Shown here: positions 1-64,000 of the stretch, in pieces | How the letters are laid out: the number at the start of each line of letters is the position of its first letter | Position numbering within the stretch: position 1 is the stretch's first letter | NCBI RefSeq assembly: GCF_054482525.1 | Contig: NZ_JBTHVG010000004.1 | DNA length: 64,000 bases | Origin: a plasmid | Strand: one strand, 5' to 3' | Translations under genes and position numbers: made by a program | Notes under the pieces: model-generated | Told to the model about the DNA's origin: nothing | Seen by the model: only the letters and a program-made list of their open reading frames with translations | Database searches by the model: none

Positions 1-655
1 AGAGCGCACGCTGGCAGTCCAGGCGGCACTCATGCAGCAGCCGGACAAATCTCTGGCACTGCTGGCATGGACGCTCTGCCTGAATGTGTTTGGCAGCGGG
101 GCGTACAGTAAACCAGCACAAATCAGCCTGGAATGTGAACATTACTCGCTGACCAGCGATGCGCCATCGGGGAAGGAAGGTGCCGCATTCATGGCGCTGA
201 TGGCAGAAAAAGCCCGTCTTGCTGCCCTGTTACCGGAGGGATGGTCACGGGACATGACGACATTCCTGTCACTCAGTCAGGAGGTGCTGTTATCCCTGCT
301 CAGCTTCTGCACTGCGTGCAGCATCCACGGTGTTCAGACCCGTGAGTATGGTCACACGTCACGCAGTCCGCTGGACTCGCTGGAAACCGCTATCGGCTTT
401 CACATGCGCGACTGGTGGCAGCCGACAAAAGCAAACTTCTTCGGACACCTGAAAAAGCCGCAGATTATCGCAGCCCTGAATGAGGCAGGACTGTCCGGTG
501 CCGCACGGGACGCGGAGAAGATGAAGAAAGGCGATGCCGCTGAACATGCAGAGTTCCATATGAAAGACAACCGCTGGGTGCCTGGCTGGATGTGTTCACC
601 ACGTCCACAGACGGATGCCACTGAACGCGCCGATAACCTGGCTGATGCCGCCTGA
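1..655 (+). CDS. C-terminal part of a large conserved leading-region protein, probably ParB-like nuclease-domain family (as found upstream of psiB in F/IncI plasmids). The N-terminus lies outside the window.
   Basis: The reading frame is open from base 2 with no stop until 655. It sits immediately upstream of psiB, where IncI/F plasmids carry a ParB-like gene. No catalytic domain is visible in this fragment, so the family assignment is tentative. Confidence 0.4.
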   Translation, partial: ERTLAVQAALMQQPDKSLALLAWTLCLNVFGSGAYSKPAQISLECEHYSLTSDAPSGKEGAAFMALMAEKARLAALLPEGWSRDMTTFLSLSQEVLLSLLSFCTACSIHGVQTREYGHTSRSPLDSLETAIGFHMRDWWQPTKANFFGHLKKPQIIAALNEAGLSGAARDAEKMKKGDAAEHAEFHMKDNRWVPGWMCSPRPQTDATERADNLADAA

Positions 656-706
656 TGAACAACCACACCGCCCCGCCGGAGACGGGGCGGCAGAGGGAGA
701 AATACG

Positions 707-1144
707 ATGATGAATACCGAACTGACACTGAATGCCCTGCAGTCCATGAATGCCCAGGAATATGAAGAAATCCGTGCTGCGGGAAGCGATATGCGCCGTA
801 ATCTCACTCACGAGGTGATGCGTGAAGTGGACGCACCAGCTAACTGGATGATGAACGGAGAGTATGGCAGCGAGTTCGGGGGCTTTTTCCCCGTCCAGGT
901 TCGTTTCACGCCAGCCCACGAACGTTTCCACCTGGCATTATGTTCGCCGGGAGACGTCTCTCAGCTCTGGATGCTGGTTCTGGTGAATGGTGGTGGACAG
1001 CCTTTCGCCGTCGTTCAGGTGCAACATATCTTCACGCCTGTCGCGATCAGTCACACGCTGGCGCTTGCCGCGACACTGGATGCGCAGGGATACAGTGTTA
1101 ACGACATCATCCATATCCTGATGGCAGAAGGAGGTCAGGCATGA
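707..1144 (+). CDS. psiB: PsiB, plasmid SOS-inhibition protein B (145 aa)
   Basis: The protein sequence ([28 protein letters not shown]...[18 protein letters not shown]) matches the well-known PsiB sequence over its whole length. A GAGGGAG ribosome-binding site precedes it and it lies directly 5' of psiA. Confidence 0.9.
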
Positions 1145-1860
1145 GCGCACGTTCACGGGCACTGATCCCCCTCAGCGCAGAACAACAGGCCGCCATGCAG
1201 GCGGTGGCTGTCACAGAACAACGTCGTCGTCAGGGACGCACACTTTCAGCATGGCCTTATGCCACCGCTTTCTTTCGCTGCCTGAATGGCAGTCGCCGGA
1301 TTTCGCTGACCGATCTCCGCTTTTTTGCCCCTGCGCTGACGAAGGAGGAATTTCATGGCAACCGTCTCCTGTGGCTGGCTGCCGTGGATAAACTGATTGA
1401 AAGTTTTGGGGAAGTCTGTGTTCTTCCCCTGCCATCCGATGCGGGGCACCGTCTGTTCCCGTCCGTGCCTTTTCGTGAAGGTGAGCGTCGTCGTCAGAAA
1501 ACCACGCTGACAGAGCAGAAATACAGCCGCCAGCGGGAACGTGAGGCAGAACGACGGGAACTGGAATACCAGACATGTTTTGCTCAGGCGCAGATTGACC
1601 TTGCGTTTCATACTCCCGCCACGGTCGGAAGCTGGTTGTCCCGCTGGTCTGGTGTTGTTGAGGAGCATGATCTGGAAACGATTTTCTGGGGGTGGTGCGG
1701 GCGTTTTCCGTCACTGTCATCATTTGACCGGTTTTTCTGGCAGGAGGAACCACTCTGGCGGCTGATTTTTGAAGCCGGTGAGGCCGGTCGTGGTGCACCG
1801 ATACAGGTACGTGCACTTGAGCAGTGGATGATCCCGAACAAGCTGGAGAACGTAATATGA
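1141..1860 (+). CDS. psiA: PsiA, plasmid SOS-inhibition protein A (239 aa)
   Basis: Typical PsiA length and sequence. Its start overlaps the psiB stop (ATGA), consistent with translational coupling in the psiB-psiA operon of F and IncI1 leading regions. Confidence 0.88.
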
Positions 1861-2453
1861 TGAAATCAGACGAAAAATACCAGGTTCCCGCGTGGATGCG
1901 ACCTCTGTTGCCGTTGCTCTGCAACACCGGGGGGAACGATCCGGAAGAACTGCTGAATGATACAGAAACCACTGCCAGTGCGAATGTTGTCCGTTATGTA
2001 CTGATAGTTGCTGTGCGGTCGCAGGTTGATCTGCTGCAGCTTCTGTACAGGAAAGGGCTGTTGCGCACAGAGATACCAGGTGGCTTTTCACCGGAAGAAG
2101 CGCAGGCACTCCTGGATAATCTGGTGCGCAGCCATATCAGCAAGGCGCTGTCGGGCGAGCGAATGGCAGCCCGTGACAGAAATGCCGATCTGGCCTGGAT
2201 TAGACAGCAACTGGTCGATGCCGCCTGGTTTGTCCGTGCCACACTGGAAGCGCATGGGATGAGCGTCGGAAATGAGAGTCCCCCTGCTCCGCCGGAGACA
2301 ATGCCGGACATACAGACACGGGAACTGGTGATGTTGATCAAGCGACTGGCATCATCGCTGAAAGCGGTGAAACCGGACAGTTGTGTGGTGCGTGAAGCGC
2401 AGGACTGGCTGCGCGACAGAAAACTTGTGGATATCACAGATATTCTCCGGTGA
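1857..2453 (+). CDS. conserved hypothetical leading-region protein downstream of psiA (198 aa from ATG 1857)
   Basis: The ATG overlaps the psiA stop. It is a long ORF with balanced codon usage and no recognisable motif. Confidence 0.55.
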   Translation: MMKSDEKYQVPAWMRPLLPLLCNTGGNDPEELLNDTETTASANVVRYVLIVAVRSQVDLLQLLYRKGLLRTEIPGGFSPEEAQALLDNLVRSHISKALSGERMAARDRNADLAWIRQQLVDAAWFVRATLEAHGMSVGNESPPAPPETMPDIQTRELVMLIKRLASSLKAVKPDSCVVREAQDWLRDRKLVDITDILR

Positions 2454-2499
2454 ACCAGGCATGTATATTTTACGCAGGGACATGCCGGTCATGATCGTT

Positions 2500-2890
2500 T
2501 CGTTCCAGGGGTGGTCTGGAGATCATGCGGTGTGCTCCCTGCTCTCGCCGGAATAAGGACGTCGCCGCCGGCTCCGCTTTTACCCGGCCATGCGGGGCAT
2601 GGCCTTGTGGGTTTTCAGTTATGTGGCCTCAGCGTCGTGTGCGGGCTGTGCCGTGCCTCCATCGTAGCCGGGCTTCTGCGGGCGGGTTGCAAGGTAAGGT
2701 GAACCGCTGCGGTCACCCGGTCCCTCCTTCCCGTCCGCCGTGATTTTCCGGTCGTTCACCCGCTCAGATTTCGCGGTCTCACCCTCCAACTCCCGCCAGC
2801 CGTGTGCGTCAGGCTGCGGCTTCCCTTGCGCCCTTGCAACCCTGCAGGCCCGGCAAAGATGGAGGCACGGCACCGCCCGGTGTCGCAGAA
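2500..2890 (+). promoter_or_regulatory. GC-rich, hairpin-rich non-coding element upstream of ardA; candidate single-strand DNA promoter (ssi/Frpo-type)
   Basis: About 390 bp of non-coding sequence at >65% GC, full of short inverted repeats. It lies directly 5' of ardA, which in ColIb-P9 is known to be expressed early from a single-strand promoter. The secondary structure was not folded here. Confidence 0.4.
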
Positions 2891-2914
2891 CATGTGACTA
2901 TGGAGGATTCGGGA

Positions 2915-3415
2915 ATGTCTGTTGTTGCACCTGCTGTATACGTTGGAACCTGGCACAAATACAACTGTGGAAGCATCGCCGGACGCTGGTTTGACCTGAC
3001 CACGTTTGATGATGAGCGCGACTTTTTCGCCGCCTGCCGTGCTCTTCACCAGGATGAAGCCGATCCTGAACTGATGTTTCAGGATTATGAGGGATTCCCG
3101 GGGAATATGGCCTCTGAATGCCATATCAACTGGGCCTGGGTTGAAGGCTTCCGCCAGGCACGGGATGAAGGCTGCGAAGAGGCTTATCGTCTCTGGGTGG
3201 AGGATACCGGTGAGACGGATTTTGACACCTTCCGCGATGCCTGGTGGGGCGAGGCTGACAGTGAGGAGGCTTTTGCGGTTGAGTTCGCCAGTGATACCGG
3301 CCTGCTGGCTGACGTGCCGGAGACGGTGGCGCTCTATTTTGACTATGAGGCGTATGCGCGGGATTTATTCCTGGACTCCTTCACCTTTATTGACGGTCAT
3401 GTGTTCCGTCGGTGA
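2915..3415 (+). CDS. ardA: ArdA antirestriction protein (type I restriction inhibitor, DNA mimic), 166 aa
   Basis: MSVVAPAVYVGTWHKYNCGSIAGRWFDLTTFDDERDFF... is the canonical ColIb-P9/R64 ArdA. A GGAGGA ribosome-binding site sits 7 nt upstream of ATG 2915; the longer ORF from 2804 is an upstream extension. Confidence 0.92.
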   Translation: MSVVAPAVYVGTWHKYNCGSIAGRWFDLTTFDDERDFFAACRALHQDEADPELMFQDYEGFPGNMASECHINWAWVEGFRQARDEGCEEAYRLWVEDTGETDFDTFRDAWWGEADSEEAFAVEFASDTGLLADVPETVALYFDYEAYARDLFLDSFTFIDGHVFRR

Positions 3416-3770
3416 TTTACTCCCCCGCTCCGGCGGGGGTATGGCCTGCCAGGCCGCCGGAAAACCCTGGCAGGCTTACGCCTGCCTGAAATGCAGGAGG
3501 GCCGCGCCTGCGGCGCTGCCCTTCCTGCCCGTCATGGTGTGAGGCATTTTTCTGTTATGTCGTTTCTGTTGTTCTGATTTCCGGAGGCGGGGACACCTTC
3601 GGCTCCCGGCTGCCTGGCGGCATCCGGTCGTCAGGCCCGACTCCGACAGGCAGCTGCTGGCGCACCCGCCAGTCTCCGCCGAACCCGCTGGCGCGGTTTC
3701 GGGCTGCCGCTACGGTCCGATGTCTGAAAAACCAGGCTTGCAGCGACCGTTCCGGTCGCGCCGCCCCTGT

Positions 3771-4117
3771 CGCGCCGGAAACGGCGCTCCCTGCACACCT
3801 GACGGTGTGTAAGGCCACTGCGCCTGATGGCGCAGTCAACCCTTCCGCCGCCACCCCTGCGGCCTGTTTCCCGCTGTGGACTTTCCGGGGGCTGGAGTAA
3901 CCACATCCCGTTTCAGCAGTCCAGGGGAAGATATACCGTCCACAAAATTTTTAGCCATAAACCCGGCAAAAAATTTTGCGTCCGCCCCCGGACAGCTGCC
4001 CCGTGACGTGGTGACGGACGCCCCATCGGAAAGGTCCACTGCGGGGAGAAACCCCGAAGAAGTGGACGGCAGAAGGGGCTTTCGCCCCTCCGGGGAGCAA
4101 CCGGTCGGCCCGGCGAC
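3771..4117 (+). promoter_or_regulatory. Frpo/ssi-like single-strand promoter element, repeat copy A (about 85% identical to 6636..6992)
   Basis: GC-rich non-coding block with long imperfect inverted repeats (e.g. ctccctgcacacctgacggtgtgtaagg, ccccgtgacgtggtgacggacgcccc). It ends 25 bp before the ribosome-binding site of ORF 4144, is on the strand expected for leading-strand ssDNA transcription toward oriT, and is repeated at 6636..6992. Confidence 0.5.
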
Positions 4118-4143
4118 CTGATTCAGCAGAAGGAGACGTTTTC

Positions 4144-4578
4144 ATGACTGTCAGCAGCACGATTTCCGTTTTTTGCCGCGACGGGGTGTTCCGTACCGTT
4201 TACTGCCACCTGCACGGTGAGCCGACCTGGAACGGTCGCATCCTGCATACCCACTATGCCACCGGTCAGCAGGCCGAAGCCCTGGTTGAACACGGTGATA
4301 TCCGTTGCCTCGGTCCCCGTTGCGACAAACCCGCCGGGCATACGCTTCAGAACCCGGTGGACGGTGTGACGGCTTATTACGGACGTGACAGTGGTTTCCG
4401 GATGGACAGTGAGGCGCGTGAGTACCGTTCTTTCAGGGAGGCTATTGCCACTGAAAGCACTGAAGAGGTGCGCTTCCATTATGTGTTCATCGACGGCTAC
4501 TGGAAGGTGATGTACCGCACGCCGGAAGGCTGGAAGATGAAAGCGCTCGCGCTGGCACTGCGTCGCTGTCCGAAATGA
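4144..4578 (+). CDS. hypothetical protein (144 aa) directly downstream of Frpo-like element A
   Basis: GAAGGAG ribosome-binding site 8 nt before the ATG. Clean ORF (MTVSSTISVFCRDGVFRTVYCHLHGEPTWNG...) with no motif I can name. Confidence 0.6.
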   Translation: MTVSSTISVFCRDGVFRTVYCHLHGEPTWNGRILHTHYATGQQAEALVEHGDIRCLGPRCDKPAGHTLQNPVDGVTAYYGRDSGFRMDSEAREYRSFREAIATESTEEVRFHYVFIDGYWKVMYRTPEGWKMKALALALRRCPK

Positions 4579-4670
4579 AAAAAGGCAGGGCGATAAACCC
4601 TGCCTCTCTCCGCCGGCGCTTCCCCGCCAGGAAGTCCGGCATCTCAATCACTATCTATGGAGATTATGCC

Positions 4671-4937
4671 ATGAGACCATCAATTATCTTCGCAACCGCC
4701 GAGTATGTAAAGCGTCTGCGTGAAGAGTGCCTGCGGGAGAATAAACCCCTGCACCGCCATACCCGCTTCAGACGTCAGGAGCTGGCACAGGATGAGATTA
4801 ACCCGGACGTCCTGGCGATGAGCGGCCATATCGCCAGACGCTGCAGTGAGCAGAAGCGGGTGCGTATCCCCGCTATGAAAGTCAGCGAATGGGGCCACCT
4901 GCTCCGCGCGCTTGAAATTGAGCGGGTCTGCCACTGA
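4671..4937 (+). CDS. hypothetical small protein (88 aa)
   Basis: GGAG ribosome-binding site before ATG 4671 (MRPSIIFATAEYVKRLREECL...). The longer ORF from 4575 lacks a ribosome-binding site. Confidence 0.5.
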   Translation: MRPSIIFATAEYVKRLREECLRENKPLHRHTRFRRQELAQDEINPDVLAMSGHIARRCSEQKRVRIPAMKVSEWGHLLRALEIERVCH

Positions 4938-5001
4938 TTAACCCTTGCCGTCTGCCTGTGCAGGCGGCAGGATACGTTCAGACATCTCACCAGGAGGAAC
5001 C

Positions 5002-5892
5002 GTGAGTAAGAAGAAAACCACCACGACGCCCACGCCGCATGATGCCGCGTTCCGGTCGTTCCTGGCGAATCCCGACGTCGCCAGAGATTTTCTGGAACTG
5101 CATCTTCCGGCGGAGTACCGGCAGTTGTGCGACCTGTCCACGCTGAAGCTGGAACCCGCCACCTTTGTTGAGCCGGACCTGCATCAGTACGCCAGCGATA
5201 TCCTCTGGAGTGTGAAAACCACCGGGGGTGAAGACGGCTATGTTTATACGCTCATCGAGCACCAGAGCACCGAAAATCTGTACATGCCTTTCCGCATGTT
5301 ACGTTACAGTGTGGCGGCGATGCAGAGACATCTGGAGCAGCACAAAACGTTGCCACTGGTGATTCCTGTGCTGTTCTATCATGGTGAGCGCAGCCCGTAC
5401 CCGTACAGCATGAACTGGCTGGACTGTTTTGAGAATCCGGCACTTGCGGCTAAAATATACACAAAGCCGTTTCCGCTGGTTGATATCACTGTCGTTGATG
5501 ACAATGAAATCATGAACCATCGCCGGATGGCCGCACTGACGCTGCTGATGAAGCATATCCGCCATCGTGACATGATGGATCTGCTGGACAAACTCCCGCA
5601 GGTCATGGTGGAAATTTCAGACGAGCAGGTGCGTGTTCTGATTCATTACATCGTTAACGCAGGGGACTCTGTATCACCGGAATTTATGCGGGCGCTGGCT
5701 GAGCGTCTGCCGCAGCATGAGGATAAACTGATGACTATCGCAGAACGTCTTGAGCAAAAAGGTCGCCAGGAAGGAGCGCTTGAAAAAGCCCTGGCTATTG
5801 CGTGCCAGCTTCAGAAAATGGGGATGACGCCGGAGCAGATTAAGCAGGCTACCGGACTTTCCGAAGCTGAACTGAAAAAAATCATTCACTGA
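5002..5892 (+). CDS. Rpn-family recombination-promoting nuclease (YhgA-like, PD-(D/E)XK, 'transposase_31' family), 296 aa
   Basis: An AGGAGG ribosome-binding site precedes a GTG start at 5002. The N-terminus (TPHDAAFRSFLANPDVARDFLELHLP), the ...EHQS... core and the C-terminal helical tail (ERLEQKGRQEG...MGMTPEQIKQATGLSEAELKKI) are characteristic of E. coli RpnA-E. Confidence 0.8.
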   Translation: MSKKKTTTTPTPHDAAFRSFLANPDVARDFLELHLPAEYRQLCDLSTLKLEPATFVEPDLHQYASDILWSVKTTGGEDGYVYTLIEHQSTENLYMPFRMLRYSVAAMQRHLEQHKTLPLVIPVLFYHGERSPYPYSMNWLDCFENPALAAKIYTKPFPLVDITVVDDNEIMNHRRMAALTLLMKHIRHRDMMDLLDKLPQVMVEISDEQVRVLIHYIVNAGDSVSPEFMRALAERLPQHEDKLMTIAERLEQKGRQEGALEKALAIACQLQKMGMTPEQIKQATGLSEAELKKIIH

Positions 5893-5905
5893 TGAGAGCA
5901 TCACA

Positions 5906-5930
5906 GCCCGGCAAAATGCCGGGCTTTTTT
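5906..5930 (+). terminator. rho-independent terminator after rpn
   Basis: Hairpin agcccggc-aaaat-gccgggct followed by TTTTTT. Confidence 0.6.
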
Positions 5931-5954
5931 GTCAGCAGGAGCAGAGAAAACAGT

Positions 5955-6149
5955 ATGACGCTTGCAGAACGTCTTATACAGAAAGGTTTCGACGAAGGTT
6001 TTAAAGAAGGTTTTAAGAAAGGTGCGCTTGAAGTGGCGCGGGAAGCAGCCTGCCGGCTGCGGGATATGGGCTGGACGCCGGAACGGATTCAGGAGGCGAC
6101 CGGACTTTCCGGTGAAGAACTGAAAAAGCTGTTTCCTGATGAGCAGTAG
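5955..6149 (+). CDS. small protein (64 aa) equivalent to the Rpn C-terminal domain only (ypaA/RpnS-like)
   Basis: MTLAERLIQKGFDEGFKEG...DMGWTPERIQEATGLSGEELKKLF is collinear with the last ~60 aa of the upstream Rpn (MTIAERLEQKGRQEG...KMGMTPEQIKQATGLSEAELKKII). An alternative start at ATG 5892 overlaps the rpn stop (TGATG) but would read through the terminator hairpin. Confidence 0.5.
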   Translation: MTLAERLIQKGFDEGFKEGFKKGALEVAREAACRLRDMGWTPERIQEATGLSGEELKKLFPDEQ

Positions 6150-6179
6150 CCTGACATTCTGCCAGGCTGTGAATCACGC

Positions 6180-6431
6180 TCACACATTCCCTGCCGTTTC
6201 CCCCAGTTCATTTTCCAGACGCCTGATGATATCTGCCTTGCGCATCCCCTGCATGTGAGGCAGCAGGTCACGGACTGAAAGTGCCTGGGTGGTCCTCCAG
6301 ACGGTGACGTCCACCTGTTCCGCATTTTCCCAGGCGTGCCATGTTCTCTGCGTCACGCCAAATTCTCTGGCCGCTTTTTCGCGTGACCATAGCATGCTTT
6401 TTCGCCAGATTCGCAGTTCCCAGCCGGTCAT
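6180..6431 (-). CDS. XRE-family helix-turn-helix transcriptional regulator (83 aa)
   Basis: The HTH signature (...AAREFGVTQRTWHAWENAEQ...) is typical of Cro/CI-type repressors. It is the only minus-strand gene inside the leading-region block. Confidence 0.6.
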   Translation of the reverse strand: MTGWELRIWRKSMLWSREKAAREFGVTQRTWHAWENAEQVDVTVWRTTQALSVRDLLPHMQGMRKADIIRRLENELGETAGNV

Positions 6432-6447
6432 AAAACACCTTTGAAAA

Positions 6448-6531
6448 AGTGAAAAAACTTCACTTTATTTTATCATCACAATTGCCAAATCAGCGCGATA
6501 AATAAGTGTAAAAAAGTGAAGAAATTTCACT
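6448..6531. promoter_or_regulatory. two palindromic operator-like sites AGTGAA-N5-TTCACT (6448..6464 and 6515..6531) in the promoter region of the XRE gene
   Basis: Both are perfect hexamer palindromes with 5-bp spacers, 67 bp apart, in an AT-rich stretch immediately upstream of the minus-strand HTH gene start. Confidence 0.35.
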
Positions 6532-6635
6532 TTTTTTGTTTGTAAGTGTCGTGCGGTTTTCTCTGTTTTCACCTGTGCGGGAGTGGTGTGCCAGTGACCA
6601 CCACATGCCATTGTTGTGCCGTCGTTTTTCTTCAG

Positions 6636-6992
6636 TCGCGCCGGATGCGGCGCTCCCTGCACACCTTACGGTGTGTAAGGCCACTGCGCCTGATGGCGCA
6701 GCTGTCTCTTGCCTGTCTGCCGCCGCACTGCGGCCTGTTCTCCGCAGACGGACTTTCCGGGGGTACATACACGACCACATCCCGTTTCAGTCGTCCAGGG
6801 GAGAGATGTACCAGCCACAAAACTTTTTGCCGCTGGCGTCAAAAACTTTTGCGTCTGCCCCCGGACAACTGCCCCGTGACGTGGTGAGCGTCCCCCGTCG
6901 GAAAGGTCCACTGCGGGGAAATACCCTAAGACCCGGACGGCAGAAGGAGCTTCGCTCCTCCGGGAAATGACCTGGCTGACCCGGCAGTCGTG
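6636..6992 (+). promoter_or_regulatory. Frpo/ssi-like single-strand promoter element, repeat copy B
   Basis: About 85% identical to 3771..4117 in several long patches. It ends just before the ribosome-binding site (AGGAG) of the DUF4942-like gene at 7012. Confidence 0.5.
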
Positions 6993-7011
6993 ACGATGAG
7001 GAGACAATGTG

Positions 7012-7860
7012 ATGAATCAGACTTTACCCACTGCTGACCTGAATACTGCCGGCACGACAGATGTTATTCCGTCTGTGGCTATCGACCGCATCATCGCGCA
7101 GCGTAACGAAGGTATTGCACTATTCATGCAGGCGATGGAATGCCTGGCGACAGCGCGCAGGATTCTGCTCGATGCGTCAGGTGATATTTTTCTTTACGGG
7201 TTTGAAGACTGCGTGACTGATTCCGTTCGTCGCATGGATAAGCCGGAAGAAGCGAAAAGGAATATCACCCGTCTTGCCGACCGGAAAATCTGGGACCGCC
7301 TGATGACAGATACGGGCATGTACACCTTCATGAGTTCATGCCAGCGTGATGAGTGGAACAGCCAGCTGATGAGCGACACCTGTCCTGAAATCACCCTGGA
7401 CAATGTACTGGCAACATTCCGCCATCTTAATACCAGCAAGATGCAGACGTTTGAACAGGGACTGATTGATGTCTACCGGAAATTGTCATGGGATTACAGA
7501 ACCAATAATCCCTGCCGTCTGGGCAAGAAAATCATTATTGAAAACATGCTGTACCGCTGGAGTAACGGGCGTGTGACGCTGGACTGCAGCGGACGGGAGG
7601 CACTGGATGACCTGGTACGTCCTTTTTATCTGCTGGAGGGGCGAAACGTTCCTGACTTCCGGAGCAGCATCGGGGCGCAGTATGGTGAATTTCTCGGGAA
7701 CGGCGACAACGTCGGTAAGCTGTTAGAAGGGGAATATTTTACGGTGCGTGGCTACCAGAAAGGGACCGTACACATTGTCTTTAAGCGTCCTGACCTTGTT
7801 GAAAAACTGAATGATATTATTGCACGGCATTATCCTGGTGCATTGCCGCCACGAGTCTGA
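7012..7860 (+). CDS. conserved plasmid leading-region protein, DUF4942-like (282 aa)
   Basis: AGGAG ribosome-binding site 9 nt before ATG 7012 (a GTG at 7009 is also possible). The size and sequence resemble the DUF4942 proteins commonly annotated between ardA and nikA in IncI1/IncB/O/K plasmids; this is recalled from memory, not searched. Confidence 0.5.
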   Translation: MNQTLPTADLNTAGTTDVIPSVAIDRIIAQRNEGIALFMQAMECLATARRILLDASGDIFLYGFEDCVTDSVRRMDKPEEAKRNITRLADRKIWDRLMTDTGMYTFMSSCQRDEWNSQLMSDTCPEITLDNVLATFRHLNTSKMQTFEQGLIDVYRKLSWDYRTNNPCRLGKKIIIENMLYRWSNGRVTLDCSGREALDDLVRPFYLLEGRNVPDFRSSIGAQYGEFLGNGDNVGKLLEGEYFTVRGYQKGTVHIVFKRPDLVEKLNDIIARHYPGALPPRV

Positions 7861-7868
7861 TTAAACAG

Positions 7869-7900
7869 AAAAGCCCTGGTATTTATGCCGGGGCTTTTTT
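7869..7900. terminator. bidirectional rho-independent terminator
   Basis: Hairpin aaaagccctgg-tatttatg-ccggggctttttttt, with an A-run before and a T-run after. Confidence 0.5.
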
Positions 7901-7945
7901 TTCTGTAATCATCATAATCTCAGAACACGATGTGACATTGTCACA

Positions 7946-8281
7946 TCAATTGTTGTTCATATCGATGCCATCTTTCCTGCCTGAATCTGTCTTTTTAGGT
8001 GCTGTTTTAGAGGAAGAACGGCGGGATGGTTTTTTCGATTCTGCTTCCCGAATAATGTCACGAAGTGCCTTCTCTCCTACTTCATACCCTGCATTTTTAA
8101 GCGTGTCACGAACATCTGCCAGTGTATAACCCTTTGTCCTTACCAGGACAATGATGTCATCACGAATGGCATCAAGAAAATCACGCAATGTTTTCCGTTG
8201 AGCGGTGAGGTCCGGCAATTCCGATAAGGCAGCTTTTGCCAGCTGGATGTCATCATCTGAGTAAAATTTTTTAGAAGCCAT
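7946..8281 (-). CDS. hypothetical basic/acidic small protein (111 aa) next to oriT, transcribed away from oriT
   Basis: GGAGAG ribosome-binding site before ATG 8281 (MASKKFYSDDDIQLAKAAL...). It has a Lys/Ser/Arg-rich C-terminal tail, which may indicate a DNA-binding accessory protein. Confidence 0.5.
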   Translation of the reverse strand: MASKKFYSDDDIQLAKAALSELPDLTAQRKTLRDFLDAIRDDIIVLVRTKGYTLADVRDTLKNAGYEVGEKALRDIIREAESKKPSRRSSSKTAPKKTDSGRKDGIDMNNN

Positions 8282-8399
8282 TGGCACTTTCTCTCCGTTT
8301 CATGTTGAAGTCTGATTTTATCATCAAAAACTGACTCCTGGCAGGGCTGCGCCCTGCTTCTGCCGTCTGCATAAGACTATGATGCACAAAAATAACAGG

Positions 8400-8480
8400 C
8401 TATAATGGCCTGAAAAACGGGACAGGATGTGCAATTGTAATACCGTCACACGCGACGCTATTACAATTGCCATCTGGTCA
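8400..8480 (-). other. oriT: oriT (nic region plus NikA-binding inverted repeat) of IncI1 type
   Basis: Inverted repeat gcaattgtaata...tattacaattgc at 8431..8470. The adjacent minus-strand sequence acatcctgtcccgtttttcagg matches my memory of the R64 oriT nick region. It lies immediately upstream of nikA, and the leading-region genes all point toward it. Confidence 0.7.
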
Positions 8481-8514
8481 GGGCTTCGCCCCGACACCCC
8501 GTAAGGAGCCTGAA

Positions 8515-8847
8515 GTGAGTGATAGTGCGGTAAGAAAGAAAAGTGAGGTACGGCAAAAGACAGTTGTCAGGACACTCAGATTCTCTCCTGTTGAGGATGA
8601 AACCATCAGGAAAAAAGCTGAAGATTCCGGACTTACTGTATCTGCTTACATCCGAAATGCAGCACTGAATAAGCGAATTAACTCCCGTACAGATGATGCT
8701 TTTCTGAAGGAGTTAATGAGACTGGGAAGGATGCAGAAGCATCTGTTTGTTCAGGGAAAAAGAACCGGTGACAAGGAATACGCAGAAGTGCTTGTTGCCA
8801 TAACCGAACTTACAAATACATTGCGTAAACAGTTAATGGAAGGTTGA
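8515..8847 (+). CDS. nikA: NikA, oriT-binding relaxosome accessory protein (110 aa, ribbon-helix-helix)
   Basis: AAGGAG ribosome-binding site and GTG start. VSDSAVRKKSEVRQKTVVRTLRFSPVEDETIRKKAEDSGLTVSAYIRNAAL... matches R64 NikA. Confidence 0.85.
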   Translation: MSDSAVRKKSEVRQKTVVRTLRFSPVEDETIRKKAEDSGLTVSAYIRNAALNKRINSRTDDAFLKELMRLGRMQKHLFVQGKRTGDKEYAEVLVAITELTNTLRKQLMEG

Positions 8848-8857
8848 GGATTCTCCG

Positions 8858-11560
8858 GTGAATGCAGTCATTCCGAAAAAGAGAAGGGACGGCAAGTCTT
8901 CGTTCGAAGACCTGGTATCCTACGTCTCTGTCCGGGATGACATGACCGATGAGGAACTGGATTTATCTTCTTCTTCGCAGGCTGAACAACCGCACCGAAG
9001 CCGTTTCAGTCGCCTTGTTGATTATGCGACACGTCTTCGAAATGAGTCATTCGTGGCGCTGGTTGATGTCATGAAGGACGGCTGCGAATGGGTCAACTTT
9101 TATGGTGTCACCTGCTTTCATAACTGTACTTCTCTTGAAACTGCCGCTGCAGATATGGAGTACATTGCCCGGCAGGCACACTATGCAAAAGATGACACTG
9201 ATCCTGTTTTTCACTACATCCTTTCCTGGCAGTCACATGAAAGCCCGCGTCCGGAACAGATTTATGACAGTGTACGTCATACGCTGAAATCACTCGGCCT
9301 TGCCGACCATCAGTATGTCTCTGCCGTGCATACTGATACAGATAATCTGCACGTCCATGTGGCTGTTAACCGGGTACACCCTGAAACGGGTTATCTGAAC
9401 CGGTTATCATGGAGTCAGGAAAAACTCAGTCGTGCCTGCCGTGAGCTTGAACTGAAGCATGGTTTTGCTCCGGATAACGGTTGCTGGGTCCATGCGCCGG
9501 GAAATCGTATCGTTCGCAAAACTGCCGTTGAACGTGATCGCCAGAACGCTTGGACACGCGGAAAAAAACAAACTTTTCGCGAGTATGTTGCGCAGACAGC
9601 GGTCGCTGGTTTACGCAGTGAACCTGTACATGACTGGTTATCCCTGCATCGTCGTCTTGCTGAAGATGGTTTGTACCTGTCTCAGATGGACGGAAAATTT
9701 CTGGTGATGGATGGCTGGGATCGCAACAGGGAAGGTGTACAGCTTGACTCGTTTGGTCCCTCCTGGTGTGCAGAAAAACTCATGAAAAAAATGGGTGACT
9801 ACACGCCAGTGCCAAAAGACATTTTCAGCCAGGTGGAAGCACCAGGACGCTATAATCCGGACTTCATTGCAGCTGATGTTCGCCCGGAAAAAATCGCTGA
9901 AACAGAAAGTCTGCAGCAGTATGCCTGTCGTCATCTTGGAGAACGTCTGCCGGAAATGGCACGGGAAGGACGGCTGGAAAACTGCCAGGCTATTCACCGC
10001 ACACTGGCTGAAGCGGGATTATGGATGCGTGTTCAGCATGGTCACCTGGTTATCTGTGACGGTTATGATCATAACCAGACTCCCGTTCGTGCTGACAGCG
10101 TATGGTCACTGCTGACGCTCGACAATGTGAATCAACTCGATGGTGGCTGGCAGCCTGTACCAACAGATATTTTCCGCCAGGTTACGCCAACAGAACGCTT
10201 CCGTGGTCGTCGTATGGAGAGCTGTCCTGCGACCGATAAAGAATGGCACCGTATGCGTACAGGTACGGGGCCGCAGGGGGCTATCAAACGCGAACTGTTT
10301 TCTGACAAAGAAAGTCTGTGGGGATACAGCATCAGCCATTGTAGCCCTCAGATTGAAGAAATGATCACACAGGGTGAGTTTACCTGGCAGCGTTGTCATG
10401 AGTTGTTTGCACAACAGGGACTGATGCTACAGAAACAACATCACGGGCTTGTTGTCGTTGATGCCTTTAATCATGAGCAAACGCCGGTGAAGGCCAGCAG
10501 CATTCATCCTGATCTGACTCTGGGGCGTGCAGAGCCACAGGCCGGACCTTTTGTGAGTGCCCCAGCAGATTTGTTTGACAGGGTGCAACCTGAAAGTCGC
10601 TATAACCCGGAGCTGGCTGTCAGTGACAGGTACGGGGTCAGCAGTAAACGTGACCCAATGCTGCGCCGGCAGCGACGTGAAGCCAGAGCTGAGGCCCGTG
10701 CTGACCTGCGTGCCCGCTATCTGGCATGGCGTGAACAATGGCGTAAACCAGATCTGCGTTATGGGGAACGTTGTCGGGAAATTCATCAGGCATGCCGTCT
10801 GCGGAAGTCACACATTCGTGCGCAGTACGATGATCCGGCATTACGTAAGCTGCATTATCACATTGCAGAAGTTCAGCGAATGCAGGCATTGATCAGGCTG
10901 AAAGAAGACATCAGGGATGAGCGGCAGAAACTTATTGCTGACGGGAAGTGGTATCCACCCTCTTACCGTCAGTGGGTCGAAATTCAGGCTGCTCAGGGAG
11001 ACAGGGCTGCTGTATCGCAGCTGAGAGGCTGGGATTATCGCGATCGCCGTAAAGATAAGTCACGCACAACGACAACAGACCGCTGTGTCGTGCTTTGTGA
11101 ACCGGGCGGAACGCCGGTATACGGTAATACCGGTGATCTCGAGGCCCGTTTGCAGAAGAACGGGAGTGTTCGTTTCCGTGACCGTCGGACGGGAGAGTTT
11201 GTCTGTACGGATTATGGTGACAGGGTTGTTTTCCGTAATCACCATGACCGCAATGCGCTGGCAGATAAACTGGATTTGATTGCACCGGTATTATTCGGGC
11301 GTGATCCACGCATGGGTTTTGAACCAGAAGGAAACGACAAACAATTTAACCAGGTCTTTGCTGAAATGGTTGCCTGGCATAATGTGACAGGCCGTACCGG
11401 TCACGAAGACTACAGGATTACGCGACCGGACGTGGATCATCACCGTGAAGGAAGTGAACGCTACTACCGCGATTATATCGCGGCGAACAGCAACGATGAC
11501 GCATCACTGCCTCCGCCGGAGCAGGATAAACTCTGGGAACCGCCTTCTCCGATGAGATGA
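8858..11560 (+). CDS. nikB: NikB relaxase (MOBP family), about 900 aa
   Basis: The size and the N-terminal relaxase region match R64 NikB (HHY..., the HVHVAVNRVHPETG motif containing the His triad). It immediately follows nikA. Confidence 0.9.
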   Translation: MNAVIPKKRRDGKSSFEDLVSYVSVRDDMTDEELDLSSSSQAEQPHRSRFSRLVDYATRLRNESFVALVDVMKDGCEWVNFYGVTCFHNCTSLETAAADMEYIARQAHYAKDDTDPVFHYILSWQSHESPRPEQIYDSVRHTLKSLGLADHQYVSAVHTDTDNLHVHVAVNRVHPETGYLNRLSWSQEKLSRACRELELKHGFAPDNGCWVHAPGNRIVRKTAVERDRQNAWTRGKKQTFREYVAQTAVAGLRSEPVHDWLSLHRRLAEDGLYLSQMDGKFLVMDGWDRNREGVQLDSFGPSWCAEKLMKKMGDYTPVPKDIFSQVEAPGRYNPDFIAADVRPEKIAETESLQQYACRHLGERLPEMAREGRLENCQAIHRTLAEAGLWMRVQHGHLVICDGYDHNQTPVRADSVWSLLTLDNVNQLDGGWQPVPTDIFRQVTPTERFRGRRMESCPATDKEWHRMRTGTGPQGAIKRELFSDKESLWGYSISHCSPQIEEMITQGEFTWQRCHELFAQQGLMLQKQHHGLVVVDAFNHEQTPVKASSIHPDLTLGRAEPQAGPFVSAPADLFDRVQPESRYNPELAVSDRYGVSSKRDPMLRRQRREARAEARADLRARYLAWREQWRKPDLRYGERCREIHQACRLRKSHIRAQYDDPALRKLHYHIAEVQRMQALIRLKEDIRDERQKLIADGKWYPPSYRQWVEIQAAQGDRAAVSQLRGWDYRDRRKDKSRTTTTDRCVVLCEPGGTPVYGNTGDLEARLQKNGSVRFRDRRTGEFVCTDYGDRVVFRNHHDRNALADKLDLIAPVLFGRDPRMGFEPEGNDKQFNQVFAEMVAWHNVTGRTGHEDYRITRPDVDHHREGSERYYRDYIAANSNDDASLPPPEQDKLWEPPSPMR

Positions 11561-11682
11561 CAGATGAAGCTTTATTAGTTTCGTTATAGAATGAAAAAAT
11601 CACCAATATTAAATATGGGTGTGGTGGTAAAAATAAATATGTTAGGCAATGTTAAGTAACTCTATTGACGGAATCATGTTTT

Positions 11683-12501
11683 ATGAGCACTAATCTTGCT
11701 TTTCGTTATGCAAGTGTTGAAACTTTTTTTAAAATGATTGAAAACCAAGAATTATGGTTTACCGATCTTCGGAATATGAATGATCCGGAAGAATACTCGG
11801 CTGGCTATGAAATAGTCAAGAGAATAATAAATGAGGAATTTCCAGATTGCATTAGACTATTAGAAGAAGTATCACCTAATAAGATAGACGAAAATTTTAA
11901 GATATTAATTTGTTGTTTCTGTTCTGATGGAGATCGTTCCAACATGTGGAGCGAGTATGGTGATAATGGCAAAGGCGTTGCTATTGGTTATGATAAGAAT
12001 ATTATAACCCAAAATCATATTTTGGCTCGGTTTGAAGAACATTTTCAACCTATTAGTGGTAGAGTTGTCTTTCATCCTGTTATCTATTCAGAAGAACTGT
12101 TTCGAGAATATGTAAGAAACGCATTGCATGATTATATTAATCGCTCAAGTTTAAATATTAAATATGCACGTGGCATACTTCATGCACATCTTATCAGACT
12201 ATGTTCATTATATAAGAGAGAGAGTTTTGAATGTGAAAATGAGGTCCGAGGACTTATTGAAGTAGATGAACGTACATTCCCACCATACAAACTTGAAAAA
12301 CGTAGTACTGATTACGGAATTGCGTATTATACTAAGGTGAAATTTACCTGTAACAATATTACGGCAATTAGAGAGATTGTGTTGGGGCCTTTATTTGAAC
12401 AATCTGATGAACAGCTTCGGTCAAAATTAGATGATCTAGGGTTAAAGAATATAAAAATTAGACGTTCCATATGTACCTACAATGATGTGGTTAATCTGTA
12501 A
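11683..12501 (+). CDS. DUF2971-like protein (272 aa), AT-rich cargo gene between nikB and trbC
   Basis: About 30% GC against ~50% for the backbone. The N-terminal signature FRYASVETFFKMIENQELWFTDLRNMNDPEEY fits the DUF2971 pattern (YRY-S-E...L...ELWFS...FNDP-E). Its own terminator follows. Confidence 0.55.
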   Translation: MSTNLAFRYASVETFFKMIENQELWFTDLRNMNDPEEYSAGYEIVKRIINEEFPDCIRLLEEVSPNKIDENFKILICCFCSDGDRSNMWSEYGDNGKGVAIGYDKNIITQNHILARFEEHFQPISGRVVFHPVIYSEELFREYVRNALHDYINRSSLNIKYARGILHAHLIRLCSLYKRESFECENEVRGLIEVDERTFPPYKLEKRSTDYGIAYYTKVKFTCNNITAIREIVLGPLFEQSDEQLRSKLDDLGLKNIKIRRSICTYNDVVNL

Positions 12502-12504
12502 TCT

Positions 12505-12535
12505 GAATGCTGGTATCTAGTACCAGCATTTTTAA
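12505..12535 (+). terminator. rho-independent terminator after the DUF2971-like gene
   Basis: Perfect hairpin gctggtatctagtaccagc followed by ATTTTT. Confidence 0.55.
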
Positions 12536-12573
12536 ATAGGTTTTTTGCGGGAAGACCAAAGTATGGTCACAGT

Positions 12574-14865
12574 TCAGTACATTCCGTCCCAGTCCGGACG
12601 GTTGTTTTTTTTATGATGAAACCCGTTTACAGGACGCCCTGTCGGGTGGTTATTGTCCTGTGGAAGCGTTAACAGGTTTATACCGGCTCTTTCTGCTCTC
12701 ACTGATATCTGATTTTCCTCATTTGTTTCAGGTAGTTCTGGTCTGTTCAGTGTGATATAGCGAATTCGTCGCTCTTCCCGGGTGGTCGTTTTAAGCGTAT
12801 TCACCGCTGTTTCCCATAAGGCACTTTCACGTGCGTTGATATCCGTGTCGTACTCTTCCAGCATTGCCATAGCCGCCTGACGTCCTGCAATGCGTTGCTG
12901 GAATGTATCCACGATCGTGTGCGGCTCTGTGCGAATTTTTCGTCTTTTTCTGGAGGGTTTTGCAGTCAGGACGCCAATGATGGCACTGACATTTTCCGGT
13001 GACGGTATTCGACGTTGAGTAGTACGGGGAACAAGACGGCGGAGACGGTCCAGGCGTGGCGCATCCACGCTGATATACCTGTTTATAACAACGGGATCGC
13101 TGCTGCAGCTTTTCTCATCGTCAGGGATGAAGAATGATGCTGATGGTACGGTTTCTCCCCGGAAAATAGAAAAGAACTCGCCAGGATGAAGTTCAATCAA
13201 CTCCTGAACATTTATCTTGCTTTCCATCAGGATGCTGATTTGTGGGCTGTCAATCCATGATTCACCAAATATGCCGTCCTGACGCTGCAGGTTGTTCATC
13301 CTCGCCCTGGCTTCTTCACCGGCGGCGCTTTTCAGCGTTCTGGCCGTACTACCCTCGCTGACAATCCTGCCGGCAAATTTTGTCCCCGTGTTCTGCATCA
13401 GTGTTGCAGTATTCGTGGCTGTTGTCTGTCCTTCTATACGTTCCTGGTCCTGTGCCATCAAAATCAGAGCAAAATCCAGTGAACGCACCTGAGTGGCTTC
13501 CACAGCAATACGGTCCGTATAGTATGCCCCCACTTCATCAAGGAAACACAGATAAGGGAAACGCCCCTTATATTTTTTGACTTCCAGTGCATCGGAATCA
13601 GTTCCTTCGAGGCGGTAGCCCAAATCACGGGCGAGAATCATACTTTTCTGGGTGATAAACATTCGTCCAAGAGCAGACGTTGTATGCGCTGATGTATCCA
13701 GAGCGGGGATCATTACCATCAGAATCCTGTCGCTGTGAATGCTGTCACGGATATCGATATCACCGGAATCTTCAGCAAAAATATCCCCGAATGCTTCCGT
13801 GAATGTGCTGAAAGTTTCAGAAAACTGCCCGGAGAGATAAGCATGTTGTTTTCTGGGTTCTTCCGTCCAGGCTGATGGTGTCCTGACCAGCGACAGGTCG
13901 AAACCGGGAACGTCCTGAAGGTAGTTACGTAACGGTGCGATAGCTTCTTCCGGCCACTGATCATCGAGGCCACGACAGTAAAGTTTGGCCATCCCTTCGA
14001 GAGTCATATGTTCACGGAGCATCTGCAGCGACATTGTTTTGCCTTCGCGCACACACCAGAATTTAGTACCAAATACCAGTGCCTTATTCATGGCAATGGC
14101 CCGGGACTGCCACTCGCCCCCCTGGACGTTCTGGGGCAGCATTGACTGCATTGTCTCCGCTGTGAATGCCTCAGTGCTGTAACAGAAGGGATTCCAGGTA
14201 TTTGACTGAGGACGCGTTTTTTCACCACTCAGAATGATTTCACTGCGGGATTTTCCTCCGTTCATGAAGTTAATGACTTCCACATCGTCTTCACGTCCAA
14301 AGCGTCTGGCCAGATACCAGATCGTTCTTGCCGTATCATTCTGTGCCTTGCCATCGACAAGGGTGAATCCTCTTGCCCAGCAAAGTGGGTTAATCGCCCA
14401 GGCAAAGATGGTTTCCGTTTTACCGCCACCGGTGGTGGCGAAAAACATTATATGGCGGGTCAGATCGTCCATACTCAGCCATAACTCCCTGCCAATATCC
14501 CTGACGCGTTGATAACCAACATAGAATATGCCGCTGGCCGGTGATTCCAGAATGACCTCATACTGGAACAGGGTTGGCCAGAAGCTGAAAAGACTTCTTT
14601 TAATCATTCTGTCCTGTGACGGGTCAGCACATTCCAGCGTCATGGGCATACGAAGAGGGCAGCGCCATCGCTGCAGACTAAATACCAGCATTGTTATCAG
14701 TGTGAACAACAGACATGCCGGTAATGCAAGTGGCCAGATAAAACTGGCCACAAGACTTGCCACCAGGCAAAAGCCATAGATATTGAGACTCTGGAGTGCA
14801 TTCCAGACAGGATTTCCCCAGGCTGTACGGTGTAAAAGCTCGGGGTTAACGCGATGTTCACTCAT
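12574..14865 (-). CDS. trbC: TrbC (763 aa), IncI1 transfer protein
   Basis: The size is identical to R64 TrbC, with an N-terminal membrane segment, and it sits in the trbA-trbB-trbC order adjacent to nikB. Confidence 0.85.
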   Translation of the reverse strand: MSEHRVNPELLHRTAWGNPVWNALQSLNIYGFCLVASLVASFIWPLALPACLLFTLITMLVFSLQRWRCPLRMPMTLECADPSQDRMIKRSLFSFWPTLFQYEVILESPASGIFYVGYQRVRDIGRELWLSMDDLTRHIMFFATTGGGKTETIFAWAINPLCWARGFTLVDGKAQNDTARTIWYLARRFGREDDVEVINFMNGGKSRSEIILSGEKTRPQSNTWNPFCYSTEAFTAETMQSMLPQNVQGGEWQSRAIAMNKALVFGTKFWCVREGKTMSLQMLREHMTLEGMAKLYCRGLDDQWPEEAIAPLRNYLQDVPGFDLSLVRTPSAWTEEPRKQHAYLSGQFSETFSTFTEAFGDIFAEDSGDIDIRDSIHSDRILMVMIPALDTSAHTTSALGRMFITQKSMILARDLGYRLEGTDSDALEVKKYKGRFPYLCFLDEVGAYYTDRIAVEATQVRSLDFALILMAQDQERIEGQTTATNTATLMQNTGTKFAGRIVSEGSTARTLKSAAGEEARARMNNLQRQDGIFGESWIDSPQISILMESKINVQELIELHPGEFFSIFRGETVPSASFFIPDDEKSCSSDPVVINRYISVDAPRLDRLRRLVPRTTQRRIPSPENVSAIIGVLTAKPSRKRRKIRTEPHTIVDTFQQRIAGRQAAMAMLEEYDTDINARESALWETAVNTLKTTTREERRIRYITLNRPELPETNEENQISVRAERAGINLLTLPQDNNHPTGRPVNGFHHKKNNRPDWDGMY

Positions 14866-15928
14866 GGCCAGACTCGCTGTCGGTGGTTTTCAGGAATAAA
14901 TTAAGCGTGCCAGTTTCCTGCAGAATTCCTGTAGGCAGATGCCAGCCGGTGTCGGACAGCACCCATGGGGTACCGGCAAATCCGAACTTACGGAAGGCGA
15001 CATTGTTAACATCAATCGCAGCTCTGGCTGCTTTCAGGCATGTTTCATCTGCAGGCGTTGTTTCTTCTGATGGCGTCATCATTCCGTTATCTGCGGAATA
15101 CAGTCGGTGCCAGCCGGCAGCACGTTTCTGAGCATCTTTTTCACACAGCAGTGGTGCCACACGGTCGGTGGATTCCTCTCCACCAATAACTGAAACCGGG
15201 TAGATAACGACATTGAAGTCGCTGGCCAGGCGTTTTAAGGCCGGCTCCAGAAGTCTGCAGTTAGGACAGGCAGGATCGAGAAATGCGAACAGGGTTCGTT
15301 CATGACCGGATGACAGGTTGATGGTAAACATGCCCCGATCGGCGTTCCGCTTCAGAACAGTAGCCAGATTATGTCGCGCAGCTGCGGCTTCCGGATTTTT
15401 GCTTGTGATTGTTTTCTCCGGGACCTGGACGTCTTTTTTCGGGGGAACCGGGAGTTGAATGCCTTCATTTAATGGCACAGTGTGATTCAGGTGAGGGGGT
15501 AGCAGTCGTGGCTCACCTGCTGTCTGTACTGCTTCAGGCGTTGTATCATCCCAGAATACACGATCAACATAGCGGAACAGAGAGAAGCCAATCGTTGCCA
15601 TTACGAACAGCACAACGCTGGCGATTATGCCACGGAACAAAGGTGTTCTGCTGAAGCGGCGTTCCATCAGATATTCAAGGCGCAGGCAGGAATCAATAGC
15701 TGTAAGTATCTGGTCAGCGTTATGCTCCTGTTTATCAATCAGGACGGTTTCTCTGTTACGGGTGCCCATGGCGTCAAAGGCTATATGAATCAGTTGATTA
15801 TTTCGTGTTACCAGCCCTGACAGGGCATCCCGTGGAAGGACAGCAATAATTTCTGTCCTGCCATCCGGCCAGATTGCCTGCACGGAAATATGTTTTGCAA
15901 TGCGTGTTGCAAAGTACTCGATTGTCAT
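14858..15928 (-). CDS. trbB: TrbB, thioredoxin-fold disulfide isomerase-like transfer protein (356 aa)
   Basis: CPNC thioredoxin motif (FLDPACPNCRLLEP). Its position and size match R64 TrbB. Confidence 0.85.
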   Translation of the reverse strand: MTIEYFATRIAKHISVQAIWPDGRTEIIAVLPRDALSGLVTRNNQLIHIAFDAMGTRNRETVLIDKQEHNADQILTAIDSCLRLEYLMERRFSRTPLFRGIIASVVLFVMATIGFSLFRYVDRVFWDDTTPEAVQTAGEPRLLPPHLNHTVPLNEGIQLPVPPKKDVQVPEKTITSKNPEAAAARHNLATVLKRNADRGMFTINLSSGHERTLFAFLDPACPNCRLLEPALKRLASDFNVVIYPVSVIGGEESTDRVAPLLCEKDAQKRAAGWHRLYSADNGMMTPSEETTPADETCLKAARAAIDVNNVAFRKFGFAGTPWVLSDTGWHLPTGILQETGTLNLFLKTTDSESGHE

Positions 15929-15946
15929 TTTCAGTTCTCCGGATAA

Positions 15947-17155
15947 TCAGAATTCGTTGTCTGTAGCAGGTGTGCGGGGCAGGATGTCGTCGGTGAGGGA
16001 CCAGTTGGTCAGGATGCGGCGTTTCCGGTCGCGATCTGGTTGTGGTTCATCCCAGATAAGACCGAGACTGAGCATATCCCGCCGTAAGCCTTCCACCGCT
16101 TCATCAACACAGGGTTCAGGGCAGGGAAGACCAAAACGCATGGCTTCGGCCTCTGCACGTGCAACGGCCACCACGCCAGCGCCTTCAATAAATCCTTTCG
16201 TGGTATTGGCGCGGTGTAATGCATAAAACAGCGTTCTGTCCACGCCTTTCAGCCAAATCCAGTTGGGTGGCGTAAGCCGCAGGTCATGTGCATACAGCCA
16301 GACCAGCCCACTGCGGACGTAGCGATGTTGTTTCAGCCATTGCTGTGCTCCGTTGCTTTTAATCACTCTCTGGAAAGCTGATTTGGCCAGTGAATAAACA
16401 GGGGTACAGAATTTCCCGCTGTCCCGTTTGCTTTTAATTCTGCATGAGAGGTTCAGTGTATCCATGAGCTTTAATGCTGCCTTCCGATCATCCAGGAAAT
16501 ACTGAAGGCCAAATATGGCAAAGAGCGCTTTTTCATGTGGTGCCATGTCTTTCCAGGACGTTAAAGGTTTACCCAACTGGGCCATGAAACATCGTCTTGC
16601 AGCTGCAACATCGAGCTGCATATTGGTGATGAGAGTATGCTGTTCGACAAATGCTTCCGGGGTGAGAGCAACCCGCCGTTCAGGTCGTTTACCACCATGA
16701 AAGAGTTTTTTCGGATCACCATCTGCCAGTACAGGGGCGATAGCAGGGGATAACGAAGCAAAGATGTGTGGCAGTCGGGTAATATCTACTGGTCTGCGGG
16801 TGAAACGGCTTTGTCCCGGATGTTGATACCATTCCCACAAACACCAGAGTGTCACAGGTAAGAGGTACATCCACAGAATACCTATGGTCTGTTCCATGAC
16901 GTTAACCCACTGGCTATAGCTTATGTTGGCGGCGTTGTTACCGGTCATGGCAAGCAGGTTGTATCGTGGTGCTGCATAGTTATGAAATGGTCCCCAGTCG
17001 ACCAGTCCCCATAAGGTATGAAGAATCAGGCAGCTGGTGTAAACCACTTCCGGCAAGAATAACCATATGACGAATAGCAGCAGGATAAGAAGGACACCAA
17101 CAGCGCCCCATATCTGCATAGGATCTTCTGCGACAGGCTGTCGATTGTAAGACAT
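15947..17155 (-). CDS. trbA: TrbA (402 aa), IncI1 transfer protein
   Basis: First gene of the trbABC operon, and the size matches R64. Confidence 0.8.
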   Translation of the reverse strand: MSYNRQPVAEDPMQIWGAVGVLLILLLFVIWLFLPEVVYTSCLILHTLWGLVDWGPFHNYAAPRYNLLAMTGNNAANISYSQWVNVMEQTIGILWMYLLPVTLWCLWEWYQHPGQSRFTRRPVDITRLPHIFASLSPAIAPVLADGDPKKLFHGGKRPERRVALTPEAFVEQHTLITNMQLDVAAARRCFMAQLGKPLTSWKDMAPHEKALFAIFGLQYFLDDRKAALKLMDTLNLSCRIKSKRDSGKFCTPVYSLAKSAFQRVIKSNGAQQWLKQHRYVRSGLVWLYAHDLRLTPPNWIWLKGVDRTLFYALHRANTTKGFIEGAGVVAVARAEAEAMRFGLPCPEPCVDEAVEGLRRDMLSLGLIWDEPQPDRDRKRRILTNWSLTDDILPRTPATDNEF

Positions 17156-17248
17156 GACAAAGTCTCCATTTCTGGAATTTAAATCAAACGGAAAGGTTAA
17201 AAATTTATTTGCAGGCGATAAGAGCTAACCAGAGGAATTAGCCGTGTG

Positions 17249-17419
17249 ATAAAAGGATTGTTGCAGATACGAAAGTCGTTAGAATAGCCGCGGACGCTTG
17301 AGGCTGTATGCCGAAAGCGTTTTGTGGATGGTATACAGCAGAAAGCCCCCTGGAGATTTTTTATCAATCAACCAGGGGCTCTACTGTAATGCCTAGACAA
17401 CATTATAGTAGCCTGATAA
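17249..17419 (+). repeat. 171-bp direct repeat R1, a copy of the pnd (hok/sok-type) leader containing a truncated pndC start
   Basis: About 95% identical to 18670..18840. It contains the gta-atg-cct...cattatagtagc pndC start, but the frame ends after 12 codons (MPRQHYSSLII*) and no pndA follows. Confidence 0.8.
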
Positions 17420-17461
17420 TTTAGATATGTGTACATCCTACCGGAAAAGATACTTTTCAGG

Positions 17462-18553
17462 TCATTTATCAATGGGTGTTATTACCACCGGTAGTTTGTT
17501 TACGTCTTCTAAATTAACTGGTACCGGAGGTAACCATATTAATCTAGGTTTACGCTCATGGGCTAGTTCTGGTTTCTTACTTCCTGTCCAGTATGTATGC
17601 CAGTGTCCCCGGCGTATATGAGGACGTTTGCTACCTATTGTTGTCCGCTCTTTCCCTGTGGGTTCTGCTTGGCGATATTGCCGTATGGCTTGCCCCATTC
17701 GAATACCAACGTCCCACTCCCGAATGTTTTGTGCTGGTAGTTCATGGTGAGTGTGAACATGCTTTTTGTGCTTTTCTGACCGTTTAAATTGATTTTTTTC
17801 TTTTATATCATTGATCTGTGAACAGATATAAAGCACCATTGATATCTGTGCGTTAAGAAGATTAAACTCCCTGTCTCTGAAATCTTTGAGCTTTTCGTTA
17901 ACTGTTACGACGACTTCACCATCGATACACTCCATCTTTCTGGAGTCAAGAAGTCCTTCACGAGAGTCCTTTATTCTGATGATATTATTGACGACGTCAA
18001 CATCCTTTTCTTTTAGCCCTGTAGTTCCTTGACTTTGTTTCAGATCATCAATAATGAAAAGCCGGATAATATTTCCATTATTGTCCAAAAATGGATAAAA
18101 GAAAAATCCATGTATCGGATAGGACGTAGGAAGTATAGTATGCAGATTTTCGGCTGAAACATAGATACTCCATGAAGGGAGTTCCTTGAGGATCTGTGCA
18201 GGAATGTTATCAACATAGGTGTTAGCCACATCACTGATGATGTCCTCGCTTAGGCGATAAATTTTCTTTGTATAGCGCCAGTATATAAAACACAAAATAC
18301 TGTGTGGTGACGATAATTCGTTTCCATGAAATAAAGATTCTAGTTTAGAAGCCAGTTCTTCATTTTTTTGTTGGCTCTGGAGACGACTCATTAGTATGCG
18401 TTCTTCATCTTTTCTGTCGATAAATAATAATGGATTGTCGCTGCGTTTTTTATTTCGGCATGCAAAGATTTGCTCTTCAAGCCCAGGGATTGTGTTGATG
18501 ACTTTTTTTATCTTTTTCAGGAAAATAGGTTGTTTTAACTGCGACATTTCCAT
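17462..18553 (-). CDS. hypothetical protein (363 aa), AT-rich cargo inserted between duplicated pnd leader copies
   Basis: About 33% GC, a clean ORF with no family I can name. The C-terminus carries RPHIRRGHWHTYWTG (an H-hydrophobic-H pattern) and PRLIWLPP. It is divergent from pndA. Confidence 0.6.
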   Translation of the reverse strand: MEMSQLKQPIFLKKIKKVINTIPGLEEQIFACRNKKRSDNPLLFIDRKDEERILMSRLQSQQKNEELASKLESLFHGNELSSPHSILCFIYWRYTKKIYRLSEDIISDVANTYVDNIPAQILKELPSWSIYVSAENLHTILPTSYPIHGFFFYPFLDNNGNIIRLFIIDDLKQSQGTTGLKEKDVDVVNNIIRIKDSREGLLDSRKMECIDGEVVVTVNEKLKDFRDREFNLLNAQISMVLYICSQINDIKEKNQFKRSEKHKKHVHTHHELPAQNIREWDVGIRMGQAIRQYRQAEPTGKERTTIGSKRPHIRRGHWHTYWTGSKKPELAHERKPRLIWLPPVPVNLEDVNKLPVVITPIDK

Positions 18554-18669
18554 CTCCTAAGGGGATTCTTTTATTAACTAAAATCAGCATAACATGCGTT
18601 GTTGTGAAGTAGAGAACCATGTATTGGGTTGGTTGTTAACTTCAAAAACAACGCTGAATCATTCAAATA

Positions 18670-18840
18670 ATAAAAGGATTGTTACAGATACGAAAGTCGT
18701 TAGAATAGCTGCGGGCGCTTGAGGCTGTATGCCGAAAGCGTTTTGTGGACGGTATACAGCAGAAAGCCCCTGGAGATTTTTTTATCAATCAACCAAGGGC
18801 TCTACTGTAATGCCTCAACAACATTATAGTAGCCCGATAA
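18670..18840 (+). repeat. 171-bp direct repeat R2 (the intact pnd leader)
   Basis: Partner of R1; continues into the intact pndC/pndA. Confidence 0.8.
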
Positions 18841-19013
18841 CCGCCGGAAGGCAATGGAGGGGCTATGATGCCACAGCGAACGTTTTTAATGATGTTAATC
18901 GTCGTCTGTGTGACGATTCTGTGTTTTGTCTGGATGGTGAGGGATTCGCTTTGCGGACTCCGGCTCCAGCAGGGAAACACAGTGCTTGTGGCAACGTTAG
19001 CCTACGAAGTTAA
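18810..19013 (+). CDS. pndC: PndC (mok-like overlapping reading frame required for pndA translation)
   Basis: An ORF overlapping pndA in another frame and starting inside the leader, as in hok/mok loci. Confidence 0.45.
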   Translation: MPQQHYSSPITAGRQWRGYDATANVFNDVNRRLCDDSVFCLDGEGFALRTPAPAGKHSACGNVSLRS

Positions 19014-19020
19014 ACGTTAA
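18868..19020 (+). CDS. pndA: PndA, Hok/Gef-family membrane toxin (50 aa)
   Basis: MPQRTFLMMLIVVCVTILCFVWMVRDSLCGLRLQQGNTVLVATLAYEVKR is essentially the R64/R483 PndA sequence. Confidence 0.88.
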   Translation: MPQRTFLMMLIVVCVTILCFVWMVRDSLCGLRLQQGNTVLVATLAYEVKR

Positions 19021-19091
19021 CGGGCAACACGGCGGCAGGTTTTCTGCCGCCGCTTTGTTGCGAAGGCTGACCTCATTGCGCCCTTTCTTCT

Positions 19092-19343
19092 TCAATGAAG
19101 CGTATCTGGTATTGTTTCATTTTCCCTGAAGCCGATTAGCTCCAGCCGAATGCCTTTGCCATCGGGGGCCACGTTCTGCATTTCGCAGATACCACGTCGG
19201 GTCATGAGTGTGAAGGCTGTCATTGCCAGCATGGCTAACGCGTTTTCCTCGCTTCCGCTGCGTTTCTCGAGAGCATCGGCAATTTCTTCTATGCTCCCCA
19301 CCTGAAAGCAAGAGTCGAATTCTTTACTCCACTTTTCTGACAT
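19092..19343 (-). CDS. hypothetical protein (83 aa)
   Basis: Weak GAGAG ribosome-binding site; no recognisable motif. Confidence 0.35.
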   Translation of the reverse strand: MSEKWSKEFDSCFQVGSIEEIADALEKRSGSEENALAMLAMTAFTLMTRRGICEMQNVAPDGKGIRLELIGFRENETIPDTLH

Positions 19344-19495
19344 CGGATTTTCTCTCTGTATTTATGGGTAGTTATCGAACTGAATGTGCCAGTTTTTTCA
19401 GGAGACGGCAAAGTTGAGATGATTGGTTCTGATTCAAAGCATGAGTTTCCCCGGTGTGACGGGCATGTCGGGCGGATTTTGAGAAACAACAGATG

Positions 19496-19528
19496 TAAAA
19501 AAACCGACTGGTGAGGTCGGTTTTTTTA
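19496..19528. terminator. bidirectional rho-independent terminator
   Basis: aaaaaaaccgac-tggtga-ggtcggttttttt. Confidence 0.6.
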
Positions 19529-19551
19529 CTGTTCCGTTACAGAGTGGGTGG

Positions 19552-19773
19552 CTCTGGTCGGAAAAGAACTGTCTATAACTGACTTGTAGATAGTACGTCT
19601 GGAATTATATTTCTGCAAGTACTGGATAAGTGTATACTCGGCATGTCAGCTCTGAGGCATGTTCTGTCCGACATATTGTTCAGCGGGAAGAACAGGTTGC
19701 AAGTCCTGGCCAAAACATCAGGTGGTGCTGGTTTTGGTGCTCTGGTCGGAGAAGAACTGTCTATAACTGACAC
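19552..19773 (+). repeat. two 32-bp direct repeats (19552..19583 and 19742..19773) in the leader of a small-ORF region
   Basis: ctctggtcggaaaagaactgtctataactgac versus ctctggtcggagaagaactgtctataactgac. Confidence 0.7.
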
Positions 19774-19830
19774 TATAGAAACCGTTGTGACAGGCAGTGT
19801 AAGAGCGAACAACGGGGTTCTTTCTCCAGT

Positions 19831-19938
19831 GATGGAGAAGCGGATGATTAATCTGTTAATCATCGTTCTCAGGGCAGTAGTTGCCGTTGCAAACGCGCTG
19901 ATTGCTGTTCTGGAACTGATCCGGGAACTTATCGACTG
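19831..19938 (+). CDS. possible small hydrophobic peptide (35 aa, or 31 aa from the second ATG)
   Basis: MEKRMINLLIIVLRAVVAVANALIAVLELIRELID is a single transmembrane helix. It is followed by the hairpin gggcaggga...tcctgccc at 19960..19989. The ribosome-binding site is weak. Confidence 0.25.
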
Positions 19939-20003
19939 ATAAGCCTGGAAACGTAACTAAGGGCAGGGAGTTACCGCTTCCTGCCCTTTAACAAAAAGAG
20001 ATC

Positions 20004-20180
20004 TCACGTTAAAAATTTGTACCCTTCTTTAACTTCCAGTGCCTGCTCCTTTGACTCAAACATCAGTCTTGTTTTCCCGGGAACACCCCATGAAATGTAT
20101 TCAACATCTATCCACCATTTTCCATATTCTTCATATGGCTCGGATATTACTTTTTTGACAAAGGCGTCTACCAGATTCAT
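20004..20180 (-). CDS. hypothetical small protein (58 aa)
   Basis: AAAGGAAAAAACA-ATG ribosome-binding site. MNLVDAFVKKVISEPYEEYGKWWIDVEYISWGVPGK... Confidence 0.4.
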   Translation of the reverse strand: MNLVDAFVKKVISEPYEEYGKWWIDVEYISWGVPGKTRLMFESKEQALEVKEGYKFLT

Positions 20181-20571
20181 TGTTTTTTCCTTTTTGTGTT
20201 GAAAATAATTAATGCCAGAGCACAGCGAAAATAATGAATGCGCTGGCTGTGATAATTGCGATTTTCTCCCATATGATATTTTTCTCATGGGGGTTTCTAC
20301 GGAGATTATTTCTTCGCATTGAGATACCGGTATTCATGTTTTATCTTGGATTTTTGTTTTGTTGTCTGTCTGGCAGGCTGTTCTGCGCCCGTTTGTGACA
20401 AGGTTAGCTTATGGGGTTAAATGGTCACGGACATCATGCGGACGGTTCCCTGTCACATGCCATCTGGTTTTTTCATTCAAATTGAGAGATATTGCTAAGT
20501 TGAGTCGCTTGCGATAGTGGACTCCTGTTTGCAAGTGAGTGCCATTGTTTATTTCATGAAGAGGATTGATT

Positions 20572-20781
20572 ATGAGCATGCCTCCTGCGATAGCTAATAC
20601 TTTCTTGTTTGAAATGATGAAGAGTAAATCAAAAGACGTTACACTTGCTGCGATCTATGCATTAGGTGAAGGCCGGTGTCAGGCGGAGAACATTACTCGT
20701 GAATTACATAGATTGAGTCAAAGTGATGATATGGAAATAAAAATTGCTGCGATTAAAGCACTTGGTCGAATTTATCGGTAA
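20572..20781 (+). CDS. hypothetical small protein (69 aa) with a HEAT/PBS-lyase-like repeat
   Basis: AAIYALGEG...AAIKALGRI repeat pattern; modest ribosome-binding site. Confidence 0.3.
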   Translation: MSMPPAIANTFLFEMMKSKSKDVTLAAIYALGEGRCQAENITRELHRLSQSDDMEIKIAAIKALGRIYR

Positions 20782-20852
20782 CGGCATAAGTTATCTGTTG
20801 TAATGAACAAAAGCCGGCTCATTTGAACCGGCTGTTATGGAGGGAGCTTATC

Positions 20853-21515
20853 TTAAAATACTTCGGCTACAGGTATGCCTGCAATCTGCTCCCACTCCTT
20901 ACGCTTTTCCTGAATCAGGCGAGGAAAGTCGACAGGGTAATCATATCCTCGACTTGCCATCGCGTGCATGGTGTTTGATGCGGTTTCTGGATGAGTACAC
21001 CATGATGGAATAGGAACCATTGGCAGGTTGATGTATTTCGTATGAATTTCCAGTGTTTTGTCGTCTGTTACAGTACGAGTGAAATTATGAATGTCAAAAC
21101 CGATAACATCCATAATGTTGCCTGGATAAATACGGACATACAACATTGTGCCATTTTTAAGGTCAATACCGAAATAAGCTCCCTGAGTTAAAGATAATCC
21201 TTCATACCCCTTCTCTGGAGAGTAGAAGCCTGACTCTTTTATTGTTTGTACAACTTTTCTTATTTTTTCTCTCCTTGTTTTTGCACGTGAGTACATCCAT
21301 ATGCCTGGCGCAAGTAATAAGAACCAACTACCAAAAGTGACAACATAATCTTCGACCTTATTTCCGAAATAACGATCAGAACATAGCATTTCGGTAAAGC
21401 CTAATGCGCAGAACAGAAAAAAAGGTATTCCAAGAAAGAAATAAGCTTTTCTTAATACATAATAAAATAGCCACCAGGTTGGAAATCTGTCTGTTGTTTC
21501 TTTTTTAGCTTTCAT
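20853..21515 (-). CDS. excA: ExcA entry-exclusion protein (220 aa, inner membrane)
   Basis: Same length as R64 ExcA and located immediately downstream of traY. It has an N-terminal transmembrane region, and a terminator hairpin lies just past its stop. Confidence 0.8.
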
Positions 21516-21585
21516 ATAATGCCTCCCCTCGTACTATCTATTATTTTAATGCCGATGGGGAGGTTGTGCAATATTTATATTGATA

Positions 21586-23823
21586 TTATCCTTTTATTCC
21601 GTCCTTGTCGTCACTTCCTTTTGTATTATCTTTAAGACGATCTGTTTTCATTCCAGGAGTATGTCGGATATTGCGACTTCCTCCAATAAATATTTCTTTA
21701 ACAGAATTTGCCATGCTGCCAAGCGTGTTGGCTCCATCACGTCCCCCTAGGAAGTTAATAACATGATCAGGTAGGTAGGCCTGAAGGGCAAATATGGCAG
21801 CTACAGTGGTTGTACAAATTCTGGCGTATATCAGCAAGAAACCAGCAAGACTGAAAATACCGGTCAGCGAATTGAACTGTACGTTAACCAGGGCAGCGCC
21901 AAATAATGCATTCAGTATTGTGCCTACGGCGATGATGGCTACAGAAGCAAAGAAAAAACCAAAGACCATGATGGGCGGCCTTATCATACTATCAATTAAG
22001 TATATATAACCGTAGGCTGCCCGACTTCCTCTGTCTTCTGATGTCCCGAGATGTGTTGCAGCCCACAGCGGCCCGGCGGTACATCCTATTAATACGCTGA
22101 CTATCCAGTTCCCGATGCCTGTCATCCAGAAAATAAACGGAATGAATGGCAGGTAAATTGATAAGGAAAATCCAGCACAGAACATCAGGAACAAAAGAAA
22201 ATAAACAGGTGGTGCAAGTGCTTCAAACAGCGCGGTAAGCATCGAAGCGGCACCTGTTAGTGAGTTAAAGAATTTTACAAGAATTGAATCTTTGCCACCG
22301 GCAACGACAACTCTGGCCGTTGTATATATAGTCCAGATTCCTTCTGCACTTACCATTGTTATATCTCCGATATTTTTCATTTTTATCAGAGGATTAATTT
22401 GAGCACTGGTTGTGCCTGTGCCACTTGTTTCCGTTGCAATCCTGTTAGTGAGACTAACAAGGGGGCCCATAATTTCAGACAAGGCAGATTTCGGATCTTG
22501 TGCATTTGCCATGCGTTGTTCACTGGATGATACTACTGTGCCCAGCGGTGGCGTATAGGAGGAATTCTGCAGTTGCGTCCTATAGGCACTCATGACCGCA
22601 CTGAATAAGTCAGTATCACCAACTTCTCCCAGTGATGACATTGAAGTTACAGCTGGAGCTCTGTCAGCCAGCTCTGCCAGACGCTGGTTAGCAGTGGCAA
22701 AGGTCTGATACCATGCGCCAAGCGTTACCCACCCGTAGGTTGTGAGATAAGATTTAAGAGCCTCTTTTCTGGATTGCTCTCCGTTATCAGTGGGTAGCGA
22801 TTTTTGCACAGCACGTTCGTATTCGTCGGCTGCTTTCTGAATTCGTGTCTCGATATCCGGCAGTGTTCCGTTGCCAGAATTTCTTTTTTCCAGAAATGTT
22901 GTCACAAACTCACTGGCAGCGTTGTCCATGTCGCTAATCATATTATCCATGGCTGCACGTTGTGCTGAGATAACACCGCTGTATTCGTTTTTACTGAAGG
23001 GATTAAAGAATTTTCCAATCGTCGACTGATCTGTTGTTCCGTTCCCTTCTACTGACAGGCTGGCAGTACCACAGATACCGCTGCCATTGGATATTGTGAC
23101 AGTGTAATTACCACTGGCGGTTTTAGCTGATTCTGTCATCAGTGAAGTCGAGGATTTGGCCGTCTGATTAAAATCATTTAGCCCTGCGTTAACCGCATAC
23201 TTACACAGTTCCATTTCAAAAATGCCACGCGCTGCTGTTCGTGTGGATGCCTGAACTGGCTGTACAGTCATTGAATAACCATTTGCGATATTATCAGCGG
23301 CAACTTGCACCATCACATTGGCGGACCCAACCCCCATTATCGATGCGCCCCATAACATAATGAGCTGAGCGAGACTCCAGCCATTTCCGGTAGGAACGAT
23401 CATCAGAAAACCTGCGACGAAACTCAGTATGCCGACAATATCGCGCCCGACGCTGAATACCTGTCCCTGATGCCCCGAACGCACAACATGGCGGATACTA
23501 ATGAAGATACACCAGACGATAGCAAGTACGGCAATGATATTGTTGAACACCCAGAACATGCTTCCGATCAGGGTGGGGTCGCTGGTTGACAGTGGATTGG
23601 TGACCACATCACCGAATATCGTGACCAGCGCCTGGCGGGACAGATCGTCAGGATTGGTGGCGGCAGACACAATATCCTGATAGGTCACTGAAGCCATTGC
23701 CGGCAGTGAGGATATAGCAAGGCCTGCACAGAGTGCGCGAAGTAAAATTTTCACAGTAACTCCGGAATAGAATTGCGTATGGGCAAAGGCCACACAGGAT
23801 TTAATTAAGGGGGATGGCGACAT
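21586..23823 (-). CDS. traY: TraY (745 aa), polytopic inner-membrane transfer protein and exclusion target
   Basis: The size is identical to R64 TraY, with many transmembrane segments. Confidence 0.85.
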   Translation of the reverse strand: MSPSPLIKSCVAFAHTQFYSGVTVKILLRALCAGLAISSLPAMASVTYQDIVSAATNPDDLSRQALVTIFGDVVTNPLSTSDPTLIGSMFWVFNNIIAVLAIVWCIFISIRHVVRSGHQGQVFSVGRDIVGILSFVAGFLMIVPTGNGWSLAQLIMLWGASIMGVGSANVMVQVAADNIANGYSMTVQPVQASTRTAARGIFEMELCKYAVNAGLNDFNQTAKSSTSLMTESAKTASGNYTVTISNGSGICGTASLSVEGNGTTDQSTIGKFFNPFSKNEYSGVISAQRAAMDNMISDMDNAASEFVTTFLEKRNSGNGTLPDIETRIQKAADEYERAVQKSLPTDNGEQSRKEALKSYLTTYGWVTLGAWYQTFATANQRLAELADRAPAVTSMSSLGEVGDTDLFSAVMSAYRTQLQNSSYTPPLGTVVSSSEQRMANAQDPKSALSEIMGPLVSLTNRIATETSGTGTTSAQINPLIKMKNIGDITMVSAEGIWTIYTTARVVVAGGKDSILVKFFNSLTGAASMLTALFEALAPPVYFLLFLMFCAGFSLSIYLPFIPFIFWMTGIGNWIVSVLIGCTAGPLWAATHLGTSEDRGSRAAYGYIYLIDSMIRPPIMVFGFFFASVAIIAVGTILNALFGAALVNVQFNSLTGIFSLAGFLLIYARICTTTVAAIFALQAYLPDHVINFLGGRDGANTLGSMANSVKEIFIGGSRNIRHTPGMKTDRLKDNTKGSDDKDGIKG

Positions 23824-23850
23824 GCCACTGGTACTGGCATCTGGACGTGA

Positions 23851-24435
23851 TCAGTATTGTTTACTGGTTACGGCAATTAATGTGGCATTGCGCCAGCCAT
23901 TGCGGTCGTTCAGAAAATCACGGAAAGTCCCCTGCTCGGGTTCGCTGACTTTTCGTTCATGCAACTGCCAGAGGCGGTATGTAACAATCAGTGCTCTGGA
24001 AGCACAAAGAGCGACGCCTGACAGTATCAACACAAGAGTGCTGATGGCGCGTACCAGAGTCGTAAGAGGTAATGAAGAGGCGGCAAAGAGCATACCACTG
24101 AGAAACAAAGCGATGGCCAGCAGACTCCAGCAACAGAATCGCCATACTGTTCTGCGCCGGCGGAAACGACGATCCAGATCGTCTACTGACATATGGCTGG
24201 CCTGCAGAGCTTCTTCCCACGTGAGGTGGAGTTGCGCCTTTTTATTATTTACCTGACGAAATCTGTCCAGCCTGCGTTTTTGTTGTTCCAGCATATGCTG
24301 TACAGAATTCGTTATCAGGCGAGTCTCCATCAGCGGAACAAAAATGTTAATAATCCTCCGGGTGGCTATGCGGGTTATGGATGGTGATTTTTTGACGTTT
24401 TTCGTCTGGTCTGAATTTTCCGGTAACTTATTCAT
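23851..24435 (-). CDS. traX: TraX (194 aa)
   Basis: Position and size match the R64 order. Confidence 0.7.
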   Translation of the reverse strand: MNKLPENSDQTKNVKKSPSITRIATRRIINIFVPLMETRLITNSVQHMLEQQKRRLDRFRQVNNKKAQLHLTWEEALQASHMSVDDLDRRFRRRRTVWRFCCWSLLAIALFLSGMLFAASSLPLTTLVRAISTLVLILSGVALCASRALIVTYRLWQLHERKVSEPEQGTFRDFLNDRNGWRNATLIAVTSKQY

Positions 24436-24463
24436 TTTTTCAGTCCTGTTCTGACGTCAGCTT

Positions 24464-25666
24464 TCAACGTGCGTTTGCCTGATTGATTGTTTTCTCAAGG
24501 CTACCGAGTTGTTTTTCATAATACTGGCGGGCAGTCAGAGCCAGTTGCTGGCCAGAGATAACATTACCCTGGCGGATCTGTTCTTTCAGATCGTTCAGCT
24601 GCCAGTTCATTTGCGCAGTGATTCTTACCAGTTCACGGAGCAGGTTATCCCCCTGCATTTCCTGTAAATCCACCAGGTATGCTGTGTTGGCGTAGCGCCG
24701 GCCAGCCTCAAAAGCTTCAAACTCACGGGTACTCATATATCCCCGTGCTTTTGCTTCTGGTGAAGCCACCTGGTCGAAGTAAGCGGCCGCTGAGTCTGAC
24801 TGCAGTGTTTCAGCCAGTGCTTTACGTGTGCTTTCATTAGGCGTGCTGTCAGCAATCAACGTCAGTTGGGGATTCGACGCAGAATCAATGATGCCGTTGT
24901 ATTCGTTCTGGAGTCCGACGTAGGTTCGCCCACTCTGGGTATTCACTTCTCCTTTACCCAGAGCACGACCGGCAGAGGGGCGGGAAGTGTTTTTCATGTA
25001 AGCCGTCGCTGCATCTATTTGCTTCTGATCCCATGTCAGTGCCGCAGGTGTGTCCGCTGTACCTGCGCCGTGGTAAATCGAGCGTACCTGACTGTCTCCA
25101 CCTGGTATTTCGCCCACAGAAGGACAAACGGCGGTTCCTCCAAAACGTGCATATTCTGCTTCTGTACAGTAACTGGCGTGTATGGCCGCGCCATCATAAG
25201 CTTCCCGCACGGGAGAGTTTGCTGCGCTGGCCAGACGGTCGCGGATGCTACGGTTGCTCACACCGCCACCTTTACTGAGTTTTGAGGCTGCGGATGCTGA
25301 GGCACTTTTGCTTTCTGTTGCAATCCCTGATGCGGATTCACTGCAGATGGAGTCTGGCACGGTGAAGCTTTTCCGTGCCTCCTCGAGGCGCTGAGTTTCA
25401 TTACTGAAAATCATCTGCTGACGTGTCGCCTGTCCGTTCTGGGCAATGACACTTGCCAGCTTTTCAGAGTTCTGATTGATAGCGGTACCCGTGGCTGTCT
25501 GGGTACTCAGTATGTCACTCAGCACACCTTTGATGGCCTCCATTCTGGGGACGACCTGCTGTTCAACGGGACGGCTGGCGACGACGGTGACTGAATAAGC
25601 ATGAGCCTGGTATGCCGTTCCATTCAGGATAGCTATAAGGGCTGCGAGTAATGTTTTTCTTTGCAT
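24464..25666 (-). CDS. traW: TraW lipoprotein (400 aa)
   Basis: Signal peptide; size and position match R64. Confidence 0.8.
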   Translation of the reverse strand: MQRKTLLAALIAILNGTAYQAHAYSVTVVASRPVEQQVVPRMEAIKGVLSDILSTQTATGTAINQNSEKLASVIAQNGQATRQQMIFSNETQRLEEARKSFTVPDSICSESASGIATESKSASASAASKLSKGGGVSNRSIRDRLASAANSPVREAYDGAAIHASYCTEAEYARFGGTAVCPSVGEIPGGDSQVRSIYHGAGTADTPAALTWDQKQIDAATAYMKNTSRPSAGRALGKGEVNTQSGRTYVGLQNEYNGIIDSASNPQLTLIADSTPNESTRKALAETLQSDSAAAYFDQVASPEAKARGYMSTREFEAFEAGRRYANTAYLVDLQEMQGDNLLRELVRITAQMNWQLNDLKEQIRQGNVISGQQLALTARQYYEKQLGSLEKTINQANAR

Positions 25667-26247
25667 TTTATTGTCTCCTGCTCGGGGTGGAGCACAAGGT
25701 CAGGAAGGCTGTCGTATTTTCTGTCTTCAGGTAGTGGGGCCAGTGGGAAACACTGATATCGCCTGGTGATATAACCTTTCCTGTTCCGGTTATCGATGAT
25801 GCTGAAAGAACGACGTCTGACGCGCCGTAAGGTGGAAGGGTCAGTATCCATTACAGGCCAGTCACCGGCACTCAGTGCCGGCGTTCCGGGAACGGATGGC
25901 CATAACCAGGTATCATCGGACATCAGCGAAGCCAGCGGTGAAGGGAGTATCCACTGGATGACATGCTGAACGTCGAATGGTGCTTCATCCGGGACAGAAA
26001 CCTGCCATATTGCCGTTGTTATCAGCTCATCTGTGCTGGACGGCAACAACAGCCGCATGCCTGTAACCTTTCCCTGTGTTCTGGCATCCGAGGCGTATAT
26101 CACTCTGGGATTGGGGGCCGGATGTAACCTGAAGACACGTGACGGCAGAGTGAATGAGAAACTGTCACCTTTTACCTCAAGTTTTTTAAGAAATACCTGC
26201 CCTCTGGCAGGTCTCCGGCAGCGTGGGGTGATATGAATTGTACACAT
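25633..26247 (-). CDS. traV: TraV (204 aa)
   Basis: Position and size match R64. Confidence 0.7.
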   Translation of the reverse strand: MCTIHITPRCRRPARGQVFLKKLEVKGDSFSFTLPSRVFRLHPAPNPRVIYASDARTQGKVTGMRLLLPSSTDELITTAIWQVSVPDEAPFDVQHVIQWILPSPLASLMSDDTWLWPSVPGTPALSAGDWPVMDTDPSTLRRVRRRSFSIIDNRNRKGYITRRYQCFPLAPLPEDRKYDSLPDLVLHPEQETIKCKEKHYSQPL

Positions 26248-29200
26248 CAGAGATTGTATCCCTGTTTTCGGATGAGCTCCGAGGCCAGTTCTTCAATAAC
26301 ATTGTCACTGTTATGTTGGCCCGCCCGGTGCTCAATTAATGACGTTGCAGAACCTCTGGGGAAGTTTTCGGCCAGAATCTTACGTGCCCGAACTGAACCT
26401 AACTTATTTGTCAGTGTTTTACGCAGGGCACTGTCTTTTGGCGATGAGTTCAGCGCCCATAGCTCCAGTGGACCGACGGTAAATTTGAGTATTCTCGCAA
26501 GCGTGCCACTTTTTACCCTGAATACTCCCAGAACAGGAACACCACTACCATCTGGTGCCGGGCCTTCCGGCATTTTCAGGAAGCGTTTCAGCATAAATTC
26601 AGGCACGTTGAAGTTATCCCTCAGTACGGGGATATCTTCGGGTTTGTAGCGCAGTAACCAGAGAGTATTTGCTGACTTAAGAACGCTTTCCGGGTAGTCC
26701 CTCAGATACTGCGTACTCAGAACCGTGCGGATAGCAAACTTGCGTTGCTCACGCTCCTGGGTATCCAGATTTTCCCAGATGAAGTCAATGCCCCGGGCGT
26801 TATGCAGTTCATCATAAACTTTTGTCTTAACCTCCTGATCAAGTTGGTTAATACGTTTAAGAGCGATTTCATGGTATTCCCGTGGAAGCTGCTTTAACAC
26901 TTCATCCCTGTATTGTGGCAGGGTGAAGTCACCACCGGCGATCTGACCTGCAAGCAGGTACATGATGCCGGTTTTAAGCCTGCCTGCAGGCGTTTTGTCA
27001 CCGGCAACATTATTCAGATCGACAGCGATGACCCGGGTTTCCGGGTTGATCATAAACCGGGTATACCCGGATATCATGGGGTAGTCGTTATGTCCCTGCT
27101 CGAGAGCGCGGCGGATGTAGTCCAGCAGAAGTTCGTTTGAACCATCACGCTGAACAGTACCGAAAACATCCCTGAGACTGGTATGGCCCAGCATCGAGGA
27201 CACTTCGGGAAGCTGGGGCATTGCCTGATAATGTGCCCGCTGAGCCGCCATGATATACCCGGCATTGTGGAGCATATCCCGGACTTCGAACCAGGTTGAT
27301 CTGGCCCACCAGGCTGCATCATGTTTTTCATACAGTCCCGAGTCCTGCAGTGCTGAATCCACCAGTTCTTCCGTTGAGGCGCGATAAAGTCGCGGATTAT
27401 TTTCACCGTACTCTTTAAAAGCCAGCTCGATAAGCTGGTTGATAATTTGTCGGGTGTCTCCGGGGTTACAGGGTTGACCGGTACCGGTATCGACACAGAG
27501 AGCACACAGCACAGATGACATGAAATTCTTTTCCGGCGTAATAGGCTTTTTAGCGCCGTACATCACGTCAAAAAGGTTACGGGTGTATTCCGGATCATTG
27601 CTCAGAATAATACCGACAGCTTCGTCTTTTCTTTCCGGAGGAAGACTGTCGCGAATAAGCTGAACCAGTCCCTGAGCACTGTATCCCTTATCGATATAGG
27701 CAATGAAGGGCAGGTTTTTCTGAGCAGATGATATCTGTATTTCCGACAACGTATTAATCAGAACTGATTTACCCAGTCCCGGATCGCCTGGTGCCAGTTC
27801 TGTATGTTTATTTTGTTGGGATGACGCCAGACCAACCTCAAATGCGGAACCGTCTTCTGTATGTAACATCAGATTCCCTTTGCCTCGCCAGACAGAGCCT
27901 GCCCTGTTAAGCGGGAAAAGCGAGATGGCATGTGACAACGGGGGATACAGGGGAACCGGGCCGGAGCCTCCGGATGCCGCGAGAATGGTATTCACCCAGG
28001 CGCGTCGGGGATCGCCAAATGTTGTCGTGGTGCCACATACGCCCCAGCCTTCAATGGCCGATTTCAGAATGGCCTGGTTTCGTGTGCATATTTCACGTGT
28101 TTTTCCCCACGTGGAGGCCATGATGGTCATTATGCAGACAGGTTCTTTTTCATCCGTTGCAGCCAGGGTCATAACGGATTCATACATTGGACGAACGGCA
28201 GAAATGAAGCTGCTGTAAGTCAGAAGCGTTTTCTTCAGATTAAGAGCCTTCATCCCGCCGGGCATCAGATCCATTCTGATGCGCCAGGGGACTGCGCGGG
28301 GGACGGCACGGACCAGTTCGTTAAACGTCTGCAGATTTTGCGGAGGTAAAGTAATCGATACCATTCCGTGCCAGAGTCCGCCCGCCTGAACCAGGTTGCC
28401 CTGTGTGGTCACCTGAGTGTTGAATAACTGCAAATGCAATGAAGGAGCATGTAGTACGGATTCATCGTCAGTCCAGCGATATCCCGCTGGCTGGGCATCT
28501 TCAGGCAGGTGGGGTTGCCAGTTACGCGGTGTGCTGTGCCGTTCTGTCTGACGACGTATTTCACGCCCGACCTCGTGTATATCCAGTAGCCGGAGAATCA
28601 GGCCATCAGATGAATGTCTCAGTGCCTGTTCCACATTATCAAGAAAAGCTTCGTGGCGGATTTTCAGTGCAGATAAGGCCCACTGCCAGGGGGACTGGGC
28701 AAAGCGTGCTTTCGGTACCCGTTCAGCCAGTCTTCTGACAAGCTCATCATGGGCGGTGCGATCGCTGTTGCTGATAAGGTCGGGTCCACTCCAGATCGCC
28801 AGCCAGCAACGCTCCCGGACCAGCCATGGGGACAGTGTTGTGACTTTCTCATCGACCACATCCTGTAACTGGATACCTGTATTAGCCAGTGAGCGCTTTT
28901 GTGGGGCGACCATGTCTTCGATTTCTTCTTTCCCCATGTCAGGATCACGCTCAAAAACGAAGCTGATTTTATGACCGCTGTTTTTATATGCCGTATTCAG
29001 GCTGTCACTCATGCTGGTGATCAGCGATTCCAGTGAACCTGGGCCAGTCTGGTCGGATGCTTCATCCATTTCCCTGAAAGCACCGCTGACTTCAAAGACA
29101 GAGAGATATTCTCCACGCTTTGTGGCTGCAATATAGGGCGAATTCAGCCATGGGCGGCGTTCACGATCCTGTCTGTCCAGACCAATTACAGTACGTAAAT

Positions 29201-29384
29201 CGCAATATTCAACAAAACTGCTTGCGACAGAGAAACGGGATAGCGTGTTCAGACAGTCTTCGATAGTGAAGATTAAACGGTTTATGTTCATAGGTGAGGG
29301 AACTCCGGACTTACAGGAGGGAGGTTTGTGCAGTTTGATTTTTTTAATGCCACCCCGCGCTGGAGTGGCATGAAGAAAAATCAA
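26247..29384 (-). CDS. traU: TraU, VirB4-like type IV secretion ATPase (1045 aa)
   Basis: Walker A-like GLGKS motif (DPGLGKSVLINT); size and position match R64. Confidence 0.85.
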   Translation of the reverse strand: MIFLHATPARGGIKKIKLHKPPSCKSGVPSPMNINRLIFTIEDCLNTLSRFSVASSFVEYCDLRTVIGLDRQDRERRPWLNSPYIAATKRGEYLSVFEVSGAFREMDEASDQTGPGSLESLITSMSDSLNTAYKNSGHKISFVFERDPDMGKEEIEDMVAPQKRSLANTGIQLQDVVDEKVTTLSPWLVRERCWLAIWSGPDLISNSDRTAHDELVRRLAERVPKARFAQSPWQWALSALKIRHEAFLDNVEQALRHSSDGLILRLLDIHEVGREIRRQTERHSTPRNWQPHLPEDAQPAGYRWTDDESVLHAPSLHLQLFNTQVTTQGNLVQAGGLWHGMVSITLPPQNLQTFNELVRAVPRAVPWRIRMDLMPGGMKALNLKKTLLTYSSFISAVRPMYESVMTLAATDEKEPVCIMTIMASTWGKTREICTRNQAILKSAIEGWGVCGTTTTFGDPRRAWVNTILAASGGSGPVPLYPPLSHAISLFPLNRAGSVWRGKGNLMLHTEDGSAFEVGLASSQQNKHTELAPGDPGLGKSVLINTLSEIQISSAQKNLPFIAYIDKGYSAQGLVQLIRDSLPPERKDEAVGIILSNDPEYTRNLFDVMYGAKKPITPEKNFMSSVLCALCVDTGTGQPCNPGDTRQIINQLIELAFKEYGENNPRLYRASTEELVDSALQDSGLYEKHDAAWWARSTWFEVRDMLHNAGYIMAAQRAHYQAMPQLPEVSSMLGHTSLRDVFGTVQRDGSNELLLDYIRRALEQGHNDYPMISGYTRFMINPETRVIAVDLNNVAGDKTPAGRLKTGIMYLLAGQIAGGDFTLPQYRDEVLKQLPREYHEIALKRINQLDQEVKTKVYDELHNARGIDFIWENLDTQEREQRKFAIRTVLSTQYLRDYPESVLKSANTLWLLRYKPEDIPVLRDNFNVPEFMLKRFLKMPEGPAPDGSGVPVLGVFRVKSGTLARILKFTVGPLELWALNSSPKDSALRKTLTNKLGSVRARKILAENFPRGSATSLIEHRAGQHNSDNVIEELASELIRKQGYNL

Positions 29385-30181
29385 TCAACGTATTCTTTTT
29401 TGATGAATGAATCTGGTGTCAGAATCAGGGCAATCCCGTTCATTTTTTCACGCAGGGGCGAACGACCGGAAGGTGGATAGCGACGAAAAACGTCAGCGAA
29501 ATCGGCCGGGCGGAAACTGCGGAATTTATCCTCAACCGCCAGTCTGTTTTGCATCAGTGCAGAGAGCGCTTCCCGTCCCCGCCGGACCCGGAACTTATCA
29601 TTACTGAAAACTTCCTGTAATGAACGGCGGTTAAGGGCCACGACTGTGGATGGATGAAGGTCGGGTAGCCACACCATAACGCCCTGTGCTGCGGCATAAC
29701 CATTCAGTGAATGCCAGGCGTGGCAGAAAGCACATAAGCTGTAAGGCGGGCCGTCTTCATGAAACAGTTCCTGCTCTTTCTCTGACAACGGCTCTGTACT
29801 GGTGATTTCAGCTTTCTGTACATGGCGGAGTGAAAGACGTCTGGCAGACAGACGGGCCTGCTCAAGCGCCCGTTCAGCGGCTTTTACTGCCGTGTTGTAC
29901 TTTTCCTTTTCGCCGGTTGCGACTGGTTCACCACGCCTGATTAACTTAACCAGATGTTCTGTGGCCTTATTAAGACGAACTCGTGTGTCACTGATTGTGT
30001 CGGTAAGCTGTCTGAGTGGCCATGAGTCATCCAGTCTGAAACGGTGCCTGACGTTTTGCCGGCAGCAGATACATCGACCGGGCGTTGTTAATTCCGGTTC
30101 CGGTAACAGTGGCTCCTGTGTATGAACCACATCAATTTCTGGAAAGGGATACAACCACAAGTTTTTAATGCTGTGTTGCAT
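29381..30181 (-). CDS. traT: TraT (266 aa)
   Basis: Position and size match R64. Confidence 0.7.
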   Translation of the reverse strand: MQHSIKNLWLYPFPEIDVVHTQEPLLPEPELTTPGRCICCRQNVRHRFRLDDSWPLRQLTDTISDTRVRLNKATEHLVKLIRRGEPVATGEKEKYNTAVKAAERALEQARLSARRLSLRHVQKAEITSTEPLSEKEQELFHEDGPPYSLCAFCHAWHSLNGYAAAQGVMVWLPDLHPSTVVALNRRSLQEVFSNDKFRVRRGREALSALMQNRLAVEDKFRSFRPADFADVFRRYPPSGRSPLREKMNGIALILTPDSFIKKEYVD

Positions 30182-30353
30182 GAGCAGGCTCCGTACTGGT
30201 GTAACGTTTCACGGCTTCCAGAATGATGTTTGCGATTTCATCGGAACAGCATTCTGCAAAAATGAATTCCTGATCGTCCCGACTGTCGTGGGCAATCACA
30301 TTGCCGTTTTCTGTTCGTCGTAACGTTATGTGCTCCGGGCTCCAGGCAGACAT
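30165..30353 (-). CDS. traS: TraS (62 aa)
   Basis: Small ORF in the expected slot. Confidence 0.5.
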   Translation of the reverse strand: MSAWSPEHITLRRTENGNVIAHDSRDDQEFIFAECCSDEIANIILEAVKRYTSTEPAHATQH

Positions 30354-30416
30354 ATGTGCCTCCTTGTATTGCCGAACAGGAAGGGCACCGGATAAATGCC
30401 AGTGCCCTGGACAAGA

Positions 30417-30821
30417 TTAGCCAATGGAAATTGAGGAAATCCCCAACTGTTTCTGGCTGCGACTCATCATTTCAGGTCCGGCGACAAGTACCGCCCCAAT
30501 GACGATAGATACAATGCAACTAGCCAGTCCCATCCCCCCTTGTTTCCCAACTTTTTTCAGGCCAATCAGGCCCCCGAGAAACAGAATTACGCCGATGAAC
30601 TGCGCAATAGTCAGTGATGATGACTGTGCTGTTTTGGCACCTTGTTCGACATTGCGAACCATATCGGCAAGATCTCCATCGGCAAGAACGGCTTTGGGCA
30701 GCAACATCATGGGAATGAGCAGCAGGAACTTAGTCAGTTTGCTCCGGCATGACATTACAAACAGTTGTGCGTGGATAAATGCGGCGTACAGACGGGCCGC
30801 TACGACACGAATACGTGACAT
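30417..30821 (-). CDS. traR: TraR (134 aa), membrane protein
   Basis: Transmembrane helices; position matches R64. Confidence 0.6.
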   Translation of the reverse strand: MSRIRVVAARLYAAFIHAQLFVMSCRSKLTKFLLLIPMMLLPKAVLADGDLADMVRNVEQGAKTAQSSSLTIAQFIGVILFLGGLIGLKKVGKQGGMGLASCIVSIVIGAVLVAGPEMMSRSQKQLGISSISIG

Positions 30822-30871
30822 AGTTTCTCCTTAAATGGATATATCAGTGGTTTATATGAAGGTGAAAAAAA

Positions 30872-31399
30872 TCAGAAGACGATTCCAATGCTTGCCAGCA
30901 GGGCATTGAGGACACGATCGATAAAGACCAGCAGGACGCCGGCAATAAATTTGACGTTTCCCTTACTGACGGATTCACTGGCACTCAGTGCGGTATGTCC
31001 ATCGAGTCCGGCCTTGCGCCAGATGGATATCCCGTTCATTACAAATCCAACACCGGCCAGCTTGGCCAGCGACAGAACTGCATTTGCTGCGCCAGCAGCA
31101 GCGCCAAACGTCTGAGGTTGTACATATGCAATCGGGCCAAATGAGTCAGCCCTGAATCCCATTTGTACGCCTCCGGCGTTAATCATTGCCGGGAGTGATA
31201 CGAGCATGCAGCTGGTTAACATCCCCGCAATAAATTTTCCGGGAGACATTTTTACCGGACCGGCTGAACGGGCGCGGGCAAACAGGGTAATCATGCTGAT
31301 CACCCCGATGAATTCTCCCCAGGTAAACAGGAAATCCATTCCGGCACTGAAAATACTGCTGGCAAAGTTCTCAATGGCGGTCAGGGCATCCATGTTCAT
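30872..31399 (-). CDS. traQ: TraQ (175 aa), membrane protein
   Basis: Position and size match R64. Confidence 0.65.
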   Translation of the reverse strand: MNMDALTAIENFASSIFSAGMDFLFTWGEFIGVISMITLFARARSAGPVKMSPGKFIAGMLTSCMLVSLPAMINAGGVQMGFRADSFGPIAYVQPQTFGAAAGAANAVLSLAKLAGVGFVMNGISIWRKAGLDGHTALSASESVSKGNVKFIAGVLLVFIDRVLNALLASIGIVF

Positions 31400-32103
31400 C
31401 AGCGTAACGTCCCTGCACTGGTGATGATGGTCCGGGTAGTCGGATCAATCCGCTGGATCACCACATTGCCCAGCGTCTGACCTTCTCTGACAGCCCAGGT
31501 ACTACCCTGCCAGCGAATCCAGGCCATACCAGTTTCCATCGACATGATTTTCATTCCGTTAAGTACAGACGACGTTTTTTTCTTTGCTGGATGCGGTGTG
31601 GAAGAGGATTCAGTGACGCTTTTCTGTGTCATTATTCCGTTCAGGCGGCTCCGGATATCATCCAGCTGACGGCGTGTTTCCTGTGCGTATTCTTCATCCT
31701 TTTTTATAGCTTCGCCCAGCTTGTTAATGCTGTCGTGAAGCATATTCAGTGTTGCCTGAATTTTTTCATCGCGGTTATCCAGCTCTGTTTTTACATCCCG
31801 GGCAAGCTGGCTCATATCTTCTCCTGTCCGGACAGTCATAGTCTCAGTGGACTGAACGGAAGGTGATGATTCTTGTGTGGTTTGCCAGGTCTGTACGCCA
31901 GCATCCGCATCATTAAACGGAGGCATGCCTGTTTCCGATGGCGCTCTCAGGAACAGATACCATATGGCTGCGAGCAACACGATTGCACATAGCCCCCATG
32001 TTGCTACAGATATCCCCCAGACGGAACGTTTCCAGAAGGGGGCGGGTTTCTCTTCGGGTTCACCGAAGCTGCCGGTTTCATCTATTTCTGTTTCAGGTTT
32101 CAT
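31399..32103 (-). CDS. traP: TraP (234 aa)
   Basis: Position and size match R64. Confidence 0.65.
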   Translation of the reverse strand: MKPETEIDETGSFGEPEEKPAPFWKRSVWGISVATWGLCAIVLLAAIWYLFLRAPSETGMPPFNDADAGVQTWQTTQESSPSVQSTETMTVRTGEDMSQLARDVKTELDNRDEKIQATLNMLHDSINKLGEAIKKDEEYAQETRRQLDDIRSRLNGIMTQKSVTESSSTPHPAKKKTSSVLNGMKIMSMETGMAWIRWQGSTWAVREGQTLGNVVIQRIDPTTRTIITSAGTLR

Positions 32104-33392
32104 TATGGTGTCTCCGGTTGTTCATCATACCGACGTTGCATCACAGCTTTTCTTTGCTCCATGGCTGTCTGCATTCGTGCCTGCGAGCGTTGTTCCGCCT
32201 GTGATGTACGATTAACTGAAGGGGAAATGCCACTGGAAAGGGAAGATGACCTGGCGTCGTTTGTCATTACCGGGTCAACAAACAGAATTGATACGACTTC
32301 ATGCTGATACACTTCTACCTGTTTATAGGGCTCACTTTCTGCCTGGCGGGTTAATATCTGACTTCCTCTTTCCGCCATACCACCGGCAATAACGCCCGCA
32401 ACAGCTTCACCACTGGGCATTCCCACGCGTCCGGTAACCGTGCCATAGTTACCCTGAATAACCTGCGTGTTGGCATCTTTATAAAGTGTGCCAATACTGC
32501 CCACACCTCCTAACACTGACGGCAGAATGATATGTTTAAACCAGCGTGTATTCACATTGCTGGCCACGGATGACATCAGGTTGTCTTCCCGTTGAGCATA
32601 TGCATTGACCTTAAGGTCCATGCCGTTCCAGCTCATCCGGTCGAAATGGATCTCCACGCCGTTACCCACCAGTTTGACTCCCGGACTGAACAGCGTTGCC
32701 CCTGCCCAGGGGCCAGCGGGAATGGTTGCGATAACCTTGGATGACGGGTTATCAGAATCCACTGCAGTATCAATATATGCCGGTATACGGGTCAGAGCAG
32801 GTATCAGTTGTATCCCTTTTTCTGCTACAGGCGTGGACAGGCTGGCATTCTGTAATGCGAATTGCTGCGTACCATTCTGCCCTGTTGTTTCTGCCGGAGA
32901 TTTATTCCACATAGTCGTTGCTATGGTTGGTGTACTACCGGCAGGATGCTGATCTTTTATTCTTACAATCAGCTTTTGCAGCCGCTCCATACGTTTTTCA
33001 CTGGCTGCTCGATCCTCCTGTGGTGTGCCGGAAGCCTGGCGATGAGCATAGTTTTCCGGTTTTGCTGCAGGCTGTTGTTGCTTTTCCGGAGTGTCCGGAA
33101 TATCAAGCCCCTGTGGAAGACTGGCAATGAACGTCTGATTATTGCGGGCTGCAGCTGCGGCCCCTCGTTCATTATCCGCTCTTAACAGTTCACGATAGTG
33201 AGGCGTTTCGGTAACGCTGCGCGTTCCGCCGCTTGCTGCACTGTTAATGTTCACGGCTGACTGCATATCGCTGTTACTCCCTGATAGTTTGGAAAACGCG
33301 ATATAGCCGCCGCCAAATAAGATGATGCTGCCCAGTCCAAGCAGGGCAGCCAGTTTCTTTCCGGATTTACCGGCATCCTGTTCAGCACTCAT
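32103..33392 (-). CDS. traO: TraO, VirB10-like (429 aa)
   Basis: N-terminal transmembrane segment, Pro/Gln-rich linker and a C-terminal beta-barrel region typical of VirB10. Confidence 0.8.
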   Translation of the reverse strand: MSAEQDAGKSGKKLAALLGLGSIILFGGGYIAFSKLSGSNSDMQSAVNINSAASGGTRSVTETPHYRELLRADNERGAAAAARNNQTFIASLPQGLDIPDTPEKQQQPAAKPENYAHRQASGTPQEDRAASEKRMERLQKLIVRIKDQHPAGSTPTIATTMWNKSPAETTGQNGTQQFALQNASLSTPVAEKGIQLIPALTRIPAYIDTAVDSDNPSSKVIATIPAGPWAGATLFSPGVKLVGNGVEIHFDRMSWNGMDLKVNAYAQREDNLMSSVASNVNTRWFKHIILPSVLGGVGSIGTLYKDANTQVIQGNYGTVTGRVGMPSGEAVAGVIAGGMAERGSQILTRQAESEPYKQVEVYQHEVVSILFVDPVMTNDARSSSLSSGISPSVNRTSQAEQRSQARMQTAMEQRKAVMQRRYDEQPETP

Positions 33393-33394
33393 GA

Positions 33395-34378
33395 TTACTC
33401 CAGTTCTGGTGTCACGTGAACGGACTGGCCATTCACAGAGAAAGTCAGTAGTGGGGTGACGGGAAGTTTCCAGAGATGAGTTCCGTCGGCAGAGGACAAG
33501 GTCTGTTCAAATTCATCGCGCAACATCGCCCGGGAACGAACCAGAAGGTCATCGCCGTGTTGCCAGATCGTTGTATCCGGGACATTACCTGTGAATTTCA
33601 GCCTCTTAACTGAAGGGTCCCGGGGAGGAATACCATCCAGAAATGCCTGTAATGTTGCATCATGCAGGGCGATCTTATCCGTCGGGATGGAGACAACTGG
33701 GCTGGTTGGTCCCTGCCGTGGTATTCGCAGATCCAGACGACTGTCCATTTCCTGACTGGATGACGGCGTATCTGTTTCGCCACTGGTTACGTTCAGGATG
33801 ACCGGTACCGACAGACCTTTCAGGTAGACAGAAATATTTCCGGATGCCCATGGCCGCAATGGTGTGATTGTCACCATGTTCTCGTTGTACTGCACATCAA
33901 AGAGTTTTGGTGCCGCGTTATAAGGAGGATCGGATTGTGGCCATGGTGAACCGTTGATATCGGTAAATGTCACCACGCTCAGGTTGTTCATGGCTGTGCG
34001 AACAAGAGGAAGGCTGGCACCGGGGGACAGATTAACTGTCAGAGAGCTGATACGGGGTACAACACTGGTGATGGGCGCATTGATGGCCCGCTCGTTATCC
34101 GCCATGAGACTGCGTAGTGAGCGAATCTCATCGGCGGAGAGCTCAGAATCAAGCCTTGCCGCATCCTGTACCAGCGGGCTGGCCTGCCCGGGGGCAGGCA
34201 GCTCACCTTTTACCAGTGTTGCCGGAACACCTCCGGTGTTTTGGGAGGTGTTCTGAACGTGATCGCTGGCAGAATTTGTCGTTTGTGGTGTGCGTGCGTT
34301 CTGCCATCCTGCGTTATCTGCAGACGTGGCGGCGCTGCACACCAGGAGCAGTGTGCTCAGTAAATAACGTGATTGCAT
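33395..34378 (-). CDS. traN: TraN, VirB9-like (327 aa)
   Basis: Signal peptide; position upstream of traO. Confidence 0.8.
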   Translation of the reverse strand: MQSRYLLSTLLLVCSAATSADNAGWQNARTPQTTNSASDHVQNTSQNTGGVPATLVKGELPAPGQASPLVQDAARLDSELSADEIRSLRSLMADNERAINAPITSVVPRISSLTVNLSPGASLPLVRTAMNNLSVVTFTDINGSPWPQSDPPYNAAPKLFDVQYNENMVTITPLRPWASGNISVYLKGLSVPVILNVTSGETDTPSSSQEMDSRLDLRIPRQGPTSPVVSIPTDKIALHDATLQAFLDGIPPRDPSVKRLKFTGNVPDTTIWQHGDDLLVRSRAMLRDEFEQTLSSADGTHLWKLPVTPLLTFSVNGQSVHVTPELE

Positions 34379-34388
34379 ATTACTTATC

Positions 34389-35081
34389 TCAGGAGTTCGG
34401 TCCGGCGTTACGGGAGATCATCTGCCGGATTTCCATACCGGATGGTTTCAGTCTGGGGTCAACACGCTGGATGGTGATTTCGAAAACAAAAGACTGTTCT
34501 GGCTTGCTGGTTGTCTGGCCGACCAGACGCATACGGACAGGATACTGGAATGTCCAGAACCATACGCCGTCGGACATTTGTCCCTGTCGTACCAGAACGC
34601 CAGCACCTGTCGTGGCGGTCAGATTCATCTTCTCTTTCTTGATCGTCTCCAGAATGTTAGATGCCTGTAATGCATTCACATATCCGACAAAACCTTCGTC
34701 AGAAAAACGCGGAGACAGGGAGGAGATCTGTGAACGATAGTGCACAAAATCCAGGTTGAATGCGGTCGCCAGTGCCTGGCTGCCAAAGGCCATTGCATCA
34801 TTCTGACTCCATGCTGGCTGACTTGTTGGTGCCAGCCTGACCAGACGACCATTGTCTGTAGCGAAATATTCGCGCTCCACATTCGTTGAGTGCCAGTACT
34901 GAATGGCGTTACCAGTAATACTGATAAGAAGACATGTGCCCGTACATAAAAGCGCTTTTATCAGCGCAGGGACATTATTTGCCCGCTGTTCTGACTGCTT
35001 CATAGCCCTGATTGTGCTCTTCAGTATTTCCGGGTCAGGTGCCGGATGTGATGGCGAGGATGGCTCGGTATTTTCGGTCAT
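34389..35081 (-). CDS. traM: TraM (230 aa)
   Basis: Position and size match R64. Confidence 0.7.
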   Translation of the reverse strand: MTENTEPSSPSHPAPDPEILKSTIRAMKQSEQRANNVPALIKALLCTGTCLLISITGNAIQYWHSTNVEREYFATDNGRLVRLAPTSQPAWSQNDAMAFGSQALATAFNLDFVHYRSQISSLSPRFSDEGFVGYVNALQASNILETIKKEKMNLTATTGAGVLVRQGQMSDGVWFWTFQYPVRMRLVGQTTSKPEQSFVFEITIQRVDPRLKPSGMEIRQMISRNAGPNS

Positions 35082-35425
35082 AGGTTGTAGTCCTTCCAGG
35101 GATCAATATTCCCCGGCAGCTTTTCATTCACCTTGTCCACGACCGCGTCGCAGACCTGGTTTTCCAGCTGCGACAGAATGTCGTCAAGGCTGGGGAACTG
35201 GGGGAGGTTTATGCTGATTTTTTTGATTCGTGACAGACAGGACTGCAGGGATGAGGAAACATCGTTTTCACGTTGTGACCATGCATCCGCAGCTGCACGT
35301 GCTCGCTCATATCCTGTATTACTACCGGCCTGTGCCGCGCTACCCGCACGACAGGTTGCAGCACTTGCCGTGGATGAAATCAGGATAAGGCCGAGCACGG
35401 CAACCAGAGACTTATGCATGTTCAT
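35078..35425 (-). CDS. traL: TraL (115 aa), secreted/periplasmic
   Basis: Signal peptide; position matches R64. Confidence 0.6.
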   Translation of the reverse strand: MNMHKSLVAVLGLILISSTASAATCRAGSAAQAGSNTGYERARAAADAWSQRENDVSSSLQSCLSRIKKISINLPQFPSLDDILSQLENQVCDAVVDKVNEKLPGNIDPWKDYNL

Positions 35426-35442
35426 ATGGCTTCCTTACCGGC

Positions 35443-38400
35443 TCATCGGCCGGGGCTGTGGGAGAGATCCTGATGCAGAGTTTTTTCCTGCCTGTCCTCC
35501 GGCTTTTGGCTGTTGGACCACTGCTGCCATGACTGCTCGAAGCCCAGGTTCCGGTACAACGCATCAGGTTGTTTTTCCGGCGTGTAGACAGCAGCAAAAA
35601 GCGGTTCTTCCCGGGTTTTCAGATGAAACTGCATAAGCTCCGGTGCAGGGCGATTCGTGCTGTCAGCATCGTGGTTTACCGCTTCACCATAACCTGCAAA
35701 GCGTAAACCTTTGTCGGTCAGCGCATTGATAACCAGCTGACTGTTGTCGGCTGATGGGGTGGCCAGTGCCGGATACAATGTGCCGTTCAGCCGGACCACA
35801 CCCTGCAGATGTTCATCGGCACTCTGGACAAGTAGCAGGTTGAGTTCACGCGTATCCTTATCCACTGATCCCAGAACAGGTGTCAGCTTGTCAGGGGCTG
35901 CGCTGGTTATTTCTGTTACCTGATTTGCGTTCTGTGGCGCGGAGACCGGATGTCGGTCTTCACCGATAAACAGATGTGAGCCGACGTTTTCTGGCATACG
36001 TAACGCTTTCATCTCTTCGGGCCACCCCTGGCTGATTTGCGCAGCCACTTTCATAAAGGTTTCGACCGGAATCGCCTGAATACGCTGACCTTTATCCGGA
36101 TTATCATGTGATACCGAGATCCCGTTGGTAACTGACTCCATGGACCACTTATTCCGGAAACGTGCTTTTTGCTCTCCCGGGAGGATGAATTGTTCGCGGT
36201 TCTGAAGTGTCAGTGTCACCACGTCACCTTTCTGATGGTTTTTGACCAGACTTTCCAGTTGTTCCCCCCAGTAGAGTTTGCTGCCACTGCGGTTTTTAAG
36301 CTCAACAAAGAAACTCTCTCCTTTGCCGGGTGCATATTCAGCACGACCAAAATTGTGCAGTACGGCAGTCACGCTCTCTCCCGGGCGAAGTTTTCCTGGT
36401 GGTTCTTCACCTTGTGCCGCATCTGCCGTTTTGCCAGGTTCAGCCGGTGATGATGCAGGGACGGTGCTGACGGTTGATGCTTCAGGGGCTACTGGGGACG
36501 CCGGGGATTGTGTGGCTTCTTTTTCCTGAACAGGGTCTGGGACTGCTGGTTGTTCAGGGGTATTCCGGTTAAGTTCCGGTGTTGGCTTATGGGTGACAAC
36601 AGTATCCTTACCGACAGCCATTTCCTTGCGTAATTTTTCGAGCGCCGCTCGCTGATCCGGGAATTTCATGCGCACTTTGATGTTGTGCTCGATGATCAAC
36701 TGCATCGCTTTTTGCTTAAAGGCATCACTGCCCGTCAGCTCAATGACACCACCATAAAAATCAGTGGCCACAGCAAGTGCAGCCAGAACACTGCGATCGT
36801 CATTGCTGGCACCGTTGACCATTTCCAGCCGGTTTACCCGGTCAATGAAGGCAGGTTTGCCATCCAGTTTGTACAGGACGGTTCTGTCTGCTCGTTCTTC
36901 ACCTTCCAGCGATTTAATGATTTCGTCCAGATTGAGCGATATCGGTGCATCAGGGCGTTCCGGGGCGTAGACAATACTGTCAGGTGCCGGTGTGGTCGTC
37001 GTGGTTTCCGGTGAGGGTGTGGGATCACTGTTCTCATGCGCCTGGGAATCCGTTTTTTTACGCGTAAAAAAGCCACGCGCTTTGTCGAGAAACGATGAAG
37101 TATTATCAGAAGATGATGTGCTCTGAACAGGTTGCTGTGGAGTGGGGTCATCCCGGACAGCCGGTTCTACTGTATCTGTTGTGGCCTGAAGTTCTGACTC
37201 ATCAGCCTGAACGTGGCCTGTGTCCGGTTGCGACGGCATATCACTGTTTTCCTGCAGATGCTCAGGATTTTCATTGTTCATCAGCTCCTGATATGTGCTG
37301 TAGTTTTCGTATTCTTCGGGGCCATCTGACTCAGGAAGGAACGGCTCTGGCTGAAGGGGAATGTCTTCAGTTACATGGTTGACCGCCTCTTCCCGGGGAG
37401 TATCCGGGGATATTCCGGTGCTTTGTTTGTCATCAGGCTCCGTCATCACGGTCATTTCCTCTTTGACTGCATCAGGGGAAGGTGATGGCTCGGCTGATTC
37501 ATTCATGGTTTCAGATGAGGGACTGTCTTCAGGGGATGCGGTGGTGGCAGCAGGGGCCGGTATTTCAGGTGAAGTGCCGGATTCCTGTTGTGACTCGTTT
37601 TTTTCCGGTTGTGACAGTTCAGCTTCAAATTCACGCCAGTCTTTATCTGTGGCCACCGAGACAACTTTTTCCGGAGGTTCCGCCGGATGAGCGGGTTCAT
37701 CAGGGGCAGACGCCGTTGTACTTTCCGGGGACGCCAGTGATTCTGCAGGGGAGTCCTGAACTACAGAGCTTTCCGTTTGCGCCTGAACGTTATCAGCGTG
37801 CCGCTCATCTTTGCCGTTATTTTCAGTGGCGTGACTGGTAAATGACTGTGTTTCATCAGCAATGTTACTGCTGGAAGCAGCTGGTTGTTCCTGCTGCGTG
37901 GCGGACGGCAGAGAAGGTCCCTGGTCATGGCTGTGCCCTGTATCGGGTGATGTTTCAGGATATTCTGTCGGAGTCATGGTTTTTTCCTCAGTGTGGACCG
38001 GTGTAAAAACGAGGTTGCCTATCACCAGTGCCTCGCGCATTTCCGGGGTGTTACTGTTGGGGGTGGAAACCCCGATGTGTTCTAACTGGGCGTTGATGAC
38101 ATGCTGAAAAGCGGCCCGTCCCCGGCTTGCGTCCAGGTCATTGAAATCGGTCAGCCCCTGCGCTTTTTCGGCATCGGTGAACGCAGGAAAGATGACCGAT
38201 CCTCCTGTCAGTTCTGCGGCTTTTGTTGCACTGACGATACCTTTGTTAACCCGGATTGCATGATCGTTGTCGGCACAGAAGATAAAGGGGCTTTGCGTCC
38301 ACTTTTGCCGGGCATTTTCGGCAACGGCAATCATGTTGCCTCCATCCACCGTCATCAGTACCGGAAGGCCCGTGGCTTCGTGCAGGGAGGCCGCAGTGGC

Positions 38401-39246
38401 ATAGCCCTCGGCAAACAGTACCGGCTGACCGTTGCGCGGTGTGCCCAGCGCAAACCAGTTACCGGTTTTCTCCGAATCTATCAGGATGCGGGCATCTTTC
38501 CCCCCGGTGACCGGAATACGCTGGTAAGAGCGTATCGCGCCGTTACGGTTACTGAAGGGAATAACCAGTTCATTTTTGTTGTTTACCCGCACCCCCGGTG
38601 CAGCCTGAATGCCTTTCCGGGTCAGGTATTCATGTGCTGTGGCCTGCGGCCATTTGTTGATATAGCGGCGGGCATACGCGGCCTGTCGGTTGTACTGTGC
38701 TTTCAGTTCCCGCTCCGCGTCCTCCCTGCGTTGCATTGAATGCGCTTTCAGGTGGAGTCTTGCGCGGGGATCTGTCTGTTCTCCGCCGGAGAAGGTCCAG
38801 GTGATCGGCGAATTATCCGCGCTGCGATAATCCCTGTACCAGCCGGCAGGTCTGCCGTCCAGGAATCCGCGATATGCGCCACTTTTTTGTCCTTTTTTGT
38901 CATCGGCGGTCGGGACACGGTGGATTTTCCCGTCCATGACCGGCAGTTCTTTCAGAACCAGTCCGGCATTCTCCAGAACCTGGGCAAACTCGGTGACCGG
39001 ATCACTGCCGTTCATGGAGACGTCCTGTGGCCGGGGCAGCCAGCGGTCCAGCCTGGACAGGTCCGCCCCCGGGCGGGCGAACCAGAGTTTGTGCTCCTTG
39101 TCCCAGATGACGGGCGTGTGCCCGTTCATCGGGGGATGTGCTTTTTTGAGATCTTCTATTTCATCTGCAGGCACGGCAAGCCAGGTGCGGTAGCGGGATA
39201 CAGACGGCATGAGTGCTTCTCCTGAAAAAAGACGGAAAAAAACCAC
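35443..39246 (-). CDS. sogL: SogL DNA primase (1267 aa), transferred to the recipient; sogS would be an in-frame internal start
   Basis: N-terminal primase domain, a long acidic Pro/Ser/Glu-rich low-complexity linker (about 37.0-38.0 kb) and a C-terminal domain. Size and position match R64. Confidence 0.88.
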   Translation of the reverse strand: MVFFRLFSGEALMPSVSRYRTWLAVPADEIEDLKKAHPPMNGHTPVIWDKEHKLWFARPGADLSRLDRWLPRPQDVSMNGSDPVTEFAQVLENAGLVLKELPVMDGKIHRVPTADDKKGQKSGAYRGFLDGRPAGWYRDYRSADNSPITWTFSGGEQTDPRARLHLKAHSMQRREDAERELKAQYNRQAAYARRYINKWPQATAHEYLTRKGIQAAPGVRVNNKNELVIPFSNRNGAIRSYQRIPVTGGKDARILIDSEKTGNWFALGTPRNGQPVLFAEGYATAASLHEATGLPVLMTVDGGNMIAVAENARQKWTQSPFIFCADNDHAIRVNKGIVSATKAAELTGGSVIFPAFTDAEKAQGLTDFNDLDASRGRAAFQHVINAQLEHIGVSTPNSNTPEMREALVIGNLVFTPVHTEEKTMTPTEYPETSPDTGHSHDQGPSLPSATQQEQPAASSSNIADETQSFTSHATENNGKDERHADNVQAQTESSVVQDSPAESLASPESTTASAPDEPAHPAEPPEKVVSVATDKDWREFEAELSQPEKNESQQESGTSPEIPAPAATTASPEDSPSSETMNESAEPSPSPDAVKEEMTVMTEPDDKQSTGISPDTPREEAVNHVTEDIPLQPEPFLPESDGPEEYENYSTYQELMNNENPEHLQENSDMPSQPDTGHVQADESELQATTDTVEPAVRDDPTPQQPVQSTSSSDNTSSFLDKARGFFTRKKTDSQAHENSDPTPSPETTTTTPAPDSIVYAPERPDAPISLNLDEIIKSLEGEERADRTVLYKLDGKPAFIDRVNRLEMVNGASNDDRSVLAALAVATDFYGGVIELTGSDAFKQKAMQLIIEHNIKVRMKFPDQRAALEKLRKEMAVGKDTVVTHKPTPELNRNTPEQPAVPDPVQEKEATQSPASPVAPEASTVSTVPASSPAEPGKTADAAQGEEPPGKLRPGESVTAVLHNFGRAEYAPGKGESFFVELKNRSGSKLYWGEQLESLVKNHQKGDVVTLTLQNREQFILPGEQKARFRNKWSMESVTNGISVSHDNPDKGQRIQAIPVETFMKVAAQISQGWPEEMKALRMPENVGSHLFIGEDRHPVSAPQNANQVTEITSAAPDKLTPVLGSVDKDTRELNLLLVQSADEHLQGVVRLNGTLYPALATPSADNSQLVINALTDKGLRFAGYGEAVNHDADSTNRPAPELMQFHLKTREEPLFAAVYTPEKQPDALYRNLGFEQSWQQWSNSQKPEDRQEKTLHQDLSHSPGR

Positions 39247-39299
39247 CGCCGGAAGCCGGGGGTGGCTGGGGGGATAGAAAATCGGGGGAGAAATGTTTG

Positions 39300-39851
39300 T
39301 CAGGGTCTCCAGTCTGTACCCTTATTCCAGCGATCCTGCCAGTGTTCAAGATATTGTGCGGCTACATCCGGCATATTCTTGAGCACAACGACATTCTCTG
39401 AATTCTTGCGTGCAGCAGCACGAGAGAAGTTATAGGAGCCAGTTTCAACCGTGTTTCCGTCAACAATGATGACTTTGTCGTGATGGATGGGGAAGGCATC
39501 TACAGTCCGGAGAGGAATGTCCAGCAGGTTGATATATTTCATCGCTTCCTGACTTGCCCGGTTCGTATTCCCCTTGTCATCAACAACAATACGGACGTCC
39601 ACTCCGCGTTTTTTCGCTTTTGCCAGCGCATGCATTACATCCGGGTCGGTGAAGGAATATGCCATCATCCTGATGGAGCTTTCCGCACTGTTGATTGTGT
39701 CAAGCACCAGAGCGGATGCGCTTCCTTCAGGAGAAAAGCCGACCTTCACGGATGGCGTGTCGATCATTGCAAACGATGGTGTCGTGAACAGTAACGGGCA
39801 TGCCAGTAGCGATACCCGGAGCAGAGTAACGATAGTTTTTTTACCTGACAT
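39300..39851 (-). CDS. nuc: Nuc, phospholipase-D-family periplasmic endonuclease (183 aa)
   Basis: Signal peptide MSGKKTIVTLLRVSLLACP... followed by a PLD/HKD nuclease fold (...HHDKVIIVDGNTVETGSYNFS...). The ORF track over-extends it to 40211; the ATG at 39851 gives the canonical length and avoids overlap with traK. Confidence 0.85.
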   Translation of the reverse strand: MSGKKTIVTLLRVSLLACPLLFTTPSFAMIDTPSVKVGFSPEGSASALVLDTINSAESSIRMMAYSFTDPDVMHALAKAKKRGVDVRIVVDDKGNTNRASQEAMKYINLLDIPLRTVDAFPIHHDKVIIVDGNTVETGSYNFSRAAARKNSENVVVLKNMPDVAAQYLEHWQDRWNKGTDWRP

Positions 39852-39865
39852 AAAGACTCCAGAAT

Positions 39866-40156
39866 TTAATCGAGGCCAGTCCAGTCTCGTGGTGATTCCG
39901 TATGGTGGCGATACCACCATGGACGACCGGAGGCGATGGCCCCTCTCAGAATGCTGAAAATGCGAGTACAGATCGTCCTGACAGTCCAGCCTGAACGGTC
40001 GAGAATGACGAAAAATAAAATGATGCCGGTGCAAATCCAGAAGGTTGTTTTGGAGGGAAAGGGGCATATAAACAGATAAATCATGGTGAACGGCAGAGGT
40101 ACGCCCTGGATGTTGACTGGCGGTGTTGCATATCGCCAGAAACCTTCTCTTTTCAT
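39866..40156 (-). CDS. traK: TraK (96 aa), membrane protein
   Basis: Small hydrophobic ORF between traJ and nuc. Confidence 0.55.
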   Translation of the reverse strand: MKREGFWRYATPPVNIQGVPLPFTMIYLFICPFPSKTTFWICTGIILFFVILDRSGWTVRTICTRIFSILRGAIASGRPWWYRHHTESPRDWTGLD

Positions 40157-41301
40157 GACCGTAACTCCCCTGGCGGGATAAAAAGAATCGCTTCTCTTCG
40201 GTCAACTTCATTCCGGATATACATTTCCAGAATCTGGTCCCGGATACGGCGCTTCTCCTGCCGGATTATGGCATCAATGTGATGCCCCCACTCTGCATGC
40301 GGCATTCCGGAAAGATTGTCGCGAAGCTCATCGTTAATGACGATATATTCCCGGACGGCTTTACGACCACCGTCATTTGTTCTGACCAGAACCTGAACCA
40401 GAATGAACTGCAACAGTGACAGGACAGCCCAGGCCATCGAATCCCTGATGACAGGGGGAAACAGCCCAAGAAGACGTGCCAGCGTTTCACCAGGAGATTT
40501 CGTATGCATGGTGCTCAGGCAGTAATGCCCGGTGTTGCCTGCCTGTACCGCTGCGTCGGCGGTTTCGTTATCCCTGATCTCACCAACACCGATAATTTCG
40601 GGATTACGTCGTACAGCAGAACGCAGTCCGGCAGCAAAACTGACCACATCACGCCCGATTTCTGCCTGATGCGGTGGGAGCAGATCGTTTTCATTTCCCA
40701 GGATATATTCCACCGGGTCTTCATATGTCACGATTTTGGCGTCGGGGAAATTGTCCATAATGTAACGGTACAGTGCTGAACACAGCGTTGATTTTCCTGA
40801 CCCGGTTTCACCACATACAAATCCCAGACCGCTTTTGCAGACCATTGCTTCAAGCAGGTCTGGTTCAATGTTCATGGAGAGAATGTCCGGTATTTCTGTC
40901 GGGATGACACGCATGGTTATTGAGACTGCTTTCTCCTCTGCACCAGATGTGCCCTGAATGAGGTGAGAGCGTAACCGGATGCGTTCTCCGCGTTTAAGAC
41001 CATAGCGACCGGATGCATCCCCGTTAATCTGTATCGTCCTGTCAACCGGATTGCCTGCCAGAACGCGGGGAACGACTTCCCGACCGAACAGTTCATCAAT
41101 CAGGGAGGACATGAGTGTGGTTGGTAACGTTGCACTGGAACAACGCACCCGTCGGCCAAAGCGACTGACAGATACAGGTGACCCACCGGTCAGATCCACA
41201 TCACTGACTTTATGTGCGGCACACCAGACAAAGAAATGCCGTAATTCATCTGCAGTGAAACGCTGAAACGGAAAAAGACCAAACTCATCAGGAATATTCA
41301 T
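40153..41301 (-). CDS. traJ: TraJ, PilT/VirB11-like secretion ATPase (382 aa)
   Basis: Walker A GETGSGKST motif; size matches R64 TraJ. Confidence 0.85.
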   Translation of the reverse strand: MNIPDEFGLFPFQRFTADELRHFFVWCAAHKVSDVDLTGGSPVSVSRFGRRVRCSSATLPTTLMSSLIDELFGREVVPRVLAGNPVDRTIQINGDASGRYGLKRGERIRLRSHLIQGTSGAEEKAVSITMRVIPTEIPDILSMNIEPDLLEAMVCKSGLGFVCGETGSGKSTLCSALYRYIMDNFPDAKIVTYEDPVEYILGNENDLLPPHQAEIGRDVVSFAAGLRSAVRRNPEIIGVGEIRDNETADAAVQAGNTGHYCLSTMHTKSPGETLARLLGLFPPVIRDSMAWAVLSLLQFILVQVLVRTNDGGRKAVREYIVINDELRDNLSGMPHAEWGHHIDAIIRQEKRRIRDQILEMYIRNEVDRREAILFIPPGELRS

Positions 41302-42116
41302 CGGGAGCCTCCTTCAGTGCCTATAAGCGGACGCCAGTGAGATTTCTGAAGATTGAATTCCGCATGATTTTTAAGGCGACGAACACGATCTCCAGTGACC
41401 AGTTTTTTCCCGTCACCTGTAACGGTTTGCATTTGATCAGAAACATCCGGACGGGTGATCATGCCCTGACGCCAGAGAAGTGAGTACAGCATCATGCCCC
41501 GGTAATCACGGGTGAGGGTTTTCTGGTTGGCTTCAAGCGTCAGGTCGGCGTTTTGTCTTCCTTCCTGCCATCCCTGCCGTAATGCGGTTTCCCACACTTT
41601 TCGTTGCACGCTGTCTTCTGGAACGACGCTGCCTTCTGTACCCGGAGTGGCTGTTGTTGAAAGCCCCCGGAGAAGCCAGTCACGCCAGCCCGGTGGATTG
41701 CTGACAAAGCGTTCAGGGCGAATGATGGTCCAGACCCGGGAAGAGGTCCGGATTTGATCTGGCGTGATATGAGCTACGTCCTGTGCTTCATCAATAACCG
41801 GTGGTAGCCAGCCTTCCGGGCTAATCAGTGGCCGGAAATCGTATAAGGCATTAAGTGTGCTTTCCCGGGCGTTGAGTGCCTGAATCAGCTCCCATGAACG
41901 CTGAGCCTTGCCACCACGAAATCCAAGCGTTTTACCTGCGTCGGTCAGCATTTTCCAGCGTGTTTCTGACAGACTATCCGGCTTTTCACTTCGTGGTTTA
42001 AGCCATGCATTAATGTCAGGTGGTGGCGTATTGACACCACCTGGCGAGATGGTAGGGGAAGAAGAACAACCAGTAAGCAGTATTACTGGCAAAATGAGAG
42101 AGGTGAGTGCTTTCAT
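41298..42116 (-). CDS. traI: TraI lipoprotein (272 aa)
   Basis: Lipobox LTGCSS; size and position match R64. Confidence 0.7.
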   Translation of the reverse strand: MKALTSLILPVILLTGCSSSPTISPGGVNTPPPDINAWLKPRSEKPDSLSETRWKMLTDAGKTLGFRGGKAQRSWELIQALNARESTLNALYDFRPLISPEGWLPPVIDEAQDVAHITPDQIRTSSRVWTIIRPERFVSNPPGWRDWLLRGLSTTATPGTEGSVVPEDSVQRKVWETALRQGWQEGRQNADLTLEANQKTLTRDYRGMMLYSLLWRQGMITRPDVSDQMQTVTGDGKKLVTGDRVRRLKNHAEFNLQKSHWRPLIGTEGGSR

Positions 42117-42571
42117 TTTTTCCGGTTCTCCGGCTGCATGAAGCTGACCTGTAACAAGCCCGGATATTGATGGATTGTTGCTCTCCAGGCTGTCTGGGCT
42201 TCAATAAGTCTCAACGTATTGGAAAACGTCATATCCCGGACGTGAAGGTTGACTGGTAACGGCAGGCGGACACCATTGTAGTTAAACTGCATCCCCCTGA
42301 CTCTGGCCAGTTCGTTCAGTAATTCAATTGCATCACCTTCCCAGTCAAAGGAAAGGCGATCGCTGTTAGCTGTCAGAAGATGAGACCCCGTTGAAACCGG
42401 AAGTTGGCCGGAAAACACACCTTTGTCCCATAATGTGTACTGAGTGTGCCGGGTAACCGCCACATCAGAGGCAGCACCGTAGTTACGCGGAACAGGAGTA
42501 TGCTGAGAAGGGGAGTTGCAGCCAGCCAGAAAAAGGGCGGCAAGACACCCCGCAGGTATAATACGGTTCAT
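42113..42571 (-). CDS. traH: TraH lipoprotein (152 aa)
   Basis: Lipobox LAGCNS; position matches R64. Confidence 0.65.
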   Translation of the reverse strand: MNRIIPAGCLAALFLAGCNSPSQHTPVPRNYGAASDVAVTRHTQYTLWDKGVFSGQLPVSTGSHLLTANSDRLSFDWEGDAIELLNELARVRGMQFNYNGVRLPLPVNLHVRDMTFSNTLRLIEAQTAWRATIHQYPGLLQVSFMQPENRKK

Positions 42572-42777
42572 AATAATTCCTGAGCAGTTAAATCAGAATG
42601 GGATATACCGGTGCTCCGGTACAGACAGGATGATGTTTGTTTCCGGCTATACTTGCGTTACCGGAAATAAATGCCAGTGTGGCCAGGTAAATAGCCTCAT
42701 AGTTTACTGAAGGTGATTATTCCTGATACTGGCTGGTTGATGTGTCGTCAGACATAAAACGAATATGAGCGTAATCT

Positions 42778-42910
42778 TTAACGCTCCGCGCCGAATCGAT
42801 CCATGATGGATGACTCGACGATTTATGAATCGAACGTACCGGCGCTTGTCCCTGAAACAGTTCCCGGCCCTCGTCCGGATGACCTGCAATTCAGACAGGC
42901 ACATGTGCCC
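42778..42910 (-). promoter_or_regulatory. conserved tra regulatory module, copy A (upstream of traH)
   Basis: Shares motif 1 (ttaacgctccgcgccgaaNcgatcca) and, about 95 bp away, motif 2 (gcaRttcWgacRRRcaYat, where R is a/g, Y is c/t, W is a/t) with copies at 62171..62297 and 63233..63360. Confidence 0.5.
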
Positions 42911-42965
42911 GTACACTCTTGTATCTTACTGAGTATATCAGAATTTATGTAAATTCAAATATCCT

Positions 42966-43550
42966 CTATGCCTCTTTGTTGTATTTTCCGTCAAGTATGA
43001 GCCGGGTACCATCGTAATGCATGATCAGGGCATCAAGGTACGCCGGTTTGAATTTCTTGCCGAGCCTATCTCTGGCCAGAAATGATAAACAATGATTATG
43101 TGTCATTATTACTATGTTCCTTTTATGAGATTCTCTTGCGATTGATTCAAGCGTCTTATAAAGATCATTATTGCAGTCTGATAAACTGTCCATAACGACG
43201 GGGTCTTTACCGGAGAAGAATTTTGCAGTTTGTATGGTTCTTACCGCATTGCTGGAGTAAATATCATATTCACTGAAGATTGTTGCGAACTTAATACCTT
43301 CCTGCTGTGCTTTCTCTGTACCGGTAATAGTGATTCCGCTTTTATCCGAATAGCATGGCATATCTGAACGGTCGCAACGTTCTCCATGGCGGAAAAGGAA
43401 AATAACGGTGTTATCAGCATTAATTTCTTTTGCCTGTTCTAGGGTGATATCGGGAAGCGAGCTTTTTGCTTTTGTCACTGCAGCTACCAGGAAAACAGAA
43501 AATAAAAGAATGAATGCTGTCTTTGAATAAGAAGAACGTGGTTTCATCAT
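42966..43550 (-). CDS. traG: TraG, histidine-phosphatase-superfamily protein (194 aa, secreted)
   Basis: Signal peptide and RHGER catalytic motif (FLFRHGERCD), similar to Ais/PmrG-like phosphatases. It sits in the traG slot of the R64 order. Confidence 0.65.
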   Translation of the reverse strand: MMKPRSSYSKTAFILLFSVFLVAAVTKAKSSLPDITLEQAKEINADNTVIFLFRHGERCDRSDMPCYSDKSGITITGTEKAQQEGIKFATIFSEYDIYSSNAVRTIQTAKFFSGKDPVVMDSLSDCNNDLYKTLESIARESHKRNIVIMTHNHCLSFLARDRLGKKFKPAYLDALIMHYDGTRLILDGKYNKEA

Positions 43551-43609
43551 GTTATTTAAAATGAATATAAAAATACCCCCGGGTTTAGTGCCGGGGGCGG
43601 GGACAGTAA

Positions 43610-44812
43610 TCAGAAAGTGAACTGAAGTTGTGCCATTGCACCGTAATCGTGGTCAGTTCCTACCAGGCCGGAAACATCGATATGTACGACGTCAAATGGA
43701 GAGATACCAACGCCAGCGGTGAAGGCGCTTCCGGAGTTTGATGCCATGTTCTGACGATAACCGGCACGCAATTGCGCCCATTTCCATGCGTTAAATTCAG
43801 CACCAACACTTGCAAACTGACGTTTGCTGTCAGAAGTGAAGCCACTGGCAGGAGTCAGATCAACGTCAAGAGCAGTGGTAAACAGGTCATTATGCCAGGA
43901 TACACCGGCGGTTGCCTGTGGACGAACTTTGAAGGTTTCTTTAAAGCCATTGACGACTTTAGTATCAATACTGCGTGGAATGATGTTCTGGGCAACAAGA
44001 CCGACAGTCCAGTTGTCATTCAGGTCTGTATAAGCACCAATATCGGCGTTGAATCCGTTTTTCGTGTTGTGGTACTTGTCACCGTCAAAATCGTCTTTGT
44101 CGTAATCACGAACCGTTACGTTGTAGTTAAACAGGTCCACACGCTGATATTTTGGTGTGACGCCAAGAGACCATTTTTGTCCGGCCGTTTCCAGTTCTTT
44201 GGCAAATGAAATTCCGACGTCGGTAATTACAGCTGCACGCCCGAATGCGCGTGAGGTCAGGGCATTCTTATCGACGTCGGTAATTGTTCCATTGGCAACT
44301 TTGTCCAGATAATCCAGGTCTGCATCGTTTACTTTTCCGTTTACGCTGACAGTTCCGTAAGACTTGACCATAAGGGCAAACGGCAGAGTGTCATTTGCCA
44401 TGGCTGCTACAGCTGATACACCTACCTGAGCATCTGCATTGATATTGCGGAATTCCTGCAGACGATGTTTAAGATTTGCCGCTGCCTGTTGTACGCCATG
44501 CTGGTTATCTACAGCACTGTCAAACAAATCCCAGTCATCTTTAACATCATCAGCTTTATTTGATACATCATCAGGATCAGCAACTTGTGCCCCAACAGAC
44601 GGCAGAAGAAGGCTGAAATCATCATTGCTGTTGTGCTTTGTCAGTAAAGCCGGGTTTGCCAGAGGTGCCACACCATAATGGGAAGATGCTACCCCGGTGC
44701 CACCCATTGCATCGTTACGCGCTTCAAAATATGACGTTGCTGCTGCAGCGTTAAAGGAAAATAATACAGCAGATGCAATGATGGTGCGGGTAATATGATT
44801 TTTCTTCATCAT
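43610..44812 (-). CDS. traF: TraF, outer-membrane beta-barrel transfer protein (400 aa)
   Basis: Signal peptide, alternating beta-strand pattern and a C-terminal ...LQFTF outer-membrane signature. Size matches R64 TraF. Confidence 0.7.
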   Translation of the reverse strand: MMKKNHITRTIIASAVLFSFNAAAATSYFEARNDAMGGTGVASSHYGVAPLANPALLTKHNSNDDFSLLLPSVGAQVADPDDVSNKADDVKDDWDLFDSAVDNQHGVQQAAANLKHRLQEFRNINADAQVGVSAVAAMANDTLPFALMVKSYGTVSVNGKVNDADLDYLDKVANGTITDVDKNALTSRAFGRAAVITDVGISFAKELETAGQKWSLGVTPKYQRVDLFNYNVTVRDYDKDDFDGDKYHNTKNGFNADIGAYTDLNDNWTVGLVAQNIIPRSIDTKVVNGFKETFKVRPQATAGVSWHNDLFTTALDVDLTPASGFTSDSKRQFASVGAEFNAWKWAQLRAGYRQNMASNSGSAFTAGVGISPFDVVHIDVSGLVGTDHDYGAMAQLQFTF

Positions 44813-44897
44813 TTAATTTCCTGTTTATCAGAATTTAGACAAAACAACGCTATGACACGGATGTGCCGTAAATTTTTACTTTGGTACTATCTGGTAT

Positions 44898-45722
44898 TTA
44901 CCAGGGTAATAAAGACGTATTAAATAAGCTAACAGGTAGTATTTGCCCTGTAATAAGGTTTCCGGCAAGGCCAGGTCTCAACGTAACGCGTCGCAAAGAC
45001 ATTGTTGTATTCTGCCTGGTTGTATATTCAGTTAACCATTTTCTTTTTTCATCGTTCAGAAGTGTTGGTGATAATGATAGTGCCGGATATATTACAGAGC
45101 CATTTATTTCTTTTTCCTGTCTCAATATTACCCCGCAATATTCTCTTTTCGTGTTTCCTGCGAAGGGGAAACTATGCCAGAAAATAACTTCAGTGTTGCT
45201 GCTATTATTAATAAGCATTCTGAAATTATCAGCAGTATCTGGCCATTCACCGGACAACGCTATCGGATAGTTTTCATGGCCATTCAGCCAGTCCGGATTG
45301 AGATTAAAACATTCAGCAAGATGTTCGAGAGCGTCAGCTGAAAGATAGTCTGCAAGTCTGGCCGGGTCCTGTATAACCGTGGAGCGGATATTCCATGGCG
45401 ACAGCAATGTTGCCAGTAATGGCGCATTTATATCATGCGACAGCATGATGTATTCAATTCTGCTTATTATGTTTCCTGTGGTGTTATCCGCAGGCATAAA
45501 CATATTATGAAGAGCATCCTCAAGCAGGATTCGGGTTAAATCAGCGGTGGATATGGCTAATTGTTCGCTCATTATCCCCAGAACTTCTCTTACCCCTTGT
45601 GGGTAACGGACCTGCAGAGGTGTCGGGTTTATCTGACGACCGTTGATGAGTTTTTCGCCGATTGCTTTTTTGTCCAGCGAGAGCATCATTCGGGCCGCAA
45701 TACCGGTCGTATTCAGTCTCAT
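44898..45722 (-). CDS. traE: TraE (274 aa)
   Basis: Position between rci and traF, as in R64. Confidence 0.55.
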   Translation of the reverse strand: MRLNTTGIAARMMLSLDKKAIGEKLINGRQINPTPLQVRYPQGVREVLGIMSEQLAISTADLTRILLEDALHNMFMPADNTTGNIISRIEYIMLSHDINAPLLATLLSPWNIRSTVIQDPARLADYLSADALEHLAECFNLNPDWLNGHENYPIALSGEWPDTADNFRMLINNSSNTEVIFWHSFPFAGNTKREYCGVILRQEKEINGSVIYPALSLSPTLLNDEKRKWLTEYTTRQNTTMSLRRVTLRPGLAGNLITGQILPVSLFNTSLLPW

Positions 45723-45872
45723 TGTTCCTCCGACTGAAAAAGTCTTTTCAGCTCATGTGGTTATTGTATCTTCGGTGTTTTTTCTGGTGAAACGAATAAT
45801 TTCGATCATGCAGATCGAATGTGTTTGGCGAGTTGTTGCAACTCGCCTTTCTGTATGTGTTTTGAATGATGT

Positions 45873-47027
45873 TTACAGCGGGGTGCTGCCCGGGTTCAGA
45901 GGGCAAATCATAATGTAGTCAGGGTCGTTAACAGGTAACGCTCCGGGAGATGGGACACGTTCGCCTTTCTGTGCTGCAATGGCCAGTGTACGCAACAAAA
46001 CCTCACTGGCGCGGTGAACTGCTTCCTCTTTCGTTGTGGCAGTGACGTGAAGGTTATCAAAATCACCGATCTCAATACGATGCGCTTTCTGCCCATTTTC
46101 TTCATCGATGGTCGTGATATGGGCAGGATACGGCACAAACCATGCTGCCACTTTTTGTGTCTGCCGCCGGCGGGCATCAAGCTTACTGACCAGTTGCCAT
46201 GCACGAAGATGAGTATACCGTTTCAGCATATTCATGGAACGATGTCCTGATATTGCAGCAATCTCCATTACATTCAGGCTACCCAGTTCGAAGAAGCGGC
46301 TTATTGCTTCATGCCGTAGATCGTGAAAATGCAGGTCCTCGATGCGAAGTCGTTGTGTGGCTATTCTCCAGGCATTTTTAAAGCCGGATGCGGTGTAATC
46401 AAAAACATTGCCGTGGAGATTAACGGGCATCATCTGAAGAAAGTTACGGGCACGTCTGGACAGAGGAACATCCCGTGAGTGACCGTTTTTGGTTTCAGGT
46501 AAATGAGCCACACCGTGGCGCAAATCAATGTGTTCCCAACGTAAGGCCAGTATTTCGCCCTGCCGCATGGCTGTTTCAAGGGCAAGATGGAAAATGACAT
46601 ACAACATCAGATTTTTTTCGCGGAAATAGCGAGAAAGGCGACGTTCTTCTGAAGACGTTAGCCGACGATCTCGTCCGGAGGATACTTTCGGCTTGCGAAC
46701 CAGTTCAACCGGGTTAGTACGACAGGTTCCCCATTCAACACGAGCAATATTGAACAGAGATGACAGAAGGGCGAGTTCAAGACGTACAGTATTACCTGTA
46801 ATGGCTTTACCCGTTCGGGGGTTGATTTCTGCTAAACGAACGTCTCTGTATGTAGCAATATCAACGGTTGTTATTTCGTCCATATTCCGAAGGGCAATGG
46901 GATATCGCTTGATAACATTGCTCCGGTAAAACTCCTGTTGATGCCCTTTCTTGTGAACAGAAACTGTTTTCAGGTACTTATCCAGTGCGCGTGACAGGGA
47001 CATTTTACGGATGCGTGGAGACGGCAT
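45873..47027 (-). CDS. rci: Rci, shufflon-specific tyrosine recombinase (384 aa)
   Basis: Catalytic RHEAISRF...[13 protein letters not shown] tyrosine-recombinase motifs. The ATG at 47027 ([20 protein letters not shown]) gives the canonical 384 aa; the ORF track extends it to 47153. Confidence 0.9.
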
Positions 47028-47086
47028 GCTAACCTCAAAAGAGGAAAAAATAATGCCAACAATCATTCTCTGCAAGCGTGCCAATC

Positions 47087-49014
47087 CGGTACCTGGCGTA
47101 AAAGCAATTCTGGTAGTACGGTGATAACTGGTCGTATAGCAAATGGTCAGCAAATACCGCTGCCAACAGGATTTTCTGCCAGTCAGTGCTCATGGAGTGT
47201 GAGCAATGCAGAAAACCCTCAAGGTTGGAAGCCGAATTACTTTGCTGGATCAGTTGCAACTTATGATGCAAATCGAATTGTTAAATGTGGTTTTTATGAT
47301 GAATACAATTTCCATAAAGGGACATTTAGAGCTGATTTAACCGGAAAATGTAGTTATGTCGTCGCGTGTCAGAACTGAGATTAAATTGCTGGCGCTGCTG
47401 GCCTACGTGCCAATCCGGTACCTGGAGAAAGGTAGGATCTGGTGAGCTTCAAATTGCTACAGCACAGGCGACAGGTTGGCGCTTTCCTGGAGCAACAGCT
47501 ACCTGTCCAACTGGAAAACGTGTTACAGGTGGCGGCGGAATATGCACCTCACGAACTGGTTACATATGGCTTACCAGGTCATTCCCATCAGCCAATAACT
47601 CATGGTCGGCTGCGTGCGATACAACCGAAGATCAGAATGGTTCAATAACTGTATATGCCATTTGCCAATAAGCTATTTCAAGCAAGTAATCTTCATAAAG
47701 TAGGACGAATACTGTGTGTAGTTTTTGGCTTGCCAAGTCATCTCGCCGTTAGAGTCAGGCATGTCAATAGGAACGACTTCTGTTTCTGCCATTTCACGCC
47801 CGTCAATACGATAGGTGTTAATACACAGTTTAAACCTCCCTAAGACCTGTGTGTTTTTGGGATATAACGTAAATGTTTTTATATTCGTCCATATCGACGC
47901 TGATGATGATTTCCAGGTACCGGATTGGCACTGGCCTACGTGCCAATCCGGTACCTGGGGCGCTCCTAAAACTCAATTCACAACGCAGACCTACAACATA
48001 GCTAAAAACACTCGTAATTTAAGGCTCGGGGTCCATGCATATTGCTCATGGACTTACCTGAATGGCTCACCCTTTGGTGGTTTTCAACAGGTATATTCCG
48101 ACCAAAACAACGTTTGGTATGTGAGTAATTATGCTTGGGGAAATTATGAGTCTGGTGGGACCATATCAGTCACATGCCTCAATCTTCCTGGTGCTGGAGT
48201 TTAATTAAAGGGGCAACAGTAGGCATCGACATGTTCCTCATCAACACCATCACCAATACCGTACATGCGTGTTCCAGTCATAATGTATCCAGTCGGACAT
48301 TGAATCGGCTTGTAATAGATCGAACCACCACTCTTACCGCCGATAAAGTGATTCATTGCTACGGATGATTTGTACCAATTACATGCTGAGTAATTAATTT
48401 TATTACCCCCTGACCACCGACCGGATTGGCACGTAGGCCAGTGCCAATCCGGTACGTGGAAGACTTCTGGTTCGCTCAATGGTTCTTACACAAACTTAGG
48501 TTCACATAGAGGTTCATTCTCAGGGCGGAATTCAGGGGGCAGTACATTGTTTATTTATGCATCTGGAGGTAATGGAGGATCTGCCGGAGGTGCATGTGCA
48601 AATACATCCCGACTGCAGGGATATGTTGGTGGGACGCTAATTAGCGTGAATGCCAGCAATAACCCTGCATATGGAAAAACAGCCTTTATCAGCTTTGCTG
48701 TACCTGCAGGTACTTCCTATCAGATAACATCCTATCCAACAGAAAATACATCATGTGGTGCCGGGGTATTTTCAGTATTTGGATATCAAACTTAATTGAG
48801 CGTTACACACGACGCAATACAACCTGTCTTATGCTCGTATTTGTACCATTTACGTGAACCTGCTGGGCTCTCAACTACCTGGCAGTAGTGGGCATCCTCT
48901 GCGTTGCCCATTCTGGCAATGGCACAGAAGTCGAATTGCCCCAGATAACCTGTGGTGGAAAGCTGAGTAACTTTGAGTTTTCCACCTATTGTCCTCCACG
49001 TACCGGATTGGCAC
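47087..49014. other. shufflon: multiple-inversion segment bounded and interrupted by seven 19-bp sfx repeats (GTGCCAATCCGGTNNNTGG)
   Basis: sfx copies in direct orientation at 47087, 47407, 47940 and 48441, and in inverted orientation at about 47913, 48414 and 48996. The ORF fragments between them (47121..47378, 47366..47671, 47815..48204, 48201..48479 on the minus strand, 48547..48795) are alternative PilV C-termini. Confidence 0.85.
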
Positions 49015-50096
49015 GAAAGTATTGCCCCTGTATTATCGCGGCCTACAAGGCCGTTAGGCGAACATGATGCGCCAGCAACGGCAGTTCTTTCCAGTTGTAA
49101 GTATTCACCAGTATAAAGGCGACCATCAGCACGAACAGTACCGCCTTTCACCTGACCGCCGGTATAGATGCCCTTGTTGTTTACACTTCGAACCCATGAT
49201 CCGTCGGACATATAAAATCCGCCACCGTGAGTTTCATTGAGCCAGCCTTTGCTGTTACGAGTAATTAACCAACCATTATTACTTCTGATATCACCGCCAG
49301 CGGTGACATTTACGTCAAAGTTTCCGCTATTGCCTTTTACCTGACCGCTGAAAGTGCCATTTACACCATTCACATTGCCGCTGAAATTACCAGTCTGGGC
49401 ATTTACTGCCCCAATGTTATTCAGGTTATTTGATCCCATATCAATGGCCGTGTGCATTTTGTTTAAGTCAGGGCGACCATTGACCTGGAATCTGTAAAGA
49501 CGATCAGTGTCCTCTGCTGCACCACTAAGTTCATCTGTCGATAACAGTACGGCAATATGCCCGTTACCGCTTTTGGCACCATAATTACTTAAAGCTACTG
49601 ACCAGGAACGTAATGCACCTGTGGCTGTTTTGCCGTCCTGGATATATCCACCAAGACCAGTGGTAATATCCTTAGCCATCTGGATAAGTGCTTTCACTGG
49701 ATAAGGGGTGCCACCACTGGATACAACCATTGCCTGTAGTAATTCCGGGTTTTGGGTGTTTCGAACTACATATGCCTGTAACCGCTGCCCCTCGCTGTTT
49801 GTCTCAGTAAAGCCGCTGGACAAAAAGCCGGTATTTTTCAGCATGGTTGTCGTGATAACGGCAGGGGTTGTTGTGGTACTACTGGCCTGGAGAGTTGTGT
49901 AGTTTTTCCCTATATAAGAGCGGGCTGCACTGGCCCAGTTGCTGACAAGACGAGCTTCAGCCTGCCAACCTTTGGTTTTTAAATAGTCCTGCCATATGCC
50001 TGCACCCCAGGCAACTATGATCATAACAATCAATAAAGCCGCGCCAATTTCCAGCGATGCCCAGCCTCGGTCATATTTTTTCATCAGATTACCCAT
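48792..50096 (-). CDS. pilV: PilV, thin-pilus tip adhesin (type IV prepilin-like). The constant region is 49014..50096 and is fused in this isomer to the shufflon segment at 48792..49014.
   Basis: Prepilin leader and N-terminal hydrophobic segment ([29 protein letters not shown]). The reading frame crosses the sfx repeat at about 49000. Confidence 0.85.
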
Positions 50097-50767
50097 AGTG
50101 GTTGATAAAGATTATCCAGTAGCAAAAGGACATGGCCAAGACACAGCCATGGACCCAGTGGGCCTTCTTTATGTCCTTTTATGCACCATGTTGAATGCCA
50201 TAAGACAAATCCTCCTGCGCCCAGCAACACACTCCATATGGCGTTATATAGCCCTGACCATGCGGTAATACCTGCAATAAGCCACAGGTCTCCTGTGCCA
50301 ATATTAAGACGATGGCGGTTAACCAGTTTATGCAGACAGAATAAGACAATTGCGGCAGAGACAATTTCTGTTGCACGGAGCCACCATATATCAGTTGTGA
50401 TTTGTGATAATATTCCAGCGATTAAAAAACGCCTGGTGAATGTACCCGGTAAGAGGCCTGTTAGTGCATCCGTTACTGCCATTTGCAGCATGAACGAAAG
50501 AATAAGAACAGCATGAATACGGTAGATAAGTGGGGATGACGATAAAATAATTAATGCCACAGCTATACTATATAGCCATATTCCTGACAGAACTGCAGTG
50601 TGTGTCTTATACCAGAGATGTTCTGTATCAGATAAAAAATAACGAACTCTGAATAACAGAGTTCGTCCAATAATGGAAAATATGAACATCAATGGGAGGA
50701 TATAAACAGGGGAGAGACTTATGCCTACGATTGTCTGCATTGTCTGCCTCCCTGCCCGGGAAGGCAT
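50084..50767 (-). CDS. pilU: PilU prepilin peptidase (227 aa)
   Basis: Polytopic membrane protein with A24 peptidase-like architecture; position matches R64. Confidence 0.75.
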
Positions 50768-51285
50768 ATCCCTTTCATGTCACGATAAATTCTCCATACT
50801 TTATTAGCATATTGCTCTCTTGTTTCATGTCTGTCCTTACGGAATCCGGCATTGTATGACCCAAGGCAATTCCAGCTGACGCCACATATCTGAAAATGTC
50901 TTGCCAGTATCCAGCTTCCTATATGGATATTAAGACATGGTTTGGTAATTAAATCCTCAGACTTTTTGATTACGCCCATCTTTATAAGCTTTGGAATATG
51001 GGTTGAGTTTATTTGCATCAACCCATAATCCGTACTACTGGCTTTGCCTGTTTTTCTGTCCTTATTTATGTTAATTGCGCCCGGCTTCAATGAAGATTCC
51101 CCGGCAGAAATGGCCTTCAACAATAATGGTTCAATTTGATAGCGTGCGCCGGCGGCGGCAAAGCAATTGTCCCACTTGTTAGTCCAGATTTGTTTGGGGG
51201 CGATGTATGAAGCTCGGGCGGGATAAATAAGAGAACAAAGCAGGATTAATGAAATAAGTCTGAGGGGCACTTTACCCCCGGACAT
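50725..51285 (-). CDS. pilT: PilT lytic transglycosylase (186 aa)
   Basis: SLT-domain motifs (ES...GLMQIN). Confidence 0.8.
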   Translation of the reverse strand: MSGGKVPLRLISLILLCSLIYPARASYIAPKQIWTNKWDNCFAAAGARYQIEPLLLKAISAGESSLKPGAININKDRKTGKASSTDYGLMQINSTHIPKLIKMGVIKKSEDLITKPCLNIHIGSWILARHFQICGVSWNCLGSYNAGFRKDRHETREQYANKVWRIYRDMKGICLPGQGGRQCRQS

Positions 51286-51294
51286 TAAAACTCC

Positions 51295-51909
51295 TTAGCC
51301 ATTGATGGTGAAGATTAGTTTGTTTGTACCGGTGCTGCCATTATCAGCTGTGCATTGCGCACTGGCTTCTTCAGTAGTGACTTTTCCATCACTGTGAGCC
51401 GTACTGTTCAGGGTAATACCGTTAGTTAAACCAGTACGACTGATTTGTGTGGCAATCTGGATACAGGCATCCTGTGGGACTTTTTCATAGGTGACGGTAA
51501 AACCATTGTTGAAACCTGATGTTGAAGCCGGAGCAACAGTTACGGCACCGCCCCATGAGTTATAGAGCGTTGCTGTACCTGATGATGGAGTACCACGCAC
51601 TGTCATGGTCTTGGGTACGCCACCCATCTGAATGAGAGCACCCGTCATTTTGGCTCCACTGGTAAACGTATATCCATCGCTACCTTTTAGCAGCCCCTGA
51701 GTACTTGTGATGATTGTCTGTATGTTCGAACTTTCATTTGCCACACCGGTTCGTGAACGCAACATATACAATCCACCAAAAACAAGGGCAAGTACGATAA
51801 TTACAACAAGTGCTATTGCACCCTGTTCCATAATACCCCAGCCTTTGTCATGAGACGTTTCTTTCTCATTTTTCTTCAGAACGTTAGCATTAATATTTTG
51901 AATTAACAT
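51295..51909 (-). CDS. pilS: PilS, type IVB major prepilin (204 aa)
   Basis: Long leader followed by the hydrophobic N-terminal helix (GWGIMEQGAIALVVIIVLALVFGG). Confidence 0.75.
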   Translation of the reverse strand: MLIQNINANVLKKNEKETSHDKGWGIMEQGAIALVVIIVLALVFGGLYMLRSRTGVANESSNIQTIITSTQGLLKGSDGYTFTSGAKMTGALIQMGGVPKTMTVRGTPSSGTATLYNSWGGAVTVAPASTSGFNNGFTVTYEKVPQDACIQIATQISRTGLTNGITLNSTAHSDGKVTTEEASAQCTADNGSTGTNKLIFTING

Positions 51910-51925
51910 AAATACCTCGTTTTAT

Positions 51926-53011
51926 TTAAATACTACCCATACTGTTGTCGCCAATAGACTGAATGTCTACAACGGCCATGACCAGTAACAGGAGTGACAT
52001 GACAAGAAATATCAGCATAATTAAACGCACAACAGCTGCTCGTTTTTTTACACGCTCCAGCGTTTGTACAAGCCACCGTTGGCCATAATTGCCGATTAGC
52101 TCCGTTGCACCATCTCCCTGTAATAAAGACAGAAAGTTGGCAGACTCCCTGGAAGGGAAATGATAACCGCACTGTCGTAAAGCCAGCCCAAGGTGATCCC
52201 CCTGGCGGACGCGGTAAATAATGCTGTCAAGGCGTGTACTTAACCATGGTGATGCAAATTCCTGAAGAACGTTCAGTGAGTTGAGCGTTGTCATTTTGGC
52301 TTTCAGAAGTGCAGCCATATTCAGGAGGAATGCTGCCCCCTGTATATCCTTATAAATACTCCATGGCATTATATTGTCAGCCAAAGAGCGGCTTTTCCAG
52401 TTTTTCAGAGACCATGATATTACACCTGTGACCACTGCAAAAAGAACGGCACATATAGCGCCGTAATTATCGACAAACAAAGATAATCCATAGAGAAAAC
52501 CAAGAGCACCACTCCATGAATCAGGGGAGCTTATTTTGCTCAGTACAGGTATTAGCTCTGTATTAAGAACATATAATGTCCCCGTCATCATGATTAACAA
52601 TCCCACCGGGTAAATAGCCATTTGCCATATGGCCTGATGGAGTTGCTTTTTGGCATCTGTAAGCGTGGTGGCAAATTGTAATGCATCCACAATGGAACCA
52701 CTTCTTATTCCGGCACTGATTACTGCAGCCTCTTCCTGGGGAACCCATAAACCAAGAGTATATTCCAGAGAGTTTTCGCCACTGTTTTCACGAAGAGACT
52801 CAATACAGTCTGTGGCCAGTTCAGCAAAGGGGTGCCATTTTCGTCCAAAGTCTGTCCAGGCATCCCGCATCTGTTCCAGTGCGGTCTTTAATGGCTGTTT
52901 ATTTTCCAGCAGAAAACGCAGAGCTTCGTAAAACTGCACCCTGTAGGGGGCGCTGAACGTTTTTCTGACAATGAAACGTCTCAGCCGTTGACTGAAATTC
53001 ATTTCACGCAT
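51926..53011 (-). CDS. pilR: PilR, GspF/PilC-family inner-membrane platform protein (361 aa)
   Basis: Size and topology match; position matches R64. Confidence 0.8.
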   Translation of the reverse strand: MREMNFSQRLRRFIVRKTFSAPYRVQFYEALRFLLENKQPLKTALEQMRDAWTDFGRKWHPFAELATDCIESLRENSGENSLEYTLGLWVPQEEAAVISAGIRSGSIVDALQFATTLTDAKKQLHQAIWQMAIYPVGLLIMMTGTLYVLNTELIPVLSKISSPDSWSGALGFLYGLSLFVDNYGAICAVLFAVVTGVISWSLKNWKSRSLADNIMPWSIYKDIQGAAFLLNMAALLKAKMTTLNSLNVLQEFASPWLSTRLDSIIYRVRQGDHLGLALRQCGYHFPSRESANFLSLLQGDGATELIGNYGQRWLVQTLERVKKRAAVVRLIMLIFLVMSLLLLVMAVVDIQSIGDNSMGSI

Positions 53012-53023
53012 GTTGTTCTCCTG

Positions 53024-54577
53024 TTAGGCATCATCGATGCTGAGGCGTTCGTCTTCGTCCAGAGGGATGATTCTGTCGGCTTCAAGAGGGTCCACCAGGC
53101 CTTCATTGATACGGCGAAGCAGATGCTCCACACGACTGATGCCATGCATGTTTTCAAGCCAGTATTTACGTGCTGCAACTTTGCCGCGTGTTTTCAGAAT
53201 CTGAAATAAGCGATTATCAGGTTCTATCACTTCAGCAATTACGGTCCTGCCGGTGAGGCCTTTACCTATTTCACCGCGCTTTCTGCCGTTAATAATTACG
53301 TCGTGATTACAGTCGGAGCATCCGTGAGGATTTCGGAACCAGATATTATCTGTACTGCAGAGTGAATCTTTATTGCAGTGCCGCTCAAGGTAAGCGCGGT
53401 CGTCTTCGCTAAGTTCAGGTACTCGCTTTTCCCATGGAATACGGCAGGAGGGACACAGCGTTGGTACAAGGCGCTGGCTTATCATCCCAATCAGTAATTG
53501 CGCATCACAAATAAGATCGGCATTCATACCCATCGTAATCATTCGCTCCGGTATACCCAGAGCTGAGTTTGTATGTAATGTCGTCAGAACGATGTGACCG
53601 GTCTGAGCCGCGTAGGTGGTTGACATCATCGAGACAAGATCGCGCATTTCCCCTTCCATGATGGCATCGGGGTCAAGTCGCATTGCCGATGAAATAGCAC
53701 GACTCCATGCCAGTTTGACGGCCTCTTCGTCGGATTTGTCACAGATAATCGGGGTTTGTGTTGCCCCCAGTATCTGTCCTTCCAGCGGATCTTCGATCGT
53801 CAGCAGGTGTCGCCCCTGATTATCGTCAAGATATACACGGCAGGCACTGCGTAACGTTGTTGATTTACCCGAACCTGTTGGACCAGACAGAACAATTTTC
53901 CCTTCCGGGCGGCGCAGCATGACGTTCAGCAACCGGATTTGCTCCGGTATAAAGCCCAGTTGCTTAAACGTGGGAACTTTGTCTCCGTCATCGGGTATCA
54001 GGCGCATAACCGCAATCAGACCATCTCCCGTAGGTCTGTGACTGTATCGTGCACCAAATATTCCTATTTTTCGCATTAATTGTGGGGACAGGCGCGCATC
54101 CTGTTCCCTTTGAGGGAAGAAACTGGTTTCAGTGACATCAGCCATTGACAGAATGGCTGTTGCGCAAAGTGAATAACCCAATGCAGGTTGATCTTCATCT
54201 ACAGTCTGCAGTTCACCGAATATTCTCATGCGAACTTTGAAAATAGACTCTGAAATTAAAAAATGAATATCCGAAGCACCAAGTTTTCTGGCCGTTTCAA
54301 AATAGGAGAGAACTTTCTTCTCACTTTCACTGACATCTGCAAGATCTTTCAGATGAATAATCCGTTCTTTCGGACCTTTATTTTCATCATCCTGACCGGC
54401 TTCCTGTAACTCAGACAGCGAGACTACTTTTGGGGTGATGTCAGGGTATAACTTTAGCAGTTCCTGGAGATTACTCTGTACGTCAGGTCTTGTTCGCTGA
54501 TTTGTTTCGATGAGAATTTCATGGGTGTCTCCCCGGGATATAAAAAGGAGAGCATCCTTCAGATTATATTTGTCCAT
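53024..54577 (-). CDS. pilQ: PilQ, GspE/PilB-family pilus assembly ATPase (517 aa)
   Basis: Walker A GPTGSGKST and a tetracysteine cluster; size identical to R64 PilQ. Confidence 0.9.
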   Translation of the reverse strand: MDKYNLKDALLFISRGDTHEILIETNQRTRPDVQSNLQELLKLYPDITPKVVSLSELQEAGQDDENKGPKERIIHLKDLADVSESEKKVLSYFETARKLGASDIHFLISESIFKVRMRIFGELQTVDEDQPALGYSLCATAILSMADVTETSFFPQREQDARLSPQLMRKIGIFGARYSHRPTGDGLIAVMRLIPDDGDKVPTFKQLGFIPEQIRLLNVMLRRPEGKIVLSGPTGSGKSTTLRSACRVYLDDNQGRHLLTIEDPLEGQILGATQTPIICDKSDEEAVKLAWSRAISSAMRLDPDAIMEGEMRDLVSMMSTTYAAQTGHIVLTTLHTNSALGIPERMITMGMNADLICDAQLLIGMISQRLVPTLCPSCRIPWEKRVPELSEDDRAYLERHCNKDSLCSTDNIWFRNPHGCSDCNHDVIINGRKRGEIGKGLTGRTVIAEVIEPDNRLFQILKTRGKVAARKYWLENMHGISRVEHLLRRINEGLVDPLEADRIIPLDEDERLSIDDA

Positions 54578-54587
54578 ATCACATCAC

Positions 54588-55040
54588 TCAGAAAGTAAGG
54601 GTGGTGCCATCACTTAACGTGACGCCAGACAATGAGATCGACTTCACCGTGACGGATGTACCCGGAAGCTGGCTACCAGTGGTGACGCTTGTCTGACGTC
54701 CATCAGCCATGCGAAGAACGGCATGAAGACGTTTATCTTTGCCGTTTATTTCCATAATAACGGGCAATTCCTTTCTGTTTTTAGATGTCGGCTGCTCTGA
54801 AACTGATGGCAAGGAGGCAGTCACACCAGAGAAACCTGAAACAGTTTCTGATGACAGATTAACATCTGATTCTTCGAGTTGTTTCTGTAGCTGTGCGCCC
54901 TGAACTTTTGCCTGTAAAAGAATATTCCGGTTTTGTTGTGCTTCAAGTTCTCCTATTGTGACAAGAGGTTGTGTTGTTGCAAATGAAAAACCAGAGAAGA
55001 AAAATATGGATGGAATAATGAGTAATTTACCTGGACGCAT
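54588..55040 (-). CDS. pilP: PilP (150 aa)
   Basis: Size identical to R64 PilP; signal peptide. Confidence 0.65.
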   Translation of the reverse strand: MRPGKLLIIPSIFFFSGFSFATTQPLVTIGELEAQQNRNILLQAKVQGAQLQKQLEESDVNLSSETVSGFSGVTASLPSVSEQPTSKNRKELPVIMEINGKDKRLHAVLRMADGRQTSVTTGSQLPGTSVTVKSISLSGVTLSDGTTLTF

Positions 55041-56322
55041 ATATATGACCTTCTGAGGAATAACTGAAAGTACCGCCGTTTAATTCAAAATGGATATTGC
55101 TCAGACGAACGCCGGTATCCTGAAATAAAGGGAACAACTCATCAGGATTTACAGGCGTTGATAAACTGAACTGATATTCTTTCCATTTCTGAACAGGGGC
55201 TGGTTCACCATCGTTACCTGGTAATGGTTCCTGTATGGCTATTTCATTAATGGCCGGCGTTAACTGTTTTTTCTGAAACCACGTGAACACCCGCATCAGT
55301 TGTTCTGAGGGGGCAGGGACTGCCTCATCCCTGCGGGGCAGGGAAGGCAGTGGCCGGGTTACAGAAGCCAGGCGTGCACCATCTTTAAGGTTAAAGTCAG
55401 GAATAACATTAAAGATTTCTTTGCTTCTTGCCAGAAAGCCTTCAATAGTTCCTCCTGGCTGTCGTTCGTAAATCAGTGTGAATGTCTCGGGAGTACATGT
55501 TCCACCGGTAAGTTTCCAGCCTTCTAGCGCGACCGGTGATGGTTTTCGAAGGTCCGCGCAGGCTTTCAGAAAATCACTGATTACAGGTTGTGACGCCCAT
55601 GGATGCGGGAGCTCCGGTGGTGGTTCGGGCTTTTTAAACTGTAATCTTGCCCGTGCAGCTATCTCCTCGGCGGTCGGTCCTACATCAGGCTCTGGCTGAG
55701 TCATCCAGAATACTGTGCCTGCGCCGGCTGCTACTAAAAACAGTACGGCAGGAAGTGTGAATTTGCTGCGATTGCCGACAGTAAGTTTGCAACGGCGGAG
55801 GTCTGCTGATGATAACCGGGTAATAATACTTTCCCAGTTATCAGGATGTTCCAGAGACGATACAACCTGCCATTTTTCGGGGGGCTCTTCGTTCATCGCC
55901 AGAAAAAGGCTGACCTTTTGGGCAACGTCGGCATCATTTCCTGATAAGTCAGCCATAACGGCAGGCTGGCCATTAATGGAAGCAAGGAATAAGAGCTCCT
56001 TATCGCTGTACCGGAAGACACCGTATCCATTTCTGACCCATGAGCAGAAAGCCAGTGCCAGGGAAAAATAATGATTGCGTTCTGGCCTGGTCAGTATTCC
56101 TGTGCCGGTAAGGCGGCTGATCTCTCCACGGGAATTTCTGCTGCCTACAGTCACTTTCAGGGAGGTAAGCCGTCTGGGTTTTACATGAGACTTGTGTTTA
56201 TGATGTGAGGGGACGCGCTGTTTTTTTACGACAGGAGTCCATTTAAGACAGGCAGCCCACACGCGATGATTTACTTTAGGATCTGCGAGAAGCACTACCG
56301 GGTTGATATCTTCATCAGCCAT
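55027..56322 (-). CDS. pilO: PilO (431 aa)
   Basis: Size identical to R64 PilO. Confidence 0.7.
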   Translation of the reverse strand: MADEDINPVVLLADPKVNHRVWAACLKWTPVVKKQRVPSHHKHKSHVKPRRLTSLKVTVGSRNSRGEISRLTGTGILTRPERNHYFSLALAFCSWVRNGYGVFRYSDKELLFLASINGQPAVMADLSGNDADVAQKVSLFLAMNEEPPEKWQVVSSLEHPDNWESIITRLSSADLRRCKLTVGNRSKFTLPAVLFLVAAGAGTVFWMTQPEPDVGPTAEEIAARARLQFKKPEPPPELPHPWASQPVISDFLKACADLRKPSPVALEGWKLTGGTCTPETFTLIYERQPGGTIEGFLARSKEIFNVIPDFNLKDGARLASVTRPLPSLPRRDEAVPAPSEQLMRVFTWFQKKQLTPAINEIAIQEPLPGNDGEPAPVQKWKEYQFSLSTPVNPDELFPLFQDTGVRLSNIHFELNGGTFSYSSEGHIYASR

Positions 56323-57997
56323 TATTGCCTCCTGACGGGAAAGTCGGGGTAATGATGATCACAAGCGTGCTGCGTTCATTTTTCCCGGTTTGTGAACCAC
56401 CAAATAATGGATTTGCTGGCGTAAACGTACCGGCTTTACTTGTCGTCGTATTGTTCTGATCGAAACCAGTAACGACAAGTGATTGCCCTTCTTTCAGATT
56501 GACCTTCTGGCTCAGTGAACGCAGTTTGGTATATGGCATTTCGATGTAACTGTTTCCGTCTTTTGACGTAAAGCTACGGATAGTCGGGGGATCAGACAGA
56601 TTAAAGTTCATCTGCAACTGGAGATTGCCTGTTTTCTGAATTAAAGGCAGCAGGGTCATATTGAATCCAGTGGTGATCATGCCCGGTGTTAATGTTGTTG
56701 TTGCCCCTACATCCGTAGTCGTAGTTGTTGCTGACTGGGCGACGTAAACTGTCTGATCTGCCATCTGGATAGGTACCGGCGTCAGGTTTGTGACCGTGCT
56801 TTCTTGTGAAGTTACAACGCTGACATCGCCTTGTTCACTCAGTGCTTTAATCAGAAGGCTGGAACCGCTGAATTTGGCGGCATTCCCTGTTGCCGTATCC
56901 AGAATTGATACGCCTGCAGATGTAGCGCCTGTAAAATCTCCGCTTGCATTGTTCAACGTTGCTCCGGCGGAATGTAGCGATTTGTAAACAAGGTTCCAGT
57001 CCAGACCGAACTGCTCGTTTCTGGTATTGCTGACGCTCAGAACCTGTACGTTCAGGGCTACCTGGCGGTTCATAATACTGTTTTGTTCGTCCACATATCG
57101 TGCGACGGCTTCCTGGACAGCAGGAGTATCAGTGACTGTTAGCGTTGAGCTCGATGCAGATAACCAGTAACGGCCTTTTTCTGGTGTCAGCATCGCTTCA
57201 ATAGTTTTCCGGATGTCTTCATACAGGTCGTATTCCTGACCGACGGTTGTGCTCTGAGAGGACGTAGCATCACCGGATGCTGAGTTATCCTGGCCTCCTG
57301 TTGCCCCCATTGTGCTTGTTGAGCCAGAGCTGACGCTGGAACTGCTGCTGGTTTTGGTGTTCAGCATATGAAGTGGATACGTTCTGGTTTCAGTCAGATA
57401 GAATACAATCCGACCATTATCCATGCGCCAGTACAGACCGCTTCGGCTGGCCATCAAATCCAGAAGACCATTGATATCTCCCTGCCACATGAGGTTATTC
57501 AGCGTTAATGGCTGAGTGGAGGTAGTCATTGTTGTGCTGCCCAGGCTGCTTAACGGCAGACGACCATTTTCATCAGGTGCTGGTAGTGTCCCAGTCATCT
57601 GGCGGGTAGCGCCTCCTTCAAGAGTTGAATTGGCTGCGTCAGGGGTGATGATTACGGGGATGCCGCATACGGCAGTAATACGTTGCCCCAGTTCCTGTAG
57701 AGTGATCTCTCCTTTTCTTGCCTGCGTGATGTAGCAGGCCGGAGCTGTTTGTTTTTTCTCTCTTGATACCTGAGCGACCGGAACAGGGTTTATCCATTGA
57801 TTATCGAGCCAGGTAAGAGCCTGTGATTTGCGGGCAGAAAGGGCTGATACCTTTTCCCGTGCATGTGCTGAGTCCTCCTGTGCTTTTTTCTGCATTTTAT
57901 TGATTTCGCTGAAAGTACATCCGGAGATGGAAAGAGCGACGGCGATCATGCAGGGGAGCACCGCCAGCTTCATTGAACGCTGGTGTGATTTTTTCAT
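56315..57997 (-). CDS. pilN: PilN secretin-family outer-membrane lipoprotein (560 aa)
   Basis: Lipobox LSISGC, a secretin-like C-terminal domain and a Thr/Ser-rich region; size identical to R64 PilN. Confidence 0.85.
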   Translation of the reverse strand: MKKSHQRSMKLAVLPCMIAVALSISGCTFSEINKMQKKAQEDSAHAREKVSALSARKSQALTWLDNQWINPVPVAQVSREKKQTAPACYITQARKGEITLQELGQRITAVCGIPVIITPDAANSTLEGGATRQMTGTLPAPDENGRLPLSSLGSTTMTTSTQPLTLNNLMWQGDINGLLDLMASRSGLYWRMDNGRIVFYLTETRTYPLHMLNTKTSSSSSVSSGSTSTMGATGGQDNSASGDATSSQSTTVGQEYDLYEDIRKTIEAMLTPEKGRYWLSASSSTLTVTDTPAVQEAVARYVDEQNSIMNRQVALNVQVLSVSNTRNEQFGLDWNLVYKSLHSAGATLNNASGDFTGATSAGVSILDTATGNAAKFSGSSLLIKALSEQGDVSVVTSQESTVTNLTPVPIQMADQTVYVAQSATTTTTDVGATTTLTPGMITTGFNMTLLPLIQKTGNLQLQMNFNLSDPPTIRSFTSKDGNSYIEMPYTKLRSLSQKVNLKEGQSLVVTGFDQNNTTTSKAGTFTPANPLFGGSQTGKNERSTLVIIITPTFPSGGNNG

Positions 57998-58010
57998 GAA
58001 TATATCCAGA

Positions 58011-58448
58011 TTAGTTAACGTAGACGACAGAACCAGCAGTAATGCCTGCCGGGGGTGTCAGACCGGTTGCAGTTCCTGATAGCCAGGTGAGTTGCCCGTT
58101 TTGGAAGATCCCTATTAGTGCAGAACCACGACTTTTTGAACGCAAAGTTTCAACAAGTCCTGGTTGTTCAGGCATCCATACCCACAGACGTCCCTGTTGT
58201 AACTGATGTTTAATTCGGGAGTCCGGAGTGACAGGGAGAGCCAGTTTATCTGAAGAAATTACTCCGTCCTGCTGGCCTGATACGTATCTGATATCATTGA
58301 TTCTGTTAGCAATCATTAGTATCTGACTTGCCCATACAGACGCACTTGCATATTGCTGGGCGTTCGTGGTTTCAGACATCTGCTGATTCTGGTAGCTTCC
58401 AGTGATAATCAGAATGGTCAGGCCGACGGCCATGACCAGCCATCCCAT
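58011..58448 (-). CDS. pilM: PilM (145 aa)
   Basis: Size identical to R64 PilM; N-terminal transmembrane segment. Confidence 0.65.
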   Translation of the reverse strand: MGWLVMAVGLTILIITGSYQNQQMSETTNAQQYASASVWASQILMIANRINDIRYVSGQQDGVISSDKLALPVTPDSRIKHQLQQGRLWVWMPEQPGLVETLRSKSRGSALIGIFQNGQLTWLSGTATGLTPPAGITAGSVVYVN

Positions 58449-59515
58449 TAGCGACCATCCCTTGTATCAGAAACTGTAATGATGCACTGCATGCGGGAGG
58501 CCTGTGCGTATAAAGGTTTTTGCGCGGTCCGATATAACTCAAATACCTGCTCCATGGCTGATTCAAATGATCCCCGGAACATCAAAGGCGCATCAAGACG
58601 GTAATCGGTTACAGAAAGTGGCCATATGACCATCCAGTGCGTTGATGCCATGCTTTCGCATTTTGTTTCTTCTGCCCACTTAATAATGTTTTCCCTTAAT
58701 GTAGTGCCTGCCGGCGCACGCCACTCTTTACCCTGAGATACCGGTTTGACAGGTGTCCCGGTCATGAGTGGGATAGACTTGACTGTGGAGCCGGTCGGAG
58801 TCGGGATTGCAGCGGGCGTAGACGGAGATACGCTGTTTCCCCTGAATGGGTTTCGTGGTTTGTTCTGGCTATTTGCTGTCGTTGAAGACTCCGGGGAAGT
58901 GGATGTGGTTACCATGGCTGCTGGCGAGATAGTGGTTGCCGTGTCCTGTGCCGGTGCAGTAGCCGATGTTGTGACGGTCAACGTTTTATTATCCCAGTCC
59001 AGATGGCCCCAGAGGTGTTGTTCTTCCAGCAACCGGTTCAGAGAACGGGTCCACTGATCATTGGCAGACCATGAAACCAGTTTGGTATTCAGTTTGGGCG
59101 TGGCTGCATTCTCTTGTCTGAATTTCCATCCTTCCGGTAGTAATGTTTTTATCCACTGACTGACGGTCCGGTTACGGGCCGTCGGCGATAGTGTTACAGG
59201 GGCGCTACCAGGCTTGCCTGTAATGATTAACCGGGAGAAATTCTGACTTATTGTTGGTGAAGGTAACGGTCGGGATTCGCTTACTGGCTGTGCTGTTTTT
59301 ACTGTCTCTGGCACGCTGACTCTCGGGGGCGGAGTTATTTTAGGTGGAGAAAGTCGTTGTTGCGTAAGTGCCAGGACGCCAGCACTCTCACTGATTTGTC
59401 CGTCAACAAAAACCAGAGCAGGCGTATCTGATGGTGCCACGTTATTGCCGCCGGAAATTCCGGCACAGCCGGACAATAATGACGGCAGTATAAGTGTCAG
59501 ACAGTTTTTTTTCAT
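58448..59515 (-). CDS. pilL: PilL lipoprotein (355 aa)
   Basis: Lipobox LLSGCAG and a Thr/Pro-rich linker; size matches R64 PilL. Confidence 0.7.
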   Translation of the reverse strand: MKKNCLTLILPSLLSGCAGISGGNNVAPSDTPALVFVDGQISESAGVLALTQQRLSPPKITPPPRVSVPETVKTAQPVSESRPLPSPTISQNFSRLIITGKPGSAPVTLSPTARNRTVSQWIKTLLPEGWKFRQENAATPKLNTKLVSWSANDQWTRSLNRLLEEQHLWGHLDWDNKTLTVTTSATAPAQDTATTISPAAMVTTSTSPESSTTANSQNKPRNPFRGNSVSPSTPAAIPTPTGSTVKSIPLMTGTPVKPVSQGKEWRAPAGTTLRENIIKWAEETKCESMASTHWMVIWPLSVTDYRLDAPLMFRGSFESAMEQVFELYRTAQKPLYAQASRMQCIITVSDTRDGR

Positions 59516-59548
59516 AACGGAGACTCCGTGTTCGTATATACGAGTTTG

Positions 59549-60142
59549 TTAATTGATGTGAGGCGGCTGGAGAGGACGAATGACGACTGTCATTCCGTCC
59601 GAATGCAAATGCGGGAAAGACCACTGAAATAAGAGATATATAAAAGGAATTGATAATTTTTCGTACAGACTTGTTTTCCGTGGGTATGTAATAACTGAAA
59701 AACTCAAATCATAAGATTTCAGTCTCTTTATAAGTTTATTTATTCTTGCTGGAGTAAAGAGATGTGAATGCATGACAATGATTTCATCATTATTAATTGC
59801 TTTTGATATCAGAGAAAGCAATACATCCCAGTGTTTCCTCATTGACTTCGGGCAACGTGTGTCAGCATAGGGGCTAAGATGTATAGTTGATTTCTTGCTT
59901 CCCTTTTTCTTCTTCACAAAGAATGTGAAGTCGTATTTAGATGCAGACCTTACAATAAGAAGTACACATCTGAAAAGTAGTGGGAAAATGCAAATCACAA
60001 CCACCACACAGAAATATAACATATAAGGCAATGATAAGTTGTCAGTGTATGGATAACGTAAGTATTGCCATGGGGTAGTGATGTACAGACAAAGCGTACA
60101 CCAAAGCAACCAGAGATATAATGGTACGTTATTATTTTTCAT
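59549..60142 (-). CDS. pilK: PilK (197 aa)
   Basis: AT-rich membrane protein in the pilK slot. Confidence 0.55.
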   Translation of the reverse strand: MKNNNVPLYLWLLWCTLCLYITTPWQYLRYPYTDNLSLPYMLYFCVVVVICIFPLLFRCVLLIVRSASKYDFTFFVKKKKGSKKSTIHLSPYADTRCPKSMRKHWDVLLSLISKAINNDEIIVMHSHLFTPARINKLIKRLKSYDLSFSVITYPRKTSLYEKLSIPFIYLLFQWSFPHLHSDGMTVVIRPLQPPHIN

Positions 60143-60266
60143 GTTGGCTGAGGCAGGCGACTAAAATAACAGACTAAGGAGGATTAACTGTTTAATTCTT
60201 TGGAACAAAAAAATGCAGTTCCTGATCATCACACACCATTGAATAAACATTTTGCTTCGGTTGCGT

Positions 60267-60521
60267 TCATGATAGCCAGTCCTGTAGATGCTGATGGCGG
60301 GAGCTGCTGCCCTTGTGCCAGCGGCAGTGGCTGCCGGGAGCACGCTCCAGTCGGAACAGAAATCGGTTGTCGCGTAGTACCACCACGAGACAGTTATCCG
60401 GCGTGCAGAAACGTCGGGCAAGCTCATCGGGGTCTGTCGGTGTTTTCGTTGAAAACAGCCTGCGTTTGCAGTGTGCGTCGACGACCAGTATTTGCAGTCG
60501 TCCGGGATGTTGCTGTGGCAT
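60267..60521 (-). CDS. small ORF (about 84 aa from MPQQHPGRLQILVVD...), possibly pilI or pilJ
   Basis: In the pilI/pilJ position; which of the two it is cannot be resolved from memory. Confidence 0.35.
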   Translation of the reverse strand: MPQQHPGRLQILVVDAHCKRRLFSTKTPTDPDELARRFCTPDNCLVVVLRDNRFLFRLERAPGSHCRWHKGSSSRHQHLQDWLS

Positions 60522-60692
60522 CAAAGACTCCTTCCGGAACGGGAAAAGAAGCAGCTGTACCGTCATAACTGCACGTACCGGTTGCGAAAAAACGGCACAA
60601 GCGAGTAGTGACAGAAAGAATGTCGGAAACGGCAGGAAGGGCGGTACAGGCTGCGAAGACTGGAAACGGGGTATGCCGGGGATTACACATCC

Positions 60693-61376
60693 TCAGTGTA
60701 ATGTGATAGTCGTCTGCTCCTGTGTTGCACCCCAGACATCTTCTGGCAAGCTGGGCAGCCCGATAAATAGGGTGTGAAAGAGGGTTTCTCTGCGTTCGAT
60801 CCCGAATTGATGTTCGTATCCTCTCACCACCTGAAATCCTTCGTCGGAGAATATTAACTCTGCCGTTTCCAGAAGCTGCATAGTTTTGCGGTGTAGTGGA
60901 GTGATCAGCTGCAACGTAACTGGTGCCCTCATATCGCCTGTCGGTAGAAAACACTCTTCGGTGCGACTTAGTTGTAGCAGATGGCGTTTCCCGGAACAGG
61001 CCCGTTCAATGGATTCATTGAACACCCTCTCAGGCCATGGGCAGACATAAGTGCGCCAGCCTGCTTTCTGTAATTTACCCAGCGCAGCCCGAAAACGAAA
61101 CAACGGACATTCCCCGACAGTGGCAGAGCTGAGAAAGAGCGTATTCAGCGTTCCGATGATGGGAATATTGCGATCTTTTTCGGTCAATGCTTTTAACGCC
61201 ATGATTTCGCCAGGGAGACTACTGAACTCAGGATGTCTGCTGGCACCAGAAAGCCATTCAAGCAGGTAATGCCGTAATCCGGTTTCACTGGTTATATTGT
61301 GGTTTTCCTGTGCCGTTTTCAGGGCATTCAGTGCACACCAGAGCAACTGGCGCACGGGATGTTCTGTCGTGGTCAT
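60693..61376 (-). CDS. hypothetical backbone protein (227 aa) at the head of the pil operon (pilI/pilJ/traD region)
   Basis: Clean ORF. About 250 bp of non-coding sequence plus the traB terminator lie upstream of it, so it probably starts an operon. Confidence 0.45.
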   Translation of the reverse strand: MTTTEHPVRQLLWCALNALKTAQENHNITSETGLRHYLLEWLSGASRHPEFSSLPGEIMALKALTEKDRNIPIIGTLNTLFLSSATVGECPLFRFRAALGKLQKAGWRTYVCPWPERVFNESIERACSGKRHLLQLSRTEECFLPTGDMRAPVTLQLITPLHRKTMQLLETAELIFSDEGFQVVRGYEHQFGIERRETLFHTLFIGLPSLPEDVWGATQEQTTITLH

Positions 61377-61596
61377 GCGAATGTCCTACTGTGAGATGAA
61401 AAGAAGACCGGTATCCGTTCTCTCCGCCACACGTGATGGCACGGGCCGGCCTTTGATAAAACGAATCAATACTCTGGGGTGAAGCCTTTTATTTCTTTCG
61501 CCATTAAGAAATACACGGTTCCATCAAAAGACAGGGGGAGTCCATGGTGGGGATGGCTTCGTGCAGGCTTCACTCCGGAATATTCTCTTGAATTGA

Positions 61597-61627
61597 AAAA
61601 AGCCCGGCCCGAAGGCCGGGAAATACT
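61597..61627 (-). terminator. rho-independent terminator of traB (minus strand)
   Basis: On the minus strand: cccggccttcgggccgggc followed by TTTTTT. Confidence 0.6.
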
Positions 61628-61629
61628 GG

Positions 61630-62163
61630 CTATGGGATGTTTACAAGGCGCTCCATAAAGCCGTGATGTTCGGCATTTGATACCAGTTCCAGGAGCAGGG
61701 ATATCCTCGACTCAGGCTGGAGAGTATTTTCCATTCTGAGGAGATACTGATATTGTGCTTTTGTCAGCCATATGCTGGAAGCCGCATTCAGCTCTTCCCT
61801 GGCTCCCGGATTTAGCACAGGGTCCGGGTAAATCTTCATTAATCCATCAACAATATCTTTATTGACGGGTTTTATTTCACCGCCAAACTTCACGAAATCA
61901 ATGAAGGCGCTATGGCGACGTAATGCCGATACTGGTTGAATGTCAAAATTAGCCAGAATAAAAAAGTACCCTGGAAAAATAGCGAATATTCTTTCACGGT
62001 AACAGCACCTGGAGTCTGCCCGTCTTATCTTTCTTGTTATTAATGGAGTCCATGGTACGACGTTTTGCTCATTCAGCCATGAGAATAAAGATTCTCTGTT
62101 TTTGCCGGCTGTATTATATTGCGCAAGATACCAGTTCCGGTTATTCAGGTGTTCTATATTCAC
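61630..62163 (-). CDS. traB: TraB-like NusG/RfaH-family transcription antiterminator (about 177 aa)
   Basis: NGN-domain signature (NRNWYLAQYNTAGKN...IFAIFPGYFFI) as in RfaH/ActX paralogs. Monocistronic, with its own terminator. The start is uncertain (GTG at 62163 or TTG at 62184). Confidence 0.65.
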   Translation of the reverse strand: MNIEHLNNRNWYLAQYNTAGKNRESLFSWLNEQNVVPWTPLITRKIRRADSRCCYRERIFAIFPGYFFILANFDIQPVSALRRHSAFIDFVKFGGEIKPVNKDIVDGLMKIYPDPVLNPGAREELNAASSIWLTKAQYQYLLRMENTLQPESRISLLLELVSNAEHHGFMERLVNIP

Positions 62164-62170
62164 GAAGTTC

Positions 62171-62297
62171 AACGCTCCGCGCAAAACCGATCCATGATGG
62201 ACGATTTTGCGATGTCAGGCGAATATGCTAAATCATATGTCTGAAGCAGTGTCCAGCCCATATCTGGATAAACTGCAGTTCTGACAGGCATATAACC
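62171..62297 (-). promoter_or_regulatory. conserved tra regulatory module, copy B (5' leader of traB)
   Basis: aacgctccgcgcaaaaccgatccatgatgg, and about 95 bp away ctgcagttctgacaggcatat. Confidence 0.5.
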
Positions 62298-62604
62298 AGC
62301 AGACTCTAGTACGTTCTGTATCGGTGATTTGGCGAACTCACAGATAAAGAACGGCTAAGCACTAATATCAGCAATACAGTGGCACAGTATTGTGATACGC
62401 GAAATAAAACATCAGCACGTCAGTTCAGAGTAAGGTCGCCATATATCGGGCATGAGCCAGATACAAATAATTGGGACACCGTCTGAAGTGATTTGCTTTA
62501 TTAAAGTAACTTGTGCTTGGTGTTTATGTTTATCAATTTGGGATCGCCTGTAAAGTGCAAAATGCAATTTCCATGAAAGTGTCCCCTTTAATGGGGACAC
62601 CTGT

Positions 62605-62913
62605 TCACATTTTTTCGTTTTCTTTAGCTGTATTGCTAATCATGAAAACGAACGTTCGCATCAGCACAGCAGAGCGAAGTGCATCATATCCTTCCAGATT
62701 TAAGTTCTTCAGGCTTCGCTTCAGGTAGGTTCGTACCGTTTCGGGAGAAAGCCGACAGTTCTGAGCAATGGCGTCGTAAGGAACACCCATTGCGTAAAAA
62801 ACGCAGACTTTAAGCTGGTTTGTTGATAGCTCGGGAAACATGCCTTCCAACAGAGTGATGGCCGGGAGTTTCTGTATCAGTTGAGGTGACATAGCAAAGG
62901 TCTCCGATGACAA
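62605..62913 (-). CDS. LuxR/FixJ-type HTH transcriptional regulator (102 aa), putative tra activator
   Basis: C-terminal LuxR HTH (LSTNQLKVCVFYAMGVPYDAIAQNCRLSPETVRTYLKRSLKNL). A palindrome GTGTCCCC-N6-GGGGACAC lies just past the stop. Confidence 0.6.
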   Translation of the reverse strand: MSSETFAMSPQLIQKLPAITLLEGMFPELSTNQLKVCVFYAMGVPYDAIAQNCRLSPETVRTYLKRSLKNLNLEGYDALRSAVLMRTFVFMISNTAKENEKM

Positions 62914-63232
62914 CTAAAAACGCTATCACTGAGTTCCTACGCTCATTGGTGATAGCCCAGACGGGGGTAGGAATACCGGCGTCATCGGAAACCGGCCAGG
63001 CTAATGCCTGCCCCGCCTGAGCTACCATAGATGACGACAAGAAATACAAGTTCCTGTCTTTATGGTATGGCAAAAAACGACGCCAAATGAAGAAATTAAC
63101 TTCTGCGCCGACGATGACTACGCGGGTTCCTACGCCCGATCACAGTTTTGCCTGTGACCAGTAAAGGGTACTTAGTATAACGCACCGAGTCAACTAACAG
63201 CTTAAAAAACATACAAAAAAGCGTCAAAACTT

Positions 63233-63360
63233 AACGCTCCGCGCCGAAGCGATCCAGGCGTGATGCTTCTGCTTTGTGGCGTTCGAACATGCTGGTCCAT
63301 ATGCACGAAACGGTGTCTGACCCTCGTCCAGACAATCCGCAGTTCTGACGAACATATGAA
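63233..63360 (-). promoter_or_regulatory. conserved tra regulatory module, copy C (upstream of the LuxR-type gene)
   Basis: ttaacgctccgcgccgaagcgatcca, and about 90 bp away ccgcagttctgacgaacatat. Confidence 0.5.
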
Positions 63361-63888
63361 CAAATATGCTCTTGTAGAGGCTGTTGTTACACAATTGGCG
63401 GGTTGTGTAACAAATGGTTTTATCATCTAAGAATTATTCTATTTACGATCGAATGATCTACAAAATGATTTTTTAAAGGTTTTTTAGATCGTTTAATTGC
63501 ATTAAAACAGAATATTATTCTGTTAGGTGGATCGGTTGTAAGATAAATGATCGTGAGCAGGACAAAAGTCGATCTTTTAATCCAAAAGAAGGATCTAAAG
63601 CAGAAAAATCTGCTTTTAAAAATAGATTTTATTTTTTTGACGCAGGTCAAGATTAACTTATTAGAGGTATCAGTGAGGAGGCACTGGAAGAGAAGAGATC
63701 GTTGTAATGCTTTTCAAATTAACGTAAAGCGGGTATATTTCGGCTGTTATTAGCTGTGCAGAGGGTGGCACTCTGTGGAGCAAAGCGGCGAAAGTCGGAC
63801 GGCAGAATGCGCCATAAGGCATTCAGGAGAGATGGCATGTACGGGCAGTAAGTCAGAAGACTGAAGATGTTCCGGAAGCCATAAAAGG

Positions 63889-63950
63889 AAAACCCCCACT
63901 ATCTTTCTTACGAACTTGGCGGAACGACGAAAGATAGTGGGGGCCTCACA
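63889..63950 (-). terminator. long-stem hairpin followed by a T-run on the minus strand (terminator for a minus-strand transcript entering from the right)
   Basis: 15-bp stem cccccactatctttc / gaaagatagtggggg with a 21-nt loop, flanked on the minus strand by TTTTCCTTTT. Confidence 0.4.
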
Positions 63951-64000
63951 GAATACGGGTAAAGTATAATGAAACCGTACCAGAGATTCAACCCTGTGCA

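Follow-up and report, generated by a model that had tools for sequence, protein, structure and literature searches.

How did a low-GC gene come to lie between two copies of the leader of a plasmid killing locus, and can the copy that has no toxin still do anything? The locus lies at positions 17,249 to 18,840 of a 64,000-nucleotide stretch of plasmid DNA (the window; contig NZ_JBTHVG010000004.1), which belongs to an IncI1-type conjugative plasmid whose finQ cassette is flanked by trbA and by pnd, a post-segregational killing locus. An earlier note, made from the sequence alone, had described two 171-nt direct repeats, about 95% identical, bracketing a 1250-bp AT-rich cargo, and this layout is borne out: the repeats (17249-17419 and 18670-18840) start 1421 nt apart and are 92% identical without gaps or 94.2% with one gap in a pairwise alignment of the two copies, while the cargo (17420-18669) has 38.5% GC against 49.1% for the whole window. 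finQ is the sole long open reading frame of the cargo, and the duplicated stretch has a short GATAA at each of its ends.

We give a probability of about 0.8 to the identification of the parts, by which we mean that the protein is FinQ, an AcrVA2-family member, that the insertion happened once in an ancestor and that the extra pnd 5' region has no toxin. Much of this is already published: FinQ in 1989, the insertion with its 173-bp duplication in 2021, and the kinship of FinQ and AcrVA2 between 2018 and 2023. The only fresh point here is that the toxin-less extra copy, judged from its sequence, seems still capable of giving rise to an antitoxin RNA. The features are as follows.

17249..17419, plus strand: left repeat, a toxin-less pnd 5' region (Rfam sok match; alignment to the R64 empty site)
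17334..17398, minus strand: predicted orphan PndB-like antisense RNA, about 65 nt (ends by homology to Sok of R1)
17420..18669, no strand: 1250-bp cargo, 38.5% GC, with junctions J1 (17419/17420) and J2 (18669/18670); RD1 in PMC8004404
17462..18547, minus strand: finQ coding sequence, 361 aa from the likelier second ATG (homologues, RefSeq and AcrVA2-family matches)
18670..18840, plus strand: right repeat, 5' part of the intact pnd locus (Rfam sok match)
18755..18819, minus strand: predicted cognate PndB antisense RNA (fold and homology to the sok promoter)
18810..19013, plus strand: pndC, a mok-like frame overlapping pndA (internal Met of ORF 18729..19013; R64 alignment)
18865..19020, plus strand: pndA, a Hok/Gef-family toxin of 51 aa (PF01848, NCBIfam Hok, and RefSeq with its start at 18868)
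19030..19052, plus strand: intrinsic terminator of the pnd mRNA

Identity of the cargo protein

The longest finQ reading frame (17462..18553, minus strand) encodes the 363 amino acids given in the earlier note, although the second ATG, at 18547, is the likelier start, since an AGGAG lies 6 nt upstream of it and both the homologues and the protein described in PMC8004404 also have 361 residues. No promoter belonging to finQ itself was identified in the 116 nt upstream of the gene.

The earlier note could name no family for this protein, but it has one. RefSeq names it FinQ, it is 83% identical to UniProt FINQ_ECOLX over 99% of the query, and a cluster 100% identical to it is likewise named finQ and tagged PF26125, a precomputed tag found on 27 of 27 homologues. 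The AcrVA2 sequence of PDB entry 7ci1 was matched by phmmer (E 3.9e-17) in two stretches, residues 85-160 and 232-347, and the phage homologues of phrog_6160 matched as well (E 9.6e-48). Pfam and NCBIfam scans of FinQ gave zero matches, the PF26125 model being presumably absent from the copy of Pfam scanned, and the family assignment rests on the precomputed tag, the PDB sequence match and a fold match. The last of these came from an AlphaFold (AF2) model (pLDDT 77.9, pTM 0.80), which in a Foldseek search of the PDB matched AcrVA2 only (7ci2_A, E 1.9e-11, probability 1.0, TM 0.48/0.54, about 360 columns), every other match having an E value of at least 0.4.

The residues essential to AcrVA2 are also in place. 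Residues H312, R314 and H317 of FinQ, invariant in 21 homologues, align with AcrVA2 H286, R288 and H291, which are needed for the activity of AcrVA2 (bioRxiv 10.1101/2022.11.29.518452), and the core KRPHIRRGHWH is identical in the pairwise alignment of FinQ with 7ci1. The H-W-H triplet that had been taken as HUH-like is H317-W318-H319, which falls inside this AcrVA2 motif, KRPHIRRGHWHxYWxG. We rejected an HUH endonuclease on that ground and because no Pfam or NCBIfam family matched and the fold resembles AcrVA2 only. The window ORF is FinQ, the known IncI1 fertility inhibitor, and a protein of the AcrVA2 family (PF26125).

RefSeq often annotates just a 259-aa FinQ product from an internal start. 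There are also plasmids in which finQ is interrupted by a blaCMY module, so that the part from about residue 115 to the C-terminus remains beside trbA, and we infer that the short product is linked to this remnant.

Origin of the duplicated leader

The same structure recurs widely. At least 80% of the region is present in 387 complete plasmid records, 277 records match it at 99% identity or better, and the structure is therefore not the assembly artefact that the earlier note had entertained. Plasmid R64 (NC_005014) aligns as an empty site, and an exact empty site is found in plasmids without finQ. Both junctions, J1 and J2, are identical in all sampled finQ-carrying plasmids (IncI1 and IncI-gamma/K1) and metagenome contigs, which argues for one ancestral event. 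The slot between trbA and pnd holds other cargo genes in related plasmids, with other toxin-less leader fragments. Two alternative cargo proteins were inspected, one with a FitA-like ribbon-helix-helix N-terminus and the other without any match, and neither matched PADLOC.

Three further observations bear on how the arrangement arose. First, J2 is a general left edge of pnd, since at least five different upstream contexts break there, some 8-10 nt before the -35. Second, relatives of finQ at 77% amino-acid identity sit in DUF2913-finQ modules, and their DNA homology to the cargo is confined to the gene, stop codon included, and the 56 nt ahead of its ATG. The earlier note had raised the idea that homologues elsewhere might also adjoin hok/sok loci, but no hok-type leader was found beside finQ relatives at the Kosakonia, Serratia, Enterobacter and Salmonella Rubislaw loci. 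Third, the two repeat copies are different mosaics in different plasmids.

We propose that finQ originated in a module of the DUF2913-finQ type on a different enterobacterial element and was placed immediately upstream of an entire pnd cassette, whose normal left edge is J2. A single illegitimate joint (J1, in pndC codon 10) would then have fused the finQ-pnd block with a pnd locus already resident, with homologous recombination in or beyond pnd closing the other side. Such a sequence of events would leave a 171-nt direct duplication in which the left copy has lost its toxin, and the copies would later have been reshuffled by recombination with other pnd alleles. We think this exact order about evenly balanced between right and wrong; no plasmid with finQ-pnd that lacks the left copy was found, and present-day sequences no longer show which exchange came before which. 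The part played by recombination at a hok-family leader, rather than by transposition, is probable, because there is no transposase, the cargo ends show no inverted repeats and the two copies carry different pnd alleles. The proposal in the earlier note of a homologous exchange at the leader thus survives in its general sense, recombination there being probable; in its exact form it becomes the alternative to which we now turn.

That alternative, which we consider possible but clearly the lesser prospect, is a Campbell-type integration, in which a 1421-bp circle made of one pnd leader and finQ entered by a single homologous crossover in the resident leader. Such a circle could loop out and re-integrate in any plasmid with a pnd leader, and would be a RecA-dependent mobile cassette. 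The nucleotide differences fit it, in that a T stands beside J1 in every left copy and an A beside J2 in every right copy while the interior mosaic varies. It is also consistent with the occurrence of finQ with the same junctions in IncI1 and IncI-gamma/K1 backbones, and with an insertion carried by about 20% of plasmids with this pnd region, the rest being exact empty sites. It requires, however, a pre-existing circle already holding J1 and J2, and so leaves the origin of both junctions unexplained. J2, moreover, is the ordinary left edge of pnd in unrelated contexts, and the A variant also adjoins a different cargo (the L005 type), so that it does not single out a finQ circle. The longest uninterrupted match of one copy to the other spans just 34 nt, close to the minimum that RecA needs to recombine DNA efficiently.

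A transposition-like insertion with the 171-bp repeat as its target-site duplication, or an artefact of assembly, might be suggested by a foreign segment flanked by direct repeats with GATAA at both ends of the duplicated stretch, but both are effectively refuted, as no cargo ORF encodes a transposase or recombinase, the cargo has no terminal inverted repeats, 171 bp is far longer than any target duplication known to us, the copies are about 8% diverged and carry different natural pnd alleles, and hundreds of independent complete assemblies, as well as metagenome contigs, show the same structure.

The toxin-less copy and its predicted antisense RNA

The right-hand locus is intact, as the earlier note had read it. 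Its promoter (-35 TTGTTA, 18679-18684; -10 TAGAAT, 18701-18706) would start the mRNA near 18713, and the Rfam sok family RF01794 matches at 132.8 bits over 18713-18870 (gathering score 59). The pndC frame opens at 18810 and pndA runs from 18865 or 18868 to 19020, its product matching HOK_GEF (PF01848, E 2.9e-12) and the NCBIfam Hok model as well, and the locus as a whole is 98.7% identical to pnd of R64. Its predicted PndB has the 5' tail GUUGAGGCAU, a -10 TACTAT (18831..18826) and a -35 TTGCCT (18854..18849), the latter outside the repeat, and folds with -29.2 kcal/mol (z -5.2).

What the repeat carries is the pnd promoter, a 128-nt stretch of leader and the PndB antisense gene minus its native -35. 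In the left copy the promoter (-35 TTGTTG, 17258-17263; -10 TAGAAT, 17280-17285) would start the mRNA near 17292; the copy also holds 128 nt of leader and the truncated pndC that had been noticed before (ATG at 17389, MPRQHYSSLII, stop at 17422-17424, 11 codons); no Hok-like ORF follows between 17419 and finQ. RF01794 scores 84.6 bits here (17292-17449, model positions 1 to about 125 aligned), above the gathering score of 59. The left copy is thus an orphan fragment rather than a toxin-antitoxin system.

The earlier note had further proposed that the left copy keeps the leader with its Sok-like antisense RNA, which holds for the body of PndB and its -10 but not for the native -35. The gene of the candidate orphan PndB is oriented like finQ and has a -10 TACTAT (17410..17405), and the predicted RNA has a free 5' tail of 10 nt, GUCUAGGCAU, and a long hairpin. 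In place of the lost -35 the cargo offers TACACA (17433..17428), with a 17-nt spacer and 4 of 6 matches. At -28.2 kcal/mol (z -4.2) the RNA folds as well as that of the right copy. For both PndB RNAs the ends are predicted from what is established for the homologous Sok of R1. A consensus promoter scan flagged neither PndB promoter nor the left pnd promoter, so the promoter assignments rest on homology to hok/sok. With the promoter, this part of the leader and a structurally intact antisense gene retained, the left copy is probably still transcribed on both strands.

Could such an RNA be useful? On one reading the left copy supplies a second PndB antitoxin with another recognition tail, which would neutralise PndA killing by competing IncI-complex plasmids of that allele, an anti-addiction function; the left copy might in addition provide the finQ transcript with its 3' end or terminator, as a search of the minus strand from the finQ stop codon to the PndB hairpin gave no other terminator. 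The retained -10, hairpin and free 5' tail are consistent with this reading, as are stem differences between the copies that keep pairing, and pndB from a toxin-deleted IncI1 plasmid suffices for curing IncI1 plasmids (PMC5330492). In the 6-nt spot that pairs with the PndB 5' tail three positions vary, and they rank with the most variable positions anywhere in the transcribed leader, although this relative variability is in part a matter of construction, the flanks of the hexamer having been fixed by the search pattern. Five hexamer alleles were seen, among them CCTAGA, CCTCAA, CTTCGA and CATGAA, each orphan-copy allele also occurring in intact pnd loci, and the left-copy tail usually carries a different natural pnd allele from the right. 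The hexamer differs between left and right in six of the seven plasmids or contigs in which both copies were read, but this comparison is uninformative, as the frequencies of the alleles lead one to expect about 63% to differ and the seven do not represent independent lineages. A search with a chimeric query gave no intact pnd locus with the left-copy allele (best match 97.3%), and hence no donor allele emerged. Against a functional left copy stand also the substitute -35 with just 4 of 6 matches, the change of the -10 from TACTAT to TACTGT in one lineage (L003/L019), and the complementary leader RNA that the left copy itself would make, which could titrate the orphan antisense.

On balance we find a functional left copy rather unlikely. 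The broader proposal, that this copy and similar orphan leaders in IncI-complex plasmids may be working second antitoxin genes that protect the host when a rival IncI-type plasmid is displaced, we hold to be somewhat more doubtful still. Were it true, the slot between trbA and pnd would combine a gene directed at F plasmids (finQ) with protection from the pnd systems of rivals, and the variable hexamer would define specificity groups within a type I toxin-antitoxin family. As the duplicated DNA is a promoter and an antisense-RNA gene rather than neutral spacer, about one in five of the plasmids that have this pnd region may produce an additional PndB-type RNA whose specificity differs. This bears on pnd-based curing, for which all IncI1 pndB sequences had been assumed to be identical (PMC5330492).

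FinQ activity and relation to known systems

The documented phenotype of FinQ, an IncI1 fertility inhibitor sequenced in 1989, is inhibition of F-plasmid transfer, and Ham and Skurray (1989), as cited in PMC8744291, found F tra transcripts to be lowered by it. The link between FinQ and AcrVA2 was published by Marino et al.; a preprint describes the homology and the mechanism of AcrVA2, which recognises the nascent Cas12a polypeptide and so brings about translation-dependent loss of the mRNA (bioRxiv 10.1101/2022.11.29.518452). By analogy, FinQ would recognise the nascent polypeptide of its target protein, and this recognition would lead to loss of the target's mRNA by way of the conserved H312-x-R314...H317 site. 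We see the case for an AcrVA2-like, nascent-peptide-triggered mRNA loss as an even bet.

The earlier note had instead suggested a defence or abortive-infection gene, which would make the effect on F transfer secondary. finQ is an accessory gene of low GC and lies where these plasmids vary, and in Kosakonia the homologue belongs to a chromosomal island and has an integrase and a gene with a TIR domain beside it, but the sole PADLOC match (PDC-S02, E 0.0086, 14.7 bits) is marginal and covers 60 residues only (248-309). The one characterised member of the family is an anti-defence protein, homologues are found in phages (phrog_6160, E 1e-47), and IncI1 plasmids with this region alone left the phage type of Salmonella unchanged (PMC8004404). 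We therefore regard a defence role as very improbable. FinQ offers a good test of whether the AcrVA2 mechanism operates in plasmid-against-plasmid conflict, with H312, R314 and H317 as the residues to mutate.

Set beside pnd of R483 and R64 and hok/sok of R1, the right-hand locus has every part of a pnd system (promoter, leader, pndC, pndA, antisense PndB and terminator). In the left copy the leader and the antisense gene persist, but the toxin, the 3' fold-back element and the native antisense -35 are missing. Orphan antitoxins are known as anti-addiction modules, in which an antitoxin without a toxin could neutralise a related system on a competitor, as with chromosomal ccd against ccd of F. 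The natural examples we know of are protein antitoxins, and no natural orphan RNA of the Sok/PndB type with such a role turned up in the literature searched. The toxin-deleted IncI1 'interference' plasmids (PMC5330492) are a further example of an antitoxin without its toxin.

The structure in the window is the same as RD1 of PMC8004404 (BMC Microbiol 2021), a 1250-bp FinQ-encoding insert after the 173-bp trbA-pndA intergenic sequence of R64, with that sequence duplicated. The duplicated stretch is treated there as plain intergenic DNA, and the pnd promoter, leader and PndB gene and the allele differences go unmentioned. FinQ of R820a (Ham and Skurray 1989; FINQ_ECOLX) is the same gene in the same IncI plasmid family, although the 1989 entry has 342 aa and 17% of aligned positions unlike the protein of the window. 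AcrVA2 of Moraxella bovoculi (PDB 7CI1/7CI2; PF26125) has in common with FinQ the family, the overall fold and the KRPHIRRGHWHxYWxG core, but overall identity is about 20% and the N-terminal regions, where the target-binding part of AcrVA2 lies, diverge. The hosts of FinQ have no Cas12a and its reported targets are F-plasmid transfer genes. Both proteins reduce the mRNA of a competitor's genes.

A duplicated pnd leader around an AT-rich insertion

A direct-repeat search returned two 171-nt copies, spaced 1421 nt apart and 92% identical ungapped (94.2% with one gap). The 1250 bp between them have a GC content of 38.5%, against 49.1% for the window, and hold a single long ORF. Repeat search, GC content and ORF calls thus agree with the earlier note, which had described paired repeats bracketing AT-rich cargo with a minus-strand gene.

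Features of the region (window positions)
17249-17419, left repeat, toxin-less pnd leader
17292 and 18713, start of the pnd mRNA in the two copies, where the Rfam model begins
17462-18553, minus strand, ORF of 363 aa (finQ)
18670-18840, right repeat, start of intact pnd
18810, ATG of pndC, into which the right repeat runs on
18865-19020, Hok/Gef toxin ORF (PF01848, E 2.9e-12)
19030-19052, strong terminator 3' of the toxin ORF
19092-19343, minus strand, ORF of 83 aa
19495-19582 (minus strand) and 19844-19939 (plus strand), AgrB/dqlB module

The two repeats had been read correctly as well: the right one continues into intact pndC/pndA, and the left one ends in a truncated pndC (MPRQHYSSLII*), with no Hok-like ORF seen after it. 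Both copies exceed the gathering score of the Rfam sok model (59), the right with 132.8 bits and the left with 84.6, the alignment of the left failing beyond about model position 125. The gene order is trbC-trbB-trbA, left repeat, finQ, pnd, a conserved 83-aa ORF, dqlB/AgrB, excA and traY. The 83-aa ORF lies directly 3' of pnd, is kept in all IncI plasmids examined, and has no match in Pfam or NCBIfam.

Many IncI1-type plasmids from E. coli, Salmonella and Shigella contain this region at 100% identity, and in 387 complete records at least 80% of it is covered, which excludes the assembly artefact that had been a concern. The structural observation is already published, since PMC8004404 describes a 1250 bp sequence encoding a 361-aa protein named FinQ, the duplicated DNA being handled there as plain intergenic sequence. 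Thus the core was known: the ORF encodes FinQ, an AcrVA2-family protein, and both insertion and duplication are on record.

FinQ as a member of the AcrVA2 family

RefSeq labels the minus-strand ORF 'protein FinQ'; the cluster identical to it has 829 member sequences, and FINQ_ECOLX (UniProt) is 83% identical. The likely start is the second ATG (18547); the product then has 361 aa, the length reported for the homologues and in PMC8004404. All homologues found bear PF26125 (AcrVA2-like) as a precomputed Pfam tag, and a PDB sequence search returned AcrVA2 alone (7CI1, E 3.9e-17), so a protein for which the earlier note could name no family has one. Structure prediction, proposed as a check, leads to no orphan fold: among solved structures the AlphaFold model (pLDDT 77.9, pTM 0.80) matches only AcrVA2, over its full length (E 1.9e-11, probability 1.0, TM about 0.5).

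FinQ and AcrVA2 share the core KRPHIRRGHWHxYWxG. Within it H312, R314 and H317, invariant in an alignment of 21 homologues, correspond to AcrVA2 H286, R288 and H291, mutation of which destroys activity (bioRxiv 10.1101/2022.11.29.518452). The triplet once taken as HUH-like is H317-W318-H319 of this same motif and no HUH nuclease signature; the HUH idea is not supported.

FinQ is the IncI1 inhibitor of F-plasmid transfer and acts by lowering tra transcripts (Ham & Skurray 1989, as cited in PMC8744291). The preprint on AcrVA2 already lists FinQ as a homologue and proposes one family strategy with differing targets, in which a nascent polypeptide is recognised and its mRNA is lost. By analogy, FinQ would most likely recognise the nascent polypeptide of its target and trigger loss of that mRNA. 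The suggested defence role finds little support: PADLOC gave one marginal match, and IncI1 plasmids bearing only this region did not convert the phage type of Salmonella (PMC8004404).

In RefSeq, FinQ is often entered as a 259-aa product with an internal start, even in cases with an intact 361/363-aa frame (for example 4563-5342 of the compared locus L001, equal to window 17462-18241). In about 150 plasmid records finQ is truly split, near codon 115, by an ISEcp1-blaCMY-blc-sugE module, as in the pCMY42-like IncI-gamma/K1 plasmids L003 and L019.

Origin of the insertion and other cargo in the slot

Our alignment comprised 19 leader copies drawn from the window, R64 (an IncI1 plasmid with the empty site) and eleven other plasmids, and metagenome contigs were scanned as well. 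The left junction, J1 (17419/17420), reads GCCTGATAA up to the joint and TTTAGATATG beyond it; the right junction, J2 (18669/18670), reads TTCAAATA and then ATAAAAGG. Both are the same in every finQ-positive sequence sampled, on IncI1 and IncI-gamma/K1 backbones alike, and this identity points to a single ancestral insertion. A T 5 nt before J1 marks all left copies and an A in the pnd -35 all right copies. Inside the left copy the mosaic of variants changes from plasmid to plasmid, so recombination of the copies with other pnd alleles continues. The J2 breakpoint is shared by at least five unrelated upstream contexts, which makes J2 the normal left border of the pnd cassette rather than a finQ-specific joint.

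Relatives of finQ at 77% identity belong to a conserved two-gene module, DUF2913-finQ, found on IncF-type and other plasmids (L012-L014), and one is chromosomal, in a Kosakonia island. Their homology to the cargo extends from 56 nt upstream of the ATG through the stop codon and no further, and no hok-type leader was found near them, which answers in the negative whether finQ homologues elsewhere adjoin hok/sok loci. The Kosakonia homologue (L009, CP025697.1, 2956-5086) adjoins a TIR-domain (CAP12-PCTIR) gene, and its integrase-bounded island also carries a CbtA toxin gene.

The minimal account would combine a single illegitimate joint (J1) with homologous recombination within pnd. The homologous exchange at the leader favoured in the earlier note, as a Campbell-type circle, agrees with the SNP pattern, but such a circle needs both J1 and J2 to exist beforehand. 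Among 1888 matching plasmids, none was found to have the left-copy allele in an intact pnd locus. Target duplication by transposition is excluded, there being no transposase and no inverted repeats, and the copies being long and diverged.

The trbA-pnd slot is modular, with different cargo in different plasmids. The group of L005 (CP088354.1) has in this slot a 317-aa protein with a FitA-like ribbon-helix-helix N-terminus and a PndB-only leader fragment with the hexamer CGTGAA after the pndC ATG (1774-2727 and 2918-2999). In pRK1 of E. coli W (L008, NC_017637.1) an unrelated 302-aa ORF lies between leader fragments covering positions 1-141 and 5-48, with pndCA deleted and no toxin (2649-2791, 2818-3726 and 3839-3882). 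Neither protein matches in PADLOC.

The toxin-less leader and its antisense RNA

Alignment with the R64 empty site places the start of the repeat about 9 nt 5' of the pnd mRNA -35 and its end in pndC codon 10. It includes the pnd promoter (-35 TTGTTG, -10 TAGAAT) and 128 nt of leader and, by homology with the R1 sok promoter, would hold the gene for the antisense RNA PndB with its -10, TACTAT. The claim that the left leader keeps its Sok-like antisense region stands for the -10 and the fold; the native -35 (TTGCCT, 18854..18849) lies beyond the repeat and is replaced at the left copy by TACACA from the cargo, at an identical 17-nt spacing. The predicted 65-nt PndB RNAs of the two copies share one shape, a 10-nt free tail and a long hairpin (-28.2 and -29.2 kcal/mol), with two nucleotide differences in the tail. 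The corresponding tail of Sok is the end that starts target recognition in hok/sok (Gerdes laboratory). PndB is encoded on the strand of finQ, and the stretch from the finQ stop codon to the PndB hairpin showed no terminator, so that hairpin may be where finQ transcripts end.

The pnd mRNA -35 is TTGTTA in the right copy (A at 18684) versus TTGTTG in the left (G at 17263). TTGTTA, one step nearer consensus, is found in every right-hand pnd copy adjoining finQ and in those adjoining L005-type cargo; it could be a lineage marker or a tuning of toxin mRNA level.

The six nucleotides after the pndC ATG (17392-17397 and 18813-18818) pair with the predicted PndB 5' tail. At least five alleles of this hexamer (CCTAGA, CTTCGA, CATGAA, CCTCAA and CATCGA; loci L002-L081) occur, all in intact pnd loci, and its three variable positions rank with the transcribed leader's most variable columns, a contrast partly built in by a search pattern that fixed the flanks. 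This suggests that otherwise conserved pnd leaders fall into specificity groups. Orphan left copies carry CCTCAA, CATGAA or CCTAGA. Of the 7 cases read, 6 differ from the adjacent intact copy, a share not in excess of the roughly 63% that allele frequencies would give, and the cases are not independent.

Provided that homology places the PndB 5' end correctly, this variation qualifies the statement in PMC5330492 that IncI1 pndB sequences are all identical. The same paper reports that a toxin-free supply of pndB suffices for curing IncI1 plasmids; we found no literature on orphan hok/sok-type antisense genes opposing rival plasmids. The remaining interest of the locus is that the toxin-less copy may plausibly be a working PndB gene of different specificity, as a candidate.

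Many IncI-complex plasmids have, about 968 nt downstream of pnd, another pnd-like leader that lacks a toxin (L004, 2640-2784; L006, 1084-1228; 21 metagenome loci). It is about 79% identical, its hexamer is almost always CCTAGA, and no Hok ORF follows it. It continues into an AgrB-like terminator and occupies the site that dqlB/AgrB, a second type I toxin-antitoxin module of an AgrB-family RNA (Rfam 53.7 bits, gathering score 40) and a DinQ-like toxin gene, takes in the window, from which this leader is absent. There a 33-nt direct repeat (19551-19583 and 19739-19771, 97% identical) puts AgrB sequence antisense to the dqlB mRNA region, an arrangement resembling dinQ/agrB.

Follow-up and report, generated by a model that had tools for sequence, protein, structure and literature searches.

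In a 64-kb window of an IncI1 resistance plasmid (the whole stretch of DNA analysed here), we found three homologous copies of a module, all on the minus strand, whose transcript has a conserved, strand-specific fold ending in an invariant 12-nt box, and one of which forms the leader of traB, the gene of a NusG paralogue. Judged from sequence comparison, we give an even chance to the reading that a single cis-acting leader element is present as three paralogues and that this element is a TraB-loading antitermination leader, which would switch on the conjugation genes and would have its ancestral home in the traB 5′ UTR. The copies that the initial annotation had placed on the minus strand were all recovered:

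42777..42924, minus strand: module copy A (covariance-model match of 126.7 bits, E 7e-35; repeat and alignment analyses)
62168..62312, minus strand: module copy B, within the traB 5′ untranslated leader (covariance model, 122.5 bits)
63230..63377, minus strand: module copy C, upstream of the Hft region/C4-like RNA and traA (covariance model, 141.4 bits)

The pattern of motif 1, GGATCGNTTNNGCGCGGAGCGTT, occurs exactly three times in the window and in none of 100 shuffles, while motif 2 is matched with at most three mismatches at copies A and B (0.01 expected by chance) and with four at copy C. Each copy had been described as a pair of shared motifs; both indeed match at all three sites, but the likeness of the copies is wider and spans ~150 nt. 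The motif-1 consensus first proposed is that of copies A and C, copy B deviating at two further positions (gcgcAAaaC). A location just upstream of tra genes or regulators fits copy B, whose 3′ end lies 7 nt from the traB GTG start (62163), but not copy C, which is separated from traA by ~340 nt containing the Hft region and the C4-like RNA. Copy A lies between the traG stop (42966) and the traH ATG (42571) and ends ~205 nt from the latter. A fourth motif-2-like site was found in inverted orientation inside pilU (50580-50598, plus strand).

For the analysis of covariation, 16 non-redundant sequences and a consensus fold of 36 pairs were used, with slid alignments as controls. Cells of the alignment were paired in 92% (30-41% in the controls), double-sided changes occurred at 21 of the 36 pairs (controls: 5-9), and the covariation score was 0.434 compared to at most 0.117. 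As G-U was present in 76 cells and A-C in 10, the fold can be assigned to the sense strand. From 5′ to 3′, it consists of a long bipartite hairpin (domain I, P0-P2), a second hairpin (P4) and the invariant box. Motif 2 is the 5′ arm of helix P1 in domain I, with support from covariation, and conserved unpaired stretches are found at the 5′ end (UACAAGAG) and in an internal loop (UCAGAAC). A loading site of DNA alone could do without ~100 nt of covarying RNA structure, a point against the TraB-loading reading, and some of the function must therefore reside in the RNA. Searches against Rfam 15, JUMPstart included, left all three copies without a covariance-model match at E values up to 10. The parts of the fold are located as follows:

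42832..42918, minus strand: copy A domain I, helices P0-P1-P1b-P2 (consensus fold and covariation; the single-sequence minimum-energy fold agrees, z = -3.4)
42793..42816, minus strand: copy A hairpin P4, GAGUCAUCCA-UCA-UGGAUCGAUUC (consensus fold and covariation)
62221..62306, minus strand: copy B domain I, P0-P2 (consensus fold and covariation)
62184..62207, minus strand: copy B hairpin P4 (consensus fold and covariation)
63285..63371, minus strand: copy C domain I, P0-P2 (consensus fold and covariation)
63246..63269, minus strand: copy C hairpin P4, GAAGC...GCUUC (consensus fold and covariation)

The 12-nt box GCGCGRAGCGTT is the core of motif 1 and the sole invariant part of the module, apart from its middle loop base (GGA or GAA); its flanks drift. 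As DNA, CGC[GGA]GCG is predicted to fold with -1.9 to -2.1 kcal/mol, a stability no greater than that of shuffled sequences. Intrinsic-terminator-like hairpins of the kind known from LoaP-type leaders follow the box at copies A and C and are absent at copy B, which continues directly into traB and where a predicted GCGGAG/CUUCGU hairpin covers the traB GUG. The copy B box stands where a Shine-Dalgarno sequence would be expected, and no such sequence is present there.

42780..42791, minus strand: copy A invariant box, GCGCGGAGCGTT (motif search and alignment)
62171..62182, minus strand: copy B invariant box, ending 7 nt from the traB GTG at 62163 (motif search and alignment)
63233..63244, minus strand: copy C invariant box (motif search)
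42767..42786, minus strand: copy A terminator-like hairpin GAGCGU..ACGCUC (predicted), overlapping the 3′ half of the box
63218..63240, minus strand: copy C intrinsic-terminator-like hairpin with a 3′ U tract (predicted), overlapping the 3′ half of the box

A link of the cis element to TraB, a NusG/RfaH paralogue, had been suspected from the window, and comparison with other plasmids bears it out: all diverged lineages that we examined, IncK, Salmonella, Citrobacter/Enterobacter and Klebsiella plasmids among them, have the element 5-8 nt ahead of traB, and the box keeps this distance to the traB start in six lineages. Because the same element directly precedes traB even where TraB is only 48-65% identical, we regard the traB leader as the ancestral site. 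Copies A and C are, by the same comparison of sequences, duplications found in IncI1/IncK-type plasmids. The traB-leader copy is kept in all TraB lineages examined; in the more distant lineages it is the sole one, and its role there may be confined to control of traB expression.

The presumed trans-acting partner is encoded immediately downstream of copy B:

61630..62163, minus strand: traB, RfaH/PrfaH-like NusG paralogue (Pfam NusG NGN domain; NCBIfam RfaH; PDB 9ik0)

TraB scores 22.3 bits against Pfam NusG and reaches E 7.7e-11 with NCBIfam RfaH, below the family cut-off, and E 0.003 with the LoaP model. It is colinear with E. coli RfaH over residues 9-168 (22% identity, full length); among solved structures, that of IncX3 PrfaH comes nearest (PDB 9ik0, E 1e-11). 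The NGN domain and the C-terminal domain of RfaH type that characterise the trans-factor of the RfaH-ops system are both present; the ops-contact residues of RfaH are not kept in the alignment (K10 to N, H20 to W, R73 to S). TraB is required for transcription of pilV/S/T and for conjugation (PMC5013300), and traBC have been published as essential for transfer. TraC, the second essential regulator, has no recognisable fold or homologue; it could be the real partner instead of TraB. TraA is a σ70-region-4/LuxR-type helix-turn-helix protein. In published reporter work, TraA activates traB and one traB::lacZ construct shows no expression. Mapped here via its primers, this inactive construct comprises all of copy B and about 190 bp upstream. 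The TraA-responsive 54 bp, which expression requires, correspond to 62551-62604, on the upstream side of the module and separated from it by about 240 bp. The same work describes traB::lacZ expression from the native leader; as that construct covers no more than the stretch between the traA stop and the traB start, the traB gene was absent from the expressed reporter. If its host was without pESBL, copy B would be no absolute block. With its strand-specific fold and with copy B inside a promoter-less fragment, the element corresponds to a transcribed leader in sense orientation downstream of a promoter, as ops does.

How might such a leader act? In the sequence of events that we infer, each copy would be part of a transcript that starts at a more distant upstream promoter and runs in the tra direction, and RNA polymerase would slow at the box, since the 11-12 nt between the end of P4 and the U of GCGUU match the distance seen at a hairpin-stabilised pause. 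On the non-template strand, where it is exposed, the box could form a C-G-closed GNA-triloop mini-hairpin comparable to ops of RfaH and the GC-stem of PrfaH. TraB would bind this hairpin, reading the DNA strand rather than the RNA, and the polymerase would become termination-resistant and pass both the terminator-like hairpin after the box (copies A and C) and the long pil/tra operons. Since at copy B the box takes the place of a Shine-Dalgarno sequence, 5-8 nt ahead of the traB start codon, feedback of TraB on its own translation may be added there. Rather unlikely is the extended reading that the module represents a new class of structured antitermination RNA in Gram-negative conjugative plasmids, a ~150-nt partner that would reprogramme RNA polymerase together with TraB and perhaps the orphan TraC. 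If true, RNA-recruitment logic (LoaP, lambda N) and DNA-hairpin logic (RfaH) would be joined in one composite signal, and its copying to three places would create a feed-forward loop from traA via traB to the pil/tra genes.

Among the alternatives, an RNA-level riboregulator is rather unlikely, though less so than the others. Here, the folded RNA itself would be the functional unit, bound by TraB/TraC as in LoaP systems or acting alone as in HK022 put and Bacillus EAR. The strong RNA-type covariation with its many G-U pairs fits this proposal, and the conserved unpaired UACAAGAG and UCAGAAC loop suggest RNA contacts; LoaP leaders likewise carry a small RNA hairpin together with a pause and a terminator (PMC12691694). 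On this reading, the short hairpin of the box (P5) would compete with the downstream hairpin, a terminator in copies A and C and a start-codon occluder in copy B, so that stabilised P5 would lead to read-through or translation. Consistent with this, the 3′ arm of P5 doubles as the 5′ arm of the terminator-like hairpin (A, C) and of the GCGGAG/CUUCGU hairpin (B). However, P5 comprises 3-4 bp and is invariant, and since it never varies, its formation in RNA gains no support from covariation. TraB is also much nearer to the DNA readers RfaH and PrfaH than to LoaP (NCBIfam E 8e-11 versus 3e-3), and the known antitermination RNAs of Rfam gave no match.

It is highly doubtful that copies A and C instead encode separate small RNAs of ~150 nt that stop at the post-box hairpin and act in trans, for example by pairing with pilU mRNA. 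The terminator-like hairpins directly 3′ of both copies, the complementarity of motif 2 to pilU mRNA (17 of 19 positions at 50580-50598) and preliminary hfq results, mentioned by their authors as hinting at small RNAs (PMC5801416), would agree with such a role. But the ancestral copy B lacks a terminator and leads into traB, helix P1 ties up motif 2, the IncK relative has a motif 2 of its own and no such site in pilU, and no σ70-type -35/-10 consensus was found next to copies A or B.

A double-stranded DNA control region, with motif 2 as promoter, a possibility raised in the initial annotation, or as TraA/TraC operator before three transcription units, would suit the location upstream of genes and the activation of traB by the helix-turn-helix protein TraA. 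Yet motif 2 is an arm of a covarying helix, and the compensatory, strand-specific changes mean that the element is recognised in single-stranded form; together with the missing σ70-like consensus and, in the reporter work, the inactivity of the whole-copy-B construct and the distance of the TraA-responsive 54 bp, this makes such a region very improbable. Next to negligible is leader-peptide attenuation via an 8-codon mini-ORF: a frame from ATG to stop exists in copies A and B (in B with the stop 5 nt before the traB GTG), but start or stop is lost in five of eight lineages or copies (ATG missing in copy C, IncK and Klebsiella, CTG in Salmonella; stop missing in IncK, Citrobacter and Klebsiella), a 1-nt deletion shifts the IncK frame, and no Shine-Dalgarno sequence was found before it. 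The supposedly synonymous changes, taken as consistent with selection on the peptide, covary with the upstream arm of P4, and compensatory changes in this RNA helix explain all variable positions, so that the coding reading was rejected; the taa/tga difference, counted as a third-position change, falls on the second codon position.

IncI1 plasmids and their relatives count among the major carriers of ESBL/AmpC resistance genes, and for their transfer they depend on traB and traC. To our knowledge, reviews up to 2021 still listed plasmid NusG paralogues as untested. With the proposed TraB-loading leader, a concrete candidate target is defined, which makes the mechanism of TraB directly testable: an element with a defined invariant box and fold, carried without annotation by about 1,400 sequenced plasmids. 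Its copies mark three points of control, one before the traA control region, one at traB and one where the traH-side tra operon begins. The element also offers a possible target for blocking conjugation as well as a covariation-supported RNA motif that is not in Rfam.

The IncX3 PrfaH site, the only one mapped so far (in 2025), is the nearest known counterpart (PMC11880322). PrfaH (ActX) is likewise a plasmid-borne RfaH-like NusG paralogue essential for conjugation; it binds a hairpin formed by the non-template strand within the 5′ UTR of its own gene, and the virB operon is PrfaH-dependent (PMC11880322). In both systems, the gene for the paralogue itself carries the cis element in its 5′ UTR, at the start of a transfer operon, and our box may form a GC-stem mini-hairpin on the non-template strand, as the IncX3 element does. 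They differ in the box, TCGGGGTCATCCGAG in the IncX3 leader, which was read directly and is unrelated to GCGCGRAGCGTT, and in its distance to the start codon (24 nt with a normal Shine-Dalgarno sequence between, compared to 5-8 nt and none); the ~130 nt of covarying RNA structure ahead of the box and the presence of three elements per plasmid also set our system apart. With E. coli RfaH/ops it has in common the factor family and an element on the non-template strand of a transcribed leader; the box, too, could fold into a hairpin closed by C-G, in which a G-A pair is sheared and one base flipped out. With a single-base deletion, the core of the box can be aligned to ops (CGCGG-AGCGT and GGCGGTAGCGT), a similarity at chance level, and the resemblance claimed for motif 1 dissolves on inspection, since the edit distance of 3-4 between box and ops is reached by about 200 sites per window by chance. 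The 12-nt consensus GGCGGTAGnnTG is not matched, T6, the base read by RfaH, is missing, the window holds no canonical ops beyond chance, and there is no match to Rfam JUMPstart; an ops-like role would be argued only from context, invariance and hairpin potential. The LoaP dfn/mln leaders (PMC12691694) resemble copies A and C in layout, with a paralogue gene next to the target operon, an RNA hairpin, a pause and a leader terminator, but there the factor recognises a small UNCG-tetraloop hairpin in RNA form, while alignment and consensus fold of our module show no UNCG hairpin and instead a 150-nt multi-helix fold beside an RfaH-like factor. Finally, HK022 put, Bacillus EAR and conAn of Gram-positive conjugative elements (PMC8191782) are structured RNAs within or ahead of very long operons, in the case of conAn a conjugation operon, and copy A, internal to its operon, recalls the position of EAR. 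From all of these the module is distinguished by the lack of a sequence or structure match in Rfam and by a NusG paralogue that is always encoded immediately downstream.

The three repeats placed by the initial annotation upstream of traH, traB and the LuxR-type regulator were found where it had reported them, on the minus strand of the window. The motif-1 pattern occurs there exactly three times and in none of 100 shuffles, and the occurrence of motif 2, about 95 bp away, is likewise non-random. Two shared motifs had been described; the repeat is real, but alignment of the copies revealed homology over about 150 nt, extending beyond both motifs (hereafter, the module), and a covariance-model scan of the 64-kb window found no fourth copy. 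The window represents an IncI1-type conjugative plasmid with 99% identity over 22 kb to hundreds of plasmids from E. coli, Salmonella and Shigella, with its tra and pil genes on the minus strand. As expected for such a plasmid, shufflon sfx repeats (19-bp inverted and direct, GTGCCAATCCGGTACCTGG) lie between rci and pilV (47069-49015).

Module copies (covariance-model extents) and other features of the window
42113-42571, minus strand: traH
42777-42924, minus strand: copy A, before traH
42966-43550, minus strand: traG
60693-61376, minus strand: traC
61630-62163, minus strand: traB, GTG start at 62163
62168-62312, minus strand: copy B, before traB
62605-62892, minus strand: traA
63230-63377, minus strand: copy C, before traA and the published pESBL high-frequency-transfer (Hft) region
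from 63885: repZ leader
63885-64000: repZ pseudoknot, Rfam match cut off by the window end
17292-17449, 18713-18870, 19495-19582: two sok antitoxin RNAs and an AgrB-like antisense RNA, Rfam matches

Each copy recurs at at least 95% identity in about 1,400-1,450 plasmid records, with no annotated feature under any of the matches listed. Rfam searches, run both at the gathering threshold and with E values up to 10, assigned the module to no family, and neither the module nor any target of TraB, the NusG/RfaH paralogue, was found described in the searchable literature.

Diverged plasmids were gathered via TraB similarity and comprise IncK-type plasmids (TraB 65% identical to that of the window), a Salmonella diarizonae plasmid (61%), Citrobacter/Enterobacter plasmids (53-55%) and a Klebsiella plasmid (48%). 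The module is present in every diverged lineage and ends 5-8 nt upstream of the traB start codon. Citrobacter, Klebsiella and Salmonella plasmids carry it once only, as the traB leader, and the covariance model found no copy upstream of their traH or traA homologues; the IncK plasmid examined has copies B and A, and neither traA nor copy C. Since the traB-leader copy occurs in all lineages and copies A and C in few, the traB leader is the ancestral location, and copies A and C derive from it by duplication and are found in IncI1/IncK-type plasmids. Citrobacter and Klebsiella plasmids have an upstream ATG within the module, in frame with traB (records L005, 2415-2445, and L007, 19971-20003). 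The annotated traB coding sequence of one IncK record (L003, 19866-20507) runs back through the whole module, probably as an annotation artefact.

The RNAalifold input consisted of 16 non-redundant sequences (copy A, four variants of copy C and eleven orthologues of the traB leader), and the predicted consensus has 36 pairs.

Helices of the module fold
P0: GAGnnn of the conserved TACAAGAG box pairs with nnnUUC of the conserved UAUGUUCG
P1: motif 2 is the 5' arm, its partner (...CAGRCAYAUG) lying about 50 nt downstream
P1b: extends P1 inward
P2: apical hairpin
P4: GAAUC-AUCC-[loop]-GGAU-C-GAUUC
P5: 4-bp mini-hairpin within the box

In an independent count, 92% of cells pair; sliding the partners by 1-3 columns lowers this to 30-41%. 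Pairs changed on both sides number 21 (5-9 in the slid controls), the covariation score is 0.434 (at most 0.117 in these controls), and none of 500 shuffles reached the observed value. P0, P1, P2 and P4 each hold at least four compensated pairs; P5 is invariant across the alignment and hence carries no covariation information. Species-representative genomes and metagenomes were also searched and yielded only about six independent TraB lineages, the paralogous copies being non-independent samples. Because G-U cells (76) far outnumber A-C cells (10), the fold belongs to the tra-sense strand, be it the transcript or the non-template DNA strand. Folding copies A, B and C singly gives the same structure (z -2.2 to -3.4). 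Two unpaired stretches keep their sequence across lineages: YUACAAGAG at the 5' edge of the module (e.g. 62304-62312) and, within the P1 internal loop, UCAGAAC (e.g. 62277-62283). GGATC, a Dam site in the P4 3' arm, stays the same even where the bases it pairs with differ. Motif 2 also occurs inverted inside pilU (50580-50598, plus strand; ATTCCTGACAGAACTGCAG, 17 of 19 bases; about 0.01 expected per window by chance), which gives pilU mRNA complementarity to the module RNA at the P1 5' arm; this site was not seen in the IncK relative.

Within motif 1, only GCGCGRAGCGTT (the box) and GGATC just upstream stay fixed while their surroundings drift. The likeness to ops, the RfaH recruitment element, that had been proposed for motif 1 dissolved on counting edit distances: the best alignment to E. 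coli ops (GGCGGTAGCGTG) is the ops core minus T6, at edit distance 3-4, and about 200 sites per window lie within that distance by chance, with the same number in shuffles. As the match is at chance level and no canonical ops occurs in the window, we do not regard sequence likeness to ops as evidence. Matches to the box pattern in viral contigs (52) were all weak by the covariance model and were discarded as chance hits. The box is able to form C-G-C[G-N-A]G-C-G, its sole variable position being the middle loop base. DNA mini-hairpins with a GNA triloop are very stable when closed by a C-G pair. ViennaRNA assigns the box hairpin about -2 kcal/mol, and shuffles do just as well. A larger hairpin considered for motif 1 (CGCTTCG-GCG-CGGAGCG) is present in copy C and was rejected for its lack of conservation in other copies and lineages.

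The most likely reading, in our judgement about an even call, is that the module is a loading leader for TraB; TraB binding, pausing and antitermination would all belong to such a function. The RNA hairpins may set up a polymerase pause; recognition of the invariant box would take place on the non-template strand, after which TraB would render the polymerase termination-resistant. From the end of P4 to the U of GCGUU are 11-12 nt, a spacing that, judged by general knowledge of his-type pauses, would suit a hairpin-stabilised pause. What does count toward TraB loading is the hairpin potential of the box, the RfaH-like nature of TraB, which is full-length, and the precedent of PrfaH, the RfaH-like factor of IncX3 plasmids and TraB's closest solved relative. 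The published findings that pilV, pilS and pilT transcription and transfer require TraB (PMC5013300) and that traBC is essential fit this reading. A single-sequence AlphaFold model of TraB gave no confident fold (pLDDT 38), and TraC, the second essential regulator (227 aa, 60693-61376), has no relative in Pfam, NCBIfam or the PDB.

The main rival, to which we assign a rather low probability, holds that the effector, or the site of protein binding, is the folded RNA, as in the antitermination systems LoaP, put or EAR; P5 and the downstream hairpin would then be mutually exclusive. Copies A and C each have a terminator-like hairpin (42767-42786 in copy A; 63218-63240, with a U tract, in copy C) whose 5' arm is formed by GAGCGU, the 3' half of the box; in copy B these bases pair with CUUCGU, a stretch overlapping the GUG of traB. 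No Shine-Dalgarno sequence lies between the box and the traB start codon (62163-62170). That the module acts as a trans-acting small RNA appears improbable.

Still less credible is a double-stranded DNA operator or promoter. Motif 2 had been proposed as a promoter and turned out, by covariation, to be a helix arm; promoter and operator roles alike were rejected on the covariation together with the primer-mapped published reporter constructs. When the primers of Poidevin et al. 2018 were mapped onto the window, their inactive "P1" traB::lacZ construct corresponded to about 62155-62503, i.e. the whole of copy B with 190 bp in front of it; traB::lacZ activity and its response to TraA needed the 54-bp segment 62551-62604. 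Copy B is thus a leader element and not a promoter. Inside this segment, right after the traA stop, lies a perfect palindrome, GTGTCCCC-ATTAAA-GGGGACAC (62583-62604), a candidate TraA operator or traA terminator; its half-site recurs near 62472-62479.

The leader peptide read from the 8-codon mini-ORF of motif 1 is the least tenable proposal, since start, stop and frame are all lost among relatives. The ATG is missing in copy C and Salmonella (both CTG), IncK (GGG) and Klebsiella, and the stop in IncK, Citrobacter and Klebsiella; the frame continues into traB in Citrobacter and Klebsiella and carries a 1-nt deletion in IncK. No Shine-Dalgarno sequence precedes it. Conserved instead, at the nucleotide level, are GGATC[G/A], a variable 5-6 nt and [G]CGCG[G/A]AGCGTT. 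The supposedly synonymous changes belong to the P4 3' arm, which covaries with the 5' arm: the pair at position 7 is U-A in copy A, U-G in copy B and G-C in copy C, and that at position 10 is G-C, A-U and G-C, respectively.

The Hft constructs of Poidevin et al. 2018 begin at about 63186, leaving out copy C, and still drive traA, so the promoter of traA must be located within Hft; copy C forms a unit of its own further upstream. A σ70-like promoter match that could drive copy C was seen at 63514-63542 (minus strand), a palindrome, GTTACACAA-N8-TTGTGTAAC, just upstream of this copy at 63386-63411, and an unusually GATC-rich stretch at 63440-63600. The pESBL Hft region itself resembles the immI cassette of phage P1.

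Features of the Hft cassette
62915-63184, minus strand: phage-P1 immI-like cassette
62945-63032: C4 antisense RNA, Rfam, 77.5 bits
63073-63158: isrK-like match
63119-63171: c4-a1b1 target-like match, E 4e-6
62810-63073: ORF Hp1, overlapping the cassette, Pfam Phage_ASH match

This arrangement suggests that a C4-type RNA represses traA, as with the ant gene of P1, which, if true, would account for the about 50-fold derepression of traA by transposon insertions in Hft; we found no paper linking Hft or traA to such repression.

According to reviews, what plasmid NusG paralogues do and how they are recruited is still unexplained. In 2025, PrfaH was shown to bind a hairpin with a GC stem, on the non-template strand within the 5' UTR of its own gene, and by this means to activate the downstream virB operon (PMC11880322). 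The IncX3 PrfaH leader, read directly, is unrelated in sequence to the IncI leader. As a putative recruitment leader for a NusG paralogue, the module is unusual for its large covarying RNA domain and for its triplication within one plasmid.
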